DNA of 64,000 nt, from positions 160,001 to 224,000 of IMG/VR virus record IMGVR_UViG_3300032307_000764. The stretch is one strand, 5' to 3'. Each line of letters starts with the position of its first letter. Position 1 is the first letter of the stretch. Positions 1 through 64,000 of the stretch are shown here, piece by piece. This stretch comes from a virus. Lineage: Duplodnaviria; Caudoviricetes. A model generated the notes under the pieces. That model made no database searches and was not told the origin of the DNA. It saw nothing but the letters and a program-made list of their open reading frames with translations. The position numbers and the translations under genes are program-made.

Positions 1-90
1 AGCATTGGGATATTTAGCTTTTAACTCCTCTAATCTATCCTCTCCACTATGGGAGAATTGCTCGAATAATTTGATGTGATCTAAACTCAT
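1..90 (-). CDS. Partial ORF running off the left edge; N-terminal HIKLFEQF-tag protein
   Basis: Manual translation MSLDHIKLFEQFSHSGEDRLEELKAKYPNA; late-type GATATATAG box upstream on the minus strand (108-116). Confidence 0.75.
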   Translation of the reverse strand, partial: MSLDHIKLFEQFSHSGEDRLEELKAKYPNA

Positions 91-118
91 TTCGTCCTTT
101 ATTTACTCTATATATCAA

Positions 119-1030
119 TGCCCCGATACCCCGAGGCGAACACCTATAAACTCGCCCCGATATCCCAAAGATTTCGCCCCGTTTCTTGAAAAATATCCAA
201 TTCGCCCCGCATACCACACCAAACAAACAACTAAGCGCGGTTATAGAAATCTCCACCTAAAACTCCCGATTTTTCCACTAATCAATCCCGAAAAATCTAC
301 CCTAAAATTGGGGGGACAAAACCAAGAAAAATCCCCAAAAAAGGCCTCGCTCTTTAATACTCCTAACTATATAGTAAAGCACATCAACATATAGTATAGA
401 CACATACATAGTACACACATCACTATAGTATAAGAGAACACACATGTAATACCCATCAATATCCAAGAATACATCAAAACATATAAAAAACTAAGGAACA
501 CATATAAAACCCCTATATAGATACCTACACATATACACATCCCTATACTACAGACAACACACATCCCTACTATATAGAAGAACACTATACTATAGAGACA
601 AGGGCAAGCTATTATACCATCCTCCTAACCCATCTGAACCCATCCTAAATAAGCCCCAGAAAATAGTGGGGAAAAATGGAAAAAAATGGAGACTTGTGGA
701 GATCCCTGGTAACTGTAGAAAATACCACAAAACTGCACAAGGTTAAACCCACTTTCTACGTGTGTCCCCGAGAGGGCCCTCCCCGGGACCCCTTGCGTGC
801 CTACGCGGGCGATTTCTGGGATTATCTTAGAGATCTTTGGGGAATGTCCGAAGGAATTTTACGGAACTCCGAGATGTCTCGGGAATTCCCCGGTAGTCTG
901 GGATTGGTCTGGGATTGATCTGGGAGTTTCTTGGATTTTCTTGGTTTGGACCTGTTGGCTGAGGTGCCCCCGCTGGGATTATCTTGGAGACTTCCCGAAT
1001 AGATTTTCTTAGATAGACTTGGATCCTTTT
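119..1030. repeat. Left non-coding repeat block (island boundary)
   Basis: TCGCCCCG x3 (152,174,202), inverted CGAGGCGAA (132), CCCTAAAATTGGGGGG (300), CA/TA-rich tract 361-600 with CTATATAG x3, CTGGGA at 898/909/920, CTGGGATTATCTT at 816 and 973; only spurious low-complexity ORFs. Confidence 0.7.
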
Positions 1031-1189
1031 GGAAGCCCCGAAAAGATTATAAAAAGTTAAGAAAAGATTTTTATATTCAGGAAAGATTTCTTATATTAAC
1101 CTTATATAAAGGATATAAAAGATTTCTTAAATGCTATAGTTATTTCTAGAAATCATTTTTTATTAAGACATAGAGTTTCTACATTTGCA

Positions 1190-1579
1190 ATGTTAAATTT
1201 AAAAACAATTACGAAAGAGGATATGATTACATCTAACAACGGGTCCGCTTGGACTAAGTCTGACCGTAAGACTTTAAAGACAATGGTTAAAGAAGGAAAG
1301 GCTATTAAGGATATCGCTGCTGAGCTTGGACGCACCCCGGCTGCTGTGATTTATCAGAAGAGTCAGATGGGATTAACTAAGGTGACCAAGTCAACAAAGG
1401 TACCTAAGGTTAAGAATAAGAACGGGAAGTTGGTTATCCCAGCAGCTAAGACTAAGGATACAGTTCCCACAGTAACAACACGAGACAAAGCTAAGGAGAT
1501 GACTAGCGCTGCCCGTCAGATAGCGAGAGCTAATGGTAAGCGTATCACGATGGCTATGTTCTTTGTAGAGGATTTGTAA
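1190..1579 (+). CDS. Myb/SANT-like (GcrA-like) HTH DNA-binding protein
   Basis: WTKSDRKTLKTMVKEGKAIKDIAAELGRTPAAV motif; start may be ATG 1223. Confidence 0.65.
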   Translation: MLNLKTITKEDMITSNNGSAWTKSDRKTLKTMVKEGKAIKDIAAELGRTPAAVIYQKSQMGLTKVTKSTKVPKVKNKNGKLVIPAAKTKDTVPTVTTRDKAKEMTSAARQIARANGKRITMAMFFVEDL

Positions 1580-1599
1580 ACAATTAAAATCTAAATAGA

Positions 1600-2250
1600 A
1601 TGCCAGCACAAATTAAAAGAGCGGTTATGTCTGCCGCAATCAAAGACTATCTCAAGAACAATAAGACCTTGAGAGAGGTTGCTCAGTCACATGGAATGAA
1701 CATGGAGACTTTGCGTAAAGCATTAGGTAGTCGAGTTCGTCCTAGAGGTACACGTTACCTTGCTGATGGATCAGTGAAGACTCCAGGTGTTAAGAATGGT
1801 CGTAAGATCCGTACATCTAAGGCATCTGAGGCAACCCCACGTAGTAACAAACGTTGGACGGCAACTGAAGACGAGATGCTAAGAGATGCAGTGTTAACAG
1901 GTATGACTGTGGGAGAGACCGTAGATCTACTTGGACGTACAGCAGTATCGATCTACTGTCGTAAGTGTTATCTTTTGGACAATGGATACATTCCAGATCC
2001 AGAGACTAGATTCGCTTTACCTAAAGGGATCAAAAGAAATCGTAAGGTAGAAAATGCTACCATTGAAAGAATCGTTGAGATCGGCGAGTCAAGAGAGGAA
2101 GAAGAAAAAGTTCCTTCGGCTCCAGTGACTCAAACAACAACTATTAACTCTATCGAGCTTGAGGATCTTGCTAAGCTTGTTAAGTCGTATGGAGTTAACA
2201 TCACCGTGTCTGTGACTTCGTCTGGTACTGAAGTTAAGATGCACAGTTAA
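1600..2250 (+). CDS. Two-HTH DNA-binding protein (N-terminal HTH plus Myb-like repeat)
   Basis: KTLREVAQSHGMNMETLRKAL and RWTATEDEMLRDAVLTGMTVGETVDLLGRT. Confidence 0.65.
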   Translation: MPAQIKRAVMSAAIKDYLKNNKTLREVAQSHGMNMETLRKALGSRVRPRGTRYLADGSVKTPGVKNGRKIRTSKASEATPRSNKRWTATEDEMLRDAVLTGMTVGETVDLLGRTAVSIYCRKCYLLDNGYIPDPETRFALPKGIKRNRKVENATIERIVEIGESREEEEKVPSAPVTQTTTINSIELEDLAKLVKSYGVNITVSVTSSGTEVKMHS

Positions 2251-2371
2251 AAATCAGTTCTGCTTCTGATTTTTTGTTAGACGTGAAAGGGCTAGTTCTT
2301 AGGAGCTGGCCCTTTTTTATATAGGGGGCTCCGGCAGGACCCCTTGCGAATGCGCGTATGCGTGAGGGATC

Positions 2372-2785
2372 TTAGTTGATCTGACCGATGTACATGGTTA
2401 CTTTCCAGAATTCTGGATCCATTGTGTGGTTCATATAGATCTCTATTGACTGTAGGCTTAGAGGAAATTCCCCTATTTCATATTGAATTACGTCAAAAGA
2501 GGTTGATCCTTCTGGTACTTCTATTGATGTAGTGACGTAGTCTCCTGTCTCTTCGTCTTCAGTCTCAACGTCGAAGTACATTTCTTTGATCTTAGCGCCA
2601 TCTAATTCAATTCCCCATGACTTATAGGTTAAGTCTAGCGTCCATGTAACGCGTCCTTCTTGTACTGAGCAGTACTTTATCTCTGATGGTTCATCGTATA
2701 GATTGACTTCCACTTGGTTGCGACCAATCTTGTCGGTGAACTCATTTGGATTTTCTTGGAAATTTTCGAATAGTCTTAGCTTCAT
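2372..2785 (-). CDS. Hypothetical protein with N-terminal MKLRLFENFQE tag
   Basis: 137-aa ORF; GATAAATA late-type box upstream (2838-2845, minus); the only minus-strand gene inside the island. Confidence 0.75.
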   Translation of the reverse strand: MKLRLFENFQENPNEFTDKIGRNQVEVNLYDEPSEIKYCSVQEGRVTWTLDLTYKSWGIELDGAKIKEMYFDVETEDEETGDYVTTSIEVPEGSTSFDVIQYEIGEFPLSLQSIEIYMNHTMDPEFWKVTMYIGQIN

Positions 2786-2884
2786 GGCGATTTTTATTGG
2801 AAGGAACCCCCGCAGAGGTATCCGTTTTTTGTTCTTTTATTTATCCTCAAAATTTTTTTATTCTTTTAAGATGGTGTATATTTG

Positions 2885-2978
2885 CGGTGTAAATTAACTA
2901 CTCAGAATTTACGCTCATATATTTAGATTTTAATTGTCAAAAAAAACCAGATTCAACAGAGTCTGGTTTTTTTGTGTG
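2885..2978 (+). ncRNA. Candidate small RNA (promoter to terminator, no ORF)
   Basis: TATATTTG box 2877-2884, hairpin GTAAATT/AATTTAC 2889-2912, terminator 2941-2973, no ATG in between. Confidence 0.35.
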
Positions 2979-3033
2979 CGAAAGTTGACCGAAATGTGTC
3001 CGAAAGTTGTCCGATACATGTCCGATACACATC
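2979..3033 (+). repeat. Five 11-nt tandem repeats
   Basis: CGA at 2979, 2990, 3001, 3012, 3023. Confidence 0.8.
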
Positions 3034-3140
3034 GTGGGGGAACCTCCGAATTTCCCTAGCCCCTAGGGAAAAATCGGAAGCATTTAGTGAATCATTTTTT
3101 TGTTTTAGAAAAAACTATTACATTTGAGAAAACTGAAAAC

Positions 3141-3395
3141 ATGTACGTAGTCATTAGATCAAACCCAGACGGAGATAGCTATTACATTACATCTTCATTA
3201 GATAACGCCCGTGCTTCTTTTGAAAAAGAACGAAAGATTGTTAAGGAGAGTATTATTGATAGTGAAGAGAGTGTTGCTTTGCTGAGTGTTAAAGAAGACG
3301 AAGACTTTAGTCGAGGTGCTTGGGGTACTTGGTACGGGTGTGAGGTCATCGAAGAATTTGGTGTGACTCCTGATGAATCATATTTTCCTTTGTAG
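3141..3395 (+). CDS. Hypothetical early protein
   Basis: ATG 3141 downstream of TACATTTG promoter; the longer track start overlaps the promoter. Confidence 0.7.
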   Translation: MYVVIRSNPDGDSYYITSSLDNARASFEKERKIVKESIIDSEESVALLSVKEDEDFSRGAWGTWYGCEVIEEFGVTPDESYFPL

Positions 3396-3433
3396 AAAAT
3401 TCCATATATTTGTCTTAACTAAATAAAACCATT

Positions 3434-3796
3434 ATGGTAACGAAGGTAAAGAAAGATCAATTGGGGCTTTATGTAATTGCTGGAGGGTACATTACAAGAC
3501 CATTTTGGGGTACCTGTTTTAACGAGGGTGATGAGGTAAAGACCCATCATTTCGGCGGATCGACTCGTGCAGGTGTAACAGTCACCGACAAAAAAGAAAC
3601 CCATAACTTTAAAAGAGATGGTCAATATGAGTACTGGTGCACAACAGGACTCTGTTCAACCAAATACAAGAGGGGCGAATATACTCTGGAAGAAATTGAA
3701 AAGCAAACTGAGTGGTACAGTAAAGATATGATTCACGTTGCGGATCGTTTGACCGAAGCCAATCGCGAATTTTCAAAAACACTTACCCAGTCCTAA
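3434..3796 (+). CDS. Hypothetical early protein
   Basis: 120-aa ORF with its own promoter. Confidence 0.75.
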   Translation: MVTKVKKDQLGLYVIAGGYITRPFWGTCFNEGDEVKTHHFGGSTRAGVTVTDKKETHNFKRDGQYEYWCTTGLCSTKYKRGEYTLEEIEKQTEWYSKDMIHVADRLTEANREFSKTLTQS

Positions 3797-3863
3797 CATA
3801 AAAATCATTTTTTTCTTTGTAGAAAATTCCATATATTTGTATCAACCAATTAAATAAAAGGAG

Positions 3864-4739
3864 ATGCCAAATCACGTAACGAACTTATTGACTATTACCG
3901 CAGCTACTGAAGAGAGAGTAGATGAGATTAAATCTTTGATAAGTGGTAAATTTGACGATGGAGAAACAATGCACATTGATTTCAATAAGATTATCCCTCG
4001 TCCGGATTCATTGAATATCACTAGTGGAAGTACTACTGATAATGGTATTGCCATCTTGCAATATCGTGCAGGTGACGAAACAGCCATCCGAGGAATTATG
4101 CAATATCAATGGGGTAAGGGTTTTGATACTCCGGAGGATTTGATTAACTATATTCTCGAAAAAGGATCTGCTAATTTGGAAGAAGCTCAAAAAGCTTTGG
4201 ATAATGAAAAGCTTTATGGTCATCGGGATTGGTACGGATGGTCTAGTGATAAATGGGGTACAAAATGGAACGCATATTCCCAGGAATTGAATGAGTCCGG
4301 TGTTATCAAATTTGAAACTGCTTGGAGTACACCTGAACCAGTTATCTGTGCTCTTAGCCGAATGTTTCCCGATGCCCAATTCGATTTGAGATATGCAGAT
4401 GAAGATTTCGGTCACAACGTTGGAGAGTACACCTATGTAGATGGTGAGATCGTAGAAGAGTATCAACCAGAGGGTGGTTCCGATGAGGCTTATGAATTGG
4501 CAGCAGACATTACTGGCTATGAAGATTACTTCACCGACCGTATTTATGACATCGAAGCTGAGAGTATCGAAGAGCTTGAGGATTACGAAAAAGCTGCTAT
4601 CAGATATGTTTATCGAAAAGAGATCCTTGATGATTTCCCTAAGGTTGTTCTAAGCTATATGGAACAGTTAGCAGTCGAAGATGAGAATTACGAATTTGCT
4701 GAAAAGATTAAGAATACTGTAGCGGTAAACGAAGAGTAA
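3864..4739 (+). CDS. DUF1281/YubB (Api92-like) ferredoxin-like domain protein
   Basis: MPNHVTN, IDFNKIIPRP, WYGWSSDKWGTKWNA, FETAWSTPEPV motifs. Confidence 0.75.
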   Translation: MPNHVTNLLTITAATEERVDEIKSLISGKFDDGETMHIDFNKIIPRPDSLNITSGSTTDNGIAILQYRAGDETAIRGIMQYQWGKGFDTPEDLINYILEKGSANLEEAQKALDNEKLYGHRDWYGWSSDKWGTKWNAYSQELNESGVIKFETAWSTPEPVICALSRMFPDAQFDLRYADEDFGHNVGEYTYVDGEIVEEYQPEGGSDEAYELAADITGYEDYFTDRIYDIEAESIEELEDYEKAAIRYVYRKEILDDFPKVVLSYMEQLAVEDENYEFAEKIKNTVAVNEE

Positions 4740-4921
4740 AAATTATCACCTCCATATATAGAAAAGGGTCTGGATTATTTTCAGACCTTTTTTGTGTGCG
4801 GAGGTTTTTTCTGCAGCCGCGGATTATTGACTGAGGAACCCCCTCGAGGGTGTTAAAAACTATTTGGACGGAAATTCAGGAATCATTTTTATATATAGAA
4901 AATTCTATTTATATTTGTACT

Positions 4922-5080
4922 ATGAAATCTTTTAAGAAAATTCTGTTTAATTATAGCAAGGCTCGTGAACGTGAGCGTGCTAAGGAAGCGGGTTTTTTCG
5001 ATGGAAGGTTTAAGACAAAAGTTGTCACACCCAAGACCAAGAAGCCACCTAAGCACAAACATAAATTGTTTCAAGAATAA
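4922..5080 (+). CDS. Small basic hypothetical protein
   Basis: ATG 4922 just after TATATTTG; Lys/Arg-rich. Confidence 0.65.
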   Translation: MKSFKKILFNYSKARERERAKEAGFFDGRFKTKVVTPKTKKPPKHKHKLFQE

Positions 5081-5586
5081 TGGCTAAGATTAAAGTAGAT
5101 CAGAATAGGTTGCAGAGCAATCTGAAGAGAGGAGAGATTAAGTTCTCTTATGAGAAGGTTGACGGATCGATTAGAGAAGCTAGGGGTACAACACTTTTAG
5201 ATTTGATACCCGCATCACAGCATCCTAAGGATGGAGAGAAGGCTCACAAAGGTACAGCATTCTTTGATTTGGATAATTTGGCTTGGAGATCAATTTCTGA
5301 AAAGACCGAGTGTGTTGATATAGATTCAGATTCACTAGTTGAAATTTACGGGTCACCTATCATAGAGGAGGAGGAGATTAGCTTTATGTTATTCAAGGAA
5401 GGAACACTAGGTGATGTGTGGTTGAATAAATTGATAGAGGTTATCATGGATGCTACACCTCATCGTGCAACGGAGCTTGGTCACGGAGAGTTTAAAAAGC
5501 TAGTCCGAGTTTGTAGAAGGTACATTGAGGACGAGAGCTATGTTAATAGCCTTGAGGATCGATGGAATAAATTTGTAACCAATTAA
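5080..5586 (+). CDS. WYL_2/DUF2693-like SH3 beta-barrel protein
   Basis: LKRGEIKFSYEKVDGSIREARGT...FFDLDNLAWRS. Confidence 0.7.
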   Translation: MAKIKVDQNRLQSNLKRGEIKFSYEKVDGSIREARGTTLLDLIPASQHPKDGEKAHKGTAFFDLDNLAWRSISEKTECVDIDSDSLVEIYGSPIIEEEEISFMLFKEGTLGDVWLNKLIEVIMDATPHRATELGHGEFKKLVRVCRRYIEDESYVNSLEDRWNKFVTN

Positions 5587-5596
5587 ACTTAAATAT

Positions 5597-6052
5597 ATGC
5601 AAGAAGATTCTAAAATTAGTATGTCCAGAAAAAGACGGATAGTACGATGGAGAAGATTCACCTCGTGGATGTACAGAGGAATGGAGAAGGGATTTTCACG
5701 ACAGGATGAATTATCAGATTCACAGAAAGCTGGAGTCAAGATTTTTGAAAGAGCTTTAACTGTTAAGGATGCTGATTTGTTATTAGCTCCATTGAGCGAT
5801 ACTATCTACATAGAGGTTGATGACATTTTCCTTATTTTGGATGGTAGACAATTAAAGATTATCAATGGAAAATATCAGTACGATATTTACCTTCCAGAAA
5901 AGGTTAATCAGAAGCTTTACTCTTCCTTTAAGAAAGTGTTAGAGAAAAGAAGAAAACAAATGGAGTACAAAATCATCACTAAGACTAACCGTAGTCTAAA
6001 TAACATCCTCGATGATTTAGCAGAAATCAGAGATCGCAAGAAAGAGGAGTAA
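5597..6052 (+). CDS. Hypothetical protein
   Basis: 151-aa ORF with AACCAATTAAAC leader. Confidence 0.75.
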   Translation: MQEDSKISMSRKRRIVRWRRFTSWMYRGMEKGFSRQDELSDSQKAGVKIFERALTVKDADLLLAPLSDTIYIEVDDIFLILDGRQLKIINGKYQYDIYLPEKVNQKLYSSFKKVLEKRRKQMEYKIITKTNRSLNNILDDLAEIRDRKKEE

Positions 6053-6233
6053 GAAACCAAAAACCCAAAGGAGCCTAAGAGAAATCTTAGGCTTTTTTGT
6101 GTGCGGATGTTTTTGTAGCAGCAGCGGATTATTGCCTGAGGAACCCCCGATGAACATCCCGTCAGACGGGATTTACAAATCATTTTTTATTTTGTAGAAA
6201 ATTCTATATATTAGCTAAGTAAACCAATTAGAC

Positions 6234-6668
6234 ATGGATAAGAACATTTTCAAAGTAAAGGACAATCTCTATGTTGAGGGTAACAAGGTTATCAGTTATG
6301 TAACTGTTGTTGCTATTATAAAGGGTGATAGCATAATAGAGCTTGGTAAATTTTCAAGGACCACGACTAAGCATATCTTTATGCTTTCACAATTGATGAG
6401 CAAGAAGATAGTTCACACTACAAAAAAGAGGAGAGAAGATTTTGACAAGTTTAATTTGGGTGTGAAGACATCCTATGATAATTGTATCGGTCAAAAGGCT
6501 TCTCTTATGATTTTGGAGTCGCTCGGAAAAGGTATTCCTTATAATGTTACTCTTGCTACTTTGAAAGGAAAGATAGCTAAGAGGGATTGGGAATTATTAG
6601 ATAAGGAAGGCATCGATCCGGAGTTATTGAAAGGCGGGTCTTTATTAAGTCGAGTGGGAATTTATTAA
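6234..6668 (+). CDS. Hypothetical protein with C-terminal LKGGSLLSRVGIY tag
   Basis: 144-aa ORF with its own promoter. Confidence 0.75.
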   Translation: MDKNIFKVKDNLYVEGNKVISYVTVVAIIKGDSIIELGKFSRTTTKHIFMLSQLMSKKIVHTTKKRREDFDKFNLGVKTSYDNCIGQKASLMILESLGKGIPYNVTLATLKGKIAKRDWELLDKEGIDPELLKGGSLLSRVGIY

Positions 6669-6722
6669 ATCATTTTTTTGTTTGTAGAAAATTCTCTATA
6701 TTAGCTAAGTAAATCAAACGAT

Positions 6723-7016
6723 ATGGCAGACTTAAATTTTGTAGCTATAATTACAGGGCCCGCAGAATATCTCGAGGGTGGTGTAAAGGTTGAGGACTTC
6801 ACTATCACTTGGGATGAGATAGTAGAGGATTGTGATGATTTTGATGATGAAGGAAATCCAACTGAGGAAGGTGTAGTTGGAGCTATCGATTATCTCAAAG
6901 AGGAGTATGCTGCTGAGTGGTCACAGAGATGGTGTAAGGTAACTCTTCTTTCCAAAGAACAGTTCCTAGTTATTAAAAATTTTAGACCGGAAGAAAATTT
7001 GTTTATACCTAATTAA
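6723..7016 (+). CDS. Acidic hypothetical protein
   Basis: 97-aa ORF with its own promoter. Confidence 0.75.
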   Translation: MADLNFVAIITGPAEYLEGGVKVEDFTITWDEIVEDCDDFDDEGNPTEEGVVGAIDYLKEEYAAEWSQRWCKVTLLSKEQFLVIKNFRPEENLFIPN

Positions 7017-7079
7017 ATCATTTTTTTAATTGAAAAGAATTTTCTATATTAGCTAAGTAAACCAATTAAACAAAAAGAG

Positions 7080-7502
7080 ATGGCAACACGATCTAGGATC
7101 GCAATCGAAAAAGAAGACGGTAAAGTAGAATCGATCTACTCTCATTGGGATGGATATCCTGAAGGCAATGGAGCGAAACTTTTCGAACACTACAAAGACC
7201 GTGAAAAAGTTCAAAGCCTAATTGATTTAGGCGACATCAGTTCCTTAGCTCCAGAAGTCGAAGCACCAGAGGGTCACTCATTTAATTCACCAGCAAAAGG
7301 TGTAGTGGTAGCTTACGGAAGGGACAGAGGAGAGAAAAATGTAGGAAAAAGATACCATGCTTCAAAAGATGCTTTTTTTAATTCTGATATTGAAGAATGG
7401 GGATATCTTTTAACCAAGGAAGGCGATTGGGAAGTTAAATCGGCTTACGAAAGAACCAACGGGGTGGAGAAACTCGAAGAAGTCCTGAGTAAATTGGTTT
7501 AG
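7080..7502 (+). CDS. Conserved phage hypothetical protein (HWDGYP family)
   Basis: MATRSRIA...SIYSHWDGYPEGNG motif, seen in many phage early genes. Confidence 0.75.
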   Translation: MATRSRIAIEKEDGKVESIYSHWDGYPEGNGAKLFEHYKDREKVQSLIDLGDISSLAPEVEAPEGHSFNSPAKGVVVAYGRDRGEKNVGKRYHASKDAFFNSDIEEWGYLLTKEGDWEVKSAYERTNGVEKLEEVLSKLV

Positions 7503-7767
7503 TGTTTAATTGGTTGAAACACGGAGAGGGGGCTCAGATCTTAGGATCTGGCCCTCTTTTTTTGTGGGGTTATGTTATGGAATCTAAAACCTCTGTAGGT
7601 GCTATGCCTGGGGAACCTTCGGGGAGTCCGATAATGCTGTTTAATCTTTTCTGAGAAACGTTAAACGAAAAAAATCAAAAAAAAGCTACTAAATTCTAAG
7701 GAATCATTTTTTATATCAAATGGAAGTTTCTATATTAGCTATGTAAACCAATTAAAAATAAAAAAAA

Positions 7768-8151
7768 ATGGCAAGAGACAAAAGCACAATTTCAGGAGGA
7801 TTAGGAATCTCTGAAGAGTTTTTCACAGAAGCACAAAAGATTGTAGCAGAAAACTACAAGAAGTACGACACCATCTCGGATGCTTTGGAAGCGATCGGTG
7901 AGGAAGTTCGAGTTGAGGCTTTGGGTGAATGTAACGAAGCATTATCCGATTACGAACGTAAGCTATTGTTAGCTGGGTTCTTGGGTGGTGCTAAAGGAAC
8001 AGAAAGCAAGCTCAACGGAATCCTAAACGCTATGAAGGTTATGATGGCGTTGGACGGAGCTCCTGAGGAACTCAAAAAAGCTTTGTTCAGCAAGATCTTG
8101 AATGACTTCGGGATTGGCGAAAAAAATGATGACGGGTCTGACGAAGATTAG
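7768..8151 (+). CDS. Hypothetical protein
   Basis: 127-aa ORF with its own promoter and terminator. Confidence 0.75.
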   Translation: MARDKSTISGGLGISEEFFTEAQKIVAENYKKYDTISDALEAIGEEVRVEALGECNEALSDYERKLLLAGFLGGAKGTESKLNGILNAMKVMMALDGAPEELKKALFSKILNDFGIGEKNDDGSDED

Positions 8152-8248
8152 TCTAAGGGGAGCTTAATTGCTCCCCTCTTTTTCTTGGAATCATTTTTTT
8201 ATTCCAATGGATTTTTCTACATTTGTATCAATCAATTAAACACGAAAT

Positions 8249-8596
8249 ATGAACGCATGCACGCACTGCGGTACCTTACACGATAAAAAAGGTATGTACT
8301 GCTCAAAAAAATGCACTGACGCAGCTTATAGAGCTCGTAAGAAAGCAGCTACAGTTGTTACTGAAACATCGACAACTGACCCGGATGAGATCGTCGAAAA
8401 GTTCACCAAAAGGTTTGGTTTCCCTGTTAGGCTATTTTGGAACAAACGCCTAGAAAGAGAAAACTCTTCATGTGCAAAAGCAGGAACCACTTTGGAGTTC
8501 GAACAAATCTCTAAAAAGGGAGGTCGAGTAATTTATCGGGTTCGAAGAGGTAAAAGAAACTTCTTCACATCGGACAAGGAATTATTAGATTCCTAA
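8249..8596 (+). CDS. Zn-finger protein with C-terminal beta domain
   Basis: CxxC...YCSxxC-DAAYR; N-terminus like 11391, C-terminus like 28408. Confidence 0.75.
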   Translation: MNACTHCGTLHDKKGMYCSKKCTDAAYRARKKAATVVTETSTTDPDEIVEKFTKRFGFPVRLFWNKRLERENSSCAKAGTTLEFEQISKKGGRVIYRVRRGKRNFFTSDKELLDS

Positions 8597-8699
8597 TTGA
8601 AATCAAAGTAAATAAAAGGCTCAGGTTACTGGGCCTTTTTTGTGGAATCCTTTTTTTATATCTTAGAAAATTCTTATATTAGCTATCTAATCTATCATC

Positions 8700-8960
8700 A
8701 TGAATAATAAAAAAGTTCTCGAAAGATACCCCACTGCAATAGCTGTAGAATACAGAACCAAATTTGATGTTGGCATCGTAGGTAAAGGTGTGAAATTTTA
8801 CATCATTCAGGAGAGCAAGGATTCTGAGTATGCTTTGGGATTTGCCAGATCAGAGAGAGGTGCATGGCAAATGGCAGAATCATGGTTACAAAATGATATG
8901 TCGATGTTTCCTGATTACAAAGGCTATCCAATAGATCAAGCTAAATTAGAGATGGAATAA
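8700..8960 (+). CDS. Hypothetical protein
   Basis: 86-aa ORF with its own promoter. Confidence 0.7.
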   Translation: MNNKKVLERYPTAIAVEYRTKFDVGIVGKGVKFYIIQESKDSEYALGFARSERGAWQMAESWLQNDMSMFPDYKGYPIDQAKLEME

Positions 8961-9030
8961 TCAGGAAATCCTTTTTTTATCTCTTGGAAAATTCTTATAT
9001 TAGCTAAGTTAACCAATTAAAACATAGGAT

Positions 9031-9480
9031 ATGTCAAAAGAAAGAGAAGAAGCAACTGTTACAATCAAAAAAATGGTAGCAGAATCAGGGAACAAAATTT
9101 TCATGGGAATGACACATCATATTTATGGCCCACTAAGAGGACTCAACTACATTTTAGTAAATCCAAACATTGAGGAAATCCTAGATTGTTTGGACGAACA
9201 AGCTGGAGGTGTTGAACTAGATGACCAGATGAAGATCATCGAGAAAGTTAAAACCGCTGAGCCAAAAACCAATATTGAAACTGCAATTAAGATTTGGACG
9301 AAAACAGGAATGGCAGTTCAACTTATGATTCTTCCTTACGAAATGGTCGAACAAGCTGAGAACGCACCAACAGAAGTTAACTCACTTGAAGAAGGAAGAA
9401 AAGAAATCCTAAAAAATCTTTCATTCACAGCACCCCTGCAAGAAAAAGATCCTTTCTTTTTCCGAACAGGAATAGTTTAA
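9031..9480 (+). CDS. Hypothetical protein
   Basis: 149-aa ORF with promoter and terminator. Confidence 0.75.
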   Translation: MSKEREEATVTIKKMVAESGNKIFMGMTHHIYGPLRGLNYILVNPNIEEILDCLDEQAGGVELDDQMKIIEKVKTAEPKTNIETAIKIWTKTGMAVQLMILPYEMVEQAENAPTEVNSLEEGRKEILKNLSFTAPLQEKDPFFFRTGIV

Positions 9481-9680
9481 ACTCCTATAAACTAGAAGAA
9501 GAAGAAGCCAGAGAAATCTGGCTTTTTTTGTGTGCGGATGTTTTTTCTGCAGCCGCGGATTATTGCCTGAGGAACCCCCTCATGATGGTATCCGGAAATT
9601 ATCCTTTAGATTTTCTTGGAAATCATTTTTTATATTAAGTAGAAGTTTCTATATTTGTATTAACCAATAAAAATAACACC

Positions 9681-10004
9681 ATGAAATACTTCGGAATCGC
9701 AGATGCACACGGAATAGAAAGCTTCATCAAAGGTGACCCGGCTTCTACAGAAAACTCGACTCAAACTATGATGCTTCATATGAGAGCAGGAGCCAATCGA
9801 CATCGACATGCAGTTGTGTATATCGTTGATATTTCTGAAAGCACAGCTCAGGATATTGATGAATTACTCGGCGAAGGAGATTACACTGGAGCTTTAGTAA
9901 GACTAAAAATGTCTGTTGAAGATCTTCAATTAACTAATCTTCCTGGAGCAGAGAAGAGCTGGAGGTTAATACCAAACTCTGATTTGGATCCTTTTAATGG
10001 ATAA
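9681..10004 (+). CDS. Hypothetical protein
   Basis: 107-aa ORF with its own promoter. Confidence 0.75.
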   Translation: MKYFGIADAHGIESFIKGDPASTENSTQTMMLHMRAGANRHRHAVVYIVDISESTAQDIDELLGEGDYTGALVRLKMSVEDLQLTNLPGAEKSWRLIPNSDLDPFNG

Positions 10005-10165
10005 AATATCAGGTTTTTCTGCTGATTATAGAATATTCTAACGTAATTGGATCTAGAATCGTTTTTTATATCGGACATAACACCCTAAATTTGTCATATA
10101 ACTAAAAAGGGAAGATATGAAGAACTTAAGCAGGGAAACACAGCCGAAAGCAAAACCTTACTACT

Positions 10166-10666
10166 ATGGAGTGGCAGGAACAACACGTCCAATCAATCGT
10201 CCGAAGTAATCCAAATCCCGGAACTTCTAGCTACTTCAACGATAATATAACTATGCAGCTAAGAGGAGGAGATTTATACCCTTACATTTTTACTCAAATA
10301 GAAATCGAGAGAGGTAAGGATTACACGGTAGGTGAATTGATTACTAAATTCAGAAATCTTGGTATTGTCATCAAATACGTAGGTAAAACGAAGATGCCAC
10401 CAGGAGATGTCGATTTCTCAATCAGTGAAGAGTTCACATCTGGATTTAGACAAAGGTTTTTAGAAAACGTTCTATTTGAAACCGAAGAAGAAAAAAACAA
10501 CTTTGAATCTATTTTAAAGATTATAGACAAGAAGGTAACAATAGGTCAACATGTATCGATAGATTCAAATGGATTAGAAGATTCATCATCGTATCTAACA
10601 ATTTTCGGATCATATGAAGATTCACATGGTCCGATACAGATATTCGTACTTGAAATACCTTATTAA
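10166..10666 (+). CDS. Hypothetical protein
   Basis: 166-aa ORF; true start may be ATG 10253, with a separate 30-aa ORF at 10117-10209. Confidence 0.65.
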   Translation: MEWQEQHVQSIVRSNPNPGTSSYFNDNITMQLRGGDLYPYIFTQIEIERGKDYTVGELITKFRNLGIVIKYVGKTKMPPGDVDFSISEEFTSGFRQRFLENVLFETEEEKNNFESILKIIDKKVTIGQHVSIDSNGLEDSSSYLTIFGSYEDSHGPIQIFVLEIPY

Positions 10667-10753
10667 CAATTGAATGTTAAAAAAGTTAGAAAATATTTTT
10701 TTAATATAGAAAAAGCGCATACATTTGCAATAACTATTAAACGCATTAGATAA

Positions 10754-10987
10754 ATGACTTGGGAACAGTGTAGGGATTACGGATTAATAAGCATCGAGCC
10801 TGGGAACAATACCGTTCGATTGCATTATAATCAATGGGGAACAAGAATTGCTGAAAAGCCTTTATTCCTTCAAGTTGAGTCCGCTTCTTGGCAAGGTAAC
10901 AATATCATACTAAGAGGATACAATCACTACGGAGAACATCTCGTTTATGTAATGACTGATTTCAATAGCTATCAAAGAATCCTATAA
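10754..10987 (+). CDS. Hypothetical protein
   Basis: 77-aa ORF after a TACATTTG promoter. Confidence 0.7.
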   Translation: MTWEQCRDYGLISIEPGNNTVRLHYNQWGTRIAEKPLFLQVESASWQGNNIILRGYNHYGEHLVYVMTDFNSYQRIL

Positions 10988-11008
10988 TTTTTTAAACACT
11001 CTCAAAAA

Positions 11009-11224
11009 ATGATGAATCGTAAGATCACAGTAACTCTCGATAAAGCAATCAAATTGTATTCGAGTTTAAAATTTGAAGAAAAAGGAATCACCAGCGTAAA
11101 ACCTGGTACAACTGTTACCTTAGAAGAAACCGGAAAGGTTCTTACTAATTCTGAAGGTAAGGATTGCAAAGTCTTGAGACTTCGCAAAAACACTCGTAAT
11201 TATTATACAATAGACGAGATCTAA
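11009..11224 (+). CDS. Small beta-domain protein related to the C-termini of 8249 and 28408
   Basis: IKLYSSLKFE...G...VLRLRKNTRNYYT aligns with VRLYKNLKME...G...VFRVKRTGRRTFYT. Confidence 0.65.
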   Translation: MMNRKITVTLDKAIKLYSSLKFEEKGITSVKPGTTVTLEETGKVLTNSEGKDCKVLRLRKNTRNYYTIDEI

Positions 11225-11390
11225 TTTTTATATCAGGAAACTGCCTTTTCCTGAATTTTTTTACTGTCAAAACCCGAGATTAACCCCTCGGGTTTTTTTG
11301 TGGGTTTTAAATCTGTCTGCTGGAGATATTTTCTGGGGCACCCCATGTAATTTTACCGTATGTTTGCACTATAAAAGATAAACCAGATTT

Positions 11391-11744
11391 ATGAAATGTA
11401 TACAATGCGGAGATGAACACGAGAGGAAAGGAATGTATTGTTCAAAGAGCTGTACTGATAAAGCATATCGTGAGAGAAAGAAAAATAAGATAGACGTTCC
11501 GGAGGAAAAAGGTGAAAAGCTTAAATGGTGTAACTTCTGTGGTGCATCTATAGATGAATCACCAAAGCTAGCCTTCTGTGACGATGACCACGAGAAAGAC
11601 TATTGGAGAACTATCAGAGACGGAGGAACCCTCAAAATAAAGATCGATGCTAGAACAGAGATTCAAACAAAGAAATATTATAGAGTTCAAGATATTATAG
11701 AAGCAATGGTTAACAGAGGTAAGAACGGTGTAACATACTTTTGA
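11391..11744 (+). CDS. Double Zn-finger protein
   Basis: CIQC...YCSKSCTDKAYR and CNFC...FCDDDH. Confidence 0.75.
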   Translation: MKCIQCGDEHERKGMYCSKSCTDKAYRERKKNKIDVPEEKGEKLKWCNFCGASIDESPKLAFCDDDHEKDYWRTIRDGGTLKIKIDARTEIQTKKYYRVQDIIEAMVNRGKNGVTYF

Positions 11745-11783
11745 AACCTTTACTCCGATTTTTCTATAATAAAAAACCAAACT

Positions 11784-11909
11784 ATGAAGAACAGATTCCT
11801 ATGGATACTTGCTATACTTTGTGCAGTATCAATTCTACTAAGCTGTAAAACATCAAAGACAAACTGTGATGCTTACGGTGAGGTTCCTCAGAAGACATCC
11901 CGAGTTTAA
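11784..11909 (+). CDS. 41-aa predicted lipoprotein
   Basis: Manual translation MKNRFLWILAILCAVSILLSCKTSKTNCDAYGEVPQKTSRV; hydrophobic core plus LLSC lipobox. Confidence 0.65.
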   Translation: MKNRFLWILAILCAVSILLSCKTSKTNCDAYGEVPQKTSRV

Positions 11910-11997
11910 AAAACAATTCCATTTTTTTCCAAGAATCATTTTTTCTTTTAAATAGAATTTTCTACATTAGCTATGTAAACCAATTAAAACTAGCAAA

Positions 11998-12264
11998 ATG
12001 TCAGAAAAAGAAAAAAGAGATCAGATATTCAATAAGATCGCAGAACTTGCTAACATGGCAAGTATTCAAGGATTCTTAACCGAGGATACGGAATCAATCT
12101 TAGTTGCTGAATCAATCAAAGTTGTCTTGACTGCTGCTCAAGATGAAAAGCACCTAGAGTTATTACATCAACACATGAGCAACTTCTTAGATGAGGTACA
12201 AGTTTTAATGGGTCAAAGAACTGTAAAAGAGCATTTGCTCGCTAAAGAAAGATGTGTGAATTAA
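11998..12264 (+). CDS. Hypothetical protein
   Basis: 88-aa ORF with its own promoter. Confidence 0.75.
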   Translation: MSEKEKRDQIFNKIAELANMASIQGFLTEDTESILVAESIKVVLTAAQDEKHLELLHQHMSNFLDEVQVLMGQRTVKEHLLAKERCVN

Positions 12265-12334
12265 TTCCAAGAATCCTTTTTTCTTTTAAATAGAATTTTC
12301 TACATTAGCTTCAACCAATTAAAGACTAGAAATC

Positions 12335-12658
12335 ATGAACTGTAACAACTGCGGAACCACAAAAGAATTTAAGTCAGTCCAAACATGCTGCGAAATGACA
12401 GGAGCATTAATCACTATCCAGATGGGATACTGTACCTGTAAAGATGATGACGATGACGACGATGATCTGTCAGGAAGAATGATTGACCATGGTGAAAGAC
12501 CAACGATCACTATTGATCCCACTGATGCAAGCCCGGGATTGCTTCGTAAGGTAGCAGGGCTTAAAAAGCTTCAGAGAGTAGGTAAGGCTATCGGAATCGA
12601 GAACACATTCGAAGTGGAGGTTAAAGAATCTGTTGACTCTAAAAGAAAGGTTATTTAG
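12335..12658 (+). CDS. Cys-rich hypothetical protein with poly-Asp tract
   Basis: CNNC, CC, CTC and DDDDDDDD. Confidence 0.7.
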   Translation: MNCNNCGTTKEFKSVQTCCEMTGALITIQMGYCTCKDDDDDDDDLSGRMIDHGERPTITIDPTDASPGLLRKVAGLKKLQRVGKAIGIENTFEVEVKESVDSKRKVI

Positions 12659-12720
12659 AAAATCATTTTTTTTATTAAGTAGATTTTTCTATATTTGTAA
12701 AGTAACCAATTAAAACTAAC

Positions 12721-14157
12721 ATGTCAAAAGGATTTATAAAGAAAGCTTGGAACTCGGTCTCAGGATGGGAACGATCTCACTTCGGAGGATTCAAAAGAAT
12801 GGTCTATGACTACCCTTACGTTTCGGTAGATCACAAAGCTAACATCGATACCCCGAATGGTTTAGCTAGAAACTTAGGAAGTGTTTTCAATGCAGAGAAG
12901 CTCATCAAGATTTATTTGATGAAAGCTAAAAAGCACGAAGCTGCTATGGCGACTCTTCTTAGAGAGAAGGTAAGTATTACTGAGTCCGTTGATCCTTTTA
13001 CTAGAAGACCGATTAAGACTCAAAGGATGACACTCGATCACGAAGGTGTTTTTGAATATCTTCTTAACCATGAGCCAGAGTTCGCTCCTCTATTTGAAGA
13101 GTATCGTAAAGAAATCTTTTCTAGCTATATCGAGACCGAATTACCTGAGGGGCAAGAAGGAGAAGGCCAGGGCGAAGGTGAAGGCGATGGAGATGGTGAA
13201 GGCCAAGGTGAAGGCCAAGGTGATGCTAAGCCTAAGAATGGAGATGGCGAAGGTGAAGGCGAAGGGCCGACTACGAAAAGCTACGGCGGATGGGGTGCTG
13301 GTAAAAAAAGCTTACAGGAGGTACTTGATGCGATGAAGGAGTTTAAACCTTTCAGTGCATCAAAAATCGGAGAAGAAGTACCTATTAGATGGCTTAGCAA
13401 ACCTAGATATGGTCGATCTGAAGGCTATACTACTGAGCGGGAATTTACCACAGAAGAAAAAATCAATGGTGATCGTCTTGTAAAAATGCTCGATATTAGC
13501 TTTGAACCGAAGAGTGATATTGTGAGAAGCTTAAGAGCGGGAAGATTGGACACATCTAAGATTGCCGAGGTACCTGCAGGAAACACCGCTATCTACCGTC
13601 AGACCCTAGAGGATCAAGACACCAAACCATTTGCGGTCTGTATCTTAGCCGATATGTCAGGAAGTATGGATGGAGCCAAATTACATGCTCAGTATCACGT
13701 TCTCAATTCTCTCTATTACGGTCTTCACCAAATTATTCCGCCTGATGATCTTTACATCTATGCACATACGGGAGATGACGAAGCGGACATCTACACTTTG
13801 TGTTCTCCACACAACCCAGAGTATGAGAAAAACATCGGAATGTATTATGACATCGACACAGAATGTAATTACGACGGAACTGTAATTGAGGAAGTACACA
13901 AGAAGATTCGGAATATAACAGACAACCCTGTAATTATGATTACTCTATCCGATGGTCAACCTTGTGACAGTGAGGAGGCGATGAAGAAAATTCTCGAGAA
14001 GGCTAGGAGAGATCAATTCGTAACAATGGGAGTTGGTATTAAAGCTCCTTACGTTTCGAAACTTTACACCTACCATTGTGTTGTTGAAGAGTTAGATACA
14101 TTCATATCGGACGTATCACAATTAATCAACAAGGTGGTTCGAACGGAATTCAAATAA
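12721..14157 (+). CDS. vWA-domain protein (CobT-like MoxR partner), copy 1
   Basis: MIDAS DMSGSM and LSDGQP; Gly/Glu-rich linker. Confidence 0.85.
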   Translation: MSKGFIKKAWNSVSGWERSHFGGFKRMVYDYPYVSVDHKANIDTPNGLARNLGSVFNAEKLIKIYLMKAKKHEAAMATLLREKVSITESVDPFTRRPIKTQRMTLDHEGVFEYLLNHEPEFAPLFEEYRKEIFSSYIETELPEGQEGEGQGEGEGDGDGEGQGEGQGDAKPKNGDGEGEGEGPTTKSYGGWGAGKKSLQEVLDAMKEFKPFSASKIGEEVPIRWLSKPRYGRSEGYTTEREFTTEEKINGDRLVKMLDISFEPKSDIVRSLRAGRLDTSKIAEVPAGNTAIYRQTLEDQDTKPFAVCILADMSGSMDGAKLHAQYHVLNSLYYGLHQIIPPDDLYIYAHTGDDEADIYTLCSPHNPEYEKNIGMYYDIDTECNYDGTVIEEVHKKIRNITDNPVIMITLSDGQPCDSEEAMKKILEKARRDQFVTMGVGIKAPYVSKLYTYHCVVEELDTFISDVSQLINKVVRTEFK

Positions 14158-14459
14158 AGTAACCATGTAAAGGAAAGGAGACTTCGGTCTCCTTTTTTTG
14201 TGGGCTAAGGTTTCTGAAATCAGCAGCCACATCCAAACGCGGGGGTTCCTCAGTCAACCTCCAGGTAGCGTCGGATAGATTTTTTTAGAAAAAACTCAGG
14301 AATCATTTTTTATATTAAAGAGAAATTTCTATCTTTGCATAGTTCCAAAAGAGGGACAAACACCAAACAAAAAAAATCTAGAAAAATCTCAAAAATCATT
14401 TTTTATATTAAAGAGAATTTTCTACTTTAGCTAAGTAAACCAATTAAATATCTATAATT

Positions 14460-15431
14460 ATGTCAGAGACAACAAAAAAGACAATGTCAGAAGAAGCAAA
14501 AGCAAAAATCGCAGAAGGTGTTCGTAGAGCAGCTCTAGCAAAGAAAGGGATAATCGCGGAGGCTGCGGAATCCATCGAGGGCAGACTCAAAGTTGATCCT
14601 TCAAAGGTTCAAGAGCTTGACGGAATAGTTACCTTAAACGGTTACTTCAAGCTCGAGAAAGGAACATTCGAAGTTATCAAACATAACATCGAGCATGGGG
14701 TCAATACGATGTTGATCGGGGCAACAGGAACTGGTAAGACCGAGGTTATCTCAAATGTCGCTCAGGCATTCAATTTACCTCTTGTCATCTTCGACATGGG
14801 TACGATGACCGATCCTGTAATGGGACTTGTTGGAACTCACGTAATCACAGTCGAGGACGGGGTTACCAAGTCAGAGTTCAAACGCTCTCGCTTCTCTGAA
14901 ATCATCCAACAACCGGGTATCATCCTATTGGACGAAATCTCCCGAGCTGGAGCGATGGCCAACAACTTGCTCTTCCCTTGTTTGGACTTCCGACGTGAGT
15001 TACCTATGGAATACTCATTCCACGATACAGCTCCTGTCAAAATTCACGAACAATGTGTTTTCTTCTCGACTGCCAACATGGGTAGCCAGTACACAGGAAC
15101 GCACAAACTTGACCGTGCATTACTTGACCGCTTCATGCTTATCGAAATGGATCCGATCAAGAAGCAAGATATCATGGACACTCTATCAGCAGAGTTTCCG
15201 AAATTGCCAAAAACAAAAGTTGAAAAACTCGTATCAACATTCTTGAAAATCAACCAAGAACATGACGAGTTCAAAATCAGCTTCAACCTTTCGCTTCGTC
15301 ACCTTAAGACAATTGCGAAATTGGTCTCAAACGGTTTCGAAATCTATGACGGTTACTTCGTCCTTTGTAAAGGACTTGGCGGCAAGGAAGGTCTACAAGG
15401 AATCAAATCGATCTTGGACTCAGCCAAGTAA
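14460..15431 (+). CDS. MoxR/CobS-like AAA+ ATPase
   Basis: Walker A GATGTGKT, Walker B ILLDE, TANMG, LDRALLDRF. Confidence 0.9.
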   Translation: MSETTKKTMSEEAKAKIAEGVRRAALAKKGIIAEAAESIEGRLKVDPSKVQELDGIVTLNGYFKLEKGTFEVIKHNIEHGVNTMLIGATGTGKTEVISNVAQAFNLPLVIFDMGTMTDPVMGLVGTHVITVEDGVTKSEFKRSRFSEIIQQPGIILLDEISRAGAMANNLLFPCLDFRRELPMEYSFHDTAPVKIHEQCVFFSTANMGSQYTGTHKLDRALLDRFMLIEMDPIKKQDIMDTLSAEFPKLPKTKVEKLVSTFLKINQEHDEFKISFNLSLRHLKTIAKLVSNGFEIYDGYFVLCKGLGGKEGLQGIKSILDSAK

Positions 15432-15556
15432 TTCTCCATCCACAAAAAGAACCCTGGAAATTTCTCCAGGGGTTTTTAGTTTTTTCTTGGAATCATTTTT
15501 TTTATTAAATAGAAATTTCTATATTAGCTAAGTAAACCAATTAAACAAACAAACAA

Positions 15557-17068
15557 ATGAAAAAGACTTTCGGTAACGTATGGAGCTCGGTATCAGGGTG
15601 GGAGAGATCACACTTCGGCGGATTCTCTAGGATGCTATGGGACTACCCATATATCAAAATGGATCTTGATGTTCGTATTGAACCTGGACAAGGTATTAGG
15701 GATTCTCACGGAGCTTACAATGCGGAGAAGCTTGTTAAGATGTATCTATTGAAGGTCAAGGAATTAGGATTAGTAGATCACCTCCGTCAAGAGCGCATCG
15801 AAGAAAAATCTTTCTTTGGTGGTATGAAGAAGTATGACTTACTTCGGTTAGATAATGAAGGTGTTTTCCATAATGTCTTATCAGCAGATAAGGAACTTGC
15901 ACCTCTCTTCGAACACTACCGAGCGGATGTACTAGCTAGCTATATCAAGATGGAAGTTCCTGGAGAGGAGGAAGGAAACAGTAAAGGATCAAAAGGTGAA
16001 GAGGACGAAGAGGGAGAAGGAAAAGGCAATGGTGAAGGAGAGGGAGAAGAGGGAGAAGGTAAAGGCAATGGTGAAGGAGAGGGCGAAGACGAAGGTGAAG
16101 GTGAAGGTCAAGGAAATGGCGACGGTGATGGAGAAGGCGAGGGAGAAGGCGACGGTAAAAGTAACACATCATCCTCTGGAAATTCGGAATCAAATTCTGC
16201 AGGAAATGCGATAAGAGAAGCGGTCAAAGCTATGAGCAAGTACGAGCCATACAAAGGAAAGAACCTTAGTAAGTTCGAAGAGAAAGCTAAGTTCGTTTCT
16301 TTGCCTGCCTCTTTGTCGAAATATAAATACGAATTCACTAGCGAGGAGATCAAGAATTCGGAATTGCTTATCAAGATGTTAGATATCGACTTCGAACCTA
16401 AGGACGATATAGTTAAGAGCTTAAGATTAGGTCGACTTGATACATCTAAGATTGCCGAGGTACCTGCAGGAAATTTGTCCGTGTATCAGCAAGTCTTAGA
16501 GGACCAAGACACTCAGCCATTCTCCGTTTGTATCTTAGCCGATATGTCTGGTAGCATGGGAGGTTATAGAGTTCAAGTACAAAAACAGGTTATGAATTCC
16601 TTATACTTGGCGATGACACAAATCTTACCTGCGGACAAGCTTTATATCTACGGACACTCTGGAGAATACTCACCTGAAATCTTCACCTTCTATAGTCCGT
16701 ATGACACAGACTACGAAAAGAATATTATGTCTTATGAGCGTATCGATCTTTGTCAGAATTACGACGGACCTGTAGTAGAGGAAGTTCACAGAAAGATTAG
16801 AGAGACGAACGAGGACAGAATTATCTTTATCACTTTATCCGACGGCGAACCTTGTGGTAACGGATACGGAAGCCATAACGATATCGTTGACTTAAAAAGA
16901 GTCCTTGAAAGATGCCGAAGAGATAGCTTTGTAACAGTAGGTATCGGTATTCAAAGCTACCATGTTAATAACCTTTACACATACAGTCAAGTCGTTGAGG
17001 ACTTATCTGAAATGTCAAGAGACGTAGCGAACATTATCAACAAAGTAGTTAGAGCCGAATTCAAGTAG
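15557..17068 (+). CDS. vWA-domain protein (CobT-like MoxR partner), copy 2
   Basis: DMSGSM, LSDGEP; paralog of 12721 sharing SVSGWERSHFGGF and the C-terminal INKVVRxEFK. Confidence 0.85.
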   Translation: MKKTFGNVWSSVSGWERSHFGGFSRMLWDYPYIKMDLDVRIEPGQGIRDSHGAYNAEKLVKMYLLKVKELGLVDHLRQERIEEKSFFGGMKKYDLLRLDNEGVFHNVLSADKELAPLFEHYRADVLASYIKMEVPGEEEGNSKGSKGEEDEEGEGKGNGEGEGEEGEGKGNGEGEGEDEGEGEGQGNGDGDGEGEGEGDGKSNTSSSGNSESNSAGNAIREAVKAMSKYEPYKGKNLSKFEEKAKFVSLPASLSKYKYEFTSEEIKNSELLIKMLDIDFEPKDDIVKSLRLGRLDTSKIAEVPAGNLSVYQQVLEDQDTQPFSVCILADMSGSMGGYRVQVQKQVMNSLYLAMTQILPADKLYIYGHSGEYSPEIFTFYSPYDTDYEKNIMSYERIDLCQNYDGPVVEEVHRKIRETNEDRIIFITLSDGEPCGNGYGSHNDIVDLKRVLERCRRDSFVTVGIGIQSYHVNNLYTYSQVVEDLSEMSRDVANIINKVVRAEFK

Positions 17069-17311
17069 GTTGGTTTACACGAATAAAAAAGAGAGGAGAC
17101 TTCGGTCTCCTTTTTTTGTGTGTGGAGGTTTTTTCTGCAGCCGCGGATTATTGACTGAGGAACCCCCGTATATGGGATGAGGTCCTCCAGGAGGGGGCTT
17201 GCGTATACGTGCGTGCGAAGTGGGTTTTTCCAACAAAATCTACCAGAATCCTTTTTTTCTTTGGATAGTTTATTCTATATTAGCTCTATCAATCAATTAA
17301 CACACACAACT

Positions 17312-17449
17312 ATGTCAGAAACCTCAGTAAAACAATGGCTAAACCCACACAATGCAACTGAGCAGGAGATAGCAGAACAGGAGTTATTTGATTCTTTGTT
17401 ATTAGCTAAATATAAGTCCATAGAAGAGCTTAAAGATACCAACGAATAG
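17312..17449 (+). CDS. Small hypothetical protein
   Basis: ATG 17312 after promoter; the longer track start lies in the intergenic repeat. Confidence 0.65.
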   Translation: MSETSVKQWLNPHNATEQEIAEQELFDSLLLAKYKSIEELKDTNE

Positions 17450-17760
17450 ATTGATAGGTTTGCACAACAAAAAGCCCTTACAACTAAATATATGAGTGAA
17501 TCATTACACAATCAACACGGTAAAGAAAGTATAGGTTAGCATTATCATTTGTATTCTTTATAAAGCTTGGAGTTACTCCAGGCTTTTTTTGTTTTAGACC
17601 CTGTCCGATCGCACTACGGACTGCGGATCTGTCCGAGTTGTGGAACCCCCGCAGCAGATCAGGACTGTCCAAAAAATTATTTAGAAAATTCCAAGAATCC
17701 TTTTTTTATTTGTAGAGGATTTCTTATATTAGCTATGTTAATCAATTAAACAAATAAGAT

Positions 17761-18009
17761 ATGCCAGCTTTAAAACCAATTACACATGACGATCTAAAGA
17801 ACCAACTACGTTCAGGATCAGTTAAATTTTACTTCCGCAAAACAGGAGGTGATTTAAGAATCGCTTTAGGAACATTAGACCTAAACCGTATCCCAAATGC
17901 CAACCATCCAAAGGGTGGAAAAATATCGGAAGCACAGGTTGCTTATTACGATTTAGAAAAAGGAGCATGGAGATCGGTTTCAAAAACACAAGAGGTTTGG
18001 ATTGATTAA
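17761..18009 (+). CDS. WYL_2/DUF2693-like SH3 beta-barrel protein, copy 2
   Basis: LRSGSVKFYFRKTGGDLRIALGT...YYDLEKGAWRS; paralog of 5080. Confidence 0.75.
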   Translation: MPALKPITHDDLKNQLRSGSVKFYFRKTGGDLRIALGTLDLNRIPNANHPKGGKISEAQVAYYDLEKGAWRSVSKTQEVWID

Positions 18010-18178
18010 CAAAAATTCGCAAACTAAGGAAAGGAGCTTCGGCTCCTTTTTTTGTGGGCTTAGCTTCCGGTTAGCATATGCTAGACCAAACTGAGGAACC
18101 CCCGTCAATCTTACCAGGAATCATTTTTTTATTTGGATAGAAGTTTCTACATTTGGTGAAACCAATAAAACAAAAGCT

Positions 18179-18658
18179 ATGTTAGATGCCATTTATTCAA
18201 TCCTTGTTGCATTACAGCTAAGTGATGTAATTGTAAGTATTCTTACTAAGAAAACGAAGAGAACAGTTTATTTCTCTTTCTTTGTGTGGCATTTGTCATT
18301 GATTGTTGGAGTAATTAATGGTATATCAATCTGGATATCTTTGCTTCAGGTTTTAAATTGTGCTTTCATCTTCTCGAGCTTTAGAAAGGTTAAAGTTGTT
18401 ACTATAATAGGAATAGGTGATGAGATTGAAGATCCTTCCGACCTTTATCTATCAGCTATGGAAAGAATATTAGGTGACTCAATAAGTAACCAATCGGGTG
18501 AAACATTAAAGATATTTAGGCTTACTCTTCTCGAAAAGAAGTTCTTTGGACTAACTAAAGAAACCAAAGAGATGGAAATACCAGTAAAATTAAGGGAAGA
18601 AGATGTAATTGCATTCAGAAAACAAATCATAGGTCACACTTTTGATGTGGTAATCTAA
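18179..18658 (+). CDS. Membrane protein
   Basis: Three hydrophobic N-terminal segments. Confidence 0.7.
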   Translation: MLDAIYSILVALQLSDVIVSILTKKTKRTVYFSFFVWHLSLIVGVINGISIWISLLQVLNCAFIFSSFRKVKVVTIIGIGDEIEDPSDLYLSAMERILGDSISNQSGETLKIFRLTLLEKKFFGLTKETKEMEIPVKLREEDVIAFRKQIIGHTFDVVI

Positions 18659-18709
18659 ATCGTTTTTTTATTCAATTAGTAATATCTACATTTACAAAAA
18701 CAATCTGAT

Positions 18710-19114
18710 ATGACAACAATATTTTTCTTCCTCTGTTTAGCTTATTTCTTATACGAGATAACCGTATTGACCAACCCTCGAAAAAGCATCGAGAAACTTA
18801 AGAAGCTTAGCAACGCTGAATTCATGAAGAATCCAGATACACCAGCTTCAGAAAAAACCATGAGCTGTTCATTTGCTTTATTTGCAAGCACCTATTTAAT
18901 GTGGAGTTTTATAGGATTGGCTTATTCTTATCAGTGGTTGTCATTTGGTATCTTAATAGTTATAGGTTTTGTACATATGGCTATTGCTAAGCTTTATAAA
19001 AAGACAATACTCTCAACATTCATTGATGCTCTATTATCTTCACTGATTATATTAGACATCTTCGTTCAGCATTACCATCCTGAATTACCAGGATTAATAG
19101 AATCATTATTTTAG
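18710..19114 (+). CDS. Membrane protein, paralog of 53156
   Basis: Four hydrophobic segments; MTTxFF...P...E start shared with 53156. Confidence 0.7.
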   Translation: MTTIFFFLCLAYFLYEITVLTNPRKSIEKLKKLSNAEFMKNPDTPASEKTMSCSFALFASTYLMWSFIGLAYSYQWLSFGILIVIGFVHMAIAKLYKKTILSTFIDALLSSLIILDIFVQHYHPELPGLIESLF

Positions 19115-19284
19115 TTGGTTAAGTTTAGAGAGAGGAGACTTCGGTCTCCTTTTTTTGTGGGCTAAGATTTTCACGTAGCAGTCGCAGGAATTCTGGGGGA
19201 ACCCCAGCAGTTTAACCAGGAATCATTTTTTTGTTTGGATAGAAGTTTCTACATTTGTTGAAAACAATAGAACAAAAGCTATTT

Positions 19285-19950
19285 ATGAAAGAAAAAACTT
19301 ATACAGTAGACGGAATAGAATTTATTGCATTTGATGTAGATTCTAGTGAAACTCTAAAATTCTTACAGGATGAGTTTGACATGGACATGATGGACATCAA
19401 GACTATGAATCTTCCTGATGATCCTGTAATAGTAGACATTGGAGCAAATGTAGGGATAATTTCATTCTATTTTGCAAAGAGATTCCCGAATGCAAAAATT
19501 TATTCATACGAACCTCATCCCATTAATTACGCAAATTTGATTCGAGGAATTGAAGCCAATGGGCTAACAAATGTATTTCCTTTTAATAAGGCGGTACTCG
19601 ATAATTCAGATTCTGGAATAGAAATTTATCTAAACAGAGAAAATAGCGGAGCTTCTTCTGTTTTCCATCCGACTGAAGATTCTGCATTCGTTGACACTAT
19701 CACATTAGAGGAAATTGTAGCAGAACATCAGATCGAGAAGATAGACTTTTTGAAAATAGACTGTGAAGGTTCAGAATTTGAGATATTAGAAAATAGTGAG
19801 ATTCTGTATACTGGCAATTTACCGATTCAACGTATGTTTGCAGAAATACACGCATTTCGAGAATCAGAAGGAGAAAAGAGTATTTCTCTGTTAATTGCAA
19901 AGATGAATTATATCAAAAATGTCTCAGAATTTAGATTCATAATTATTTGA
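19285..19950 (+). CDS. FkbM-family SAM methyltransferase
   Basis: IVDIGANVG, YSYEPHP, FLKIDCEGSEFEIL. Confidence 0.85.
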   Translation: MKEKTYTVDGIEFIAFDVDSSETLKFLQDEFDMDMMDIKTMNLPDDPVIVDIGANVGIISFYFAKRFPNAKIYSYEPHPINYANLIRGIEANGLTNVFPFNKAVLDNSDSGIEIYLNRENSGASSVFHPTEDSAFVDTITLEEIVAEHQIEKIDFLKIDCEGSEFEILENSEILYTGNLPIQRMFAEIHAFRESEGEKSISLLIAKMNYIKNVSEFRFIII

Positions 19951-20058
19951 TGTAATATATAAGTTGTCAGAACAAAGGTTAACTCCTCAGTTTAACCAGG
20001 TAATTGTTTTTTAATCAAAAAGAAATTTCTATATTTAAGGTTAGACAAAAAAGCCACT

Positions 20059-20187
20059 ATGAAAAGATACAATTTAATTCTTAGCCTATTAGCAGTTGTC
20101 GGTGTTTCTTTAGTTTTTCAAAACTATCCAGTAGTTGTAGGGATTCTTAGCTTTGGTATAGCAATAGGTTACAAAGAAATACTATAA
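20059..20187 (+). CDS. 42-aa two-TM membrane protein
   Basis: Manual translation; between promoter and terminator. Confidence 0.6.
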   Translation: MKRYNLILSLLAVVGVSLVFQNYPVVVGILSFGIAIGYKEIL

Positions 20188-20380
20188 CTGATTCAAACTT
20201 TTTAAAAACCCTAAGAGAAATCTTAGGGTTTTTTGTGGGGTAATGTTTTGCCCTGCTGGGCAGAATTCTGGAGGAACCCCCGACGAGCTGATCAAACTAA
20301 ACCTATAGGTTGATTTCTTGGAATCATTTTTTTATTTGTAGAAAAATCTATATATTAGCTCTATCTTAAAACCATACAAC

Positions 20381-20575
20381 ATGACCAAAGAAGAAGCACA
20401 CATCGAAGCACAAAGAATAGCAGAGGATATCTATGAGGAGCACGGAGAGTTTGCACCACACGGACTAATCACGTTGGAGGAAGCAAAAGAAACTGTGTGT
20501 AGCTATGGTTACGAAGGTTCTGATCTGGAAGATATAGCAATGGAGTTAGTTGCAATGATGGAAGGTAACTTCTAG
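20381..20575 (+). CDS. Small acidic protein
   Basis: 64 aa with its own promoter. Confidence 0.7.
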   Translation: MTKEEAHIEAQRIAEDIYEEHGEFAPHGLITLEEAKETVCSYGYEGSDLEDIAMELVAMMEGNF

Positions 20576-20635
20576 AATCATTTTTTTATCTTAGTAGAAT
20601 TTTCTATATTTGTATTAACCAATTAAACAGGAACT

Positions 20636-21274
20636 ATGGGTTATCGTAATTATATAGGATCTTTACCTAAGAAGAAGTATGATGAGATTAAGGAGCTTTC
20701 TTTAAAGGAGCTTTTTATTAAGAGAGGATTGGCATGGAATGAAGAGGATCCTTTCGAAGAAGATTACATCGGACCTTACGATCTTGTTGACCAGACTCAT
20801 CACGAGCTAGGTAAATACGTTGATAGCTTTCCTGATGAATTGCTCAAACCTTTTTTCCTGGACGAAGCAACTCAAAAGACCCTAGGAGATGAGAGTGATC
20901 TATGGGTAGTTGATAAAGATTTCCTACTTGCAGTAATCGAAATGTATCGTGATAAGATTAGGGAATACTATCAGGGTATGCTCGATCCTTTATTTAGTGA
21001 GGATGGAAGACCTAAAGCGGAATTTATGAAAACTGAGGGTGCACCTATTTCTACTGATGATCTTTCCGCTATCTTCAAAGTGATTAATCACGTCAAGGAT
21101 ACGGGATCTGATTGGGGAGTTATGAATCCCTGGACTAAAGGTACTCCTTATAAAATTGAAGGGAGCGAAACAATAGTTGATAGCTGGAAGTTCGAACATG
21201 CTATCTTTCAATTGGTCCATTTGTACAAGACCTTTAATTGGAAGAGAAGAGTAATGGTTTACTACGGTTACTAG
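20636..21274 (+). CDS. Hypothetical protein
   Basis: 212 aa with its own promoter. Confidence 0.75.
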   Translation: MGYRNYIGSLPKKKYDEIKELSLKELFIKRGLAWNEEDPFEEDYIGPYDLVDQTHHELGKYVDSFPDELLKPFFLDEATQKTLGDESDLWVVDKDFLLAVIEMYRDKIREYYQGMLDPLFSEDGRPKAEFMKTEGAPISTDDLSAIFKVINHVKDTGSDWGVMNPWTKGTPYKIEGSETIVDSWKFEHAIFQLVHLYKTFNWKRRVMVYYGY

Positions 21275-21332
21275 GAATCATTTTTTTCTTTGTAGAAAAA
21301 TCTATATATTTGTCTTATCTAACCAACCAACC

Positions 21333-21731
21333 ATGGAAAAGAAAATCGAATCATTCAAAGAACTAAAGGTAGGAGACTTAGTTCTTATTGTAAGCCCATT
21401 GACTAAGAAGGATGAGGTAGCTGTTGTATCGTCAATCATATCAACTTACAAATATCCTATATCTAATGTGGGGTCTACACGGAAGTATTACATGAAAGAC
21501 CGTAAGGCTTTTTATGCAGATGAATGCGGAGAGGTGGGAAATGAGATGATTAAAGAGTATGGAATCTCATCATCAGTAGCAGGAGAGTACACCTTCAGGG
21601 AGGACGATGAGCCAATCTGGAACATCCGGTTAATCGACAAGTCCCATCCTAAATGGGATAGCGAATTATCACTATCTGGAAAGATGCAGTCTGGTATTCT
21701 TAATATGTTTGGTTCTTTATTTGGGAAATAA
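21333..21731 (+). CDS. Hypothetical protein (possible KOW/SH3-like N-terminus)
   Basis: ELKVGDLVLIVSP start; own promoter. Confidence 0.7.
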   Translation: MEKKIESFKELKVGDLVLIVSPLTKKDEVAVVSSIISTYKYPISNVGSTRKYYMKDRKAFYADECGEVGNEMIKEYGISSSVAGEYTFREDDEPIWNIRLIDKSHPKWDSELSLSGKMQSGILNMFGSLFGK

Positions 21732-21796
21732 CAGAAATCATTTTTTTCTCTAGGTAGAATTTTCTATATTTGTCTTAACCAATTAAACATAAGAGC

Positions 21797-22099
21797 ATGT
21801 CAGGAGATGAAGAAATAAGAGCAGAAGTTTCAATCACAATCAAAGGTGAGAAGAAAGATTACGAGATGTTAGTAAAGGATATCTACGAGATTGAAGATTG
21901 TCCAAAGGGTAAGATAGTAATTCTTATCGGTCACGATGAAAGTCAATGGACAGGTACCTTCGTAGACACTGATGATGAGGAAATCATCATTGCTTCACTG
22001 GACAACCCTGATAGCAGAATTGCTTTGAATATCAGCGGTGCTGCTTGTTACCTAGAAGAGATTGAAGAAATTCCTTACGCAGAGGAGATTAAAGACTAA
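21797..22099 (+). CDS. Acidic hypothetical protein
   Basis: 100 aa with its own promoter. Confidence 0.7.
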   Translation: MSGDEEIRAEVSITIKGEKKDYEMLVKDIYEIEDCPKGKIVILIGHDESQWTGTFVDTDDEEIIIASLDNPDSRIALNISGAACYLEEIEEIPYAEEIKD

Positions 22100-22102
22100 G
22101 GT

Positions 22103-22777
22103 ATGAAGACAGCAAGAAAATCATTTGGTGAAGATTACGAATGTAAGCAACCTTGGCCTGAAGAGATATTTGTACAGTGTGGCGAAAGTGGTGTTGTCTT
22201 TTCGAAAGAAGGAAACTACGGTACTGCTTTCTTTGAAGCATTTCCTAAATCACCTTCATGTTTCCTTAGAGGTGAAGGCGCAACAGTTGAGGAGGCTGAG
22301 GAGAAGTGTTGGAACAGTTATCAAAAGGTTATCTCATGTGACCACGAGATGGAGCGTAGAAATCGGACAGATGGTTATGGATACTGTAAGCATTGTTCTT
22401 ACTCTTCAATGGTATTCGAACCGCTCACCAAATGTTGTAAGTGCAATACTCCGACTGCTTACACTCAAGACTATCTTGGTAAAATCTACTGTAAGAAACA
22501 CAAAAGGTTTAAACCGAAAGATCCGAACCCGTCTAAATACTTCGACGATTCTTACCAAAGAACCCCTCGTAAATACAAGAAGCTTTTGAAGAAAGCTGCT
22601 ACCAAAAAATTTAGAGATGGAGGTATCCTAGGTAAGGTTAAATACCAGATCGGAGTAACAGGAAGTAAAAAGTTCTTCTGTGGCGGCAAGGTACTAAACA
22701 TAATGTTCAAAAGACAAGAACTTATGTTGGTTGGTAGATACAAGCCTAAAAGGGAAGGAGATGAATATTCTGATTAA
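22103..22777 (+). CDS. Cys-rich hypothetical protein
   Basis: CDH, CKHC, CCKC, CKKH Zn-type motifs. Confidence 0.7.
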   Translation: MKTARKSFGEDYECKQPWPEEIFVQCGESGVVFSKEGNYGTAFFEAFPKSPSCFLRGEGATVEEAEEKCWNSYQKVISCDHEMERRNRTDGYGYCKHCSYSSMVFEPLTKCCKCNTPTAYTQDYLGKIYCKKHKRFKPKDPNPSKYFDDSYQRTPRKYKKLLKKAATKKFRDGGILGKVKYQIGVTGSKKFFCGGKVLNIMFKRQELMLVGRYKPKREGDEYSD

Positions 22778-22831
22778 ATCATTTTTTTAGTTGTAGAAAA
22801 TTCCCTATATTAGCTAAGTAAAATTTTTGAT

Positions 22832-23185
22832 ATGCCTCCTTTTAACTTAAGTGCAGTTTTTGAATACACTATCATTGATGGATTTCTATTTATAGAAGAC
22901 AAAAATGGTGAGGGTGTACTTTCCGTTACTGGGGATATGGAACATGTACTGGAAACAATAGCAGCTGAAAATAGAGATATTGAAATCGCGAAGCTTAAAA
23001 CTATTTACTTAGACAGCGAAGGAATTTGGGACGGAGTAAAATTTAGCTTCTGCTCTAACGGTGTAAGAATCGATGAATTTATTTTTTTAGATGCTACTGA
23101 TGTTGAAGAAGCAATAATCAGATATCAAAAATATCTAGAAGAAAAAGGAGAGGAACAACAACCTAAATATCTTTTTAGTGTATGA
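22832..23185 (+). CDS. Hypothetical protein
   Basis: 117 aa with its own promoter. Confidence 0.7.
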   Translation: MPPFNLSAVFEYTIIDGFLFIEDKNGEGVLSVTGDMEHVLETIAAENRDIEIAKLKTIYLDSEGIWDGVKFSFCSNGVRIDEFIFLDATDVEEAIIRYQKYLEEKGEEQQPKYLFSV

Positions 23186-23460
23186 GTAGAGGAAGATACA
23201 AAGGATATCGATACGAGATTAAAGGAGACATTATTCTTTTAAGGGAGGACAATCACGAGTTAGGTACAAATCATGCTGATGATCTTTTAAATATCTTAAA
23301 AGATCTTCTACCTTGGGACACATTAAAAGATAAAAGAGTATTCGTTCATATAATTAGAACGGATATGTGCTATGAACTAGTATTTGATTCAAAAACCGGA
23401 AGTGCTATACGATGGAATCAATGTGTTAGAACCCTGAGGGGAACAATATCAATGCGTTAG
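23182..23460 (+). CDS. Hypothetical protein
   Basis: 92 aa; ATGA overlap with the upstream gene. Confidence 0.65.
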   Translation: MSRGRYKGYRYEIKGDIILLREDNHELGTNHADDLLNILKDLLPWDTLKDKRVFVHIIRTDMCYELVFDSKTGSAIRWNQCVRTLRGTISMR

Positions 23461-23480
23461 AACCCTGAGGAGAACAATAT
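23425..23480 (+). repeat. 31-nt tandem duplication
   Basis: GTTAGAACCCTGAGG(G/A)GAACAATAT at 23425 and 23456. Confidence 0.85.
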
Positions 23481-23564
23481 TGGATAACCCACATAATCTG
23501 AAATCATTTTTTTAATTGTAGAAAATTCTCTATATTAGCTAAGTAATCAATTAAACAAAACAGC

Positions 23565-23771
23565 ATGCAAGTTCAAACGGAATTATCATTGACACAATTA
23601 GCACAAATAGCTCAGTCGAAATATCCAGATCTATCTGTTATCTGTAATGGATTCTCAGGTACTGTTTATCGAAAAGGTACCCCGGTGTTTAACACAAGCG
23701 GTCCATCTTCTGAGTCAGTGATCTCGGCTTATCTTTCAGGTTTGATTAATGCAGAGCAATTTTTAAAATAA
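23565..23771 (+). CDS. Hypothetical protein
   Basis: 68 aa with its own promoter. Confidence 0.7.
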   Translation: MQVQTELSLTQLAQIAQSKYPDLSVICNGFSGTVYRKGTPVFNTSGPSSESVISAYLSGLINAEQFLK

Positions 23772-23776
23772 GGGAT

Positions 23777-24004
23777 ATGAATGATTTTATTTACGTTCTA
23801 GTTATTTTGGTTTTATTAGCAGTATCTGTTGTACTTGCTGTATCCTTATTTTCAGAACGATGTGATCACCAATGGACTCTAATAAAGAACGCAGATCTTA
23901 TTAAATATAACCGAGAAGGTAAGGAAGTTCCTTATGGTTACCTTAGAGTTCACGAGTGTGAGAAGTGCAAGAAATTGAAAAAGCAACAAGTCGAAATGGA
24001 TTAG
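23777..24004 (+). CDS. Membrane-anchored Zn-ribbon protein
   Basis: N-terminal TM, CDHQW...CEKC. Confidence 0.7.
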   Translation: MNDFIYVLVILVLLAVSVVLAVSLFSERCDHQWTLIKNADLIKYNREGKEVPYGYLRVHECEKCKKLKKQQVEMD

Positions 24005-24006
24005 TT

Positions 24007-24147
24007 ATGAAGTGGACATTTTTTATATTTGGTACAATTGCGACGATTTTAGGAATTGCATTATCGTCTGACACAGAATGTATTGTAGGTGCTGTATTTC
24101 TTTCAGCTTACGCAGTGATCAATGAAATTCAAAAAGTAAAAAAATAA
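24007..24147 (+). CDS. Small two-TM protein
   Basis: MKWTFFIFGTIATILGIALS... Confidence 0.6.
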   Translation: MKWTFFIFGTIATILGIALSSDTECIVGAVFLSAYAVINEIQKVKK

Positions 24148-24152
24148 AAGCC

Positions 24153-24479
24153 ATGGGAGCTACACTAGTTAAGGATATGGAAAGAGTTAACTGTCCAGAT
24201 TGCAGTGCAGCTCCAGGAGAATACCACATGGATGGATGTGACATCGAAAGATGTACTGATTGTGAGGGACAAAGATTATCTTGTAGCTGTCCAGACCACG
24301 GAGATTATCAAAGAGAGAAATGGTCAGGAATAGCTTACGAGAAAGCTAGGTTAATAGCAGAAGAAAATAACCTATATGTTAAATGGAATAAAGGCTGGGT
24401 TAAATGCTCCAAAGATGATGAAGGAGCATCACACGATCTTAATGAAGCTACATTTCTTTTAATGTCTGGCAAAGTTTAG
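24153..24479 (+). CDS. Zn-binding phage protein
   Basis: CPDC..PGEYH..GCDIERC..CEGQRLSCSC motif known from phage early genes. Confidence 0.75.
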   Translation: MGATLVKDMERVNCPDCSAAPGEYHMDGCDIERCTDCEGQRLSCSCPDHGDYQREKWSGIAYEKARLIAEENNLYVKWNKGWVKCSKDDEGASHDLNEATFLLMSGKV

Positions 24480-24741
24480 TTTTGTTTGTTTAGTTTGTTT
24501 GGTTTAGAGAGGGACACAATTGTCCCTCTCTTTTTTTGTGCATTCTTTTTCTGTGTAGCTATGCTGCATCATGAGGAGGTTCCCCACACCTGGATACACC
24601 TGAAAACACCATAAACACCCCGGGGACACCCAGGAGGGGACTTGCGTATACGTGCGTACGTACGAGGGTTTTTATAGGTAATCATTTTTTATAATGTAGA
24701 AAATTCCATATATTTGTAATAACAATCTAAAACACAAACAA

Positions 24742-25023
24742 ATGAGTGAAACAAAATCCCCTATTGGTTTAGTAGTTTATAAAGGAGACTGGGAAGGAGC
24801 ACAATGGACTATCACAGGAAATCCTAAGAAAGAACTAACTATTAAAGAGTTTGAATCTGCTTATGACTTCGAAGAGTTTATCCAGCAAAAGGTTGACCAT
24901 GTAGGAATTGAATTTGATTCAGAGTTTTGTCAGTTCTTTGCCTATGCTGAAACAGAAGGAAGAGCAATCAAGTTCCTAAGAGATATTGAAGAATACTTTA
25001 AGAAAGTTCGAGATTTACTTTAG
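24742..25023 (+). CDS. Hypothetical protein
   Basis: 93 aa with promoter and terminator. Confidence 0.75.
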   Translation: MSETKSPIGLVVYKGDWEGAQWTITGNPKKELTIKEFESAYDFEEFIQQKVDHVGIEFDSEFCQFFAYAETEGRAIKFLRDIEEYFKKVRDLL

Positions 25024-25194
25024 TAAATCCATCAACATAAAAAAAAGGGTCTTCGGACTCTTTTTTTGTGCGCTAAGGTTTTCCTGTAGCAGCCACAAGA
25101 ATTCGGGAGGAACCCCAGCGAACGAATCTTAGAAATCATTTTTTATTTAGTAGAAAAATCTTTATATTTGTATCAACCAATTAAAACAAATATT

Positions 25195-25386
25195 ATGTCA
25201 TTAAGTCAAGAAGAAAAACAAGAGGTCCTAAAAGGAGTAGACCATGCAATTAACGCTACTGAACAAACAGTGTTGGCGTTGAAGGACACATACGAATTTG
25301 CTCATCTCAAAAGGATCTCAGACATCCTAGTTGCTCAAGAGCTTTCGTTGAAGGAATTAAAAGATTTACGAAACTCAATATCATAA
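25195..25386 (+). CDS. Small coiled-coil protein
   Basis: ATG 25195 after promoter and leader. Confidence 0.65.
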   Translation: MSLSQEEKQEVLKGVDHAINATEQTVLALKDTYEFAHLKRISDILVAQELSLKELKDLRNSIS

Positions 25387-25389
25387 GAT

Positions 25390-25611
25390 ATGAAAGCATT
25401 GTTAGGCTTAGTAGGATTGGCAATTGGAATTCTATTAATTGCTGCTTACTGTGAAAGCAAAAAGGATCCTTATGAAGAGGGTATGCACATGGACTATTCT
25501 ATTGAATGTGAGAACGGTTTTGTTTACAAATCTCTAAATCATCGAAGGGGAACAATTCAAGTTCTAAACTCTGATGGAACACCTTTAAGATGTGGAGAGA
25601 AAATACATTAA
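25390..25611 (+). CDS. Membrane-anchored Cys-containing protein
   Basis: N-terminal TM; IECENGFVYK. Confidence 0.7.
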   Translation: MKALLGLVGLAIGILLIAAYCESKKDPYEEGMHMDYSIECENGFVYKSLNHRRGTIQVLNSDGTPLRCGEKIH

Positions 25612-25720
25612 CTCATAAACGGCCAGGTTGGTAGACTGGGGGATATTCAGCGTACTATCCCAAGTCAAGGAATAATGTCTCGCCAGGCATGGAAGGCACC
25701 AAGATATAAACCGATGAGTT
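25610..25720 (+). ncRNA. Candidate structured RNA (multibranch)
   Basis: AACTCAT/ATGAGTT, CGG/CCG, TTGGT/ACCAA, GACT..GGGATA/TATCCC..AGTC and ATGTCT/AGGCAT stems; directly before a terminator. Confidence 0.5.
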
Positions 25721-25901
25721 ATTAATCCCAAGAGCAATCTTGGGATTTTTTGTGGACTAAGGTTTTCACGTAGCAGCCGCAGGAATTCTGGAGGAACCCC
25801 CGGCGAGCTGATCAGACTAAACCTATAGGTTGATTTATAGGAATCATTTTTTTATTTGTAGAAAAATCTATATATTAGCTTAGTAACTAAAAACAAGAAC
25901 A

Positions 25902-26357
25902 ATGAATCACGATTTTATTAAAACAGTAAAAGTTATATCTGTTCAAGATTGGGACAGATTAGTTGAAAAAACCTATGGGAAAACTTATTCTTTTCAGCAA
26001 CAAGATGATTGCAAAGATAGAGGTACAGAGTACATAACAGTTCCGTGTGAACCTGAAGATTATGAAAATGATACTATTCCTGAAATAATTAATGGGGAGG
26101 AAATGGGTGTAAGTTTTAAAAGTTGGTTGGAAAGAGATCCAAAAGCTCTTTTAAACCCTTCCGCTAAAGAACTTGAGGGTTCTGATTATTATTGGGGTAA
26201 TACACCAGCTGATGAAAAAGAGTACAAAGAGAACCCAAGTAATATTAGCTTGTTCTGGGAAAGAAATTTTTATCCTCATGTAAGTATGATTGTTAATGAT
26301 CTACATGCTAAAGGTATTCTTGAAGAAGGTGAGTATGGAATTGAAATTGATTGGTAA
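25902..26357 (+). CDS. Hypothetical protein
   Basis: 151 aa with its own promoter. Confidence 0.75.
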   Translation: MNHDFIKTVKVISVQDWDRLVEKTYGKTYSFQQQDDCKDRGTEYITVPCEPEDYENDTIPEIINGEEMGVSFKSWLERDPKALLNPSAKELEGSDYYWGNTPADEKEYKENPSNISLFWERNFYPHVSMIVNDLHAKGILEEGEYGIEIDW

Positions 26358-26373
26358 TTAAACAACAAGAAAG

Positions 26374-26619
26374 ATGAAAACACCAACAGCAGAAGAGTAC
26401 ATCAAAACAAATCTAACTGATTTTTGGGAAGGGGGTAAAGCACAGTATACAGGAGAAGATGTTGCAAAAGCAATGATTGAGTTCGCCAAGCTCCATGTAG
26501 AAGCTGCAATAAAAGCTTGTATAGAAGATGCACCTTCAGGGTCATCTACTGATACTGTAAGCCAAGAAGATGTTGTAGAAGCATTGAAAGACAGTTATCC
26601 ATTAGAAAACATTAAGTAG
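26374..26619 (+). CDS. Hypothetical protein
   Basis: AMIEFAKLHVEAAIKA...YPLENIK pattern typical of Bacteroidota phage small ORFs. Confidence 0.7.
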   Translation: MKTPTAEEYIKTNLTDFWEGGKAQYTGEDVAKAMIEFAKLHVEAAIKACIEDAPSGSSTDTVSQEDVVEALKDSYPLENIK

Positions 26620-26698
26620 CATGGAAATTCCAAGAATCATTTTTTTCTTTAAGTAGAATTTTCTATATTTGTAATGTTAATCAATTAAACAAAAACAA

Positions 26699-26836
26699 AT
26701 GGCAGAAAAAATCGTTTTAAGAGCATTTCAAGTTTGGTCAGCAACTTTAGGTTTGACAGTAGTATTTGGGATTGGTTTTGCAATCTATAGTTTAATCGTT
26801 GGTAACTATACCAGCACCGCAAGTTTTGAGTTTTAG
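26699..26836 (+). CDS. 45-aa single-TM protein
   Basis: Manual translation MAEKIVLRAFQVWSATLGLTVVFGIGFAIYSLIVGNYTSTASFEF; own promoter and terminator. Confidence 0.65.
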   Translation: MAEKIVLRAFQVWSATLGLTVVFGIGFAIYSLIVGNYTSTASFEF

Positions 26837-27000
26837 TTTTGTTTGTTTTGTTTTGGTTAAAGAGGAACTTCGGTTCCTCTTTTTTTGTGGGCTAACTTTT
26901 TCCTCCCTGCAGGGTAGGAATCTGGAGGAACCCCCGAACCCCGATTCTAGAATCATTTTTTTCTCCAGATTATAATGATTACATTGTAAGAAAAATAATA

Positions 27001-27285
27001 ATGGCCGATTGCTATAACTGTAAGTACAGAGGAGAAATTCCGGGGAGTGCACACTCATGCTGTGAAATCACAAAACATGTTCCTGCATTAAGTAAGGTTA
27101 AATCAGAATTTCTAGATATAGCTCTTATGATAGGGAAAGCTAAAATAAAAGGTAGCGATGGTACCAATGCAGTTAAACTAAATCCTGAAGGTGTTAAAAA
27201 CGGATGGGCTAGTTGGCCTCTAGACTTTGACCCAGTCTGGATAACATCCTGTGAATTATTCAAAGCCAAACCCAAACGTAAATAG
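27001..27285 (+). CDS. Cys-motif hypothetical protein
   Basis: CYNCKYR..PGSAHSCC...GWASWPLDFDPVWITSC. Confidence 0.75.
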   Translation: MADCYNCKYRGEIPGSAHSCCEITKHVPALSKVKSEFLDIALMIGKAKIKGSDGTNAVKLNPEGVKNGWASWPLDFDPVWITSCELFKAKPKRK

Positions 27286-27347
27286 GAATCATTTTTTTCT
27301 TTGTAGAAAATTCTATATATTTGGTATAACCAATTAAACAAAAGGAC

Positions 27348-27578
27348 ATGCCAACTACAGACACTTTTTATGTTTCCTCTAAGGACAACAAAGTAAGAAG
27401 AACCACAGAGCCCGGAAGAGAGTACTTCATCAAAGGAGGAAAGAAAGAAGGACAAGCTAAATACTTAATCGAAGTATTTGGATACGGCCACGAAGAAGTA
27501 GCTAAAGAAGTTAGGGACATGGTTGATAAAGGAGGAATGGACCAAAAATTATTTAGGATCAGAGTAGAGACCAGATAA
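27348..27578 (+). CDS. Hypothetical protein
   Basis: 76 aa with its own promoter. Confidence 0.7.
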   Translation: MPTTDTFYVSSKDNKVRRTTEPGREYFIKGGKKEGQAKYLIEVFGYGHEEVAKEVRDMVDKGGMDQKLFRIRVETR

Positions 27579-27833
27579 AGATATACAAGAATGGAGAAAG
27601 CCTAGAGATAGGTACTTGCTAAAGTGATTAAACCTCGCTTGTATGAAATCCCAAGTTAACTCTTGGGATTTTTTGTGTGCTAAGGTTTTGTGTTAGCACA
27701 TGCTATAAGCACCCGGGGTTCCCCAGGGGAGGGGTTGCGTATACGTGCGTACGTACGAAGGGATTTTCTTGGAATCATTTTTTTCTTTGAAGTAGGATAC
27801 TTATATTTAAGATAACCAATTAAAACAAATAAC

Positions 27834-27989
27834 ATGTACTCTTTAAAATGTGATTACTACACAAAACAATTCTCAACTCTTAATCAACTCCTAGGTGACA
27901 TTGCACTCTCAGGAATGGACCCAAATTATGAGATTACCTTCAATGGTAAAGGAACCGGTGAACTAGCTATTGATCTTATTCAATTTTAA
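27834..27989 (+). CDS. 51-aa hypothetical protein
   Basis: Manual translation; promoter and leader upstream. Confidence 0.65.
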   Translation: MYSLKCDYYTKQFSTLNQLLGDIALSGMDPNYEITFNGKGTGELAIDLIQF

Positions 27990-27992
27990 ACC

Positions 27993-28145
27993 ATGTTCAT
28001 AATACTCTTTATCATCTTATCATTCTTTACCTTGATATCAATAGGAGCAGCTTATGCAATTAAAGAAAGAAAAATGACTATTACAGCAATCATTATATCC
28101 TCAGTCTGGATCCTTTCTTTATATTTAATCTTATATTTGAGGTAA
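27993..28145 (+). CDS. 50-aa two-TM protein
   Basis: Manual translation; two hydrophobic stretches. Confidence 0.55.
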   Translation: MFIILFIILSFFTLISIGAAYAIKERKMTITAIIISSVWILSLYLILYLR

Positions 28146-28407
28146 GCTTTAGTTCATAGAAGCAGTAATAAATTATCACTAAATCCCAAGAGCAATCTTG
28201 GGATTTTTTTTGTGCTGAAGTTTTCTGGTAGCAGCCACAGGAATTCTGGAGGAACCCCCGCTGGAAAACCCCTAAAACCCCTAAAGTCCCTCTCGGAAAA
28301 AAGTTTGAATTATTTCCAAGAAATTCCAAGAATCATTTTTTATATCGAGTAGAAGTTTCTATATTAGCTATGTTAATCAATTAAACAAAACCAAAAAACA
28401 AAACATT

Positions 28408-28722
28408 ATGAAAACTTTAACAGCAGAACAAAAAGCAAAAAAGGCAGCTTATGACAAAGCTTACAGAGCAAAGAAAAAAGCTCAAACTCAAATGGAAGCT
28501 TTCAAAATCCCAAGCGAAGACAAATTCGAAAAAAGCTTTGACTATCCGGTTCGACTTTACAAAAACTTGAAAATGGAGAAAACAAATTCTTACTGTGCAG
28601 CAGCAGGAGCACTCTTAAGCTTTGTTAAAATCAAAAACGAAAACAACCAAATCGTTTTCAGAGTTAAAAGAACTGGTCGCAGAACTTTCTATACAACTTC
28701 AAATGAACTTATCCAAAAATAA
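28408..28722 (+). CDS. Basic protein sharing a C-terminal domain with 8249
   Basis: DKAYRAKKK; FDYPVRLY...FRVKRTGRRTFYT. Confidence 0.75.
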   Translation: MKTLTAEQKAKKAAYDKAYRAKKKAQTQMEAFKIPSEDKFEKSFDYPVRLYKNLKMEKTNSYCAAAGALLSFVKIKNENNQIVFRVKRTGRRTFYTTSNELIQK

Positions 28723-28945
28723 GAGCATCCAAAAAACAAATGAGGAGACTTCGGTCTCCTTTTTTGTGACCTAAGGTTTTGCAAAAGACGTATGCATGTA
28801 AGACGAGGGAACCTCCGAGACTTTAAGCAGCTCTAGCAAAAACTGATACATCTATCAAAAACTGATAATACATAGCTTTACCATAAGCTCCTGAGGAACC
28901 CCAGCCATTTTACTGGAGATCTTACCAGGAGTTTTTGATCCTTTT

Positions 28946-29003
28946 CTATCCTACTTCTACCTCTTTTCTACTCTTCTTCTACAACTCCTCTACTCTTCTT
29001 CTA
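28946..29003 (+). repeat. Six CTA motifs at exact 11-nt phase in a pyrimidine-rich tract
   Basis: CTA at 28946, 28957, 28968, 28979, 28990, 29001. Confidence 0.8.
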
Positions 29004-29100
29004 ATCACCTGAGGAACCCCAGGAACCCTAGCATTTTCTATTTGGGAATCATTTTTTTATTTGTGGAAAATTCTATACATTTATAACAAATAAAACAAAG

Positions 29101-29292
29101 ATGAATAACTACGCTAAACTAGTTTCACCAGACGGAGAAATCGTAGGAGTACTTGAACTTGAGGCAGGAACTTTAAACGAGACCCTCGTTGTTGAAGCAG
29201 CTCTTGAATTGGGTATTAAATTAGAAGCATGCACTGAGGAAGAGTACAACAATTTTGATGGTGATGAAATCAAACCAAGTTGGATGGAATAA
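29101..29292 (+). CDS. Small acidic protein
   Basis: 63 aa with its own promoter. Confidence 0.7.
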   Translation: MNNYAKLVSPDGEIVGVLELEAGTLNETLVVEAALELGIKLEACTEEEYNNFDGDEIKPSWME

Positions 29293-29363
29293 TTTCAAAA
29301 ATCATTTTTTATCTTCAGTAGATTTTTCTATATTAGCTAGGTTAATCAATATAACCACTCAAC

Positions 29364-29540
29364 ATGAAACAGGTACTTAAAGTCTTAGCATTTCCATTCA
29401 TCTTGTTATGGAGCTTATGTCAATCATTGCTAGAAATCCTTGAAGCATTATTCGCAAAGCCATTTGTGTTTCGCATGGGAAAGAACAGCATAGAAATCGG
29501 GATCGTGCCCCTGGTACTAATCATCTGGTTAATCTGCTAG
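29364..29540 (+). CDS. 58-aa hydrophobic protein
   Basis: Manual translation; its promoter is identical to the one at 29553. Confidence 0.55.
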   Translation: MKQVLKVLAFPFILLWSLCQSLLEILEALFAKPFVFRMGKNSIEIGIVPLVLIIWLIC

Positions 29541-29617
29541 AAAATTTACTAAAATCATTTTTTATCTTCAGTAGATTTTTCTATATTAGCTAAGTAATCA
29601 ATTAAACACAAATACAT

Positions 29618-30007
29618 ATGCGAATCTTAATTTTATCAGTGTTACTAATGGTAATTACCAGCTTCACCACAGTAACACTAGCTGCTATCCCTAGCAGCCA
29701 AGGCCTGGTTACCGATACAGTGTTAAAGAAGTATTCATACTTAGACACTTCAAAGGTAATCAACACTGAACAGCTCAAGATTGACCCAAGGTGGGTTCAA
29801 GGGCTATCTAATATTTCAAATTACAAACCCATCCTACATATTGACCCTGGCAGCCAGGACACGGTTTCTAATTATACTTTAGCTCGAATCACAGAACCAA
29901 TATTACACATCGACCCTGGCAATCAGGAATTTGGTTCTCTATACAACTATAATTCATTAGCTATTTTTAAGGAACCTGTACTACACATTGACCCCGGTCG
30001 TGATTAA
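29618..30007 (+). CDS. Secreted protein with three P(I/V)LHIDPG repeats
   Basis: Signal peptide MRILILSVLLMVITSFTTVTLAA; repeats differ at synonymous sites. Confidence 0.75.
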   Translation: MRILILSVLLMVITSFTTVTLAAIPSSQGLVTDTVLKKYSYLDTSKVINTEQLKIDPRWVQGLSNISNYKPILHIDPGSQDTVSNYTLARITEPILHIDPGNQEFGSLYNYNSLAIFKEPVLHIDPGRD

Positions 30008-30202
30008 GAAATAAAAAAAAAGAAAAGACTCTTCGGAGTCTTTTTTTGTGGCCCAAGGGTTTAAGGCAAATAAGGCAAACAAGGAAGTGCTCCTGAGGAA
30101 CCCCCGTACATCTTCCATCAATCATTTTTTTATTTAGAGAAAAATCCATACATTTATACTAGCCAATTAAAAATATTATTACCTTTACCTAAACAAAAAG
30201 AC

Positions 30203-30379
30203 ATGAAAGTAAAAATAGGAGAAAAGATTTACGATTCAGAAAAAGAACCTATTATGGTGATATTATCAGATGCAGACAAAAAAAATATTCACAATATGTT
30301 ACCAACAGCAACAAAATATTGTAGTTTTCCTGATGAAATCCCAACAGAAGATATAAAAGAATTTATGAAGACCACATAA
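30203..30379 (+). CDS. 58-aa hypothetical protein
   Basis: Manual translation MKVKIGEKIYDSEKEPIMVIL... Confidence 0.65.
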   Translation: MKVKIGEKIYDSEKEPIMVILSDADKKNIHNMLPTATKYCSFPDEIPTEDIKEFMKTT

Positions 30380-30388
30380 TCATAATAC

Positions 30389-30488
30389 AGTCAGGTGGTG
30401 TAATTGGTAACACGGGGTTCGAGTCCCCAATCTTCTCGAAGGGAAGATAAAGGCTGGCAAGATACAGGTTCGAGCCCTGTCCTGACTA
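30389..30488 (+). tRNA. Atypical ~100-nt tRNA-like gene (nominal anticodon CGA, Ser-like; no encoded CCA)
   Basis: 7-bp acceptor AGTCAGG/CCTGACT, D-arm GTGT-AATTGGTA-ACAC, T-arm ACAGG-TTCGAGC-CCTGT; GGGG-TTCGAGT-CCCC at the anticodon position plus a 35-nt extra region. Confidence 0.65.
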
Positions 30489-30553
30489 CAAAATCATTTT
30501 TTTAATTGGAAGTAATTCCTTACATTTATACTAACCAATTAAAACAAAACAAA

Positions 30554-30709
30554 ATGAAAACACACAAATTAGTTTACCCACTAGCTTACACTTCACTCTT
30601 CACATTAGTAATAGGAGCAATCCTAATGGTAGGAGGAAATCACATAGGAGATTATATGGTTGCAGGAGGTGCAATCGTAGCAACATTACTCATGCACAAA
30701 TTAGATTGA
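30554..30709 (+). CDS. Small two-TM protein
   Basis: ATG 30554 after promoter and leader. Confidence 0.65.
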   Translation: MKTHKLVYPLAYTSLFTLVIGAILMVGGNHIGDYMVAGGAIVATLLMHKLD

Positions 30710-30853
30710 GTTTGATTGGTTAACACATACAACTCAAATCAGAAAGACCAGCTTCCTCCAGCTGGTCTTTTTTTGTGGACCTTTGACAAATCTTTAAGAA
30801 GACAACTGGAACTTAGCAGGAACCCCCGATATATAAGAGATAACAACAACATT

Positions 30854-31069
30854 ATGAAAGAGTATCTTTTATCAATCAAGAATGGTGAAACCATCAACAC
30901 AATCAAAGCACATACACTAGAAGAAGCAATTCTCTACTTTGCAAAGGTTAAAAACCTATCACAAGATTCATTATTAGACATCTATAGTGTTAATCCTAGA
31001 CCATTCACAATAAACCTTGCTGATTATTGTGAAGCTCATAAAATAGATCCTTACATGCAAACTAAGTGA
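30854..31069 (+). CDS. Hypothetical protein (late-type promoter)
   Basis: ATG 30854 after GATATATA at 30828; the track start 30716 spans a terminator. Confidence 0.65.
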   Translation: MKEYLLSIKNGETINTIKAHTLEEAILYFAKVKNLSQDSLLDIYSVNPRPFTINLADYCEAHKIDPYMQTK

Positions 31070-31266
31070 TAGTAAGTATTCCTTATTCCTAAGGTTTACA
31101 TCCCTATTTTCCAGATAATAGTATACTAGCATAAGTCTGAGGAGGTACCCCATTCTATTTTACCATAGCTTAACATAAGGTTTACCATAGCCTAGCATAA
31201 GCTCCTGAGGAACCTCCCTAAGGATACTAAAAACAAGTAACAGGATATATACAATAAAACACAACC

Positions 31267-31494
31267 ATGGAATTACTAAGATTTGAAGATTACATCAACG
31301 AAAATAACAACATATCTGAACAAGAAGATATGATGATTAAAAATTTTAAAACTGATGTTCAAAGAGTACTTATGCAAGACACAGTAGCTAGACCTAACTT
31401 TGCGGAAGGAACCTTCGGGAGTAGACCAGCATCTTTACCAGAAATGATCTCTTCTCTAGAATCTATTATTGCTGATTATAAATCTAAGATGTAA
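31267..31494 (+). CDS. Tag protein MELLRFEDYINE
   Basis: GATATATA at 31244; N-terminal tag. Confidence 0.7.
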   Translation: MELLRFEDYINENNNISEQEDMMIKNFKTDVQRVLMQDTVARPNFAEGTFGSRPASLPEMISSLESIIADYKSKM

Positions 31495-31705
31495 AGTTAA
31501 CCACATACCTACAAAAAGAGATCTTAGGATCTCTTTTTTTGTGACCATAAGACTTACCATAAGCTCCTGAGGAACCCCAGAAAAGATCAGCATAGCTCCA
31601 GCATTATATCTTACATTAGCTGCATGGGATACTGGATCTGGGCTGATTAGAATCATTTTTTATATTGTGGAATTTTCCATACATTAGCTAAACAAACAAT
31701 TAGCT

Positions 31706-31909
31706 ATGAGTGAAAGTAACTTTGAAAAGAATCTCAAAAAGAAGAACCCTGATATTGACATTAATAGGATGCTGAATATCTTTGATGCGAAGATAGAAGA
31801 GGTACAGGCATCACAGGGACTTGAAGAGATTAGATTACCCTTAGGATGTGATCTCAATAAAGCAATCTTTGCTTCTGTGCTTTCAGAATACTTAAACACA
31901 AAAATATAA
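31706..31909 (+). CDS. Hypothetical protein
   Basis: 67 aa with its own promoter. Confidence 0.65.
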   Translation: MSESNFEKNLKKKNPDIDINRMLNIFDAKIEEVQASQGLEEIRLPLGCDLNKAIFASVLSEYLNTKI

Positions 31910-32005
31910 CATCAATGTGGGTTTTTAATATAACATCAATTGGAGTTTTTTTCATTCTATTTTTAATTCTTTGCCTAATGGCAGGTCTTGCAATTGGCTT
32001 GATCA

Positions 32006-32335
32006 TTGGAGATAGTAGAAACAATCTACCGGGTCATAGAAACCCACCACCTCCTCCAACAAAAAAAAAGGATGAAGTTTAATGAGTTCTGTCATAGAAT
32101 ATGTGATGGTCTATATGATCCACGATTCCCTATGGAAGACCAATGCTCTGGCTATCACCAACTAAGAAACGTAGTACTTAACAAAATCCCTCCACACCCT
32201 TTAGAAATAAAAGACTGGCTGGATGATCCAGAAGCACCACCACCACAAGAAAGATATCTAAGAGCACTACACCCAAAGCTAAGAAAATTCGTTATAGATA
32301 ATTGGGACAAAATAAAAGAACTAGAGGTTGATTGA
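32006..32335 (+). CDS. Hypothetical protein
   Basis: Start uncertain (TTG 32006 or ATG 32072). Confidence 0.6.
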   Translation: MEIVETIYRVIETHHLLQQKKRMKFNEFCHRICDGLYDPRFPMEDQCSGYHQLRNVVLNKIPPHPLEIKDWLDDPEAPPPQERYLRALHPKLRKFVIDNWDKIKELEVD

Positions 32336-32544
32336 TTAACACCACATCCGCTAAAAAAAGAAAGAGACTAACTGTCTCTTTTTTTGTGACCTAATCTTAC
32401 CCAAATGCTTACCAGATAATCTGCTGGGGTTCCCCAGTACATCTACCAGCATTAACTTAGGACCTCATAACATATTCCAAGAATCATTTTTTATATTGTA
32501 GAAAAATCCATACATTTACTCTATAACCAATTAAACAAAACAAA

Positions 32545-32928
32545 ATGATTATCTTCACTTCAAACATTACAAAAGTACAGGTATACCCTAAATACAGACC
32601 AAAAATCTATGAATCATCCTTAGCATATAGAAAGGACTACAAAAAGCGAGTAGGAACCAAATTCTTGTTCTTTCCAGTCTATGAAATAGTACCTCACGCA
32701 GTTATCCATGAAGGAGGATTATTTAATTCAACTGAAGAGTTTGAGTGTGATCTAAAAGACTTCAAAAGTGATTACTACTACTTCGAAGATGGTGTACTAT
32801 ATGAAAACCCACATTGCACCATCTATATGAACGATCGTTCTAGCAAAGAGGTACACTTTGAAACAGTAGACGAGCTAAATGCCTATGTAGAAGAGCTCAA
32901 ATCTAAAGCCCCACATATCATTGTTTAA
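32545..32928 (+). CDS. Hypothetical protein (last island gene)
   Basis: 127 aa with its own promoter. Confidence 0.75.
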   Translation: MIIFTSNITKVQVYPKYRPKIYESSLAYRKDYKKRVGTKFLFFPVYEIVPHAVIHEGGLFNSTEEFECDLKDFKSDYYYFEDGVLYENPHCTIYMNDRSSKEVHFETVDELNAYVEELKSKAPHIIV

Positions 32929-33039
32929 ACCCCCCTTAAAACACACATTATATATGAAGTAACTTATCATCCATATATCACATCTAAAGGCTCTTAAACA
33001 AGCCTAAAACAACACCCAAGGTATCACTAAAATATACCC

Positions 33040-33785
33040 TCCCCGAAGGCCTCCCAAGAAGAGGCCTTTTTTAATGCCCCTAGGAATCCCTACCAGCTAG
33101 GGATAAATCTGAGGGGGTTCCCCCAATTGGGACAACATTTAAAAAGCAAGGATATCAGGGTATACCCCAGTAGCATAGGCAGCATAAATGCTCCGGGGAA
33201 CCCCCATTTAAAACACCTATAAAACACCTTGGAAACACCCCTGGATAGGCCCTTAAAATAGGGGTCCAAAATGCCTAAAAAGGACCCCTAAAATAGGGGG
33301 TAAAAACGGGGGGAGAGACCCCTAAAATAAGGGGGGCTAAAAGGGGTAAAAAGGCCCTTAAAATAGGGGGTAAAACAGGGGGCTAGGACCCTAAAAACGG
33401 GCCTTATATACGTATACTATATAGGGGGGGATAAAAATGTAATTGATCCCTTAGTCGGCCTGTTTCTAAATTTCTACGTGCGGGCCCATACCCCCTTTTT
33501 AGGGATTCGCCTCGAAATCTTGGCTACTATCTTGGATAGATCTTGGCTACCCCCCTAAAGGGTAAATCCTGTAGGTGTTCCCATTTTAGAAATTTGCGTG
33601 CGTATCGGAAAGGGGTGTTTTTAGGGTTCGCCTCGGGCCTTACTATGTTGATCCAGCACTACGCGCGCGAAGAAGGGGGGTAAACCCTCAAAAACCCTTG
33701 GTGTTCAGTTTTGAAAATTTTACGTGCGGGGCGGAACAGGGGTTTCCTAGGGCTCGCCTCGATTACTCTTTGATATATAGAGTAT
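33040..33785. repeat. Right non-coding repeat block (island boundary)
   Basis: ACACC x3 at 11-nt phase (33213, 33224, 33235); CCC(C/T)TAAAATA(A)GGGG x4 (33250-33370); three ~122-125-nt degenerate repeats starting 33468, 33590, 33715, each with CGTGCG and TAGGG..TCGCCTCG. Confidence 0.8.
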
Positions 33786-34140
33786 GTCTAAGATCAATCA
33801 CGTATTCGGTAACATACAGGTGTTTCATGAGGATCTTCCTAGTGGTAGGGATTATAATAGATATAAATCTTTATGTTTGGCTTTAAAAGGAGATGGATGG
33901 AGAATACCTACTATACAGGAGCTTACTTATCTTTATGGTTTACATGAATTGAATATCTTAGGATTTAATCCTCATGGATCTTATTATAGTTCAACTAATC
34001 GTATTAATTCTCTTGGCCAAGTAAAGACGCATATTTTAGAATGTATTTATTTTGGAGATGGTACATTAATAGGCGGTTCCATTTTAGCATATAAAGATGA
34101 TTTTCTAGTGAGACCTGTTAGGGATATAAGTTTTTTATGA
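33784..34140 (+). CDS. DUF1566/Lcl-like (C-type lectin fold) small protein
   Basis: GWRIPTIQEL...YYSST...LVRPVRD. Confidence 0.75.
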   Translation: MSKINHVFGNIQVFHEDLPSGRDYNRYKSLCLALKGDGWRIPTIQELTYLYGLHELNILGFNPHGSYYSSTNRINSLGQVKTHILECIYFGDGTLIGGSILAYKDDFLVRPVRDISFL

Positions 34141-34463
34141 TGAGGAGTTACAATCTAGGTATAATAGAGGTTCTTGATCTTTCTGATCTTGGTGTTATGA
34201 GTTACAAAAGGGCTAGTAAGATTAAGAAGGATAGGTATGGTTATGATGGTCGTCGATGGAGATTCCCTACTATGAAAGAGATGGATTATATTAGAAATCT
34301 GAGTAGGAGTCTTGGTGTTCATATAGCGGATTACAGATATTATTGGACTTCTACGAGTCCTTATCAGTCTTCCACTCTGGGATATCATATGGAGACAGGT
34401 ACTGGTAGTTTGATTAAGGATACAACTGCGGCTTGTAAAATGATCTTGATTCGGGATTTGTAA
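34137..34463 (+). CDS. DUF1566/Lcl-like small protein
   Basis: WRFPTMKEM...YYWTST...MILIRDL. Confidence 0.7.
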   Translation: MMRSYNLGIIEVLDLSDLGVMSYKRASKIKKDRYGYDGRRWRFPTMKEMDYIRNLSRSLGVHIADYRYYWTSTSPYQSSTLGYHMETGTGSLIKDTTAACKMILIRDL

Positions 34464-34482
34464 TCTTTATATAGATATATAA

Positions 34483-35040
34483 ATGAAAATGTTAAAAATG
34501 AAGCACGTTAAATTATTCGAGCAATTTATAAGTTCTGAATCAGGTATGAATCCTGTAATTCTGGCAAGAGTTGATTATTCTAAGATAACCGAGGGTGGAG
34601 AAGCTCCTCATGGTTTTTGTCAGCCGAATGCTTACTATGTTTACTATTACACAAACGGTTTACCTCCGGAGTTATCATTTTATGATGACAAGGTTAAAGA
34701 ATCATCTGTTGAAGACCCAACTAGTGCTGCTGAATTAATATTAACTGCAGACCAAAATGGACTTTATATGTTACAACATAAGGGATTAGTATTTCGTGTT
34801 GATCCTAGTTTCTCTCCTGAGGATTACAAGAATGAATTAGAAAAATTTATAACTAGCTTTAATGAAAACCCTGAGGGGTATGAAGGTGATACGTGCTATC
34901 AATTTTTAGAAGATGAAAGAATGAAAAATATCCTTACTCCTGAATTTTTAGCACACTGTGAGGCAATTACTACGGGAAGCTCAACAAACACAATGGAGCC
35001 AAGGATAGAATTAGTTTTCAAAGTGGATCAGTTAGATTAA
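34483..35040 (+). CDS. Tag protein MKHVKLFEQFISSE, unknown body
   Basis: GATATATA at 34474; start could be ATG 34498. Confidence 0.8.
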   Translation: MKMLKMKHVKLFEQFISSESGMNPVILARVDYSKITEGGEAPHGFCQPNAYYVYYYTNGLPPELSFYDDKVKESSVEDPTSAAELILTADQNGLYMLQHKGLVFRVDPSFSPEDYKNELEKFITSFNENPEGYEGDTCYQFLEDERMKNILTPEFLAHCEAITTGSSTNTMEPRIELVFKVDQLD

Positions 35041-35205
35041 ATCATACCATATAAAAATCAAAAAGACCTTCGGGTCTTTTTTTGTGAGATAATGATTTGC
35101 CCTCCGGGCCCTAGATTTTTCTACAGTTCTTAAAATCGGCCCTGGGGGCCGTGATCTTAGACTGCTTTGAATTCACTTTGATTTTCACGGATATATAAGT
35201 AAGAT

Positions 35206-36267
35206 ATGAAACATATAAAGACTTTCGCTGCTCTAAATGAATCTTTACAAGATTCTTCTGAGATTTTAGATTTTATTAAAAACTCTCCAGAAGGAAGGGA
35301 CTTACTTAAGGTTAGTAAATACCCCACGTTCGAAGAGAATTTCGAGGCCAAAAGATCCGGTAGAGTACATTGTAACGGAATAGGATCTAAGACCTATGTA
35401 GAAAAAACACCTAGGGGATATTGCTTTCAGAGTCTTTCGAATGGTAAAATATTTGGTCAAGAATGTTACCCAACTATTGAAGAATGTATAAGAAAATTAT
35501 GGTCTAATGCAGTTAGTAAATATGTGACTAATAATTACGGTGTTAAAAAACAAGAAATTAGAGATTGGGTATTAGTGAATATACCTGTAGGTAGTGAATT
35601 AGGAAATAAGGAGATATTGGATTCTTTTAGTGAAGCATCTAAAAAAGAAGCTCCAGATTTTGAAGAGATTATTAAAAAAAGCAGATCGATTAGAATTCTT
35701 GAGGATGTATTTGGAGCTAGATTCGCTCGTGCAGAAAATAAGCTAAATCCTAATGATGTCATTTACAAATCAGGACCCATTAATCTTTTTCAACCATTCG
35801 GATTAGATATTTGCGATAATGAAGAAAATCCGTATACTTTCTCTGTAGAGGTTAAGGTTAATCTATCTGGGAAAAATAAATCATCCACTGATTATAATAA
35901 TAATAATAATATAATTTTAGGTGATCCTTCTACCGCTTTAAAATATTTAGATAAAGTTATTCCACCATGGGCTTTAAAAATAGTTGAAAATCCTAGTAAA
36001 TTTATATACTATAGGACTCCTAAGACTTCTCCTGAATTAATAGAATTGTTAAGGAGTCTTTTTCTTAATAACACCGTAGGGTCAACAGTTTATGATGCTT
36101 TAGATAATGCTTTATCAAGTATTAAATCAAGTAATCCCCTCGCATTTGAATCTGTTATAAAAAAATTAGAATCCGCTGGAGCATTTCCTGAATTAACTAG
36201 TAAGTACAGAGAATCCGAAAGCGGTACACTAAAAGGAGCATCTATTCTAAATAGATTTGGTATTTAA
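35206..36267 (+). CDS. Tag protein MKHIKTFAALNES with C-terminal LKGASILNRFGI
   Basis: GATATATA at 35190. Confidence 0.8.
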   Translation: MKHIKTFAALNESLQDSSEILDFIKNSPEGRDLLKVSKYPTFEENFEAKRSGRVHCNGIGSKTYVEKTPRGYCFQSLSNGKIFGQECYPTIEECIRKLWSNAVSKYVTNNYGVKKQEIRDWVLVNIPVGSELGNKEILDSFSEASKKEAPDFEEIIKKSRSIRILEDVFGARFARAENKLNPNDVIYKSGPINLFQPFGLDICDNEENPYTFSVEVKVNLSGKNKSSTDYNNNNNIILGDPSTALKYLDKVIPPWALKIVENPSKFIYYRTPKTSPELIELLRSLFLNNTVGSTVYDALDNALSSIKSSNPLAFESVIKKLESAGAFPELTSKYRESESGTLKGASILNRFGI

Positions 36268-36306
36268 CATATTAATTCATAATGTATAGAACACGTTAAT
36301 AAAACT

Positions 36307-36903
36307 ATGAAACACATTAAGCTATTCGAATCCTATCATAATGGTAAGTTGTTATGTTATCATGCAACAGGTAATAAAGGGGGAAACTGGAAAGATATAT
36401 TTCTTGGAAATTTTAAAATAGGAGGAGGCTCTAATTTTGGACCTGGTCTTTATACTTTTTATAATCTGGAGGATCTAAATAGTGACATGGATTGGAGTAG
36501 AGTTCCTGTTATTATCGAGTTTGAAGTTACTAACTATGACGGGTTTTATGTGGAAGTACCAGAGATAGCTGTTAAGATGTTTGGAGAGTATAATATCAAG
36601 AATCAGGTTGATAATATCATGGGTGTAGATTGGGGTAGGAATAATCCTGATTTACTTCAAAAGATTATAGATAGCCCAGAAAGCTTTCCTACTATTGCAA
36701 ATCTTAGTAAATATAGAAGAGAGGATTCTCTTGAGGTAAAGCAAGCTAAGTGGATTTATGGTAGAGAGCTTAAAGGAAGTATTCTCAATAATGTGGATGG
36801 AATTTTTTGCGTGATCCACGATGTGTCATTAGCTTCTCCTAAAAGATTTTCACTTGATGGTGGTAACACATGGAATACAGGTGAGGAGCTTAATAATTTT
36901 TAA
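36307..36903 (+). CDS. Tag protein with ADP-ribosyltransferase-like fold
   Basis: MKHIKLFESY; CYHAT...NFGPGLYTF...VIIEFEV (H-Y type ART pattern). Confidence 0.55.
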   Translation: MKHIKLFESYHNGKLLCYHATGNKGGNWKDIFLGNFKIGGGSNFGPGLYTFYNLEDLNSDMDWSRVPVIIEFEVTNYDGFYVEVPEIAVKMFGEYNIKNQVDNIMGVDWGRNNPDLLQKIIDSPESFPTIANLSKYRREDSLEVKQAKWIYGRELKGSILNNVDGIFCVIHDVSLASPKRFSLDGGNTWNTGEELNNF

Positions 36904-36974
36904 AGTATAAGATACTTAGGGGTTCTTTGAATACCCTACGATTTTCTTGGATATATAATGTGTTAATTAATACT

Positions 36975-37595
36975 ATGATCAATAAGAGAGACTACGAAAG
37001 AATCCACGGAGCTAATCAAGATAGCTCTGAAATAGAGAGAAGATGGTTCCTATTTGAACAAGAGCAAGCAGCTTTAACTCAACAGATGTCATTATCTGGT
37101 GCTGGTGGAGCATCCCCCTTACCTGAGCCAGAGCCAGCTCCTAGCGGGTTACTTATCACATCGGCAGACTTTGTTAGCGGTTCGGTTTTTGATTCAGGAA
37201 CAACAACCGAGTTGGGAACTAATGGTGTTGATGGATTTGAGATCACGTCTGCTGGTTCTAATCAAATGGATGAGGGATACATAGCATACGATCTAACAAC
37301 GGATCTTATTGATAGAATCACTGCTGCATATATAGAGGCTGGTCTAGATCCTACAAGCTCTGAAGGCTATGTTTGGAATGCAACTTGGGGTGCTGGTAGC
37401 ACAATAACAACAGGTCTAATTAAATTTGGCTTTCAAGATAGCACACCTGCGTCTCTCTATATTCAAACAATCGACCCTGCGGATACATCTTGGGAGAATT
37501 CTGGATATGATGGAACCCCCTTGGTTGGTACATTCTTATTCCCGTTAACCATAACCATCTACACGCCTTTAACTGATAAAAATAATTGGTGCTAA
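36975..37595 (+). CDS. Probable structural/late protein
   Basis: GATATATA at 36950; G/S/T-rich beta-type body after a Pro linker. Confidence 0.7.
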   Translation: MINKRDYERIHGANQDSSEIERRWFLFEQEQAALTQQMSLSGAGGASPLPEPEPAPSGLLITSADFVSGSVFDSGTTTELGTNGVDGFEITSAGSNQMDEGYIAYDLTTDLIDRITAAYIEAGLDPTSSEGYVWNATWGAGSTITTGLIKFGFQDSTPASLYIQTIDPADTSWENSGYDGTPLVGTFLFPLTITIYTPLTDKNNWC

Positions 37596-37609
37596 TCATA
37601 TAGAATAAT

Positions 37610-38281
37610 ATGATTGTACATAGACCCGCGAACTCTAGAGGTAATCCTAAAAATAACTGGATAAACTCCTATAGGACATTTAGCTTTCCTGGATACTTTG
37701 ATCCTAAATATAGAAACTTTGGCAACCTGAGAACAATCAACGATGATCGAGTCCAACCAGGAGGCCACGTACCAATTCACGAGCATAGGAACATGGAGAT
37801 CTTTGGTTACGTAGTGGAAGGAGCTTGTAGACACACAGACAGTCATGGAAATGTGTTTGATATTCCAGCAGGTGCAGTTCAAAGAATGAGCACTGGTAGC
37901 GGCATCAGTCATACCGAGGGTAATGCTTCAGAAACTCCAAATAGATATCTCCAGCTTTGGATAGAGCCTAATGTTTTAGATACTGAACCTATTCATGAGT
38001 GGCATCAGTTCACCAGAGAGGATAAGCTAAATAGATTTTGTGATATCACTGAGAAGCTTCCTATAAAACAGGACGCTAGGCTTCTTGCTGGCATATTTAC
38101 CAATGATTATGAATTTGTTTTGGATAATGAGCGTAGATATTATCTATATGTTGTTCTAGGTGATCTTGAGATAAATTCGATACCTTTGATTGAAGGTGAC
38201 GGGTTAAGCTTTGTTGCAGAATCTTTAATTATGATTAAAAATCCCAATAATTGCGAGGTGATACTATTTGATCTTGTCTAA
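37610..38281 (+). CDS. Pirin-family (YhhW-like) cupin protein
   Basis: SYRTFSF..YFDP...GNLRTINDD...HEHRNMEI...HTDSHGN. Confidence 0.9.
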   Translation: MIVHRPANSRGNPKNNWINSYRTFSFPGYFDPKYRNFGNLRTINDDRVQPGGHVPIHEHRNMEIFGYVVEGACRHTDSHGNVFDIPAGAVQRMSTGSGISHTEGNASETPNRYLQLWIEPNVLDTEPIHEWHQFTREDKLNRFCDITEKLPIKQDARLLAGIFTNDYEFVLDNERRYYLYVVLGDLEINSIPLIEGDGLSFVAESLIMIKNPNNCEVILFDLV

Positions 38282-38297
38282 TACTGATATATAAGAT

Positions 38298-39116
38298 ATG
38301 AAACACATTAAGCTATTTGAATCTTTTTCAACTGAAGCTGGCAATAAGCTAAAGCATTTTATATTAGATGGTGCATCTTCCGCAGGTAAAAGCTCAGCCC
38401 TGGTTGATTTAGATTCTTCTTGGTGTGTATTAGCTGTAGACTCTTTTTACAATGTTATGTTTGAAGAATTGGGCATGGAAGATTTTGGTAATAGTGGAAA
38501 GCCAACTATTTCAGAGATCTATCCAGGATGTCCATATAAGTATACTAGTTCAGAAGATTATCCTAATTACGATAAGGCTGCTAGATGGTATATGGCACAA
38601 GAAGCTATGTATGGTAAGATTTTTGAAACTGACCTAAAAGATGCTTCGGGAAATCTATTCGGTAAGCCACACGATAAGAATAAGGTGATATATGATGATG
38701 TTGAGGGAAGGGTGATTGATATGTTTAATGTGGAGGATAAACCAAAATGGTTACTTATCCATGCTCCTATAGATCACACTATTAAGAATGTTCAGAGAAG
38801 AGGTGACAGACCTTTGGATGGTGTTCTTAAGAATTCTTATTGCTTCAAGTACTATGCAAAGCCTATTCAGGGTGGTGTTGACCCAGATAAGTCGTGGACT
38901 GCTGATGAGATAAGATCTTTACTACCGAAGGAAGAATGGGTAGAGATATTTCTAACAAATCTTGGTATATCAGATGAGAATAGAGAATATTGGATTTACA
39001 CTAAACCTCAACCACAAGGCAAATATGATGTGATTATTAACACAAGAGACAGTAGAGGAAATCAAAAGTCTATAGATCAGATTGCAAAAGAGGCTAAAAT
39101 AAAATTCGAGCAGTGA
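38298..39116 (+). CDS. Tag protein with P-loop kinase (chloramphenicol-phosphotransferase-like)
   Basis: MKHIKLFESF; ILDGASSAGKSS, LAVDSF, lid-like NVQRRGDRP. Confidence 0.75.
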   Translation: MKHIKLFESFSTEAGNKLKHFILDGASSAGKSSALVDLDSSWCVLAVDSFYNVMFEELGMEDFGNSGKPTISEIYPGCPYKYTSSEDYPNYDKAARWYMAQEAMYGKIFETDLKDASGNLFGKPHDKNKVIYDDVEGRVIDMFNVEDKPKWLLIHAPIDHTIKNVQRRGDRPLDGVLKNSYCFKYYAKPIQGGVDPDKSWTADEIRSLLPKEEWVEIFLTNLGISDENREYWIYTKPQPQGKYDVIINTRDSRGNQKSIDQIAKEAKIKFEQ

Positions 39117-39130
39117 GACCCTTAAATTAT

Positions 39131-39691
39131 TTAGATAGATTTTAATCTATCTATTGGAAAGTTATCAACTGAATACTTAGTTACAATAGCATTAGAATTA
39201 GTTAGTCCTTGCATTGCGTCATTGTATATGTCTGTGATGTCTGTTGTTTTTGTAATAATCATTCCTGCATCCTGAGCTTTCTTCATTATGAAGTGATTGT
39301 ATATTCTTGATCTTCTATCGTCACCTAATGTTTCGGATTTAGCAACGACTATGATAGATCTTAAATTTCCACCTTTACTTCTTTCTTTAGCCCATTCCTT
39401 TACCGCCCACCATACACTTCCCATAACATCTTGCATGTTGTTTCTACCTGTTAAGGCGTCAGAATATTCGGTATCAGTAATTTCAGATTTAGACGAGAAA
39501 TGTATTTCTAATGTTACTGTGTTGTCTTCCCATCTTCTTACCATGATAAAGACCTTGTATATAGCACCATCGATTTCAAATTCGTAGGTCATATCCTCGT
39601 CCCTTGCGGGAATTCTTTTTATGACACGGAGATCTGGGATTGTGTCCCACATCTCATTAATAAATTGTGAATATCTAAATATCTTTTTCAT
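39131..39691 (-). CDS. Tag protein MKKIFRYSQFINE
   Basis: ATG 39691 directly after a minus-strand GATATATA (39697-39704). Confidence 0.75.
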   Translation of the reverse strand: MKKIFRYSQFINEMWDTIPDLRVIKRIPARDEDMTYEFEIDGAIYKVFIMVRRWEDNTVTLEIHFSSKSEITDTEYSDALTGRNNMQDVMGSVWWAVKEWAKERSKGGNLRSIIVVAKSETLGDDRRSRIYNHFIMKKAQDAGMIITKTTDITDIYNDAMQGLTNSNAIVTKYSVDNFPIDRLKSI

Positions 39692-39722
39692 CCTATTATA
39701 TATCTTTCGTGATATATAAGAC

Positions 39723-40163
39723 ATGATATTAGATTACGACAAATTTATACTCGAGAAAAATAATCCTTGTTGGAAAGGTTACAAGCAGATTGGAACCAAG
39801 GATAAAAACGGTAGGCCCGTTCCCAATTGTGTAAAAGAAAATTCTGAAGTAAGCGAGAAAAAAGAAACCCATCAGGAATTTGCGGAAAACAGATTAGCTG
39901 GAGCAGCAAAAATATCTAAGGCAGCAAAAGAGAAAGGCGGAGATGCTTTATTGACATATCACCATTTCCATGTTAAACTTCCATACTATCAGAAAAGTGT
40001 AGACGGTGAATTGGATATGCAGATGGTTAAGGAAGAATATGATGATCTATTAACTGATCTTTACGAAGCAACCAGAAACTCTATGAATATCACTCAAGTT
40101 GAATTCCAAGAGCTTGTTGGTAAGATAGAGGTTCTTGGAGAACTTTTAATCGAAAACAAATGA
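39723..40163 (+). CDS. Tag protein with PCWKGY...VPNCV motif
   Basis: MILDYDKFILE; motif also seen in T4-like phage proteins. Confidence 0.75.
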   Translation: MILDYDKFILEKNNPCWKGYKQIGTKDKNGRPVPNCVKENSEVSEKKETHQEFAENRLAGAAKISKAAKEKGGDALLTYHHFHVKLPYYQKSVDGELDMQMVKEEYDDLLTDLYEATRNSMNITQVEFQELVGKIEVLGELLIENK

Positions 40164-40171
40164 TATACACT

Positions 40172-40828
40172 ATGAGACATATTAAATCGAGGAGTCAATT
40201 TGTAAACGAGCAGCTATTCCAAGACGCTAATAGATATGCTAAGTTAATATTAGGAGATGACTCCAAAGGAAAAGATGGAACAGGAGGTGGAAACGAAACA
40301 CCTACTGGGCCGGTGGTTAATTCTAGAGATGATGAGAACAGCTGTCCTAATAATAACTGTTGGGCTCATTTCGGTAAGGAGGCTTTCTGGAATGGTTCTA
40401 GTAAGATTAATGGTAAGACAGTGCCTAAGATCGTTATTAATAAAACAGCGAATTCTTTTAATATAAGTTATGAAGGAGCTGCTTCTGGCTTCCTTCTTAA
40501 GCATGGTAAGGGTGGTAAGGATGATACTATCCACCAATTGTTAAATGTACTAACTGCTGAAATTAATCCGTATCTTAAAGAGAATAAATTTAAGCCGGAT
40601 GTGAAGGCTATTAAAATGAATATGTCCGGTAAGAAACTTTCAATATCTGTTCCTTTGCTTAAAATCAATGATGCTAACAAGTATTATGTATTGGATAGAA
40701 GAGGTGGATTAGGACATGCTGGGGATTACAGTGATCTTGAAAAATATAGGGGTAAAGAAGGTTACGAAGAAGCTATACAAAAATCGGGAAATCTCACTGA
40801 GAAATTTGTAACTTTCGTTAATGGATGA
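40172..40828 (+). CDS. Tag protein MRHIKSRSQFVNE
   Basis: GATATACA box at 40162; Gly-rich linker. Confidence 0.75.
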   Translation: MRHIKSRSQFVNEQLFQDANRYAKLILGDDSKGKDGTGGGNETPTGPVVNSRDDENSCPNNNCWAHFGKEAFWNGSSKINGKTVPKIVINKTANSFNISYEGAASGFLLKHGKGGKDDTIHQLLNVLTAEINPYLKENKFKPDVKAIKMNMSGKKLSISVPLLKINDANKYYVLDRRGGLGHAGDYSDLEKYRGKEGYEEAIQKSGNLTEKFVTFVNG

Positions 40829-41105
40829 TCAAACTATTAATCTTGGTATAATCGAGATCATTTTTTTAGATGGAGAATCTAGAAAAGACGAACTTAGTTC
40901 GGTTAAGATGAGTGATTGGAGATTACCTACTGAGGCTGAAATTGAATACATCTCAGATATTTATATAGAATATAATATCGTAGGACAGCCGGGATGGTAC
41001 TGGACTAACACTGGATTTCTTTATGAGCTAGACACCAAACATTCCTTTCTCGTAGTTCACGAGGACAAAGAATCAGGGAGGGTTATATTAGTTAAAGACC
41101 TCTAA
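40821..41105 (+). CDS. DUF1566/Lcl-like small protein
   Basis: WRLPTEAEI...WYWT...VILVKDL. Confidence 0.7.
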   Translation: MDDQTINLGIIEIIFLDGESRKDELSSVKMSDWRLPTEAEIEYISDIYIEYNIVGQPGWYWTNTGFLYELDTKHSFLVVHEDKESGRVILVKDL

Positions 41106-41124
41106 AATCTAAGATATATAACAT

Positions 41125-42747
41125 ATGTCAACATCAAGACCTTTCGCATATAATACTGGTGCTCCTATACCTGGAACAGAACAAGTAGGAGATTTAGCTA
41201 TTGGATTACCCACAAATGGATTTGAATCTACTGGATTGGCATGGTGGAACGGACCTGACGAGGATTTGGGATATGTTATAGCTAAAGTAAATTCTGGTGG
41301 AAATCAACCTACACCTGTACCAGAAGATGCTCTTATATTAAGTCCAACATATAAAGGTGCGGGTATTTCTTTAAGTAATAACAATCAAACTGCTACACAG
41401 GCATTCAGTTATTCGCAATCTGTATTAAGTGATGTTAGTATAGATACCTATAATAAAGTGATGTTTAGTGTTATTTACACCTCAACCAATCCTAGTATTG
41501 GTGTTGGTACCCGTACTATAGGATTAGGTAATACATCAATGAATTATTCTGGTCCCTTTAATGGGTATCCGGGAAATGACGGTAACAGTGTAGGTTTCTC
41601 AGACGATGGAAATTATTACTATAACGGAACTGCTGTGTTAACGGGTTTACCGACGTGGACTAGTGGTGACATTATAGATATTGCTATCGATAATGATAAT
41701 GCTTATTGCTGGATTAGAGTAAATGGTGGTAGTTGGAATGGACAATCTCCATCACCCGCGGGTATAGGAGCGTCTCTTTATTCTGTGGGTGTTATTCGTG
41801 CATGCTTAAATCCTTCTACCTACGGAACAATGAAGATTTTAAACTATCCAGTATACGGAAGACCTGTGGGGTACGACTTTCTTGGAAATGTTACTGCTTC
41901 GGTTGCATTTAGTAGATCTACTCAATTAACTCAAAGTTCTTTTATTTTATTGGCTAATTCTATAGGTAACCAAGTATTTGCTAGCGGAGCTGCTGCTAAG
42001 ACTTGGCTTAATAATAACGGATATTGGACTAGCTGGGAGGACGTATTGCCTATATTCTCGCTAGATGCTGGTGATGTAAATAGTTATCCAGGATCTGGAA
42101 CTACTTGGACAGATACAGTCGGTGGTTTGACTTTTAGTTTAGAGAATGGTCAATCTATAGGTAACAATTCAGGACCAATTTATGACCCAAATAATGGTGG
42201 TAGTATATACTTCGCTACTATGAATGGTGTTGGTGGCAGTGATTATGCTGAGTGTTTGACAAGTTTACCAAGTTTACCAACATTTACCGTATCGGTTTGG
42301 ATAAGATGGATGGGTACGGTAAATAGTTTGCCTGCGATTATTACAGAAATACAATCAGGCAGTGGTCCAATAAATTATAAGATAGGTAAAATAGTTCCAT
42401 CTTCAGCAGACATAGCAGCAGGTTATCGTAGTAATGGATCTTGGAGAAATACCACTACATTACCTAATAGTATTGACTATAATCAAGTTTGGTTTAATGT
42501 ATTAATGACAGTTGATTCTCAACAGAATCTTAAACTATATTTAAACAACAATCTAATACAGTCAGTAACATTTACTGGAGAAATACCATCATCATCTGGT
42601 CAAGGTATAAGATTAATGAAGAACCACGGAAATCTTGAAGAAAACACCGCTGGATATTTAGCCAAGGTAGATATTTATGATAAAGCATTGAATTCTGTTG
42701 AAATATCAGATATATGGGATTTAAACAGAAATAGATTTGGGCTCTAA
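41125..42747 (+). CDS. Virion appendage-like protein: N-terminal anchor, SPRY-like and LamG lectin domains
   Basis: SGDIIDIAIDNDN..WIRVNG (SPRY-like); LDAGDVNSYPGSGTTW...KALNSVEI...RFGL (LamG-like). Confidence 0.75.
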   Translation: MSTSRPFAYNTGAPIPGTEQVGDLAIGLPTNGFESTGLAWWNGPDEDLGYVIAKVNSGGNQPTPVPEDALILSPTYKGAGISLSNNNQTATQAFSYSQSVLSDVSIDTYNKVMFSVIYTSTNPSIGVGTRTIGLGNTSMNYSGPFNGYPGNDGNSVGFSDDGNYYYNGTAVLTGLPTWTSGDIIDIAIDNDNAYCWIRVNGGSWNGQSPSPAGIGASLYSVGVIRACLNPSTYGTMKILNYPVYGRPVGYDFLGNVTASVAFSRSTQLTQSSFILLANSIGNQVFASGAAAKTWLNNNGYWTSWEDVLPIFSLDAGDVNSYPGSGTTWTDTVGGLTFSLENGQSIGNNSGPIYDPNNGGSIYFATMNGVGGSDYAECLTSLPSLPTFTVSVWIRWMGTVNSLPAIITEIQSGSGPINYKIGKIVPSSADIAAGYRSNGSWRNTTTLPNSIDYNQVWFNVLMTVDSQQNLKLYLNNNLIQSVTFTGEIPSSSGQGIRLMKNHGNLEENTAGYLAKVDIYDKALNSVEISDIWDLNRNRFGL

Positions 42748-42845
42748 GCGATTAAATAAATTCAAATTATGAAAAATAAAGTACCGACTATTGTTTATGT
42801 TATCCTATGGTTTATATTTATAGGAACTGTAGCATACATTTTTGG

Positions 42846-43295
42846 CTAATCTATACATCTTATAGATAAAAGATTTTTTCTGTATTCATCTGATAGTAAT
42901 GATGATCCCTCTATTAAAAATCCTAAATATTCTTTAGTTGGAAAAATTCCTTCAACTATATGGTTTTCTTGTGCAATATAGGTTATACATTCGGTGGGAT
43001 TTCCTTTAACCATTACTTCTATTTTTTCTCTTCTGTAATGATTAGGAGCTCCTTCGAATTTATCTAATTTTTCTAGGTCGCTTTCGGGTATACTAAAAAC
43101 TATACCTTCTACTACCTCCCCTTCAATTTTCTCTATGTTTGCAAAAGCCCAATCACCTTTTGATGCTTTTTTGTTGAATTTTAATTTCCATCCTTTAAGA
43201 ATCCCAACTGATCCTGATAAAGGGCTTAGACCTCTTTGGATAATCCTAGGAACACTCATGTTAGATCCGTATGCGAAGTAGTTTATCATTTTCAT
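42846..43295 (-). CDS. Gamma-glutamylcyclotransferase (GGCT/AIG2-like)
   Basis: YFAYGSNM, VEGIVF, LDKFEG, Y.R. Confidence 0.85.
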   Translation of the reverse strand: MKMINYFAYGSNMSVPRIIQRGLSPLSGSVGILKGWKLKFNKKASKGDWAFANIEKIEGEVVEGIVFSIPESDLEKLDKFEGAPNHYRREKIEVMVKGNPTECITYIAQENHIVEGIFPTKEYLGFLIEGSSLLSDEYRKNLLSIRCID

Positions 43296-44302
43296 AATCC
43301 GAATCTTGATTTTTGTGAATTGAAATTCTGTAGTATCTCTGAATCTGACAAAGCAACATCATATATTAAAGCCTGTGCCATCTTTGCTGCTAAATATTCG
43401 TTGCTATATGTTTTTGCTATCTGTATATTACTATTGGTAACATTGTGTCCAGTAGGTGTATCAGATCCTATGGATACCCCGTTGACAAATAAACTTCTAA
43501 CTGTTCCGTCGAATTTTGCAACAACATTTACCCATGAATTTGGATTTGCCAATGAACTGTTTGCTGTTAGATCATTTCCCCACCAATAGTGTATAATTTG
43601 ATTAGTAGTGCCCGTTCGTAATGCGTTTGATTGATTACCCACTCCAAATGACCCAATACTCATAATTCCTTGTGCTGACCATACAGAATCTAAGCCAACC
43701 CAAGCACTTAGTGTATATGGTGAGTTACCTATGGGTATGTTATTTCCGTTTAATTTACTGAACCATCCATTACCCCCGATCGAAAAGTAAGATGCTCCTC
43801 CTTGTGTCCATGCTATATTTCCAGAATTTTGCATTGTTACATCATTACCGTTCCCACTAAGATCGTACCATATTGTGTCTGTTCCTGGGTAGCTAGATGG
43901 ATCTCCTGCATCTAGATATAATCGTAATCCTGTTGTTATTACATTTGGAGTATAAGAAGTCCAGTATCCATTTGTATCTAACCAGTCTAGTGCATTTTGA
44001 ATGTCTCCTTGTGATATACCACTTATACGATTGACAAGCTTTATAAATGCTGAATCATTCTTGTTGCTTTTTTTAAAAAATACAGTGCCTATATTTCCTA
44101 ATGGTGTTGGCCTGTCTCCAGCAGGATAATCCTTTGCTATAATGTACTTAAGATCCTCGTCTGGTCCCATCCACCATGTTAATCCTCCAGGATTGCTGCT
44201 ATAATCTAGATCGTCATCACCAATACATAATGTTCCTATATTGGTAGTTCCAGCTATGACTGATTGTGTTGGATTATACGCGAATGGTCTAGTAGTTGCC
44301 AT
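43292..44302 (-). CDS. LamG lectin-domain protein, paralog of 41125
   Basis: RPFAYN...WWMGPDEDL; LDAGDPSSYPG...WYDLSGNGN...YDVALSDSEI. Confidence 0.8.
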   Translation of the reverse strand: MATTRPFAYNPTQSVIAGTTNIGTLCIGDDDLDYSSNPGGLTWWMGPDEDLKYIIAKDYPAGDRPTPLGNIGTVFFKKSNKNDSAFIKLVNRISGISQGDIQNALDWLDTNGYWTSYTPNVITTGLRLYLDAGDPSSYPGTDTIWYDLSGNGNDVTMQNSGNIAWTQGGASYFSIGGNGWFSKLNGNNIPIGNSPYTLSAWVGLDSVWSAQGIMSIGSFGVGNQSNALRTGTTNQIIHYWWGNDLTANSSLANPNSWVNVVAKFDGTVRSLFVNGVSIGSDTPTGHNVTNSNIQIAKTYSNEYLAAKMAQALIYDVALSDSEILQNFNSQKSRFGL

Positions 44303-44353
44303 GTATTATATATCCCTTAAATTATCTCTCGTTTATTTAGAAAAATTTTAATT

Positions 44354-44578
44354 TTGTGTTCTATGGAAAGAAGAGGTAAAGCGAATTTAAAGTATAAGGA
44401 GGGAGATATTATTGTTTTCACGGATAAAGCACCCGAGTGGGTAAAAAGAACTTATATTCCTGGTGCTAGGGGAATAGTTACTAAGTACAAGGATAAATCC
44501 TATCTTATTATGATGGAGGATTCTAAGGAAAAAATATATCTAAGAGTCGATCAAATACAAAAATGTGTGACTTTATAG
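44354..44578 (+). CDS. Small SH3/KOW-like hypothetical protein
   Basis: YKEGDIIVF...RGIVTK; start probably ATG 44363. Confidence 0.55.
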   Translation: MCSMERRGKANLKYKEGDIIVFTDKAPEWVKRTYIPGARGIVTKYKDKSYLIMMEDSKEKIYLRVDQIQKCVTL

Positions 44579-44591
44579 GAATATATAATGT

Positions 44592-44933
44592 ATGAAGGAA
44601 CTGGTAATGTTTAATGTTACTAAAGATGACTATTTCAAATTTATAGTCAACTTCGGTATTGTTCCTACTCTCATATTATTAGAAAAATTTGAGAAACTAG
44701 AATTTTACGAGGAGTGCTCTAAGATAGTTAAAGCTATAGATGCAGTAAACAAGAAGGTAAAGGTTTATAAAGAGACAAGACTCACTGATAGTTTATTAAA
44801 CGAGGTTATAGATGACTATAGAAAACTTGGCCTCGAGTACATGGATCGTGAAAAACTAATGGAAAGATGCGAGAGATACGCTTCTATGTTTCTATCTGAG
44901 AATTCTTACATTAAATATAGACAGTTAGCATGA
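44592..44933 (+). CDS. Hypothetical protein
   Basis: 113 aa; AATATATA box upstream. Confidence 0.7.
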   Translation: MKELVMFNVTKDDYFKFIVNFGIVPTLILLEKFEKLEFYEECSKIVKAIDAVNKKVKVYKETRLTDSLLNEVIDDYRKLGLEYMDREKLMERCERYASMFLSENSYIKYRQLA

Positions 44934-45235
44934 GATTTGGTAATATAGAAATTTCTGATAAAAGATTCCGCGACATCACTTTTAGGAACGCTAAAAAAGC
45001 ATGCGAAATTCTTGGCGATGCATGGCGTTTGCCTACTGAGTTAGAACTAGACGCATTATTTTATTTTTTAAATGAATTAGGTCCTGACAGGAGAGTTGGA
45101 CAATTTGTAAAAGATGATAAGCCGGTTTTATACTGGACTGATGAGGGTTCAATAATTGATGATACTGGAAGTACCTATCGTATTATGCCTTCCTTCCTTT
45201 CTGATGTCTGTTCTATAATGGTAAGAGACATTTAA
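44930..45235 (+). CDS. DUF1566/Lcl-like small protein
   Basis: WRLPTELEL...LYWTD...IMVRDI. Confidence 0.7.
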   Translation: MRFGNIEISDKRFRDITFRNAKKACEILGDAWRLPTELELDALFYFLNELGPDRRVGQFVKDDKPVLYWTDEGSIIDDTGSTYRIMPSFLSDVCSIMVRDI

Positions 45236-45288
45236 GGAAATCTTTTTTTTTATCTATAGTATAAACTTATATTTGTAGAAAATTAAAT

Positions 45289-45660
45289 ATGAGTTTCGAT
45301 TTTTATCCGGATGATATAGTATGCAGATTCTTAGGAATGAGAGAATCTCAGATTGGATATTTTTACGATGCCAAGTTAAAAACTTTAATCGTTGGAAGAA
45401 TCAAGGACGGGAAACTCAAAGGAAGAGTTATACATAACGGACGTACTCAGAAAGATTTTGATGAAGGAAGATACTTTAGTGCATGGAGCATGGGATATTC
45501 CTATTCTGACTGGGATAAACACGATTTCATATACGTTGGTAAAAAAATAAATTACACCTCGTTAAAGGGATATTTTGAATTTATCGACCAAGCTGATCTT
45601 GAATCTATAAAAGCATATTTTAAAGCTAAAGAGTTATTAAAAGATATTAATCAGATATGA
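45289..45660 (+). CDS. Hypothetical protein
   Basis: 123 aa; early-type promoter upstream. Confidence 0.7.
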   Translation: MSFDFYPDDIVCRFLGMRESQIGYFYDAKLKTLIVGRIKDGKLKGRVIHNGRTQKDFDEGRYFSAWSMGYSYSDWDKHDFIYVGKKINYTSLKGYFEFIDQADLESIKAYFKAKELLKDINQI

Positions 45661-45813
45661 GTAAAATATTTTTGTCCTTTCTGTTAAATCGAACTAGTGG
45701 TGTTCCATCCAGGGAATGTTAAAGAATTAATTCAGGAATATAAAAAATAATTTCGGGAATCATTTTTTTCTATGTATAGTTATTTCTACATTTGAATTAT
45801 AAATTTAAACGTC

Positions 45814-46152
45814 ATGGAAAAAAAATCAGCAGAAATTCTTAACGCTATTCCAACAGGGTTGGAATTGAAAGATTATTTTAACACATTAGACCCTTTCCAA
45901 AAAAGAGAGCTAATCAACGAACTAAAAGAAATTGCATCTTTCTGGGTTTCTAAATCTAAGAAAACTCTTCCTTTAGCAATTCTTTCTTACGTTGTTTCTT
46001 TTGTATGTTACTTTGGAACAGACCAATCTTGGGCTGGATGGTATCTTTTTGCCATCAACGTTCCTTTAACATTTATCCATATTCTCCACTACGTTAAAGC
46101 ATATCGATACACAATCGCTGCAAAGATTTTGGAGAAAGAATTATCTAAGTAA
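45814..46152 (+). CDS. Two-TM membrane protein
   Basis: Early-type promoter at 45758. Confidence 0.7.
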   Translation: MEKKSAEILNAIPTGLELKDYFNTLDPFQKRELINELKEIASFWVSKSKKTLPLAILSYVVSFVCYFGTDQSWAGWYLFAINVPLTFIHILHYVKAYRYTIAAKILEKELSK

Positions 46153-46176
46153 TAGTTCTTACCTGATATATAAAGA

Positions 46177-46776
46177 ATGAAACATTTATCTTTATATGAA
46201 AATTTTGATCCTGGTCAATTCGATTCCGAGGGGGATTTTGAGAATTTTTTAATATCCAGTGGAATCCCAGTAGAAGAATGGGGAAAAGGATCAGCAAAGA
46301 CCGTTAATCATTTGTATAGGGAAGTATTGGATAAGGAGTCTACATTTTCTTATATTGATAATAAATTAACAAGATCTATTGAGTTTGTTAGTGCTCAGAT
46401 CTTCTATGATAGTCCTAAGGGTGTTTTAAAACTAGTTGAAGAGAAACAGGTATTCAAGGACGGAAGAGTTAGATCTAGACATTTAGAAAGCTCTGTATCT
46501 GAGAAGATGAAAGCAGGAGAAGATCCAGGTGATAGTATCATAAGAGGAATAGAGGAAGAGCTTAAGATCTCGATTTCAAATGATCAGTTAAAAAAAGAAG
46601 GTGTTATAAACGAAACAGAGGAATCTAATTCCTATCCAGGTCTTACAACACATTACAAAGGTCATAAATATAAAATAGATCTAAGAACACATCAATATAG
46701 ACCAGAGGGATATGTTGAACACCAAAGAGATAAATCTACGTATTTTAAATGGGAAATATACGATTGGGATAGGTAG
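46177..46776 (+). CDS. Tag protein with degenerate Nudix box
   Basis: MKHLSLYENF; EKMKAGEDPGDSIIRGIEEELKI. Confidence 0.65.
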   Translation: MKHLSLYENFDPGQFDSEGDFENFLISSGIPVEEWGKGSAKTVNHLYREVLDKESTFSYIDNKLTRSIEFVSAQIFYDSPKGVLKLVEEKQVFKDGRVRSRHLESSVSEKMKAGEDPGDSIIRGIEEELKISISNDQLKKEGVINETEESNSYPGLTTHYKGHKYKIDLRTHQYRPEGYVEHQRDKSTYFKWEIYDWDR

Positions 46777-46834
46777 AAAGAAACTTTTAACGTAATCTGA
46801 TATAGGATAATACACACAATCTAAAAATCTGATT

Positions 46835-47014
46835 ATGGGAATTTTTAAAAATGTATTTCTAACTCTTGGATTTAATATCAATATAGATTTTAAAAATCTT
46901 GTCCAAGTAAGAAGAGCTAAGATGATTGAAGAGGGATATGACGTATCAGGGATTAACTGGGATTTATATGCTAGGGTTTTAGAGGCTAAGCGAGAAATGT
47001 TATCAAGGGAGTAA
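46835..47014 (+). CDS. 59-aa hypothetical protein
   Basis: Manual translation; followed by a terminator at ~47036. Confidence 0.5.
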   Translation: MGIFKNVFLTLGFNINIDFKNLVQVRRAKMIEEGYDVSGINWDLYARVLEAKREMLSRE

Positions 47015-47086
47015 CTGGGATAATTCAAAAAATTTAAAACCTGGGTCTCCGGGTTTTTTTGTGTTTAATATTTTATTGTTATAAAT

Positions 47087-47311
47087 ATGAGTAAAAAGCA
47101 AGAAAGATTCTTTGTTGATATCCAATCTGGATTTGCAGCAATAAGGGATAGAAATGAGATCGATCCAGAAAATCCAGAAAAGGAAATGGTGGTAGAAATA
47201 CTAGAAGGATCGTACATCAAAGAAAATAACAGCGTCAGATATGAGATAGACGAAAAATCTCTCAACGATCTTATAAAAAAGTGTAAGGCTCTAAATAAAA
47301 CAGAATCTTAA
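47087..47311 (+). CDS. Hypothetical protein
   Basis: 74 aa between two terminators. Confidence 0.65.
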   Translation: MSKKQERFFVDIQSGFAAIRDRNEIDPENPEKEMVVEILEGSYIKENNSVRYEIDEKSLNDLIKKCKALNKTES

Positions 47312-47419
47312 TATAATTTTTAAAACCCTAGAATTTTACAGTTCTAGGGTTTTTTGTGATATTAGATAGAAACTTAAGAGATTTTTATTGGTATAAAATT
47401 ATATTAGTAAAAAAGACCT

Positions 47420-48127
47420 ATGATCAATTTTAATTTTGACGAATTTATTGCTCCTTATAAGGATGCTATAATAAAAAATGGTGTATCCAGATACCATAAC
47501 TATGAGTATGTTATCAGAAAACTTGTATCCAAGAATAAACCGATTACCATAATAGAGACAGGTACTATGTGGAGCGGTATAGAAGATAACATGGGAGCTT
47601 TCACTCTAGTTTTCGCAGATCTTATTAAAAATTGGACTGGCGGTAAATTAATAACTATCGATATATCGGAAAAATCAATTAACAATTGTAAAGAAACAAC
47701 TAAGGAATATTCGGATGTTATAGATTATGTTCTTTCTGATTCAGTTACTTATCTAAAATCAATGAGTGACGATCAAGTTAAAGAAATAGATTACATCTAT
47801 TTTGATTCATATGATCTGTTTGTTCCTGATCCTGCACCTTCCCAATTACACCATTATCGTGAATTGGACGCAGTATATTACAGATTATCTAATGATGTTA
47901 TATTATCAGTCGATGATAATTTTATGCCTAAATCTTGGGTCGAGTGGCACACTTACGATAGAGCTACTGGAGAGATCACAGATCGTACAAGATATGATAT
48001 AGGTGATAGAATTTTAGGTAAAGGTACTCTTATCGATTTATTTCTCTTACAGGAGGGATGGAAAAGATATGACGATTTTTTACATGTTGACACTGTTCAT
48101 ATACTTACATATGAAAAGGCTATCTAA
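47420..48127 (+). CDS. Class I SAM methyltransferase (Methyltransf_24-like)
   Basis: IIETGT, ITIDIS, SDSVTYL, IYFDSYD. Confidence 0.75.
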   Translation: MINFNFDEFIAPYKDAIIKNGVSRYHNYEYVIRKLVSKNKPITIIETGTMWSGIEDNMGAFTLVFADLIKNWTGGKLITIDISEKSINNCKETTKEYSDVIDYVLSDSVTYLKSMSDDQVKEIDYIYFDSYDLFVPDPAPSQLHHYRELDAVYYRLSNDVILSVDDNFMPKSWVEWHTYDRATGEITDRTRYDIGDRILGKGTLIDLFLLQEGWKRYDDFLHVDTVHILTYEKAI

Positions 48128-48983
48128 GGAAGAAGTTTCTTCTATACTTACTGATTATTATAAAGATGTAAATTCTTATAAGGAATTTAGACATCCCTTT
48201 GAAGCGGATTCTATTTTTAATCTGGCAAACGGGCTAGGAGATTCTCTAATTCTTTCTCCTTTCATTAATGACAAAAAAATCAACAATAATTTATTAGCTG
48301 AATTAAATAATCATATTGCCTTTTGTGAATATGAAAGATTCACTAACGAGAAAGAATTGAATATAGCCGAGATCGCTAATTATAATTGGGGTGGCGGACA
48401 CTGTATACAACGAATACAAAGGGGTTTAGGCTTGCCTATTCAGGCTCGTCCATATCCTACATTAGAAAAAGATAGAAGTCCTTTTAAAGGCTATGTATTT
48501 GTTCATTTAATTACCAATACAGACTGGAAAAGAAATACTCCAAATAGTTTGGACATAGATGATCAGTATTTGATAAAAGATTTTTTTGAAAAAAATCCTA
48601 ATCTTACTCCTTACTATTTTAAAAACGATCTTCCGTTACCGCTTCTTTTTTACATTATGTCTAAGTGCGAGTATTTCTTAGGTATAGATAGTGGACCTAT
48701 GCACATGGCAGCAGGACTTGGATTAAAATCTATTATAGTTATAAACAATATAGGAAATAACATATACTTACCGAGAATTAAGGAATGTGATATACCTAAT
48801 TCTGAATGGCTATATCCTCAGAACGTTCACCTTAACACGAGAGGAGAAAATCCTTTGGTTTCTTCGTTCTCTTTGGAAAATTTATCAATGGCTTTTAATG
48901 GTGAGATTTACCCTTATTTTTCAGATGAATTTCTGCCAATATATTTTGAAAATAATCTAGATTATGTCGCAAGGAGTACATAA
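48111..48983 (+). CDS. Glycosyltransferase family 9-like protein
   Basis: NGLGDSL; FLGIDSGPMHMAAGLG. Confidence 0.8.
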   Translation: MKRLSKEEVSSILTDYYKDVNSYKEFRHPFEADSIFNLANGLGDSLILSPFINDKKINNNLLAELNNHIAFCEYERFTNEKELNIAEIANYNWGGGHCIQRIQRGLGLPIQARPYPTLEKDRSPFKGYVFVHLITNTDWKRNTPNSLDIDDQYLIKDFFEKNPNLTPYYFKNDLPLPLLFYIMSKCEYFLGIDSGPMHMAAGLGLKSIIVINNIGNNIYLPRIKECDIPNSEWLYPQNVHLNTRGENPLVSSFSLENLSMAFNGEIYPYFSDEFLPIYFENNLDYVARST

Positions 48984-49608
48984 AATAACTGCAGATTTTG
49001 AAAAAGCAGTAGGAGATTATACTGGAGCTCCTTATGTTATTGCACTAGATAACATGAGCAATGCAATTTTTTTAGCTTTGTATTACGAAAAAAACGTGAA
49101 AAAAAGCTTAGTATCGGGTAAGGTTGATTGTCCATCTAGAACCTACCCTTCAGTCCCTTGTGAAATTATTCACGCTGGATTGAACGTTAATTTTATAAAA
49201 TCCGAGGGACCTACGATTAAAGGAGCTTATCAATTGACACCAAGTAATGTTTGGGATTCAGCTTTAAGATTTACTGCTGATATGTATATCCCAGGATCTC
49301 ATATGTGTCTTTCATTTACCGGACCATATAAGACCTTAAAATTAAGTAAAGGCGGTGCAATCTTAACTGACGATTACCAGGCAATGCTTTGGTTTAAAAG
49401 AGCAAGGTTTAGTGGAAGGCGAGAGTGTTCGTATCATGATGATTATTTCGATATGCTAGGGTGGAATTTTTATATGATGCCGGAGCTTGCAGCCAGAGGA
49501 TTACTAATGATGTCACAGTTTTATGATTTGAACGGTAACAAAAAAAATATAGAAGATTTGGAATTGCCTTATCCTGATTTATCTAAATATGAAATTTATA
49601 CTACATAA
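48964..49608 (+). CDS. Short DegT/DnrJ/EryC1/StrS PLP aminotransferase
   Basis: FEKAVGDYTGAPYVIA, WDSA, LSFTGPYKTLKLSKGGAILTDD, GWNFYM. Confidence 0.8.
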   Translation: MSQGVHKITADFEKAVGDYTGAPYVIALDNMSNAIFLALYYEKNVKKSLVSGKVDCPSRTYPSVPCEIIHAGLNVNFIKSEGPTIKGAYQLTPSNVWDSALRFTADMYIPGSHMCLSFTGPYKTLKLSKGGAILTDDYQAMLWFKRARFSGRRECSYHDDYFDMLGWNFYMMPELAARGLLMMSQFYDLNGNKKNIEDLELPYPDLSKYEIYTT

Positions 49609-50164
49609 TATGTTTTATTCAAAAGATGATCTTGATAAAATAGGTTTTAAATCTATAGGTACAAACGTTTTAATATCAAATAAAGCATCAATTTATAATG
49701 CTCAGGAAATTTCTATAGGTAATAATGTAAGAATTGACGATTATTGTGTAATAAGTGCGGGTAAAAATATTGTTATAGGAAACAATGTTCATATAGCATG
49801 TTACTCTTCCTTAATAGGTAAATCTGAGATATTTATGGATGATTTTTCTGGATTATCATCGAGAGTTTCAATATACTCATCAAGTGATGATTATTCCGGT
49901 GAGTTTTTAACAAATCCAACTGTCGATCCTGAATTTACTGGAATAATATCTAAGCCTGTATATTTAGGAAAGCATGTTATAATCGGGGCAGGATCTGTAA
50001 TTTTACCCGGGGTTACACTTCAAAACGGTGTTGCGGTTGGTTCATTAAGTTTGGTGACTAAAAGTTTTGGAGAATATAAAATAATTGGAGGATCACCTGC
50101 TAAATTTATTAAAGAAAGAAAAAGAAAAATAGAGGAACTTGAATGCTTGTATCTGAAAAAATAA
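49589..50164 (+). CDS. Hexapeptide-repeat sugar O/N-acyltransferase
   Basis: ISIGNNVRIDDYCVIS; VIIGAGSVILPGVTL; GGSPAKFIKER. Confidence 0.85.
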   Translation: MKFILHNMFYSKDDLDKIGFKSIGTNVLISNKASIYNAQEISIGNNVRIDDYCVISAGKNIVIGNNVHIACYSSLIGKSEIFMDDFSGLSSRVSIYSSSDDYSGEFLTNPTVDPEFTGIISKPVYLGKHVIIGAGSVILPGVTLQNGVAVGSLSLVTKSFGEYKIIGGSPAKFIKERKRKIEELECLYLKK

Positions 50165-50514
50165 AGATTACTAAAGAAATGGTGATTAATTTTTCTGAAT
50201 TGGTCGGGGATAAAAATCCTTTGCATTTAGATACTGAATATTGTGCTAACACTAAATTTGAAAAACCTATAGTTCCTGGTATGTTTCTATCATCCTTTTT
50301 TTCTAAATTGATTTCGGAAAAATATCCTGGACCAGGTAGCATATATCTGAGTCAAAATTTATCCTTTATTTCTCCTTGTTTTATTAACGATACGGTAAAT
50401 GTTGTTATTGAATTGAAAGAAAAAATAAATAACAAGTATTATCTTAAAACAATAATATATGACTTGGATGGTAATAAAATAATTGAAGGTGATGCTTTAA
50501 TTTTAAAAAAATGA
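50143..50514 (+). CDS. MaoC-family (R)-specific enoyl-CoA hydratase/dehydratase
   Basis: FSELVGDKNPLHLD...IVPGM...PGPGSIYLSQNLSF. Confidence 0.85.
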   Translation: MLVSEKIKITKEMVINFSELVGDKNPLHLDTEYCANTKFEKPIVPGMFLSSFFSKLISEKYPGPGSIYLSQNLSFISPCFINDTVNVVIELKEKINNKYYLKTIIYDLDGNKIIEGDALILKK

Positions 50515-51509
50515 AAGATTTAATAATAATTGGTACATACTGCCCGGATAAGGAAAGAAAAAAACTTCTTAATGCGTGCATAGATTCTCTTTTACCTTCG
50601 AAAAAAGATTTCGATCTTTTAATTGTTAGCCATACTATAATTCCTGATTATATTTCAGAAAAGGCTGATTTCGTATTTTACGATAAGAATAATGATTTGA
50701 TTACGGATTTAAAGTATCTTAATAGGCCTTGGTTCATGCTATCTGATAATATGGCAATTTTATCTACATATATTGGATCTCATAGCACTTATTTGGCTGT
50801 ATACAGATTACTTATTGCTGGGTTAGGATTTGCAAAGATGTTCCAATACGAAAAAGCACATTATTTAGAATATGATTCAATTATGAACGACTTATCTGAA
50901 TTATATGATAATTCAAAATTATTGGACAAATATGACGGAGTAGGATTTCAAAAAGATAAAACAGATTTTGAAAATCATCTCCCTTGGCCTATTGGTAATT
51001 TTCTTTCTTTTAAAGTTAAATCAGTCGATGAAATTTTTACTAATTATAACAAAGAAAAATTGTTAGAGATATTATTAGAAAGCCCTTTTAAAACAAACGA
51101 GAAAATTACCAATGATGTGATGCTAATGAATGGTAATACCATGTATATTAAGGATTATAGCCAGATTAAGAGTAAGGATATAAAATTTGGATTGTCCGAT
51201 AATACTTCAAAAGAAAAAATGAATTATTGGGCAGTTCCTTTTTATAATCCTGAAGAAGATAAAGTTTTTGCCGTTGTTTGGAATAATAAGGATGACGAAC
51301 CGATAAACGTTAATTTTATTATCAACGGAACAAGGATGATTAATTTTAATCAGATACAAAAATTTGACTGGAGAACTGAGGAGATTGGTGACATTAATGA
51401 TATAAATTCTATTTTAGTTTTAGTTAACAATAATATTAAAACTACCATTATTCTAAATAATGAAAATAGGGATTTATTCAAAAAAACTAATCATTCGGTA
51501 CGTACTTGA
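50511..51509 (+). CDS. Glycan-operon protein (possible glycosyltransferase)
   Basis: Translationally coupled inside the operon; YLEYDS DxD-like motif. Confidence 0.55.
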   Translation: MKDLIIIGTYCPDKERKKLLNACIDSLLPSKKDFDLLIVSHTIIPDYISEKADFVFYDKNNDLITDLKYLNRPWFMLSDNMAILSTYIGSHSTYLAVYRLLIAGLGFAKMFQYEKAHYLEYDSIMNDLSELYDNSKLLDKYDGVGFQKDKTDFENHLPWPIGNFLSFKVKSVDEIFTNYNKEKLLEILLESPFKTNEKITNDVMLMNGNTMYIKDYSQIKSKDIKFGLSDNTSKEKMNYWAVPFYNPEEDKVFAVVWNNKDDEPINVNFIINGTRMINFNQIQKFDWRTEEIGDINDINSILVLVNNNIKTTIILNNENRDLFKKTNHSVRT

Positions 51510-52069
51510 TTTTAAAAAATATGATAGAGAATATACATTTATGGAATGCAGATAGAGGAACTTATTTTGATAGAAATGTCAATATAATTTCTTGGAGCGA
51601 TGAATATAGGATCAATGTTGGAAAGTATTGTTCGATAGGTAGAGATTGTAATTTCTTTCTACATGCTAATCATAGATCTGATTGGATTACAACAAGTTCA
51701 CAGCTGTTAGGACCGGTTACTAACGAGATTGCAGAAATGCACATGGGAATGGGTCATCCGTCTTGTAAGGGAGATATAACAATTGGAAGTGATGTTTGGA
51801 TTGGTGCAAAAGCAACAATAATGTCAGGTATTAAAATCGGACACGGAGCGATTGTTGCCGCAGGTTCTTTAGTTACAAAGGATGTTGAGCCATATTCTGT
51901 TGTAGGAGGAAACCCAGCAAAACATTTAAAGTATAGATTTAGTGATCAACAAATCATTGACCTATTAGATATAGCTTGGTGGAATTGGGACGAATCGAAG
52001 ATAAAAGAAAATGCGATGCTGATGTGGAGCAAGGACATAAATTATTTTATTAAAAAATATAAAGGATGA
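51506..52069 (+). CDS. CatB/Vat-like hexapeptide O-acetyltransferase
   Basis: VGKYCSIG; KGDITIGSDVWIG; GGNPAKHLKYRF. Confidence 0.85.
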   Translation: MILKNMIENIHLWNADRGTYFDRNVNIISWSDEYRINVGKYCSIGRDCNFFLHANHRSDWITTSSQLLGPVTNEIAEMHMGMGHPSCKGDITIGSDVWIGAKATIMSGIKIGHGAIVAAGSLVTKDVEPYSVVGGNPAKHLKYRFSDQQIIDLLDIAWWNWDESKIKENAMLMWSKDINYFIKKYKG

Positions 52070-52908
52070 TTACCGTAATATACAACGAAGAAGGGATTAG
52101 AGTTAATGCAGACGAAATTAGCAAATACAATAAAAATACTCCCCTAAGATTAAAAATAAAAAAACATGTAAGCGGTGAGGAGCAATGGGCAACGGATCTA
52201 AATGACAATTGGTTTGCTACTTTCCCGAACACTGAAATGTTTGATGTTGAGATATTCGATAGTAAAGATATGCTAATCTACAAAAAAGAATGGGACATTA
52301 TGGAACACGGAAACCATTTCTATAAATCGATGTTTATATTTAACAAGGGAATACTATCATCTGGTAAATTCCCAAGGGGTCTGGTTATAGGAACTCACGA
52401 CGGTGAATTTGGCGAATGGGTACCAATTGTAGAAAAAAGAGAGTGTGAGGTCGTATTGGTTGAAGCTTCAGAAAAACAATTTAATAGACTAAAGAATAAT
52501 TATAGAGATAATTCATTGGTTAAAACAGTTCAGCAATTAGTAACAACTAACGGTGATGATGTTGAATTTTTTGAGGGAGGAGCGGGTTATACTAATACAA
52601 TAGTAGAAAATGTTATAAGAAATTGGGAAACTGAAGAGATTAGTTCATCAAAAAGAAAATCAATTAGTATTACTGATTTAATTATAAATGAATGTAATGG
52701 ACACATAGATTGGTTACATCTAGATGTTGAAGGATTGGACGCCGAGTTAATTATGAGTATAGACGAATCTAAAATTAAATTGCCGAATCTTATCATATTT
52801 GAGGATTATAATTTACCACAGGATAAAAAAGATGAAATTTATAATTGGTTTCATGATAGAGGATATCAAACTTATTCTAATGGAGGAATTTGTGAAGCAA
52901 TTAAATAG
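52066..52908 (+). CDS. FkbM-like methyltransferase with N-terminal extension
   Basis: VIGTHDG, VLVEAS, LHLDVEGLDAELI, IIFE. Confidence 0.75.
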   Translation: MITVIYNEEGIRVNADEISKYNKNTPLRLKIKKHVSGEEQWATDLNDNWFATFPNTEMFDVEIFDSKDMLIYKKEWDIMEHGNHFYKSMFIFNKGILSSGKFPRGLVIGTHDGEFGEWVPIVEKRECEVVLVEASEKQFNRLKNNYRDNSLVKTVQQLVTTNGDDVEFFEGGAGYTNTIVENVIRNWETEEISSSKRKSISITDLIINECNGHIDWLHLDVEGLDAELIMSIDESKIKLPNLIIFEDYNLPQDKKDEIYNWFHDRGYQTYSNGGICEAIK

Positions 52909-52957
52909 GATTTTTTAATATTATTTTCTGATATATAATCCTACAATATCATTTCAT

Positions 52958-53143
52958 ATGGGACAGTACGAAGATACATTTTATGAGATTTACGAACAAG
53001 TCGAGGAAAAAGGACTTAGGGATCAATTTTATAAACAGCTGGACAAAATGAAACATCAAGATAAACATAAGTATAAAAGTGTAAAGGATCTTTGGGAATA
53101 TGCCTATAGAAGGATAACCGGTCAAATCTCAACTCCTGTTTAA
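52958..53143 (+). CDS. Small hypothetical protein
   Basis: GATATATA at 52930. Confidence 0.7.
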   Translation: MGQYEDTFYEIYEQVEEKGLRDQFYKQLDKMKHQDKHKYKSVKDLWEYAYRRITGQISTPV

Positions 53144-53155
53144 TCTACTTTTATT

Positions 53156-53572
53156 ATGACAACATTTTTTTATCTAATGGCTATATTTTACTTCTTTAGC
53201 CGCTTTTCTAAAATTTTAGATCCTTCTAGAGATATAAAGGAAATGTCTAGATTTTCTGATAAGGAATTTTTCGATAATGCTGATTCTAAAGGAAAGAGCG
53301 AAGGATGTGCTTGGGCTCTTAAAAATTTCATATTTTCTATATGGTGTATTATTGGAATAGCTTTCTCGAATGTGTGGGGAGCTTTTGCATTATTAATGAT
53401 GGTAGGTGTTGTTTCTGGCTTGTTTAAGAAGATATTAGGCAAAGATCGGGAGAAAACATTAGAAATAGTTTTAAAGGTCGTACAGCACTCTATTTCAGCC
53501 ATTATATTGCTTTACATTTTCTTTTCTTACTTCCACCCTGAAGCATCACAGTATATGAAATCCCTTATATAG
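53156..53572 (+). CDS. Membrane protein, paralog of 18710
   Basis: Four hydrophobic segments. Confidence 0.7.
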   Translation: MTTFFYLMAIFYFFSRFSKILDPSRDIKEMSRFSDKEFFDNADSKGKSEGCAWALKNFIFSIWCIIGIAFSNVWGAFALLMMVGVVSGLFKKILGKDREKTLEIVLKVVQHSISAIILLYIFFSYFHPEASQYMKSLI

Positions 53573-53629
53573 GTATCAATAAAAAAGTCCAAGTAAACCT
53601 GGACTTTTTTATTATGTGTTTAATTGGTT

Positions 53630-54226
53630 TCAGAAGTAGGTGTTCTCGAAATAAAGAACGTCCAATCTATTGTTAACATCTACTAATTCTAAGGCATTTA
53701 AGAAATCAGAATATTCTTCTACCTCTCCGTTTTGTATGTCAACATATTTTTGGATGAAATTAAAAGTTGCAGGATCCATAGAATCTAATTCTTTTTGATC
53801 CTCTGAATATTTCATTAACAAATTATATTCAAGATCGTAAGCCTTATTTATAATGTCAACAAGATTTTCAAATTTTTGTGATGTTGGAACCTGTGGTATT
53901 GCTGGCATTAAGTTCCATTGTGTTAAATAGTCTTGTATTCCTTGTGCATGTCCTAGTTCTCCTTCGGCTTCAGAATTAAAGAATGCTGCTGCTTTTTTGT
54001 AATTTGTGTTTTTACACCAATTAGCTGCATTTCTGTAGAAATAATAAGCTGTGTATTCGTCTCCAAGTCTTTCGTTAAGTATAGACTCAACATCAGATGA
54101 AAGAGTTTTAGGCTTAATCATTGGAGATTTTAAATCCATTACTGGTTGAGTTTCAGCAGGTAAATTTGGTGTCATCTCGTTTTGTTCTTTTAAAGATTTG
54201 CCTCTGAACTTATCAAATGTTTCCAT
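53630..54226 (-). CDS. Ferritin with N-terminal tag extension
   Basis: LNERLGDEY..Y, EAEGELGH, YVDIQNGEVEE ferroxidase pattern; METFDKF..SLKE start; GATATATA at 54248. Confidence 0.85.
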   Translation of the reverse strand: METFDKFRGKSLKEQNEMTPNLPAETQPVMDLKSPMIKPKTLSSDVESILNERLGDEYTAYYFYRNAANWCKNTNYKKAAAFFNSEAEGELGHAQGIQDYLTQWNLMPAIPQVPTSQKFENLVDIINKAYDLEYNLLMKYSEDQKELDSMDPATFNFIQKYVDIQNGEVEEYSDFLNALELVDVNNRLDVLYFENTYF

Positions 54227-54301
54227 GCAAATTGTTTTTATATCTTCTATATATCTGGAAATCGTTTTTTTATTTTATTCGTTTTTTCTACCTTTGTATC
54301 T

Positions 54302-54673
54302 ATGCTAAAAACAAAAGTTCGGTTTAATCTATCAAGGGGAAATAACTACAAAAAATGGAAGATAACATACCCAGGTGGAAATATAGAATATCTAGATCCG
54401 AACGAAGTAACTTTAGTTATGAATAGGTGTAAGCTTAGAAATAACAAAAAGACAGCGGAGAGAATATTCAACGGAGAAGCTAAATCTGTTTGTGCATGGA
54501 TATTGTGTGAATACGTAGTTATTACTGGAAGGTCAAAAGATACTTTAGAAGAACAACAAAGACTTAGATACAATCCTAGAGTAAAACCGAATTGGGATTT
54601 TAAAGATATTAACGTTGATGGAAAAGATTTCAAAATTATAGAGAGCAGAGGTAATAGTCTCTATGTTATTTAA
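54302..54673 (+). CDS. Hypothetical protein
   Basis: 123 aa; TACCTTTG promoter. Confidence 0.7.
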   Translation: MLKTKVRFNLSRGNNYKKWKITYPGGNIEYLDPNEVTLVMNRCKLRNNKKTAERIFNGEAKSVCAWILCEYVVITGRSKDTLEEQQRLRYNPRVKPNWDFKDINVDGKDFKIIESRGNSLYVI

Positions 54674-54717
54674 GGAAATCATTTTTTTATTATTTGAGAA
54701 ATTTCTAAATTTGTGAT

Positions 54718-54927
54718 ATGGAATTAAACGCTAAACAGAAAAGAGCAATCGAAGAGCATTACGATTCGATGGATCCTCGAAACATTGAATTTGAAGATGC
54801 AGTAGAGTTAGTAACAGATCATTTGATCGACGAGAATCTTGTAGATCTTTCTGAAGACGAAGATGGAGATATGCACGAAGATCTTTACAATTCAGTTTGG
54901 GAACATTTAGAATTTTATGTGGGATGA
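54718..54927 (+). CDS. Small acidic protein
   Basis: Early-type promoter at ~54677. Confidence 0.7.
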   Translation: MELNAKQKRAIEEHYDSMDPRNIEFEDAVELVTDHLIDENLVDLSEDEDGDMHEDLYNSVWEHLEFYVG

Positions 54928-55235
54928 TGGAAAAAGAAAAATTAATCAATTATTTGAAAACTGAGGGTTACTACGAAATAAGAGAGATCCCAGGAAAAGG
55001 AATCTGTGGATTGAATCAATTTGCATTCACTACTGGATTAATGATAGGAATGACAGAGATAGGATATTACGGAAGATATTGTTATTCCTTAGAATCTGAA
55101 GCTCTTGAAGCATTGAATACATGGAACGGTGAAGGAGATCCTCCAGGACCGTGGATTAAATATAAAGGATCACCTTACGAAAGAAGTAATCCTTTAATGG
55201 AGAACGGATGTTTAAATTGTAAAGCAAATGGATAA
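54924..55235 (+). CDS. Conserved phage hypothetical protein
   Basis: GRYCY...ALEALNTWNGEGDPPGPWIKYKG. Confidence 0.7.
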   Translation: MMEKEKLINYLKTEGYYEIREIPGKGICGLNQFAFTTGLMIGMTEIGYYGRYCYSLESEALEALNTWNGEGDPPGPWIKYKGSPYERSNPLMENGCLNCKANG

Positions 55236-55827
55236 TATACTTATACCAGAGGATCTAAAGGCTATAATTTCTAAGGATAGTGACATATTCGAATACCTTA
55301 GATCCCCTAGGCATTCCATAGTCGAGAATTGGGAGAAGAGAGAAGATTTTAGAAGCGGTACATCATGGCACATACCGACTAAAGAACTTGTAGCTTCCAT
55401 GGTTGAATATTCACCTCTGGTTTCTGTAGGATCTGGATTTGCTTATACTGAAAGCTTAGCTATTAAAGAAGGAGCAGACATTATAGCTACTGACTTATCA
55501 CCAGATTCAAATAACCATTGGTGTAGGGACGGAAAATTCTATTGTGATGTTGAAAAATTAAAAGCTGACGAAGCTGTTAAAAAATATAAAGACCGTAACG
55601 TTTTTATGGCTTGGCCTCCTTATGATAATCCTATGGCAGCAGAAGTTGTCGAAGCTATGGAGGTAGGAAAATATCTAGTATTTGTTGGAGAGTATCATGG
55701 AGGATGTACTGGAGATGACAATTTCTTTGAGATCCTTTATGCTAATTTCGAAGAGGTTTCTGATCTATCAATACCAAACTGGCCGGGTATCAGAGATTCA
55801 TGTATAATCTATAAAAAAATAAAATAA
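55228..55827 (+). CDS. Class I SAM-methyltransferase-like protein
   Basis: VSVGSGFAY; FMAWPPYDNPM; FVGEYHGGCTGDD. Confidence 0.7.
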   Translation: MDNILIPEDLKAIISKDSDIFEYLRSPRHSIVENWEKREDFRSGTSWHIPTKELVASMVEYSPLVSVGSGFAYTESLAIKEGADIIATDLSPDSNNHWCRDGKFYCDVEKLKADEAVKKYKDRNVFMAWPPYDNPMAAEVVEAMEVGKYLVFVGEYHGGCTGDDNFFEILYANFEEVSDLSIPNWPGIRDSCIIYKKIK

Positions 55828-56186
55828 TGGCTCTAAATTACGATCTAAGAGAAATTAATGGGTATAAAAGAAGAGTATTCTCCACTGTTAAATCAGAATC
55901 AGGAGAAATCCAATACAAAATGAAATCTGTTCCCCAGACTATCGTGTTCCTTACCATGACAGTAGGGATGAGAGAAATAACAGAAAAAAACTGGGAGAGA
56001 TTTTACAATAGGGCTCATCTTATTGAGACTATACATGGAAGTTTCTACTTCGTAACAAAAAGAGGAAAATTGGTTCCGAAATATATTTCTAAGGATGATA
56101 TCAAATCTATGATAGGTCTAAAAACCAATGCTTCCGAATTAACTACGAAGCAATTTATGAAAAGATTCGATTCACACCAGATATAA
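55827..56186 (+). CDS. Hypothetical protein
   Basis: 119 aa, coupled to the upstream gene. Confidence 0.7.
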   Translation: MALNYDLREINGYKRRVFSTVKSESGEIQYKMKSVPQTIVFLTMTVGMREITEKNWERFYNRAHLIETIHGSFYFVTKRGKLVPKYISKDDIKSMIGLKTNASELTTKQFMKRFDSHQI

Positions 56187-56188
56187 TT

Positions 56189-56542
56189 ATGCGTAACGAG
56201 AAGGGACAATTTATTAAAGGTCTATCTCCCTGGAATAAGGGTAAAAAAGGATTTAATCCTAGCCCTGATACACAATTTACATCTGGTGATCACCACACGG
56301 GGGAAACACACAACAGCTGGAAAGGTGGTGTTCAGGTAATGAAAAAAGACTGTGTACATCTATGGGATGGTACAGGTAAAAGAGCAAGAAGACCAAGGGT
56401 TGTTTATGAAATGTATCATGGCCCAATCCCTAAGGGATATGTAATAATCCACAAAGACGGAGATCATCATAACGATCACCCTTCAAATTTAATGGCTATT
56501 TCTAGATCTGAAAATCTTAAAAGAAACAGGAAAAGAATATAG
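56189..56542 (+). CDS. HNH endonuclease (HNH_3-like) with NUMOD-type N-terminus
   Basis: GQFIKG..PWNKG; VIIHKDGDHHNDHPSNL. Confidence 0.8.
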   Translation: MRNEKGQFIKGLSPWNKGKKGFNPSPDTQFTSGDHHTGETHNSWKGGVQVMKKDCVHLWDGTGKRARRPRVVYEMYHGPIPKGYVIIHKDGDHHNDHPSNLMAISRSENLKRNRKRI

Positions 56543-56605
56543 AATCATTTTTTTATGTAATTAGATTTTTCTAAATTTGCTCACTAACATTTTAAAATCT
56601 ATCAA

Positions 56606-57466
56606 ATGAGGCAATTAAAGATCACTGCATCCATAACCAGTAGAAGCGATTATTCACTCGAAAAGTATCTTAGCGATATTTCTAAAGAGGAAATGATTAA
56701 TTCTGAAGAGGAGGTTAGGCTAGCAAGAAAGATTAGAGAAGGTGATCAGGCTGCACTCGATAGATTAGTTAGAGCGAATCTAAGATTCGTGGTATCCGTT
56801 TCTAAGCAGTACCAAAATCAAGGTCTACCTCTTACAGATCTGATAAGTGAGGGAAATGTAGGATTAATTAAGGCCGCAAAAAAGTTTGATGAAACGCGAG
56901 GATTCAAATTTATTTCCTATGCCGTATGGTGGATTAGACAGTCTATACTTGAAGCATTAGCTGAAAAAGCCAGAATAGTTAGATTGCCACTAAATCAGGT
57001 AGGGGTTTTAAGTAAAATTAACAAGAGCATAACTAAGCTTGAGCAGGATCTAGAAAGACTACCATCACCCGATGAAATAGCCGAAGTCCTAGATCTTTCT
57101 GCTCATAAGGTGGAAGAATCTTTAAAGTCATACAGTAAGCACGTATCTATTGATGCTCCTTTAACCAATGATTCAGACTCTGGAAATTTAGTTGACGTAA
57201 TGTCCAATGATGGTCCGGATTCAGATTACCTTTCAATAGAAAGATCTCTAAAAATAGAGATTGATAGAAGCTTAGATACTCTAAGTCAAAAGGAAAGGGA
57301 GGTATTAAAGTTATTTTACGGAATAGATGCAACCAATCCTATATCTTTAGATGAGATAGGTACTAAACTTAGTATTTCTAGAGAGCGGGTTAGACAGATA
57401 CGTGAAAAATCAATTAAAAAATTAAGAGCAAATACTAGAAGCGGATTACTGAAATCTTACCTGTAA
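56606..57466 (+). CDS. rpoD: RNA polymerase sigma-70 factor, Bacteroidota RpoD/SigA type
   Basis: MRQLKIT..IT.R...LEKYL; NLRFVVSVSKQY; DETRGFKFISYAVWWIRQSI; SRERVRQIRE; no region 1.1. Confidence 0.95.
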   Translation: MRQLKITASITSRSDYSLEKYLSDISKEEMINSEEEVRLARKIREGDQAALDRLVRANLRFVVSVSKQYQNQGLPLTDLISEGNVGLIKAAKKFDETRGFKFISYAVWWIRQSILEALAEKARIVRLPLNQVGVLSKINKSITKLEQDLERLPSPDEIAEVLDLSAHKVEESLKSYSKHVSIDAPLTNDSDSGNLVDVMSNDGPDSDYLSIERSLKIEIDRSLDTLSQKEREVLKLFYGIDATNPISLDEIGTKLSISRERVRQIREKSIKKLRANTRSGLLKSYL

Positions 57467-57479
57467 AGGTAAATACAGT

Positions 57480-57689
57480 ATGAAGCATTTTCTTAAGTAT
57501 CTTATTGTATGGATAAGTCAAAACTTATCCATTCCTTTTTGGATTGTTGGTCATATACATCTAAGTGTTAATGTTTATGAGGATCTATACGAAATTCTAG
57601 CATCTCTTGGAATGAACATAATAGTTGCAACAGGATTTATCATAGACTATATAGACAATAAAAAGTCCACCAAAAAAGATGATATATAG
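57480..57689 (+). CDS. Small membrane protein
   Basis: Two hydrophobic segments. Confidence 0.65.
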   Translation: MKHFLKYLIVWISQNLSIPFWIVGHIHLSVNVYEDLYEILASLGMNIIVATGFIIDYIDNKKSTKKDDI

Positions 57690-57711
57690 CTTATATTATT
57701 AAAATAGAATT

Positions 57712-59343
57712 ATGAGCAATATCGAATCTTTCCAGTCTTTTCACCTTAGAAATATGGGAATAGACTATGAGGATCTTTTTTCCTTACAAGAAAATAAATC
57801 GCAAGCAAAGTATTCATTTGAGGGATTTAAAAACTATTTTTCAGGACTTCTTTTAGAAAGTGACGGATACATTGACGAATCTCTATTAGAGGATTCATTT
57901 GCCTTCTATGAATACACTATGCTGTACGAAGCAAAGTCTCATTGGTTCGAATCTGAATCAATGAATAAAGCAATGTATCTGGACTGTGATTCACATATGA
58001 TGATCTTTACAGAGGGAGAGGGATTCTTAATCGAAAAAAGGACTTTTACTAAAATTAATGAGTGGCTTACTATGGATGATATAGGTAAAGCATGGAACTC
58101 ATTAAAAAGTAAAACTAAATCAGCAGTAGATAATATTAAATCAGTTGCAGGAAAAACTTGGGATTCTATATCTTATGGAGCTAAAAAAGCTTGGGAATTT
58201 GTAAAAATGTGTGCTAATGCAGTTGCAGATTTTGTTAAAGGTATGACATTCTTGGAATGGGCAGCTTTAGGTTTAAGCTTACTTTCTGCAGTTCTTGGTA
58301 TAGCTGGAGCAGCAACTACTGCTGTTGGAGTTGGTCCTGCACTTACTGCGATAGGTGGTGTTTGTCAAGGTATTTCTGGTGGAATTCACATTTACGAAGG
58401 GGTTCATAAGTATAATGGTGCTATTAAAATATTTGGTAAATCTGGGATTACTCCACAGGCAAAATTATATTCTGCAATATCCATAGCATTGCCTGAGGTT
58501 CTTACAGGAGGGGTTTTGATAGCATTAGGAATTAATGACGTTGTACAATCAGCTACTGGACTTGTAGATCCTTCATCAGGTTCAAGAAGTGTTGCTACTA
58601 GCACATCATCTAAAATAACCCTTAAAAGCTTTATAAAAAGTATATCTAAACCTGGACATGCTATAGAACATGCAATCCACGGATTAGCTGAAGGAGCACT
58701 AAAGAAAGCTGGTATAGAGGTTTCGAAGGTAGCGGGAGAAGGAGTAGCTAGGGTTGCAACAACAGTTTTTGCTACTATAGCTCCTGCAATAATGAGTAAA
58801 TTATTTGGATGGCTTTTCGAGTTTATGTTAAAAGCAGGTAAAACTGTAACCAAAGGATTCGATTACCTAATTAATATTCCTTCTAAAATATCTTCTGCTA
58901 TAGCTAGCTTCCAAAAGAATGCAGATTCTACTTTGACTAAAATATTGTCTACAGGACTAGGAAAGATAGTTAAGCCGATGACCGATGGAGCAAGTTCAAT
59001 TATTAAAAAATATGTCCAGCCGAATGTAAATTTTGCTAAAATTTGGATTGATCTACAGATTAAAGGATATAACGAAAATAAGAAGATTCTCGAAGAATAT
59101 AAACACGAGCTTCATACAGGTATTAAGCACGAGCATAAAAAAGAGGATAAGGTTAAACCCATTTTTAAATTAGAAAAGAAAACTGACGTCCCTAAAAGTG
59201 ATGTGGATAAATTAAATAAGCTAAACGATAAATCTAAAAACCAAGACAAATCGAAGAAAGCTAAGGTAAAAGGTAAGGTAAAAGAATCTCAAGTCTGGGA
59301 AATGAAATATATAAAAGGATTCGATAACCTAAACTTTATTTAA
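57712..59343 (+). CDS. Large late protein with Gly/Ala-rich TM hairpins (candidate internal/ejection protein)
   Basis: GATATATA at 57681; ALGLSLLSAVLGIAGAATTAVGVGPALTAIGG; tag-like segments at both ends. Confidence 0.7.
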   Translation: MSNIESFQSFHLRNMGIDYEDLFSLQENKSQAKYSFEGFKNYFSGLLLESDGYIDESLLEDSFAFYEYTMLYEAKSHWFESESMNKAMYLDCDSHMMIFTEGEGFLIEKRTFTKINEWLTMDDIGKAWNSLKSKTKSAVDNIKSVAGKTWDSISYGAKKAWEFVKMCANAVADFVKGMTFLEWAALGLSLLSAVLGIAGAATTAVGVGPALTAIGGVCQGISGGIHIYEGVHKYNGAIKIFGKSGITPQAKLYSAISIALPEVLTGGVLIALGINDVVQSATGLVDPSSGSRSVATSTSSKITLKSFIKSISKPGHAIEHAIHGLAEGALKKAGIEVSKVAGEGVARVATTVFATIAPAIMSKLFGWLFEFMLKAGKTVTKGFDYLINIPSKISSAIASFQKNADSTLTKILSTGLGKIVKPMTDGASSIIKKYVQPNVNFAKIWIDLQIKGYNENKKILEEYKHELHTGIKHEHKKEDKVKPIFKLEKKTDVPKSDVDKLNKLNDKSKNQDKSKKAKVKGKVKESQVWEMKYIKGFDNLNFI

Positions 59344-59344
59344 T

Positions 59345-59554
59345 ATGATAATTTATACCTTATCAGTAATATTAGGGACTTTAATGTTCTCTATTGGTAT
59401 TATCTTTTTTATTATATCACTATTTTCCCAAAAAGTAGAAAGGCCTTTTATCTTTCTAATCGGATGTCTCTTTTGGCCTTTTAGTCTAATTATTATCTAT
59501 GTCTACATATTTGTACATAATAAGTTCTTTTCTAAAAAATCATTTTTTTCTTAA
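59345..59554 (+). CDS. Two-TM protein
   Basis: Hydrophobic; LFWPF. Confidence 0.6.
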   Translation: MIIYTLSVILGTLMFSIGIIFFIISLFSQKVERPFIFLIGCLFWPFSLIIIYVYIFVHNKFFSKKSFFS

Positions 59555-59590
59555 GAGAATATTCTATAAATTTGTATAAAATCCAAAAAA

Positions 59591-60043
59591 ATGAATAGAA
59601 GTTCAATCTTTATCATACTACCTACATTTATTACTACTATTGTTTTAATGTCGCTTAATGCTTGTAATTCCGGAACTGAAAAAAAAGTGGATAAGCCTGA
59701 GATTATAGAAGCTAGTCACTATGCCATTTATACTCTGGAAGGATGTGAATATATTTTAGTCGGAGTTGGTAATAATAGATGGGGATCACACAAAGGAAAT
59801 TGTTCCAATCCCATACACAAAGGTCAGCATCCTAGTCCTTACGAGCTAGAATCATATGACATAGAAAAATCATTATTAGATGAGGAAAAGCATTTTGACT
59901 GTTACGTAAACAGTATAGATCTGGACCCTAAAGATGGAAAAAAGTATTGGGTGGAAACCGAATGTGGTATTCTTTTTCAGAGTGACAAGCCTTATAAAGT
60001 TGGGGATGTGCTTAAAAATTTCAAGTCAGAGAAGCACAAATAA
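59591..60043 (+). CDS. Predicted lipoprotein
   Basis: Signal peptide with LNAC lipobox; early-type promoter. Confidence 0.7.
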   Translation: MNRSSIFIILPTFITTIVLMSLNACNSGTEKKVDKPEIIEASHYAIYTLEGCEYILVGVGNNRWGSHKGNCSNPIHKGQHPSPYELESYDIEKSLLDEEKHFDCYVNSIDLDPKDGKKYWVETECGILFQSDKPYKVGDVLKNFKSEKHK

Positions 60044-60057
60044 TCCATGATATATAA

Positions 60058-60672
60058 ATGGTGAAACACATAAAACTTTTTGAAAATTTCGATAATGCTT
60101 ATAAATGGCCGGAAGCTAAATTCTGGATTGATAAGCTAGAACCAGAGGAGATATGTTTTCTTGGTCTATATTCACTAGATTCTAAGAAAGAAAAATTATT
60201 CCAATCCGAATATGAAGGACCTGATGATGCAGAATCTGACGAAAATGGATCGGGTTCTTTAGAAATGTTTTTTCAATTTCCTATAGCTAAAGGACAGGGA
60301 TATTCAACGTTGTCATGCGAAATAAGTTTCAGTGGAGATTTCACAACTTTTCATCCTGGAGATTATTATACACCTCCTGAAGGCGGTGATTATATCTTGG
60401 AAAATATAGAGACAGAATCAGCATATTATCTAGACGAGTCTGAGGATAAAGAATACGATCTTTTAGAAATGGAATACAGATCTGAGTTTATTAAAAAAAC
60501 CGATCTGATTAATATGATCGAATATTTTGCATTAAACAATATAAGCTACGGCGAGGATGAAACTGATGTAAAGAAGCCAGAAATACCTCAAGGACTACTA
60601 GAAAAGTGTGAGAATATAAGAAACCAAAATCCTGATATGCTTAAGGGCCACGGATTATTAAACAGATTTTAA
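60058..60672 (+). CDS. Tag protein MVKHIKLFENF with C-terminal LKGHGLLNRF
   Basis: GATATATA at 60049. Confidence 0.8.
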   Translation: MVKHIKLFENFDNAYKWPEAKFWIDKLEPEEICFLGLYSLDSKKEKLFQSEYEGPDDAESDENGSGSLEMFFQFPIAKGQGYSTLSCEISFSGDFTTFHPGDYYTPPEGGDYILENIETESAYYLDESEDKEYDLLEMEYRSEFIKKTDLINMIEYFALNNISYGEDETDVKKPEIPQGLLEKCENIRNQNPDMLKGHGLLNRF

Positions 60673-60721
60673 ACATTTTTCCACTATCTTAAAATAAAAA
60701 TGGAACAATCCTTATTTTTTA

Positions 60722-61027
60722 GTGTATAAAAAGCTAAAAGATATTATGAGAATTTTACTATTTTTAATCTATTTGTCCATTTCAGTTTCTGCAATTTCAC
60801 AAAGCACAATGTCTGCTGGAGGTGAAAGAATTTCTTATTACACACCAAATAGAGATACTCTATGGTTAGTAAATAAGGAAATAGGTAGACTTATTGCATC
60901 CACTTGGGAAATGAGTACAGATGTAAAAGTCAAGCCAGTGATAGTATTAGTTGAAACTCTTCCTGTCAGAAATGAGGATCTTATAGAAGCAAAATATGTG
61001 AGACCAAGAAAAAGAAAGGATCAATAA
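60722..61027 (+). CDS. Secreted hypothetical protein
   Basis: Signal-like MRILLFLIYLSISVSAIS from ATG ~60746. Confidence 0.6.
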   Translation: MYKKLKDIMRILLFLIYLSISVSAISQSTMSAGGERISYYTPNRDTLWLVNKEIGRLIASTWEMSTDVKVKPVIVLVETLPVRNEDLIEAKYVRPRKRKDQ

Positions 61028-61065
61028 TTTTTATTTTAAACCCGGATATATAAAATAAAAAAAAG

Positions 61066-61494
61066 ATGAATCACATCAAACTTTTCGAACAATTCAAAAA
61101 CGGATTATTAAAAGAAAGCGTACAAGATAATATGGTATTCGATTGGCTTCCTTATGACGCTCAAATCGATAATCCTATTCAATCGTCCATGCCCGAATCT
61201 TTGTCTTATGACGATCTTATTAAATATTGCAACGAGAATGATTGCTCAGGAGCACAAGAGGCTGGTCTTTTTATAGCTCACGTTAAAAATAATGACGGAG
61301 GTTTTACTAGATATATTGCCACATCTTTAATGCCTTTGAAATTTGACATTTCTACCTTTAGTAAGGATTTTGAAATGAAAAACGAAACTAAGGATGTAGA
61401 TCAAGCGGATCTAGATCCTACTGCTTATAAAAAAGCATCATCTCTTTTAGGAAGATCTGGTATGTTTGATTTTAAACCTAAAGATTCGGAATAA
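61066..61494 (+). CDS. Tag protein MNHIKLFEQF with KKASSLLGRSGMF near the C-terminus
   Basis: GATATATA at 61045. Confidence 0.8.
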   Translation: MNHIKLFEQFKNGLLKESVQDNMVFDWLPYDAQIDNPIQSSMPESLSYDDLIKYCNENDCSGAQEAGLFIAHVKNNDGGFTRYIATSLMPLKFDISTFSKDFEMKNETKDVDQADLDPTAYKKASSLLGRSGMFDFKPKDSE

Positions 61495-61654
61495 TAGAAA
61501 AATATAGTTATTATTAAAGCCTGGACGCTAAGCGACCGGGCTTTTTTGTGCTCTGTAGAAAAATTTTCAACTTTTTTTCAAAAAACCTTAAACTTTTTTA
61601 AAACCCCCGCATATAATATCTGTATAATATAAAAACAATTAAAAAATAAAAATT

Positions 61655-62128
61655 ATGGAAAATTTAGAAACAACGTTAACAGCAATTAGAGCTTTAAGAA
61701 ATGACAAGGGTGTAAAAGCTTGGTTAGCACCCAATGAAATTCTCTTTAGAGAGAGCGAAACAAACAGTGATATGTTTCTCACCACTTATCGAATTAGAAA
61801 CGCTTACGAGGAGCTTTTAAGCAAATTAAGAGTGGGCGAGGAAGTTACTGAAGAAAGAGATATCCTATTAATTCAAAGATTCTTTGATATGACTTTCTAT
61901 CCTCCAAGAAAAATGAGTCTTTCCGCTTGGAAAGAGGGAAGAGATCCTAAAGTGAGAATCGTCAGAGCTTATAAGGATAGAAGATGGAAAGGTAACAGAA
62001 GAAGACAACACGAGATTACCCTATTATTAGACGACGGGAAAACATATCAGATAAATCCTAATGATGTACTTAATAAGTTTTTGCACATTAGAGAAAACTT
62101 TGTTAGCCTCTTAGGATCTAATCTTTAA
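61655..62128 (+). CDS. Hypothetical protein
   Basis: 157 aa between terminators. Confidence 0.7.
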   Translation: MENLETTLTAIRALRNDKGVKAWLAPNEILFRESETNSDMFLTTYRIRNAYEELLSKLRVGEEVTEERDILLIQRFFDMTFYPPRKMSLSAWKEGRDPKVRIVRAYKDRRWKGNRRRQHEITLLLDDGKTYQINPNDVLNKFLHIRENFVSLLGSNL

Positions 62129-62226
62129 TTAAGAATATTCTCCTGAAATAATAAACCGATGCTTTAGAGCATCGGTTTTTCTTTGTTTTTATTTATTGTA
62201 AATAATTTTCGAAATATATACTTAGT

Positions 62227-62535
62227 ATGGCTAACATCAGAATAGACGGAATAGAAATAATGGAAGCAGACCTTCCAGGTAAAATGGCTTGGACCTCAGT
62301 AAGCGAGGAAATAGAAGCTCTTGGTGGAAACGGATGGAGATTACCTACTGAAAAGGAATTTGCAACTATCTATAGACTATATAAGCTAGGTATAGGAGGG
62401 TTTAAAAAGACAAAATACTGGTCAGCATCTTCTTATCTTACTGATTCCTGGTATTTCGATTTAAGCGTAGGTTATTCACCTCATGTGACTTCACAAGAGA
62501 ACCTTTTCTACGTTAGACTGGTTAGAAGCTTTTAA
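62227..62535 (+). CDS. DUF1566/Lcl-like small protein
   Basis: GWRLPTEKEF...YWSAS...YVRLVRSF. Confidence 0.8.
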   Translation: MANIRIDGIEIMEADLPGKMAWTSVSEEIEALGGNGWRLPTEKEFATIYRLYKLGIGGFKKTKYWSASSYLTDSWYFDLSVGYSPHVTSQENLFYVRLVRSF

Positions 62536-62536
62536 A

Positions 62537-62749
62537 TTATTCTTCTCTTAATCTTCTAAGTGCCTTAGAGACAGCTTTATCAAGATCCTCTGTAGATTTT
62601 CTTAGACCTACATCATGAATACTAGATAATGATCTTGCAATTCTGTTCTGCTCTAATACAACCTGATAGGAGTGATCTTTTTCTTTTCTGATGATTTCGT
62701 CTGCTATTTCTACAGCAAGCTCTTCGATGTGTTTTTCGTATGATTTCAT
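62537..62749 (-). CDS. Small helical hypothetical protein
   Basis: 70 aa, convergent with 62227. Confidence 0.6.
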   Translation of the reverse strand: MKSYEKHIEELAVEIADEIIRKEKDHSYQVVLEQNRIARSLSSIHDVGLRKSTEDLDKAVSKALRRLREE

Positions 62750-62850
62750 AATTATAATAGTTAAGATATTCTAAAATATTTCATATAACTAAAATAAAAA
62801 TACCAATTGAATATAAAATGGGAAGATCCTAAGATCTTCCCATTTTTAAA

Positions 62851-63192
62851 TTACGGCTTAATCTTATTAAAAACACTTCTCCTAATGGATTTATACCCAT
62901 GATCTTTGGGAAATAATCTCAGTTTCAAATACTGTTTCATATCTGAATAATAACTAAAGATAAGATTCAGATCGATATGTGAACTAGATTTTATCTCATT
63001 CTTATATTCGTACCACTTACCATCTTCATCCTTAGCAATTCTTAAAAAATTCCCGGACTCTGTCATAAATACGTGCTTTGATGTTTGCTCTAAATAGTTA
63101 AAACCGATTTTTACTTGTTCTTCTTTTGTTTTCATAATTTTTAATTTTAATTGTTGAATATAGATTTCGTTTTCTTCTTCTCTTGTTTTCAT
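62851..63192 (-). CDS. Hypothetical protein
   Basis: Duplicated MKT(R/K)EE starts; terminator at ~62818. Confidence 0.6.
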   Translation of the reverse strand: MKTREEENEIYIQQLKLKIMKTKEEQVKIGFNYLEQTSKHVFMTESGNFLRIAKDEDGKWYEYKNEIKSSSHIDLNLIFSYYSDMKQYLKLRLFPKDHGYKSIRRSVFNKIKP

Positions 63193-63198
63193 AATTTA

Positions 63199-63825
63199 TT
63201 ATTTTTTAATCCATTGGTAGTAACCTTCCATTACTCCATTATCGTGTCTTTCAAATAGCCCAGACCTGTAAACTGCTTCCACGTTATGCAGATTCGATCC
63301 CTGATCTTTACCTTTTTCGTCATACACCTTCCATGTATAGTAATGGTGAATGTTTGGCCTAATTGTGAGGTCATCTACTAGTTTATTCTGAAACCATGAC
63401 CACCCTTTTTCTGAGTTCTCTAATGCACGTTTCTCTCCTTCCAATTGAAATCCCTTGTGCATTTCTACCGAGTGCTCATAAGATTCTTTAGCATCCTTTA
63501 GACTGTTCTCTTCCCTTTCTTTTCTTTGAGATTCAGAATATCCCAGACTAAATTTGAATTTAGAAACGACCTCTTCCCAAGTGGGAATATTGTAAGTGCT
63601 GATCATGTCAGATACGTAGTCCCATCTGTCTATGCAGTGGATATCAACTTTATTTCCTTCGGTGCTGTAAACCCAGTTACCTTCTTCATCTAGGTAACTA
63701 TAAGGTCCGTCCCAATATCCTGCTTTTAATTCTGCAAATCTTGGAATACCCCCCTCCATTCTGATGTGTGCTTCTCCTGAAGGGTCTGCTTCTTGGAGCA
63801 TCTTAATAAATTCACTTGTTTTCAT
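63199..63825 (-). CDS. Hypothetical protein
   Basis: 208 aa. Confidence 0.75.
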   Translation of the reverse strand: MKTSEFIKMLQEADPSGEAHIRMEGGIPRFAELKAGYWDGPYSYLDEEGNWVYSTEGNKVDIHCIDRWDYVSDMISTYNIPTWEEVVSKFKFSLGYSESQRKEREENSLKDAKESYEHSVEMHKGFQLEGEKRALENSEKGWSWFQNKLVDDLTIRPNIHHYYTWKVYDEKGKDQGSNLHNVEAVYRSGLFERHDNGVMEGYYQWIKK

Positions 63826-64000
63826 AACTTTCTTTTTTTATTTGATTTTTAGGATTACATAGGGACAAATGAGAAAGGCCCTTACGGATATCTGGCGATC
63901 CATAAAGGCACAATGATGTATACTCGTCTACGTCTGGCTCGAAAAACAACGATGCCTCTGTTAGACGAGAATATTTCTCATAAAGCTTTAATAAATGTTC
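63812..64000 (-). CDS. Partial ORF, possibly PTH2 (peptidyl-tRNA hydrolase 2)-like
   Basis: Manual translation ...SLFFEPDVDEYTSLCLYG...LSHLSL resembles the FxEPD..T..a..LxL C-terminus of PTH2-like phage proteins. Confidence 0.4.
   Translation of the reverse strand, partial: EHLLKLYEKYSRLTEASLFFEPDVDEYTSLCLYGSPDIRKGLSHLSLCNPKNQIKKESYENK

Follow-up and report, generated by a model that had tools for sequence, protein, structure and literature searches.

The data presented here suggest that the region at about 1151-32928 of the window (the whole stretch of 64,000 nucleotides that was analysed) is probably a hyperplastic array of expression cassettes, predicted to be early, that are exchanged in the manner of PeSL elements by homologous recombination at regulatory repeats. 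Each small gene would be a self-contained expression cassette whose regulatory repeats are retained through selection for expression. As a by-product these repeats would provide homology patches of 15-60 nt, and general homologous recombination at the patches, by a presumed enzyme, would delete, insert, replace, reorder and convert cassettes, as in PeSL. The original prediction had placed the array at 4763-31580; the array is real but that extent is too small, and the predicted promoters span 1151 to 32482.

1151-32928, + strand: whole cassette array, with about 70 small ORFs, 45 predicted promoters and 23 predicted hairpin/T-run terminators

The source is an uncultured freshwater jumbo phage, represented by a 248-kb record that is 85% complete. 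It is distantly T4-like, with a gp23-type capsid (a match to Gp23, PF07068, at 129 bits in the record marks the T4 kinship), and its prohead protease is at most 40% identical to that of any GenBank phage. No GenBank phage matched 20 kb of it by megablast, and ARAGORN did not find a tRNA.

The promoter is present in 45 copies in about 32 kb of the array, on the + strand without exception, with the following predicted starts.

1151, 3090, 3376, 3803, 6178, 6668, 7016, 7702, 8189, 8646, 8967, 9621, + strand: promoter starts, part 1
10057, 11934, 12272, 12661, 14301, 14394, 15491, 17247, 17696, 18119, 18658, 19221, + strand: promoter starts, part 2
20322, 20576, 21276, 21736, 22777, 23502, 24680, 25134, 25842, 26635, 26951, + strand: promoter starts, part 3
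27287, 27773, 28331, 29047, 29300, 29553, 30120, 30492, 31651, 32482, + strand: promoter starts, part 4

The promoter consists of AATCATTTTTT, 18 nt and then a Bacteroidota-type -7 box, TAnnTT(T/A)G, which lies at a fixed offset of 29 in 37 of the 45 copies. AATCATTTTTT has 41 matches in the window, all on the + strand, versus 0.52 expected, and of the 53 forward AATCMTTTTTT copies in the complete 248-kb sequence of the record, 42 fall within the 40 kb that hold the array. Another motif, GATATATA, was found upstream of 42 of 257 ORFs outside the array and 2 of 70 inside. The leader is A-rich with a conserved ACCAATTAAA box and no Shine-Dalgarno sequence, and nearly every array ORF has its ATG 55-66 nt after a promoter start. 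Shine-Dalgarno-like words stand upstream of 2 of 64 array ORFs, adenine peaks at -13 to -10, and sigma-70 signals were not enriched (51 vs 53 expected; 43 vs 54). The array signals conform to the Bacteroidetes promoter and translation rules (PMC6847099), and this fit points to a host of Bacteroidota type. The activity of these promoters, and of the terminators described below, is predicted from sequence analogy only.

Upstream of promoters, 23 sites have a hairpin and T-run, and at most of them a spacer of constant length, roughly 47 nt, and a GGAACCCC box come next. About 22 junctions are promoter only and thus the stem-loop expected of PeSL is found at about half, while no more than about 20 of the 45 junctions have the box. 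In the window, GGAACCCC was matched 24 times versus 0.87 expected, and 24 or more were seen in 0 of 100 shuffles. The box is a degenerate palindrome, CTGGGG-AA-CCCCAG, mostly reduced to GAGGAACCCC and seen in both orientations, and it has no described counterpart; any role assigned to it is conjectural. Upstream of the promoter, at a distance of 15-17 nt or about 42 nt, there is an inverted repeat of the form G4-N2-C4. This anatomy is conserved in three phages: the spacing from terminator to box (about 44-47 nt) and from box to promoter (about 25 or about 51 nt) is common to the window, its close relative G001 and the distant relative G002, and the conserved unit after the terminator is made of the T-run, GTGNGCTAAGG, about 30 free nt and then the palindrome. 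The individual junctions are as follows.

4766-4921, + strand: composite junction with hairpin, T-run, family-1 spacer at 4794, box at 4835 and weak predicted promoter at about 4879
6071-6233, + strand: composite junction with family-1 spacer at 6099, box at 6140 and promoter at 6178; at this point G001 has an extra 263-aa ORF between two promoters
9505-9680, + strand: composite junction with family-1 spacer at 9530, box at 9571 and promoter at 9621
14173-14459, + strand: junction with type H terminator, inverted box at 14242-14249 (- strand) and promoters at 14301 and 14394
17091-17308, + strand: junction with type H terminator, family-1 spacer at 17118, box at 17159, purine/pyrimidine 18-mer at 17200 and promoter at 17247
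18027-18178, + strand: junction chimeric relative to two G001 junctions, with the crossover in the T-run/GTGNGCT motif, a 59-nt island 97% identical to G001, and homology that stops just past the box at 18095
19130-19284, + strand: junction with type H terminator, family-2 spacer at 19157, palindromic box CTGGGGGAACCCCAG and promoter at 19221
20207-20380, + strand: junction with spacer at 20235, box at 20273 and promoter at 20322; a 41-nt linker is in common with 25793, and G001 homology stops past the box
25724-25901, + strand: mosaic junction with a spacer like 19157 (93%) and a box-to-promoter part like 20263 (96%)
28740-29100, + strand: long junction with type H terminator, boxes at 28808, 28895 and 29013 and promoter at 29047
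29298-29617, + strand: promoter pair, a 42-nt exact repeat (29298, 29551) on both sides of a 58-aa ORF
31515-31705, + strand: junction in which 27 nt of the 28878 repeat recur, with box at 31571 and promoter at 31651

All repeats on which the original prediction was built are present within 1 nt of where it had placed them, far above chance. The 50-nt spacer at 4794 matches that at 17118 in 49 of 50 positions, with 48/50 at 9530 and 44/50 at 6099. The box-to-promoter module shared by 20263 and 25783 is 98 nt long (94/98 identical), and the 42-nt promoter repeat is exact at 29298 and 29551 (first noted as 29299 and 29552). Hairpin GGAGACTTCGGTCTCC occurs at 14177, 17095, 19134 (first noted as 19135) and 28744, and CATAAGCTCCTGAGGAACC at 28882, 31196 and 31558. 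The types of terminator, spacer, linker and promoter are combined independently of one another.

The comparison of cassette order and content between strains that the original prediction had called for found whole-cassette differences with breakpoints in modules. Between the window and G001 there are nine insertions, deletions or replacements of whole cassettes, and a module (promoter, T-run or box) lies at the ends of eight of the nine. Insertions, deletions and replacements bounded by elements, together with chimeric junction elements, are what is seen in PeSL regions.

3376-3863, + strand: polymorphic cassette with promoter at 3376, 120-aa ORF at 3434-3796 and promoter at 3803; the G001 counterpart is an unrelated 89-aa ORF
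5080-5586, + strand: 168-aa ORF with WYL_2 domain, missing from G001, the sole indel without a module at its ends
8646-9030, + strand: polymorphic cassette with promoter at 8646, 86-aa ORF at 8700-8960 and promoter at 8967; missing from G001, promoter-ORF-promoter versus a single chimeric promoter
12661-14157, + strand: cassette whose 478-aa VWA/CobT-like ORF is paralogous to 15557-17068; missing from G001
20576-21735, + strand: cassette pair with ORFs at 20636-21274 and 21333-21731, skipped in a contig of an independent metagenome

A caveat is that viable whole-gene indels must end in intergenic DNA, which in the array is almost all module, so the coincidence of breakpoints with modules is partly trivial. 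This point and the one indel without modules would also fit a model in which the repeats are ordinary early operon signals only and the cassettes differ via illegitimate or flank-driven exchange, with selection keeping the breakpoints intergenic and the modules contributing no recombination. That model appears unlikely. Chimeric junctions with the crossover within repeats argue against it, as do contig joints in another metagenome with stretches of 33 nt and 12 nt that could belong to either side.

These joints come from a search of the assembled contigs of public runs only, and those counted are from an independent freshwater metagenome. Three contigs link non-adjacent modules inside promoter repeats, with unique flanks, the kind of junction for which the original prediction had proposed a search of reads. 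The first links 3375 to 3803 (33 nt fitting both sides; flank unique), the second skips 8661-8981 (shorter side 247 nt), and the third links 20575 to the promoter at 21736, skipping two cassettes (flank unique; side 48 nt; 12 nt fitting both sides); in two of the three, one side is short (48 and 57 nt). The source run also gave many joints, but these were dismissed and are not evidence, because their sides are 24-39 nt long and match paralogous modules at other places in that genome. A contig bridging 5001-5667, where depth is zero in the independent metagenome, was not found, and this gap was given no weight. Some contig joints go back along the sequence; these were not read as circles.

Gene order was also shuffled. 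Compared with the distant relative, 15 of 24 gene adjacencies are broken in the array versus 1 of 50 in the core. All ORFs are in common with G002 in four of the five 10-kb core bins and 10/11 in the fifth, and in the second half of the array 5/28 and 3/18 are in common. Low gene sharing and shuffled order are confined to the array, which parallels the crowding of PeSL elements in hyperplastic regions of T4-type genomes. In the second half of the array, gene order is known from one assembly only, although no exact repeat is longer than 44 nt. Over this region G002 and G003 are collinear and represent a single phage, so that they yielded no additional events. Array gene order is therefore not conserved among relatives, and the full conservation that would speak against the original prediction was not seen. 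Multi-copy matches to the box and promoter in IMG/VR were confined to G001, G002 and G003; single matches elsewhere in IMG/VR lacked other modules and were taken as chance. No such repeat system was found at 14 more distant loci with the MoxR-like ATPase in common. Of the window-only cassette genes, 20636-21274 is without a relative in IMG/VR, and 22103-22777 has one, on a contig without modules.

At 14 of 14 testable sites the promoter is at least as close to its ortholog as to its best paralog (closer at 11, tied at 3), with a mean identity of 93% versus 88%, and concerted evolution of promoters was not seen. Because orthologs are at least as close as paralogs, promoter likeness is mostly a matter of purifying selection and not of recombination. 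This agrees with the signals-only model, as does the 94-95% conservation of the hairpin, T-run junction and box between orthologs. The spacer middle, at 79% between orthologs, is unconstrained. Family-1 spacers are 90-97% identical to paralogs and 76-88% to positional orthologs in 4 of 4 cases, and the spacer at 4794 is 97% identical to the copy at 17118 versus 76% to its positional ortholog in G001. Selection does not explain such identity in an unconstrained spacer, which points to gene conversion, and this one spacer family shows concerted evolution. The homogenisation of an unconstrained spacer within genomes and the mosaic of sub-modules are at odds with signals alone. The recombinogenic nature first claimed for the modules is supported by the breakpoints and by the spacer conversion, but most promoter likeness is purifying selection.

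The array had also been described as an integron-like gene bank, and this does not hold. No match to tyrosine recombinases (PF00589) was found in the 248-kb record, although all control genomes matched; neither resolvases (serine recombinases) nor GIY-YIG nucleases were found in the record, and 0 of 59 array ORFs match recombinase families. No neighbouring IntI, no attC hairpin folds (in 14 spacer-box units folded as RNA) and no promoterless cassettes with a common promoter were found; unlike integron cassettes, these have their own promoter and often their own terminator, and crossovers are variable. What is like integron arrays is the one-directional set of small accessory genes, mostly unknown, with repeated boundaries and high turnover. 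As neither an integrase or resolvase nor an attC-like fold was found, the array deserves the name "PeSL-like" and not "integron-like". Members of the RecA and Rad51 families were likewise not detected in the record, which is 85% complete; this counts against the proposed homologous exchange, but it may be due to the missing 15% or to divergence.

The same searches bear on a dedicated site-specific system, in which an unrecognised recombination or DNA-binding protein would act on the GGAACCCC box, or on the T-run/GTGNGC junction, to excise and insert cassettes. The box-terminator distance fixed in three phages, the near-perfect 6+2+6 inverted repeat of the G002 box, the occurrence of both orientations and the end of G001 homology directly past the box, twice, are all consistent with such a system, and Arbiol et al. 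speculated likewise for the RB49 PeSL stem, GGGG...CCCC, as the target of a specific protein (PMC2839356). However, no recombinase or GIY-YIG nuclease to carry it was found in the record, the best-resolved junctions cross over in promoters that lack a box, and many junctions have none. This makes a dedicated system very improbable.

A further explanation would make the terminator-spacer-box unit a structured small RNA, a site of RNA processing or a spread miniature mobile element, given its fixed length, its conserved ends and the palindromic words in the spacer middle. Folding of 14 spacer-box units as RNA gave z-scores of -2.0 to +1.2 and no shared structure, and Rfam had no relevant family on the spacer (one tRNA-like match lies elsewhere). 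The unit sits between the terminator and the next promoter, the box also occurs inverted, and copies stand at orthologous G001 positions, which argues against recent insertion. This explanation is extremely improbable. Several candidates were rejected: Rfam matches to STnc40, L20, S15, PhrS and CrcZ do not reach the gathering score and fall on terminators or coding DNA; CTGAGGA as a hammerhead-like word has no Rfam match and varies (CTGGAGG, CTGGGGG); and GGAACC as an ECF-sigma -35 has no common -10 at 16-17 nt downstream.

Exchange at regulatory repeats is thus best compared with PeSL elements, described in the T4-type phages RB49/phi1, PST/T4 and nt-1/KVP40 (Arbiol et al. 2010, PMC2839356; Comeau et al. 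2014, PMC4122927); in RB49, excised mini-circles are present at about 1 in 10^5 virions (PMC2839356). The kinship to PeSL in the original prediction is borne out by composite terminator/promoter junctions and by relatives that differ by cassettes at modules. Both systems have intergenic composites, about 100 nt long, in which a host-type early promoter (here 45 predicted copies) is combined with an A/T-rich tract on its upstream side, a stem-loop and a leader to the ATG; these lie in hyperplastic, ORFan-rich regions of phages with a gp23-type capsid gene. Both also have a G-run/C-run inverted repeat and insertion, deletion and replacement of ORFs, with two flanking elements versus one chimeric element in the relative. 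The differences are that the array follows the Bacteroidota -7 rule and not sigma-70 hexamers; that the Shine-Dalgarno sequence, which together with the ATG forms the 3' end of a PeSL element, is replaced by the A-rich leader with its conserved box and fixed distance to the ATG; that termination is assigned to a hairpin distinct from the G/C palindrome and about 47 nt upstream of it; and that about half of the junctions are promoter only, with about 45 promoters per 32 kb. The modules are, as predicted, richer than published PeSLs, adding spacer, box and leader box, and the phage is only remotely related to described PeSL phages. Lambdoid morons, also discussed in PMC2839356, are single genes with their own promoter and terminator and without conserved flanks, whereas the flanks in the array are one repeated family that would serve as exchange points.

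These results would extend PeSL-type shuffling, known from T4-type phages of enterobacteria and Vibrio, to a remote clade of uncultured jumbo phages whose signals are of Bacteroidota type. Recombination at repeats has comparative support from chimeric junctions, from deletion joints at the population level and from spacer concerted evolution. The 45-copy consensus of a predicted strong Bacteroidota-type phage early promoter and leader may be of use in Flavobacterium-like genetics. The palindromic box is a concrete candidate for protein-aided PeSL-type exchange, the question raised by Arbiol et al. It is quite unlikely that the post-terminator unit is a protein-bound cassette-boundary signal that targets recombination or insulates neighbours, but if this were true the array would be a phage-specific, recombinase-independent counterpart of the integron, beyond homologous recombination at promoters.

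The 248-kb IMG/VR virus record from which the window (160001-224000) comes was judged 85% complete. Because it encodes a major capsid protein of the Gp23 family (PF07068, 129 bits), a T4-type prohead protease (closest GenBank relatives huge uncultured phages, 36-40% identity), a ribonucleotide reductase and the large subunit of topoisomerase II, the phage belongs to the T4-like jumbo phages as a remote member. Near-identical DNA in public runs came from metagenomes, several with a freshwater label.

The cassette array consists of ~70 small ORFs on the + strand, from ~1151 to 32928. A single promoter type (gAATCATTTTTT, 18 nt, cTAtATT(t/a)G) is found in 45 junctions, with its offset fixed in 37 of the 45 copies, followed by an A-rich leader that often carries ACCAATTAAA and by an ATG 55-66 nt past the promoter start. 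Forward promoter cores are concentrated here, 42 of the 53 in the whole record lying inside the 40 kb that contains the array. Short junctions (55-100 nt) hold the promoter alone. Long junctions (165-380 nt) open with a hairpin rich in G+C, followed by a T-run and GTG (23 sites), and continue through a spacer and a GAGGAACCCC box, a degenerate palindrome, to the promoter. The distance from T-run to box is 44-48 nt in 13 of 16 cases, that from box to promoter is 23-25 or 49-51 nt, and the box is inverted on 4 occasions. The patterns GGAACCCC (24 matches vs 0.87 expected) and AATCATTTTTT (41 vs 0.52, + strand only) far exceed chance, and all repeats listed in the original prediction were found within 1 nt of where it placed them (families D12, D13, D15, D16 and D20). 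Parts and spacings identical in kind occur in a close relative contig (G001) and a distant relative (G002), the G002 box being a nearly perfect inverted repeat, CTGGGG-AA-CCCCAG. Terminator, spacer, linker and promoter types combine freely across junctions; the junction at 25752, for example, has a 19157-type spacer with a 20263-type linker and promoter.

Some local features of the array were also noted. Three 18-22-nt copies of the word TGCGTATACGTGCGTACGTACG, in which purines and pyrimidines alternate perfectly, lie at 17200-17217, 24643-24664 and 27736-27757, each 3' of a G-rich tract between box and promoter, and no alternating run in the window is longer; the word is a candidate Z-DNA-prone sequence or a candidate palindromic protein site. 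The 90-aa ORF called at 17177-17449 encloses the promoter at 17247, and the real gene is probably a 46-aa ORF from the in-frame ATG at 17309, 62 nt past that promoter. An ORF-free block of 855 nt (32929-33783) closes the array, with box copies at 33114 (-) and 33197 (+) and CCCCTA..TAGGGG hairpins; it is possibly an origin or a boundary element.

The -7 box of the array promoters is the Bacteroidetes element TAnnTTTG (PMC6847099), and a search for sigma-70-type promoters gave no enrichment. Bacteroidetes do without Shine-Dalgarno sequences and use adenines near -12/-13 (PMC6847099); here, of 327 ORFs in all, 28 have a Shine-Dalgarno-like word in front of them, as do 2 of the 64 array ORFs, and adenine peaks at -13 to -10 upstream of ORFs. 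In the whole record another motif, GATATATA(A/G), is found before 42 of the 257 ORFs that lie outside the array and before 2 of the 70 within; it is promoter-like and may serve the phage clade as a late or middle promoter. From these signals, and by analogy with T4, we infer that the array is the early class read by host polymerase.

Pattern scans yielded three related contigs. G001 shares ~92% identity in core proteins and ~77% in array proteins, and is collinear with the window over 197-18066 and then partially to 24319, where the G001 contig ends. Nine events separate the two.

Differences between the window and G001 (window positions)
3359-3803: replacement, promoter at both sides
5080-5586: 168-aa ORF absent in G001, no module at its ends
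6149/6178, 6665 and 6979-7015: extra ORFs in G001, each ending at a promoter
8700-8960: ORF absent in G001
12721-14157: 478-aa ORF absent in G001
18066: start of a multi-gene replacement, at a terminator junction
20282: start of a multi-gene replacement, directly after a box

Where the window reads promoter-ORF-promoter (8646/8967), G001 has a single promoter, whose left context is that of the first window copy and whose leader is that of the second. Two G001 junctions are combined in the chimeric junction at 18054, where the crossover falls within the T-run/GTGNGCT motif.

Evidence from populations was taken from assembled contigs of public runs only. In a freshwater metagenome from another study (X5), three contigs skip cassettes, and the flanks of all three joints are unique in the genome.

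Cassette-skipping joints in X5 (window positions)
8660 to 8982: shorter side 247 nt
3375 to 3803: 33 nt compatible with either side
20575 to 21736: 12 nt compatible with either side

The locus 3376-3803 is thus known in three forms: with the window ORF, with a different ORF (G001) and with none (X5). Joints with short sides in the source run were not counted as evidence, since they fit paralogous modules.

Core proteins are 68-80% identical to those of G002. All core ORFs are shared with it in four of five 10-kb bins and 10 of 11 in the fifth, whereas in the second half of the array sharing falls to 5 of 28 and 3 of 18 ORFs. By reciprocal best hits, the array has 15 of 24 adjacencies broken, the core 1 of 50. 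Outside the array, the one large rearrangement is an inverted block of ~14 kb with ~13 shared genes (record positions 137.6-151 kb vs 57-71 kb in G002).

Likeness between modules could reflect selection or recombination. At all 14 testable sites, the promoter resembles its G001 positional ortholog no less than its best paralog (the ortholog is strictly closer at 11 sites and level at 3; mean 93% vs 88%), so selection is a sufficient explanation for promoter likeness. Conservation between orthologs is 94-95% for hairpin, T-run junction and box, 79% for the spacer middle and 67% for the linker; the latter two drift as neutral DNA does. However, the family-1 spacers (4794, 6099, 9530 and 17118) are 90-97% identical to one another and only 76-88% to their orthologs, with each genome having its own shared variants. 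Because they are closer to one another despite the drifting spacer middle, these comparisons argue for concerted evolution via gene conversion over 3-12 kb.

Pfam matched ~9 of 59 array ORFs, among them a MoxR-type ATPase, two VWA/CobT-like paralogs, an FkbM methyltransferase, two WYL_2 proteins and a DUF1281_C protein, and none of the 59 was a recombinase, transposase or homing nuclease. Origin by tandem duplication is ruled out because the array has only three, small, paralog groups. The VWA/CobT-like paralogs carry long acidic Gly/Glu/Asp-rich repeats of unequal length with a 12-nt period (13144-13265 and 15980-16170), and an X5 contig has a 6-nt indel at 13171 relative to the window. A 100-nt tRNA-like gene at 30389-30488 (+), within an early cassette and flanked by a 58-aa ORF and the promoter at 30492, reaches 43 bits against the Rfam tRNA model, whose gathering score is 29; ARAGORN called no tRNA in the window, this gene included.

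The original prediction likened the array to an integron. This analogy fails because each cassette has its own promoter, the 85%-complete record has no detected tyrosine integrase, resolvase or GIY-YIG nuclease, and the spacers have no significant or common fold. Nor did the record yield a RecA/Rad51-type recombinase. PeSLs combine an early promoter with a stem-loop and occur in the hyperplastic regions of T4-type phages, where recombination deletes, inserts and swaps ORFans and forms mini-circles (PMC2839356, PMC4122927); G-runs and C-runs are frequent in their stems, and protein binding was speculated (PMC2839356). Unlike PeSLs, the present array has another promoter type, no Shine-Dalgarno sequence, a different density, and a terminator that is separate from the G/C palindrome and keeps a constant distance to it. 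In every comparative respect the array agrees with the PeSL description, and the prediction of a PeSL-like recombining cassette array is supported.

Follow-up and report, generated by a model that had tools for sequence, protein, structure and literature searches.

In phage T4, the RegA protein represses the translation of many early mRNAs, and the endoribonuclease RegB cuts the Shine-Dalgarno (SD) sequences of early mRNAs. Pairing between the two ends of a message has been described for single bacterial genes. As reviewed in PMC7821165, a motif in the 3′ UTR of S. aureus icaR, the anti-SD sequence UCCCC, prevents initiation and creates a substrate for RNase III (Ruiz de los Mozos 2013), and a 14-nt contact between the 5′ and 3′ UTRs of B. 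subtilis hbs protects the 5′ end (Braun 2017). The sRNAs CpxQ, SroC, and SdhX, which derive from 3′ UTRs, carry their seed just upstream of the terminator hairpin of the mRNA (PMC7821165). Finally, the PeSL elements of T4-type phages are presented as a promoter and a terminator only, as far as the available text of two papers goes (Arbiol 2010, PMC2839356; Comeau 2014, PMC4122927).

The window analyzed here, a stretch of 64,000 nucleotides, comes from a freshwater jumbo phage and carries about 44 promoter-plus-leader cassettes and about 28 terminators between positions 3000 and 33000. This early region is an array of cassettes, each with a promoter-leader, one or more small genes, and a terminator. 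As in PeSL-type layouts, composite units of a stem-loop terminator and a strong early promoter recur between small variable genes, and the order of the cassette genes is shuffled in a relative (G002), where synteny differences are seen. The -7 box of Flavobacterium sigmaA is located at -12 to -5 (PMC9723704). Because the cassettes carry a box of the TAnnTTTG type, this spacing places the predicted transcription start (+1) at cassette position 41. Nearly all of the early mRNAs are predicted to start with one leader of about 16 nt, (U)GUWAAYCAAUUAAAC, and they are presumed to be early from their Bacteroidota-type promoter cassettes. Words resembling TAnnTTTG can also be read in some trailers. 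No Rfam match at gathering score was obtained for positions 3000-33500.

Between the stop codon and the terminator of some of these units is an RNA complement of the common leader, which we call the anti-leader (Table 1). It begins at the stop codon, lies just 5′ of the terminator hairpin, and has the consensus GUUURAUUGRUUAAC(A) or takes the form of a (UUUG)n..UUGGUU run. About one quarter of the terminated early units carry it. A common property was sought among the genes of these units, and none was found.

Table 1. Cassettes, anti-leaders, and a terminator in the window (coordinates are window positions; pairing is predicted).
Feature	Gene or unit	Positions	Strand	Sequence and remarks
Promoter-plus-leader cassette	7080	7017..7079	+	ATCATTTTTTT..TTCTATATTAG..GTAAACCAATTAAACAAAAAGAG; one of ~44 copies
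Anti-leader	7080	7500..7515	+	TAG followed by TGTTTAATTGGTT; 13/13 to AACCAATTAAACA
Intrinsic terminator hairpin and T-run	6234/6723/7080	7525..7563	+	closes the unit
Cassette and leader	15557	15492..15556	+	GTAAACCAATTAAACAAACAAACAA
Anti-leader	15557	17066..17078	+	TAG followed by GTTGGTTTAC; pairs with GUAAACCAA, whose start is the predicted +1
Cassette and leader	17312 (45 aa)	17248..17311	+	CTCTATCAATCAATTAAC
Anti-leader, weak case	17312	17447..17458	+	TAG followed by ATTGATAGG; complement of own-leader CTATCAAT, 8-9 bp
Cassette and leader	17761	17697..17760	+	TGTTAATCAATTAAAC type
Anti-leader	17761	17998..18011	+	GGATTGATTAACA; overlaps codons W-I-D-stop
Anti-leader	after 18710	19112..19128	+	TAG followed by TTGGTTAAGTTTAG; poor pairing with own unit's leaders
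Anti-leader, G/T-rich	end of 23565-24479 operon	24477..24507	+	TAG followed by TTTTGTTTGTTTAGTTTGTTTGGTTTAG
Anti-leader	after 26699 (45 aa)	26834..26860	+	TAG followed by TTTTGTTTGTTTTGTTTTGGTTAA
Anti-leader, 'universal'	30554	30707..30725	+	TGA followed by GTTTGATTGGTTAACA; pairs with TGTTAATCAATTAAAC and TAACCAATTAAAC
Anti-leader spanning the stop	32072	32326..32341	+	GGTTGATTGA followed by TTAACA; own unit's leader without matching core

A first-pass annotation of this DNA had reported that the 3′ ends of several early mRNAs complement their own 5′ leaders, and every match it quoted is present. These are 7060-7072 with 7503-7515 for gene 7080 (13/13), 15532-15540 (GTAAACCAA) with 17070-17078 (TTGGTTTAC) for gene 15557, 17736-17746 with 18001-18011 for gene 17761 (11/11, mostly the W-I-D-stop codons), 30532-30543 with 30711-30722 for gene 30554 (one G.U), and the (TTTG)n..TTGGTTAA run at 26837-26860 for gene 26699. 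The second anti-leader proposed for gene 7080, at 7492-7501, is also present; it is part of the coding sequence, however, and relatives do not retain it (GAATTGGCT). We found four additional cases, namely 17450-17457 (ATTGATAG) against the leader of its own unit 17312 (CTATCAAT), 19115-19128, 24480-24507, and 32326-32341. "Several" was the right word, since about 16 other terminated units in the window lack the element.

Sequence comparisons support the view that this complementarity is genuine and under selection and is best understood at the RNA level. When the + strand from 3000 to 33500 was scanned by sliding RNAduplex for pairing with the consensus leader, only six clusters in 30.5 kb passed a threshold of -12 kcal/mol. 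Five of the six are located at a stop codon plus trailer (binomial 1.2e-7), which excludes chance. In a metagenome set of 120 loci, the same threshold is reached by 55 of 365 unique trailers, by none of 360 segments of 40 nt downstream of terminators, by 3 of 365 shuffled trailers, and by 13 of 365 trailers when the partner is reversed, although the metagenome sequences are mutually related and p-values therefore overstate their independence. Trailer-leader pairing energies in this set are bimodally distributed. The duplexes are short and AU/GU-rich, at -12 to -23 kcal/mol.

The anti-leader layout recurs in two related phage contigs, at about 120 metagenome loci, and in a distant 348-kb phage whose promoter upstream element differs. 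There are seven anti-leader trailers in G002 and five in the distant phage (G005), the latter all of a type that fits its own leaders. The 7080 element, TAGTGTTTAATTGGTT, is unchanged in orthologs with 74% and 45% amino acid identity. It is kept in G002 and L149, where the cassette of the ortholog is leaderless, and the leader of the ortholog in L210 lacks the core. The 15557 anti-leader is kept in relatives with at least 79% nucleotide identity and is absent in more distant orthologs. In the 17761 family, the anti-leader is present as ATTGATTAACA or GTTTGRTTGGTTA in groups with a terminator directly after the gene, and it is absent from orthologs in which another gene comes next. The exception is L168/L152, which carry a degraded GTTGATTAGG despite a terminator directly after the gene. 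In this family the element arose independently, in association with the presence of a terminator.

Perhaps the trailers have no function of their own and reflect G/T-rich composition before terminators, or hitch-hiking sequence, that complements an A/C-rich leader by chance. The leaders are indeed of low complexity, and some trailers consist simply of (TTTG)n repeats. Most units lack the element, and the 15557 family loses it with distance. However, neither the bimodal energies nor the shuffled control fits this explanation. It also does not account for exact complements of 13-16 nt to the non-repetitive core AAYCAATTAAAC, for an element that is invariant at 45% protein identity, or for the independent origin in a single gene family. 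We consider this explanation unlikely.

Taken strictly, the first-pass annotation proposes something narrower than what we favor, namely that the two ends of each mRNA are joined by a trailer co-evolved with its own leader. Thermodynamic modeling does predict the end-to-end pairing in full-length folds of the quoted genes. Each of the seven modeled window transcripts (≤1.6 kb) has a leader-trailer helix of 9-17 bp in both its MFE structure and its ensemble, and the leaders of 11 control units are mostly unpaired. Moreover, cis pairing is kinetically favored over trans pairing, and the own leader ranks high for some trailers (1-3 of 44 for 17761, 1 for 17312, 3-6 for 15557, and 1 of 48 for unit 2316 of G002). 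However, self pairs are no better than random pairs overall. For 15 trailers from the window plus G002, the Fisher combined p is 0.36, and for 46 unique metagenome trailers the nearest own leader has a mean percentile of 0.45 among 523 leaders, or 0.49 with a matched leader pool. The gene-specific covariation that was claimed did not appear either, as the four orthologous pairs are unchanged between the window and its closest relative (G001), with no compensatory changes. The same-transcript complementarity predicted in seven window units fails for some anti-leader units in relatives, the anti-leader persists in units whose own cassette has no leader or no core, and TTGATT-type trailers occur in units with AACCAA leaders (many TTGATTAACA-type trailers are in such units, which creates a C.A mismatch). 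About 40% of anti-leader trailers pair weakly with their nearest own leader (above -9 kcal/mol). A cis-only mechanism therefore fails, and the gene-specific version seems quite improbable. A weaker form of cis pairing that is not gene-specific, with a universal anti-leader persisting as cassettes are shuffled, is part of the best explanation.

It had also been suggested that, at the DNA level, these are inverted repeats flanking the gene. Such an element could be the protein-binding site of the promoter +1 region in reverse, or a pair of inverted repeats that recombination of mobile cassettes either uses or has left behind. In favor of this, the leader contains a partial palindrome (TGTTAA..TTAACA), and the region resembles a PeSL array, in which recombination between repeats is documented for T4-type phages (PMC2839356). 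However, PeSL recombination requires direct rather than inverted repeats, and it is precisely at wobble positions that the trailer consensus departs from a reverse-complemented leader. With transition-blind scoring, G replaces an expected A at 42 of 180 trailer sites (23%) and C replaces an expected T at 9 of 304 (3%; Fisher 3.5e-12), an asymmetry that may partly reflect G+T-rich composition or the preservation of TAA/TGA stops in other frames. The wobble positions of the trailers carry G in 27-59% of cases, whereas at the two U positions that they face, only 1% and 6% of leaders have C. This G.U-tolerant pattern indicates that the trailers are wobble-degenerate complements rather than inverted copies. 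The base after G[AG]TTAAC, opposite cassette position 40, is A in 22 of 24 trailers, and the base after that fits an inverted DNA copy in only 1 of 24. Complementarity ends no more than 1 nt from the predicted transcription start and never takes in the -7 box. The element is found only inside the transcript, upstream of terminators, with 0 of 360 in the larger downstream spacers. Thus, an element acting at the DNA level is disfavored by the wobble pattern and by the stop at the predicted +1, and we assign it a low probability.

A translational safety device, in which TTGATTGATTAA supplies one stop per frame (T-TGA-T-TGA-T-TAA) as a back-up behind UAG and the likeness to an anti-leader is secondary, would fit the use of TAG in 6 of 9 anti-leader units versus 2 of 16 others (Fisher 0.0099) and the fact that an A/G change at TAA/TGA is still a stop, but it too is improbable, because TTGGTT, whose TGG is not a stop, is found in about half of the trailers, the (TTTG)n class is entirely devoid of stops, stops need no 13/13 or 16-bp leader complement ending at the transcription start, and UAG may be preferred for the extra pair that its G makes with the C of AAAC.

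The reading that we prefer is that a generic, G.U-degenerate anti-leader pairs with the common early leader, in cis or in trans, and acts as a brake on early translation. On the sequence evidence, we give this a probability of about 0.5. Acting as RNA, the anti-leader would pair with the leader from its 5′-terminal nucleotide to about 9 nt before the AUG. Pairing in cis would occur where the leader of the own unit is compatible. Pairing in trans, which we assume, is probable as well, either from within the mRNA or from a stable 3′ fragment. Five trailers have median duplex energies of -11 to -15 kcal/mol against all 44 leaders in silico, and target sites are predicted in the leaders of other mRNAs. 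For example, the element at 30707..30725 could pair with TGTTAATCAATTAAAC over 16 bp, two of them G.U, and with TAACCAATTAAAC over 13 bp, one of them G.U. When a 3′ fragment is folded alone, the anti-leader is predicted to be single-stranded or in a loop; in the fragment of gene 7080, AATTGGTTG occupies the loop of a GTGTTT/AAACAC hairpin. Pairing would hide the unstructured A-rich initiation region required by Bacteroidota ribosomes, and the duplex would be open to RNase III-type cleavage. The outcome would be a built-in brake on, or shut-off of, early-gene translation. We infer that pairing takes place in cells, that it is split between cis and trans, and that it affects translation or decay.

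A larger proposal is more doubtful. Perhaps 'universal' 3′-terminal anti-leaders, G.U-tolerant as they are, build up with early transcription and titrate the leader of about 40 early mRNAs in trans, producing a self-timed early shut-off through a regulon-wide antisense network that is apparently widespread in freshwater Flavobacterium-type jumbo phages. As a post-transcriptional timer, a short portable RNA element that closes or titrates a shared leader would be simple, and mobile gene cassettes would carry it along. Pairing of bacterial 5′ and 3′ UTRs, with its few single-gene examples, would be extended to a whole regulon, and synthetic expression cassettes in Bacteroidota would gain a compact design rule.

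Among known systems, PeSLs share with this region the modules of terminator and strong early promoter that flank small variable early genes, in an order shuffled between relatives. They differ in that the promoter here is of the Bacteroidota type and that an extra conserved junction element follows the terminator. The leader-complementary element present in this phage is not mentioned in the available text on PeSLs (PMC2839356, PMC4122927).

The likeness to icaR and hbs is a short 3′ UTR motif complementary to the 5′ or initiation region of its own mRNA. Those are single genes with a private motif, whereas in this phage regulon many unrelated units share one generic anti-leader. As predicted from sequence, it would target a leader common to about 40 genes and is not matched to its own gene; private, co-evolving partners were not what we found (p = 0.36; percentiles 0.45-0.49). 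The hosts also differ, as Bacteroidota, to our knowledge, do not use SD-based initiation.

Like sRNAs derived from 3′ UTRs, the anti-leader units present a stop codon, a conserved seed that is predicted to be single-stranded directly 5′ of the intrinsic terminator hairpin, and a U-tail. As in those sRNAs, the seed is more conserved than its surroundings and has many potential targets in trans. In contrast to them, the putative targets are the early leaders of the phage itself and not host mRNAs. We know of no Hfq in Bacteroidota.

The resemblance to RegA and RegB is a functional analogy only, in that the phage would damp a class of early messages through their initiation regions. The T4 answers, RegB cutting SD sites and RegA binding them, are not simply transferable to hosts without such sites. 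RegA and RegB are proteins, whereas the element in this phage would act by RNA-RNA pairing. If the antisense network exists, RegA/RegB would have a counterpart made of RNA in a host phylum that lacks SD sites.

The early genes of the 248-kb IMG/VR virus record that contains the window form a cassette array at window positions 3000-33000, with about 60 small genes on the + strand. One repeated promoter and leader module, termed the cassette, precedes approximately 44 of them. Within this module, the words TATATTTG and TATATTAG conform to the sigmaA -7 box of Bacteroidota, TAnnTTTG. Because this box spans -12 to -5 in Flavobacterium psychrophilum (PMC9723704), the +1 is predicted to fall five bases past the G, at cassette position 41. 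The 5′ ends of early RNAs would be GUWAAYCAAUUAAAC or AACCAAUUAAAC. The leader AAUUAAAC also partly matches the universal 16S word GUUUAAUU, a resemblance that we presume to be coincidental.

Units close with a terminator consisting of a hairpin and TTTTTTTGTG, and a conserved junction element of about 50 nt separates it from the next cassette. The junction element lies directly 3′ of most terminators, with roughly 20 copies in the window and others in the related contigs G001 and G002 and in metagenome loci. The array also includes a spacer carrying a GC-rich hairpin, an orphan cassette that may give rise to a short non-coding transcript, and an intergenic stretch with direct repeats (see table).

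Features of the early region and of related loci (window coordinates unless a locus is named)
Feature	Position	Sequence or description
Cassette layout		ATCATTTTTTT - ~15 nt - TTCTATATT(AG/TG) - 4-7 nt - AAYCAATTAAAC - A/C-rich spacer - ATG
Junction element	6100-6150, 9530-9585, 17118-17170, 18055-18110, 19158-19215, 25070-25125, ~15 others	TTTTTTGTGNGC..GGTTTT..GCAGCCGCNGGAWTNNTG(A/G)GGAACCCC
Spacer after 7557 terminator	7560-7700	Unusually long, non-coding; GC-rich hairpin CCTGGGGAACCTTCGGGGAGTCCG replaces the standard junction element
Orphan promoter cassette	14290-14395	ATCATTTTTTATATTAAAGAGAAATTTCTATCTTTGCATAG..., then ~60 nt A/C-rich without ORF, then normal cassette of gene 14460
Intergenic stretch	28780-29050	378 nt between 28760 terminator and 29048 cassette; direct repeats CTCTTCTTCTAC.., two CTGAGGAACCCCAG boxes, AAAAACTGATA x2
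Leaderless cassettes	L019:4725-4767 (G002); also L149, L151, L223, L225	TTCTATATTTGAGATATGGCA
tRNA-like stretch	30389-30488	GGTGGTGTAATTGGTAACACGGGGTTCGAGTCCCC..., inside an early unit
Gene 17761	17761-18009	In an anti-leader unit; 82-aa product matches Pfam WYL_2 (PF10902, E 2.7e-15)
Additional anti-leader	17450	ATTGATAG
Additional anti-leader	19115	TTGGTTAAGTTTAG
Additional anti-leader	24480	(TTTG)n..TTTGGTTTAG run
Additional anti-leader	32326	GGTTGATTGATTAACA

The leader/trailer matches quoted in the first-pass annotation are all present, where the trailer is the stretch between stop codon and terminator, and four further trailers also carry an anti-leader, i.e., sequence complementary to the leader. 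When the consensus leader was slid by RNAduplex along the entire early region (+ strand), only six clusters reached -12 kcal/mol or lower, and five of these begin at a stop codon immediately 5′ of a terminator. The chance that five of six would fall within trailers, which make up 2.9% of the sequence, is 1.2e-7. Family-level trailer energies are bimodal, with the majority at -1 to -7 and 7-8 of 28 at -12 to -18. Rfam returned no family match for 3000-33500, and ARAGORN called no tRNA anywhere in the window, the tRNA-like stretch included. Pfam and PHROGs searches of the products revealed a vWA/CobT-like domain, a WYL_2 Sm-like barrel, and otherwise unknown functions, with no common theme. WYL_2 is an Sm-like SH3 beta-barrel, a fold through which the small 17761 protein may bind nucleic acids.

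The same arrangement recurs well beyond the window. Megablast of 12 kb of the window found no match among GenBank phages, and the cassette is common to three related virus contigs: G001 (~80% nucleotide identity, syntenic), G002 (~70%, gene order shuffled), and G003, which is 99.97% identical to G002 and was left out as non-independent. A looser cassette pattern yielded mostly chance single matches in viral contigs and added only G004, a contig that stops where its early region begins. A metagenome scan with the cassette word recovered 120 loci. Their pre-terminator trailers include 365 unique sequences, of which 55 reach -12 kcal/mol; the controls gave none of 360 for stretches immediately 3′ of terminators, 3 of 365 for trailers after shuffling, and 13 of 365 when the partner was read backwards. 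A transition-blind motif scan of all loci was discarded as too noisy, since it also detected mis-oriented loci, UP elements, and the leader itself, which is nearly palindromic. Furthermore, the distant complete 348-kb phage G005, in which the upstream promoter element differs and the leaders are of the form TAACCAAY, carries five trailers with TTGGTTA-type anti-leaders behind TAG stops. The distribution of TTGATT-type trailers by lineage (8/16 vs 0/5; Fisher p = 0.11) is suggestive only.

Ortholog families were built by BLAST of coding sequence alone, and membership is therefore independent of pairing. In the 7080 family, TAGTGTTTAATTGGTT is invariant while protein identity falls to 74% and 45%. 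In the 17761 family, groups with a terminator directly downstream have the anti-leader in two unrelated forms, either ATTGATTAACA, built from the last codons, or a separate GTTTGRTTGGTTA 3′ of the stop; the exception is a terminator-adjacent group (L168/L152) that has only a degraded GTTGATTAGG. Members with another gene downstream have none, and in the 15557 family the anti-leader is limited to closer relatives.

It had been proposed that each trailer pairs with the leader of its own gene, with gene-specific covariation. Pairing at the RNA level is likely, but the gene-specific matching is refuted. When 15 anti-leader trailers from the window and G002 were each compared with their best own-unit leader and with equally large sets of random leaders, the own leader gave no advantage (Fisher combined p 0.36, mean p 0.51). 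Among the metagenome loci, the nearest own leader ranks at a mean percentile of 0.45 in a set of 523 unique leaders and of 0.49 against a matched pool. Nor do the four orthologous pairs covary between the window and G001, where they are unchanged. The 7080 ortholog keeps its trailer in G002 and in locus L149, where its own cassette is leaderless with the ATG a few nucleotides past the -7 box, and also in L210, where the leader lacks the core. Entire families of TTGATTGATTAACA trailers occur in AACCAA-leader units, which creates a C.A mismatch, and several trailers are "universal" (e.g., GTTTGATTGGTTAACA at 30710) in that their G residues can pair with every leader variant, whether it has C or U. 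Translational insulation, in which a trailer on read-through RNA would pair with the leader that follows it, showed a weak effect (percentile 0.35 against the matched pool, with non-independent orthologs) and was set aside. Leaderless cassettes are found at several loci of relatives, and since the ATG lies only 4-6 nt past the -7 box, some early genes there would be expressed from mRNAs with no leader or nearly none.

Several observations favor RNA pairing over an inverted copy of a DNA motif. The anti-leader occurs only inside the transcript and never in the longer post-terminator spacer (0/360). When the two types of transition are scored equally, G stands at 42 of 180 trailer sites needing A and C at 9 of 304 sites needing T (Fisher 3.5e-12), although kinship among the sequences makes such p-values optimistic. 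A G+T preference, or the keeping of TAA/TGA stops, could contribute to this asymmetry. Trailers have G in 27% and 59% at the positions facing two leader U residues, whereas leaders have C there in just 1% and 6% (377 unique leaders), and it is for this reason that we regard the trailers, on sequence grounds, as G.U-degenerate complements rather than inverted DNA copies. In addition, complementarity ends abruptly within 1 nt of the predicted +1: the base after G[AG]TTAAC, opposite cassette position 40, is A in 22 of 24 cases, and the base beyond it is the one expected of an inverted DNA copy in only 1 of 24.

For all seven window units that were modelled, partition-function folding of the entire predicted transcript (185-1587 nt) yields a leader-trailer helix of 9-17 bp in both the MFE and the ensemble, and thus cis closure is thermodynamically plausible in these units. 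Eleven units without an anti-leader have 1.8-7.9 of about 23 leader nucleotides paired. In isolated 3′ fragments, the anti-leader precedes the terminator hairpin and is predicted to be either unpaired or part of a loop, as for AAUUGGUUG within a 6-bp hairpin at 7502-7522; G002 is also able to form a stem at the 7080-trailer site with a different 3′ arm. TAG stops are found in six of nine anti-leader units but in 2 of the 16 remaining terminated units (p 0.0099). Most simply, UAG would be preferred because its G pairs with the C of AAAC and the helix can thereby begin at the stop codon itself. Although TTGATTGATTAA contains stops in three frames, the anti-leader cannot be explained mainly as a cluster of stops, because TTGGTT is present in half of the trailers and the (TTTG)n class is stop-free.

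The best-supported interpretation is that some early units carry a generic RNA anti-leader in their 3′ UTR, which would pair with the leader common to the early class and so cover both the 5′ end and the region of initiation. Because Flavobacterium initiation relies on unstructured upstream sequence (PMC6847099), pairing would be expected to reduce initiation, possibly with dsRNA-directed decay. Own leaders are no better partners, and the element persists without a compatible one; from these two points we argue that selection is probably not maintaining pairing in cis with the own leader. This leaves either action in trans or a universal cis element that would be proof against shuffling. Everything beyond the sequence statistics and folding is what we infer from them.

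The nearest known parallels are the single-gene 5′/3′ UTR contacts of icaR and hbs, as well as 3′UTR-derived sRNAs (PMC7821165). Like the latter, the isolated phage 3′ fragments would present an anti-leader that is single-stranded or looped 5′ of a terminator hairpin. The cassette array of the window also resembles the PeSL cassettes of T4-type phages (PMC2839356).

Follow-up and report, generated by a model that had tools for sequence, protein, structure and literature searches.

Phage T5 encodes two RNAs, RNA1 (144 nt) and RNA2 (125 nt), which are annotated as "tRNA-like stable RNA with unknown functions" (NC_005859). In the T5 locus included in our analysis (L189) they occupy positions 3502-3645 and 5960-6084, respectively, both on the minus strand, within a region of tRNA genes and small ORFs. 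RNA1 has the acceptor stem, the D arm (Leu-type; CCGGAATTGGTAGACGG) and the T arm of a tRNA, with about 75 nt taking the place of the anticodon and variable arms. RNA2 carries an internal T-like hairpin (CTCG-TTCGATT-CGAG), and its T arm (GCAGGTTCGAATCCTGT) is a frame variant that also occurs in the phage family described below. The species 1 and 2 RNAs of phage T4 (rnaC and rnaD) are likewise small stable RNAs of unknown function, annotated beside tRNA genes, and the 3′ end of rnaC has an acceptor-like stem and a CCGGGTTCGAATCCCGG T arm.

A comparable design is found in the engineered "tRNA scaffold" RNAs, in which a cargo RNA replaces the anticodon arm for stable expression, and processing and stability are provided by the tRNA body. 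The stem made by the two ends of the Y RNA YrlA binds Ro and is not an acceptor stem. The bacterial and phage Y RNAs (YrlA) and mascRNA are described as non-decoding mimics of the tRNA shape (PMC4201824).

The gene analyzed in this study is a 100-base phage gene located at positions 30389-30488 (plus strand) of a 64,000-nt stretch of viral DNA (referred to as the window), which corresponds to positions 160001-224000 of a 248,191-bp IMG/VR virus record (34% G+C; estimated completeness 85%). The gene keeps the upper half of a leucine tRNA, in which a folded insert replaces the anticodon arm. The following features were distinguished:

30389-30395, plus strand: 5′ strand of the acceptor stem (AGTCAGG), in perfect 7-bp pairing with CCTGACT at 30481-30487
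30396-30413, plus strand: U8, G9 and the D arm (GTGT-AATTGGTA-ACAC), with A14, A15, G18 and G19
30398-30413, plus strand: the D arm alone
30414-30428, plus strand: internal T-loop-like hairpin (GGGG-TTCGAGT-CCCC) with a 4-bp stem, at the site of the expected anticodon arm
30430-30448, plus strand: hairpin 2 (ATCTTCTC-GAA-GGGAAGAT), with 8 pairs here, 6 of them conserved among relatives
30449-30463, plus strand: 15-nt linker (AAAGGCTGGCAAGAT), whose last U occupies position U48 (the Levitt partner of A15)
30464-30480, plus strand: T arm (ACAGG-TTCGAGC-CCTGT)
30481-30488, plus strand: 3′ strand of the acceptor stem (CCTGACT) and the discriminator A73 (A30488)

The internal hairpin directly abuts the D stem, nucleotide 26 being absent, and a single A separates it from hairpin 2. 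A30488 is followed by CAAAA, with C74 at position 30489, and the CCA end is thus not encoded. The element has U8, A14, A15-U48, G18G19, A73 and C74; position -1 is occupied by C, while U is the consensus of the family. A preliminary description of this DNA had reported an RNA of about 100 nt without CCA, with perfect acceptor, D and T arms, and with GGGG-TTCGAGT-CCCC at the anticodon position followed by an 8-bp hairpin and 15 additional nucleotides. All of this can be read directly from the DNA, and the three arms are also recovered by the Rfam tRNA model (RF00005), which, in a search restricted to this region, assigns 43.4 bits (E 3e-8, against a gathering score of 29). In the RF00005 alignment, these three arms are matched and 45 nt are passed over at the place of the model's 17-nt anticodon arm. 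An Rfam scan of the whole window did not report the element; since the local search reaches 43.4 bits, this can be ascribed to a filter effect.

The element shares with T5 RNA1 the acceptor stem, the Leu-type D arm and the T arm, and with RNA2 the internal T-like hairpin, whereas the acceptor sequences and the inserts of the T5 RNAs differ from those of the element. In addition, the T5 molecules are annotated as stable RNAs, whereas the element is known from sequence alone. A covariance model built from its closest relatives (R1; see below) gave 20.3 bits with T5 RNA2, a score no better than those of ordinary tRNAs, and the T5 and T4 RNAs as a group did not exceed that level. T4 rnaC and rnaD differ to a greater extent: they are longer (119-139 nt), have no evident Leu-type D arm, gave no hit with RF00005 and share no common sequence with the element. 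The T5 and T4 RNAs are precedents in design, with no demonstrable orthology. Class II tRNA-Leu (RF00005) shares with the element the acceptor, D and T arms, as well as A14, A15-U48, G18G19 and A73; however, the element has neither an anticodon arm nor a Leu anticodon, and its insert is unrelated to the variable arm. The D arm of most family members is almost identical to that of the phages' own tRNA-Leu genes. Engineered tRNA scaffolds share the design principle with the family, although they are man-made, whereas the phage family is natural and diversified. The mascRNA model matched only the 15-nt hairpin of the element (13.6 bits versus a gathering score of 42.5).

IMG/VR was scanned for both ends of the frame separated by 55-85 free bases. 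The frame (AGTCAGG/CCTGACT, Leu-type D loop, A15-U48, A73, C74 and U-1) was found in at least 120 viral contigs, and the middles of the matched elements were unrelated to one another. The fetched loci yielded 272 distinct elements (66-183 nt), whose inserts can be grouped by sequence into 203 clusters, including 164 singletons. The search patterns account in part for the near-invariance of the acceptor stem, and long related elements with other, covarying acceptor stems are present in the same loci. At least 12 copies are packed into 5 kb of one locus (L110), where they alternate with small ORFs on the same strand. Complete genomes of jumbo phages with the frame have 1-4 copies each, and in other phages the elements lie inside large arrays of ordinary tRNA genes. 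Rfam searches with the inserts of the 12-element array (E up to 1) matched no known family. Judging from the names of the metagenome records, the source samples are mostly freshwater.

Among 185,579 bacterial and archaeal species genomes (one per species), only 7 matches to the frame pattern were detected, all of them on contigs of metagenome-assembled genomes. Since the frame is nearly absent from cellular genomes, it is a phage feature and not a host tRNA. A blastn search of 50,697 deposited phage genomes revealed no copy of the locus and no record with both halves of the frame, and one phage protein used as a probe had no match in four frame-carrying jumbo phages or in the metagenome-assembled genome of locus L127. 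A search of largely open-access literature returned no paper describing a family with a constant frame and variable inserts. The element at 30389-30488 has the constant acceptor stem (which in the family may also occur as wobble variants) and T arm, carries a structured insert, with no anticodon arm, between the D and T arms, and is located in phage DNA (the 248-kb virus record). It is one of a very large family of phage RNAs in which a tRNA frame of Leu type is constant and the inserts are interchangeable.

The frame positions are well conserved among the 272 elements: U8 is present in 98%, A14 in 91%, A15 in 89% and U48 (directly before the T stem) in 83%, with A15 and U48 occurring together in 214 elements; G18G19 are in place in about 81%, A73 in 92% and C74 in 99%. 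U(-1), which is the context preferred by bacterial RNase P, precedes 83% of the elements. The identity set of E. coli LeuRS comprises A73, A15-U48, G18G19 and the D/T tertiary pairs, and recognition requires neither the anticodon arm nor the variable arm (PMC9976931). A tRNA-Leu deprived of both arms was still charged unless A73 or the D/T contacts were broken (Larkin et al. 2002, as cited in PMC9976931). This comparison is suggestive of a family that keeps what LeuRS needs and replaces the parts dispensable to this enzyme, although the identity rules are those of E. coli and Aquifex and may not be those of the phage's host, and the match to the Leu set is not decisive, A14, G18G19 and A73 being common in tRNAs generally. 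The element at 30389-30488 can probably be charged with leucine, and the origin of the family is best read as descent from a class II tRNA-Leu.

The internal T-loop-like hairpin defines a subtype of the family, designated type A (double-T-loop subtype). With the 5′ half and the internal hairpin as anchors, scanning yielded 26 distinct full-length relatives, which were used to build the covariance model R1 and were then realigned to it. All 26 share five helices. Standard pairs make up 98.4% of the pair cells, compared with 87.5% in column shuffles (none of 500 shuffles reached the observed value), while in a control with partner columns slid by 1-3 positions only 37-50% were paired. The covariation score of the 26 relatives is 0.362, versus 0.147 in shuffles. 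Changes on both sides of a pair affect 2 of the 4 pairs in the T-like hairpin (GC to UA or AU), 4 of the 6 in hairpin 2 and 4 of the 5 in the T stem. RNAalifold, which was not given the structure, returned the identical five helices; it supersedes, with the rest of the comparative analysis, the single-sequence MFE fold, which is not a cloverleaf (z-score -2.3, a weak value). The loop of hairpin 2 varies among relatives in both length (4 to 10 nt) and sequence, and is therefore not an anticodon loop. The linker contains a conserved 3′ motif, WWGGNNNGAU. Type A is a conserved RNA structure and not a product of decay.

The additional T-loop is not confined to this set of relatives. Among 195 elements found without any constraint on the insert, 10 contain internal 4-bp hairpins with a TTCRANN loop, compared with 0.4 in shuffles (approximately 25-fold). 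The enrichment of such hairpins in the inserts identifies the extra T-loop as a recurring module. The type A insert plan (T-like hairpin, second hairpin and GG linker) was also observed in L028:7001-7102 (plus strand), which has the acceptor stem TTCTATT/AATAGAA, and in L117:270-367 (minus strand), which has a different D arm and T stem. Since both frames differ from that of type A, the insert type is not bound to one frame sequence. In other insert clusters, compensatory changes were recognized by eye in the alignments, with no formal count.

Upstream of the element, two features are located on the same strand:

30133-30160, plus strand: promoter-like site (TTTAGA-16-TATACT), a consensus match only, which could drive both the 58-aa ORF and the RNA
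30203-30379, plus strand: 58-aa ORF of no known family, ending 9 nt upstream of the element

A 51-aa predicted membrane ORF follows the element, and neither this ORF nor the 58-aa ORF has a match in Pfam or PHROGs. No terminator-like site was found between the 58-aa ORF and the element. Given the promoter-like site, the small same-strand ORFs on both sides and the lack of a terminator-like site between ORF and element, co-transcription of the element within an early cassette, as proposed in the preliminary description, is plausible. Farther upstream, at 30023-30044, there is a perfect 9-bp hairpin (AAAAGACTC-TTCG-GAGTCTTTT) flanked by A and T runs, which resembles a two-way terminator and is placed between a 129-aa ORF and the promoter-like site that precedes the 58-aa ORF.

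The 58-aa ORF recurs with type A RNAs in some related phages, preceding the RNA in L173 and L177 and following it in L155. Comparison of L173:3151-3559 with L155:119-503 revealed that the 58-aa ORF cassette, with identical flanks, has a different pair of frame elements as neighbours in each phage: type A is located 3′ of the ORF in L173 and 5′ of it in L155, with another frame element on the far side. This arrangement indicates that the constant tRNA ends are points of reassortment for inserts and ORF cassettes. Clustering of 3,566 flanking ORFs revealed no conserved protein partner (the best cluster was present in 14 of 150 loci), and the top clusters correspond to terminase, phosphoesterase, VRR-NUC and proteins of unknown function.

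Further RNA genes were identified in the same phage genome:

226126-226209, minus strand: paralogue of the element (locus L002), 36 kb from it, sharing its acceptor stem and, with little change, its T arm
226457-226537, minus strand: third tRNA-like gene (26.6 bits, below the Rfam cut-off)
136909-137400, plus strand: tmRNA (locus L188; RF00023, 73.4 bits versus a 47-bit cut-off)

The middle of the paralogue is different, its D arm is degenerate, and it contains a hairpin of 5 bp (loop AUCCGAA), whose stem is overlapped by a competing CCATCC/GGATGG hairpin. It is labelled Arg(ccg) by ARAGORN, yet CGG accounts for only 1.3% of the Arg codons. The third gene has an expanded D region and a CUCUAAA loop with the nominal anticodon CUA (amber); no trace of recoding was detected in the genome, either for TAG or for stop codons generally. 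Complementarity between the inserts of these three tRNA-like genes and the phage's own genome extends to at most 12 nt, which is the level expected by chance. No canonical tRNA gene was found in the phage record, nor were genes encoding a CCA-adding enzyme, SmpB, L/F-transferase or Pth. The tag read by ARAGORN from the tmRNA is EEAEMLLAA*; a tmRNA identity of the element at 30389-30488 was ruled out, both ARAGORN and RF00023 placing the phage tmRNA at 136909-137400. As regards protein-coding genes, the window contains a MoxR-type AAA ATPase between two CobT/VWA-like proteins (12721-17068), as well as two proteins with concanavalin-like (Laminin_G_3) C-terminal domains (41125-42747, plus strand, and 43292-44302, minus strand). 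In one of the latter, the receptor-binding fold of clostridial neurotoxins was matched as well, though more weakly, and the two are probably receptor-binding or fibre proteins.

Taken together, it is probable that the element is a non-decoding scaffold RNA of the phage tRNA-frame family. According to this explanation, the RNA would be transcribed together with the neighbouring small genes, excised at its 5′ end by the host RNase P and at its 3′ end by RNase Z or exonucleases, and provided with CCA by the host CCA-adding enzyme. The L-shape formed through the D-loop/T-loop elbow, together with probable leucylation, would make the RNA stable and abundant, and the insert would be the working surface displayed by the frame. 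In type A, the internal T-loop hairpin is predicted to form a shortened "anticodon arm" stacked onto the D stem. The GG conserved in the linker may be received by this extra T-loop, as G18G19 are by a normal T-loop, which would create a second elbow-like knob. The RNA might then bind a host or phage factor that reads the tRNA shape and act as a competitor or decoy, a final step that we put forward only tentatively.

One alternative, raised in the preliminary description with anticodon nucleases, PARIS, a synthetase or T-loop enzymes as possible targets, holds that the RNA is a decoy or sponge for a host defence system that targets tRNAs or for a tRNA enzyme: its elbow, acceptor end and extra T arm would sequester a nuclease, a sensor or an enzyme that modifies T-loops. 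It is a special case of the scaffold RNA interpretation, so that the confidence placed in the two overlaps. The RNA is phage-specific, its gene has small accessory genes as neighbours and the turnover of its inserts is rapid, as is the case in counter-defence loci; the approximately 25-fold excess of internal T-loop hairpins over shuffles is also consistent with such a role. However, no test performed here ties any defence system or enzyme to the element, and a non-decoder could not substitute for a depleted tRNA. Anticodon nucleases are poor candidates for the target, since nothing like an anticodon loop is present in the inserts of most family members. We therefore regard a decoy or sponge as conceivable, though rather unlikely.

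The elements could also serve as punctuation, with RNase P and RNase Z cleaving polycistronic early transcripts between small genes and the constant 25-bp ends acting as homology joints through which gene and insert cassettes are shuffled from phage to phage, in which case the insert would matter little. The alternation of the elements with small same-strand ORFs, the exchange of the 58-aa ORF cassette between L173 and L155, and the conserved processing context (U(-1), A73 and C74) all fit this proposal. Nevertheless, the inserts are under structural selection, as indicated by the compensatory changes in both type A hairpins and in other clusters, and the D loop, A15-U48 and A73 are not needed for punctuation, while conserved ends may give rise to shuffling as a by-product. 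We regard the proposal as unlikely.

It is very unlikely that the element is a working, if odd-shaped, class II tRNA that reads UCG through the anticodon CGA, with a 4-bp anticodon stem and an oversized variable region. The loop UUCGAGU does contain U33, a purine at position 37 and the CGA triplet. Furthermore, ARAGORN, which in its default mode makes no call on the element, labels it Ser(cga) in intron mode, with a 14-nt "intron". The latter call was rejected, as its "anticodon stem" has only 3 good base pairs, and its CGA is located in hairpin 2 and not in the loop UUCGAGU. Across the family, ARAGORN accepts 29 of 131 elements as tRNAs, with scattered isotypes and "anticodons" of 2 or 4 bases.

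The anatomy of the element also argues against decoding. Its stem has 4 bp versus the 5 bp of a canonical anticodon arm and is not preceded by nucleotide 26. A canonical variable region measures 4-5 nt or, in class II tRNAs, is a hairpin with only 1-2 nt between it and the T stem; here, hairpin 2 is separated from the T stem by a conserved linker of 13-16 nt (15 nt in the element). The discriminator is A73, here and in 92% of the family, whereas that of bacterial tRNA-Ser is G73 (PMC9976931). UCG is rare in the phage (6% of Ser codons), so there is no demand for a decoder. Moreover, an anticodon arm is entirely lacking in sister elements that share the frame. In all likelihood, the element is a non-decoder, and the view that it is not an ordinary decoding tRNA, expressed in the preliminary description, is well supported by its anatomy and its family membership.

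The suggestion of a degenerate tRNA-Ser or decaying pseudogene, made in the same description, agrees with the failure of standard tRNA finders to detect the gene, but it is extremely improbable in view of A73 in place of G73, the five intact helices with 98% pairing over 26 distinct relatives, the conserved flanks and the many compensatory changes (brought out by the comparison of homologues that the description had itself proposed), which are the opposite of random decay.

The scaffold RNA favoured above can be extended to a more speculative model, to which we assign a low probability: a natural phage "RNA display", in which a leucine-accepting frame, made and stabilized by the host tRNA enzymes, would present interchangeable modules. 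The constant ends would be recombination joints at which modules and micro-genes are traded, in a manner similar to integron cassettes, and the second T-loop/GG "elbow" of type A would jam a host factor that reads elbows (a defence sensor, a nuclease or a processing enzyme).

The element thus belongs to a known kind of molecule, the tRNA-like stable RNAs of phages; the double-T-loop subtype, the match to the LeuRS identity set and the conserved flanks are new. Genes of this family escape standard tRNA finders or receive spurious anticodons, which is of importance for phage annotation, and mislabelled elements also matter for the calling of suppressor tRNAs or recoding. Retention of the LeuRS identity set in the frame makes the proposed charging directly testable, and T5 offers a tractable model. 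The stable RNAs of T4 and T5, annotated for decades, are hereby tied to RNAs of uncultured phages that form a very large and diversified family, which appears to reuse the tRNA body for a non-decoding purpose. If the inserts are binders or decoys, the family would represent a new, RNA-borne class of phage-host interaction and a natural counterpart of the engineered tRNA scaffold.
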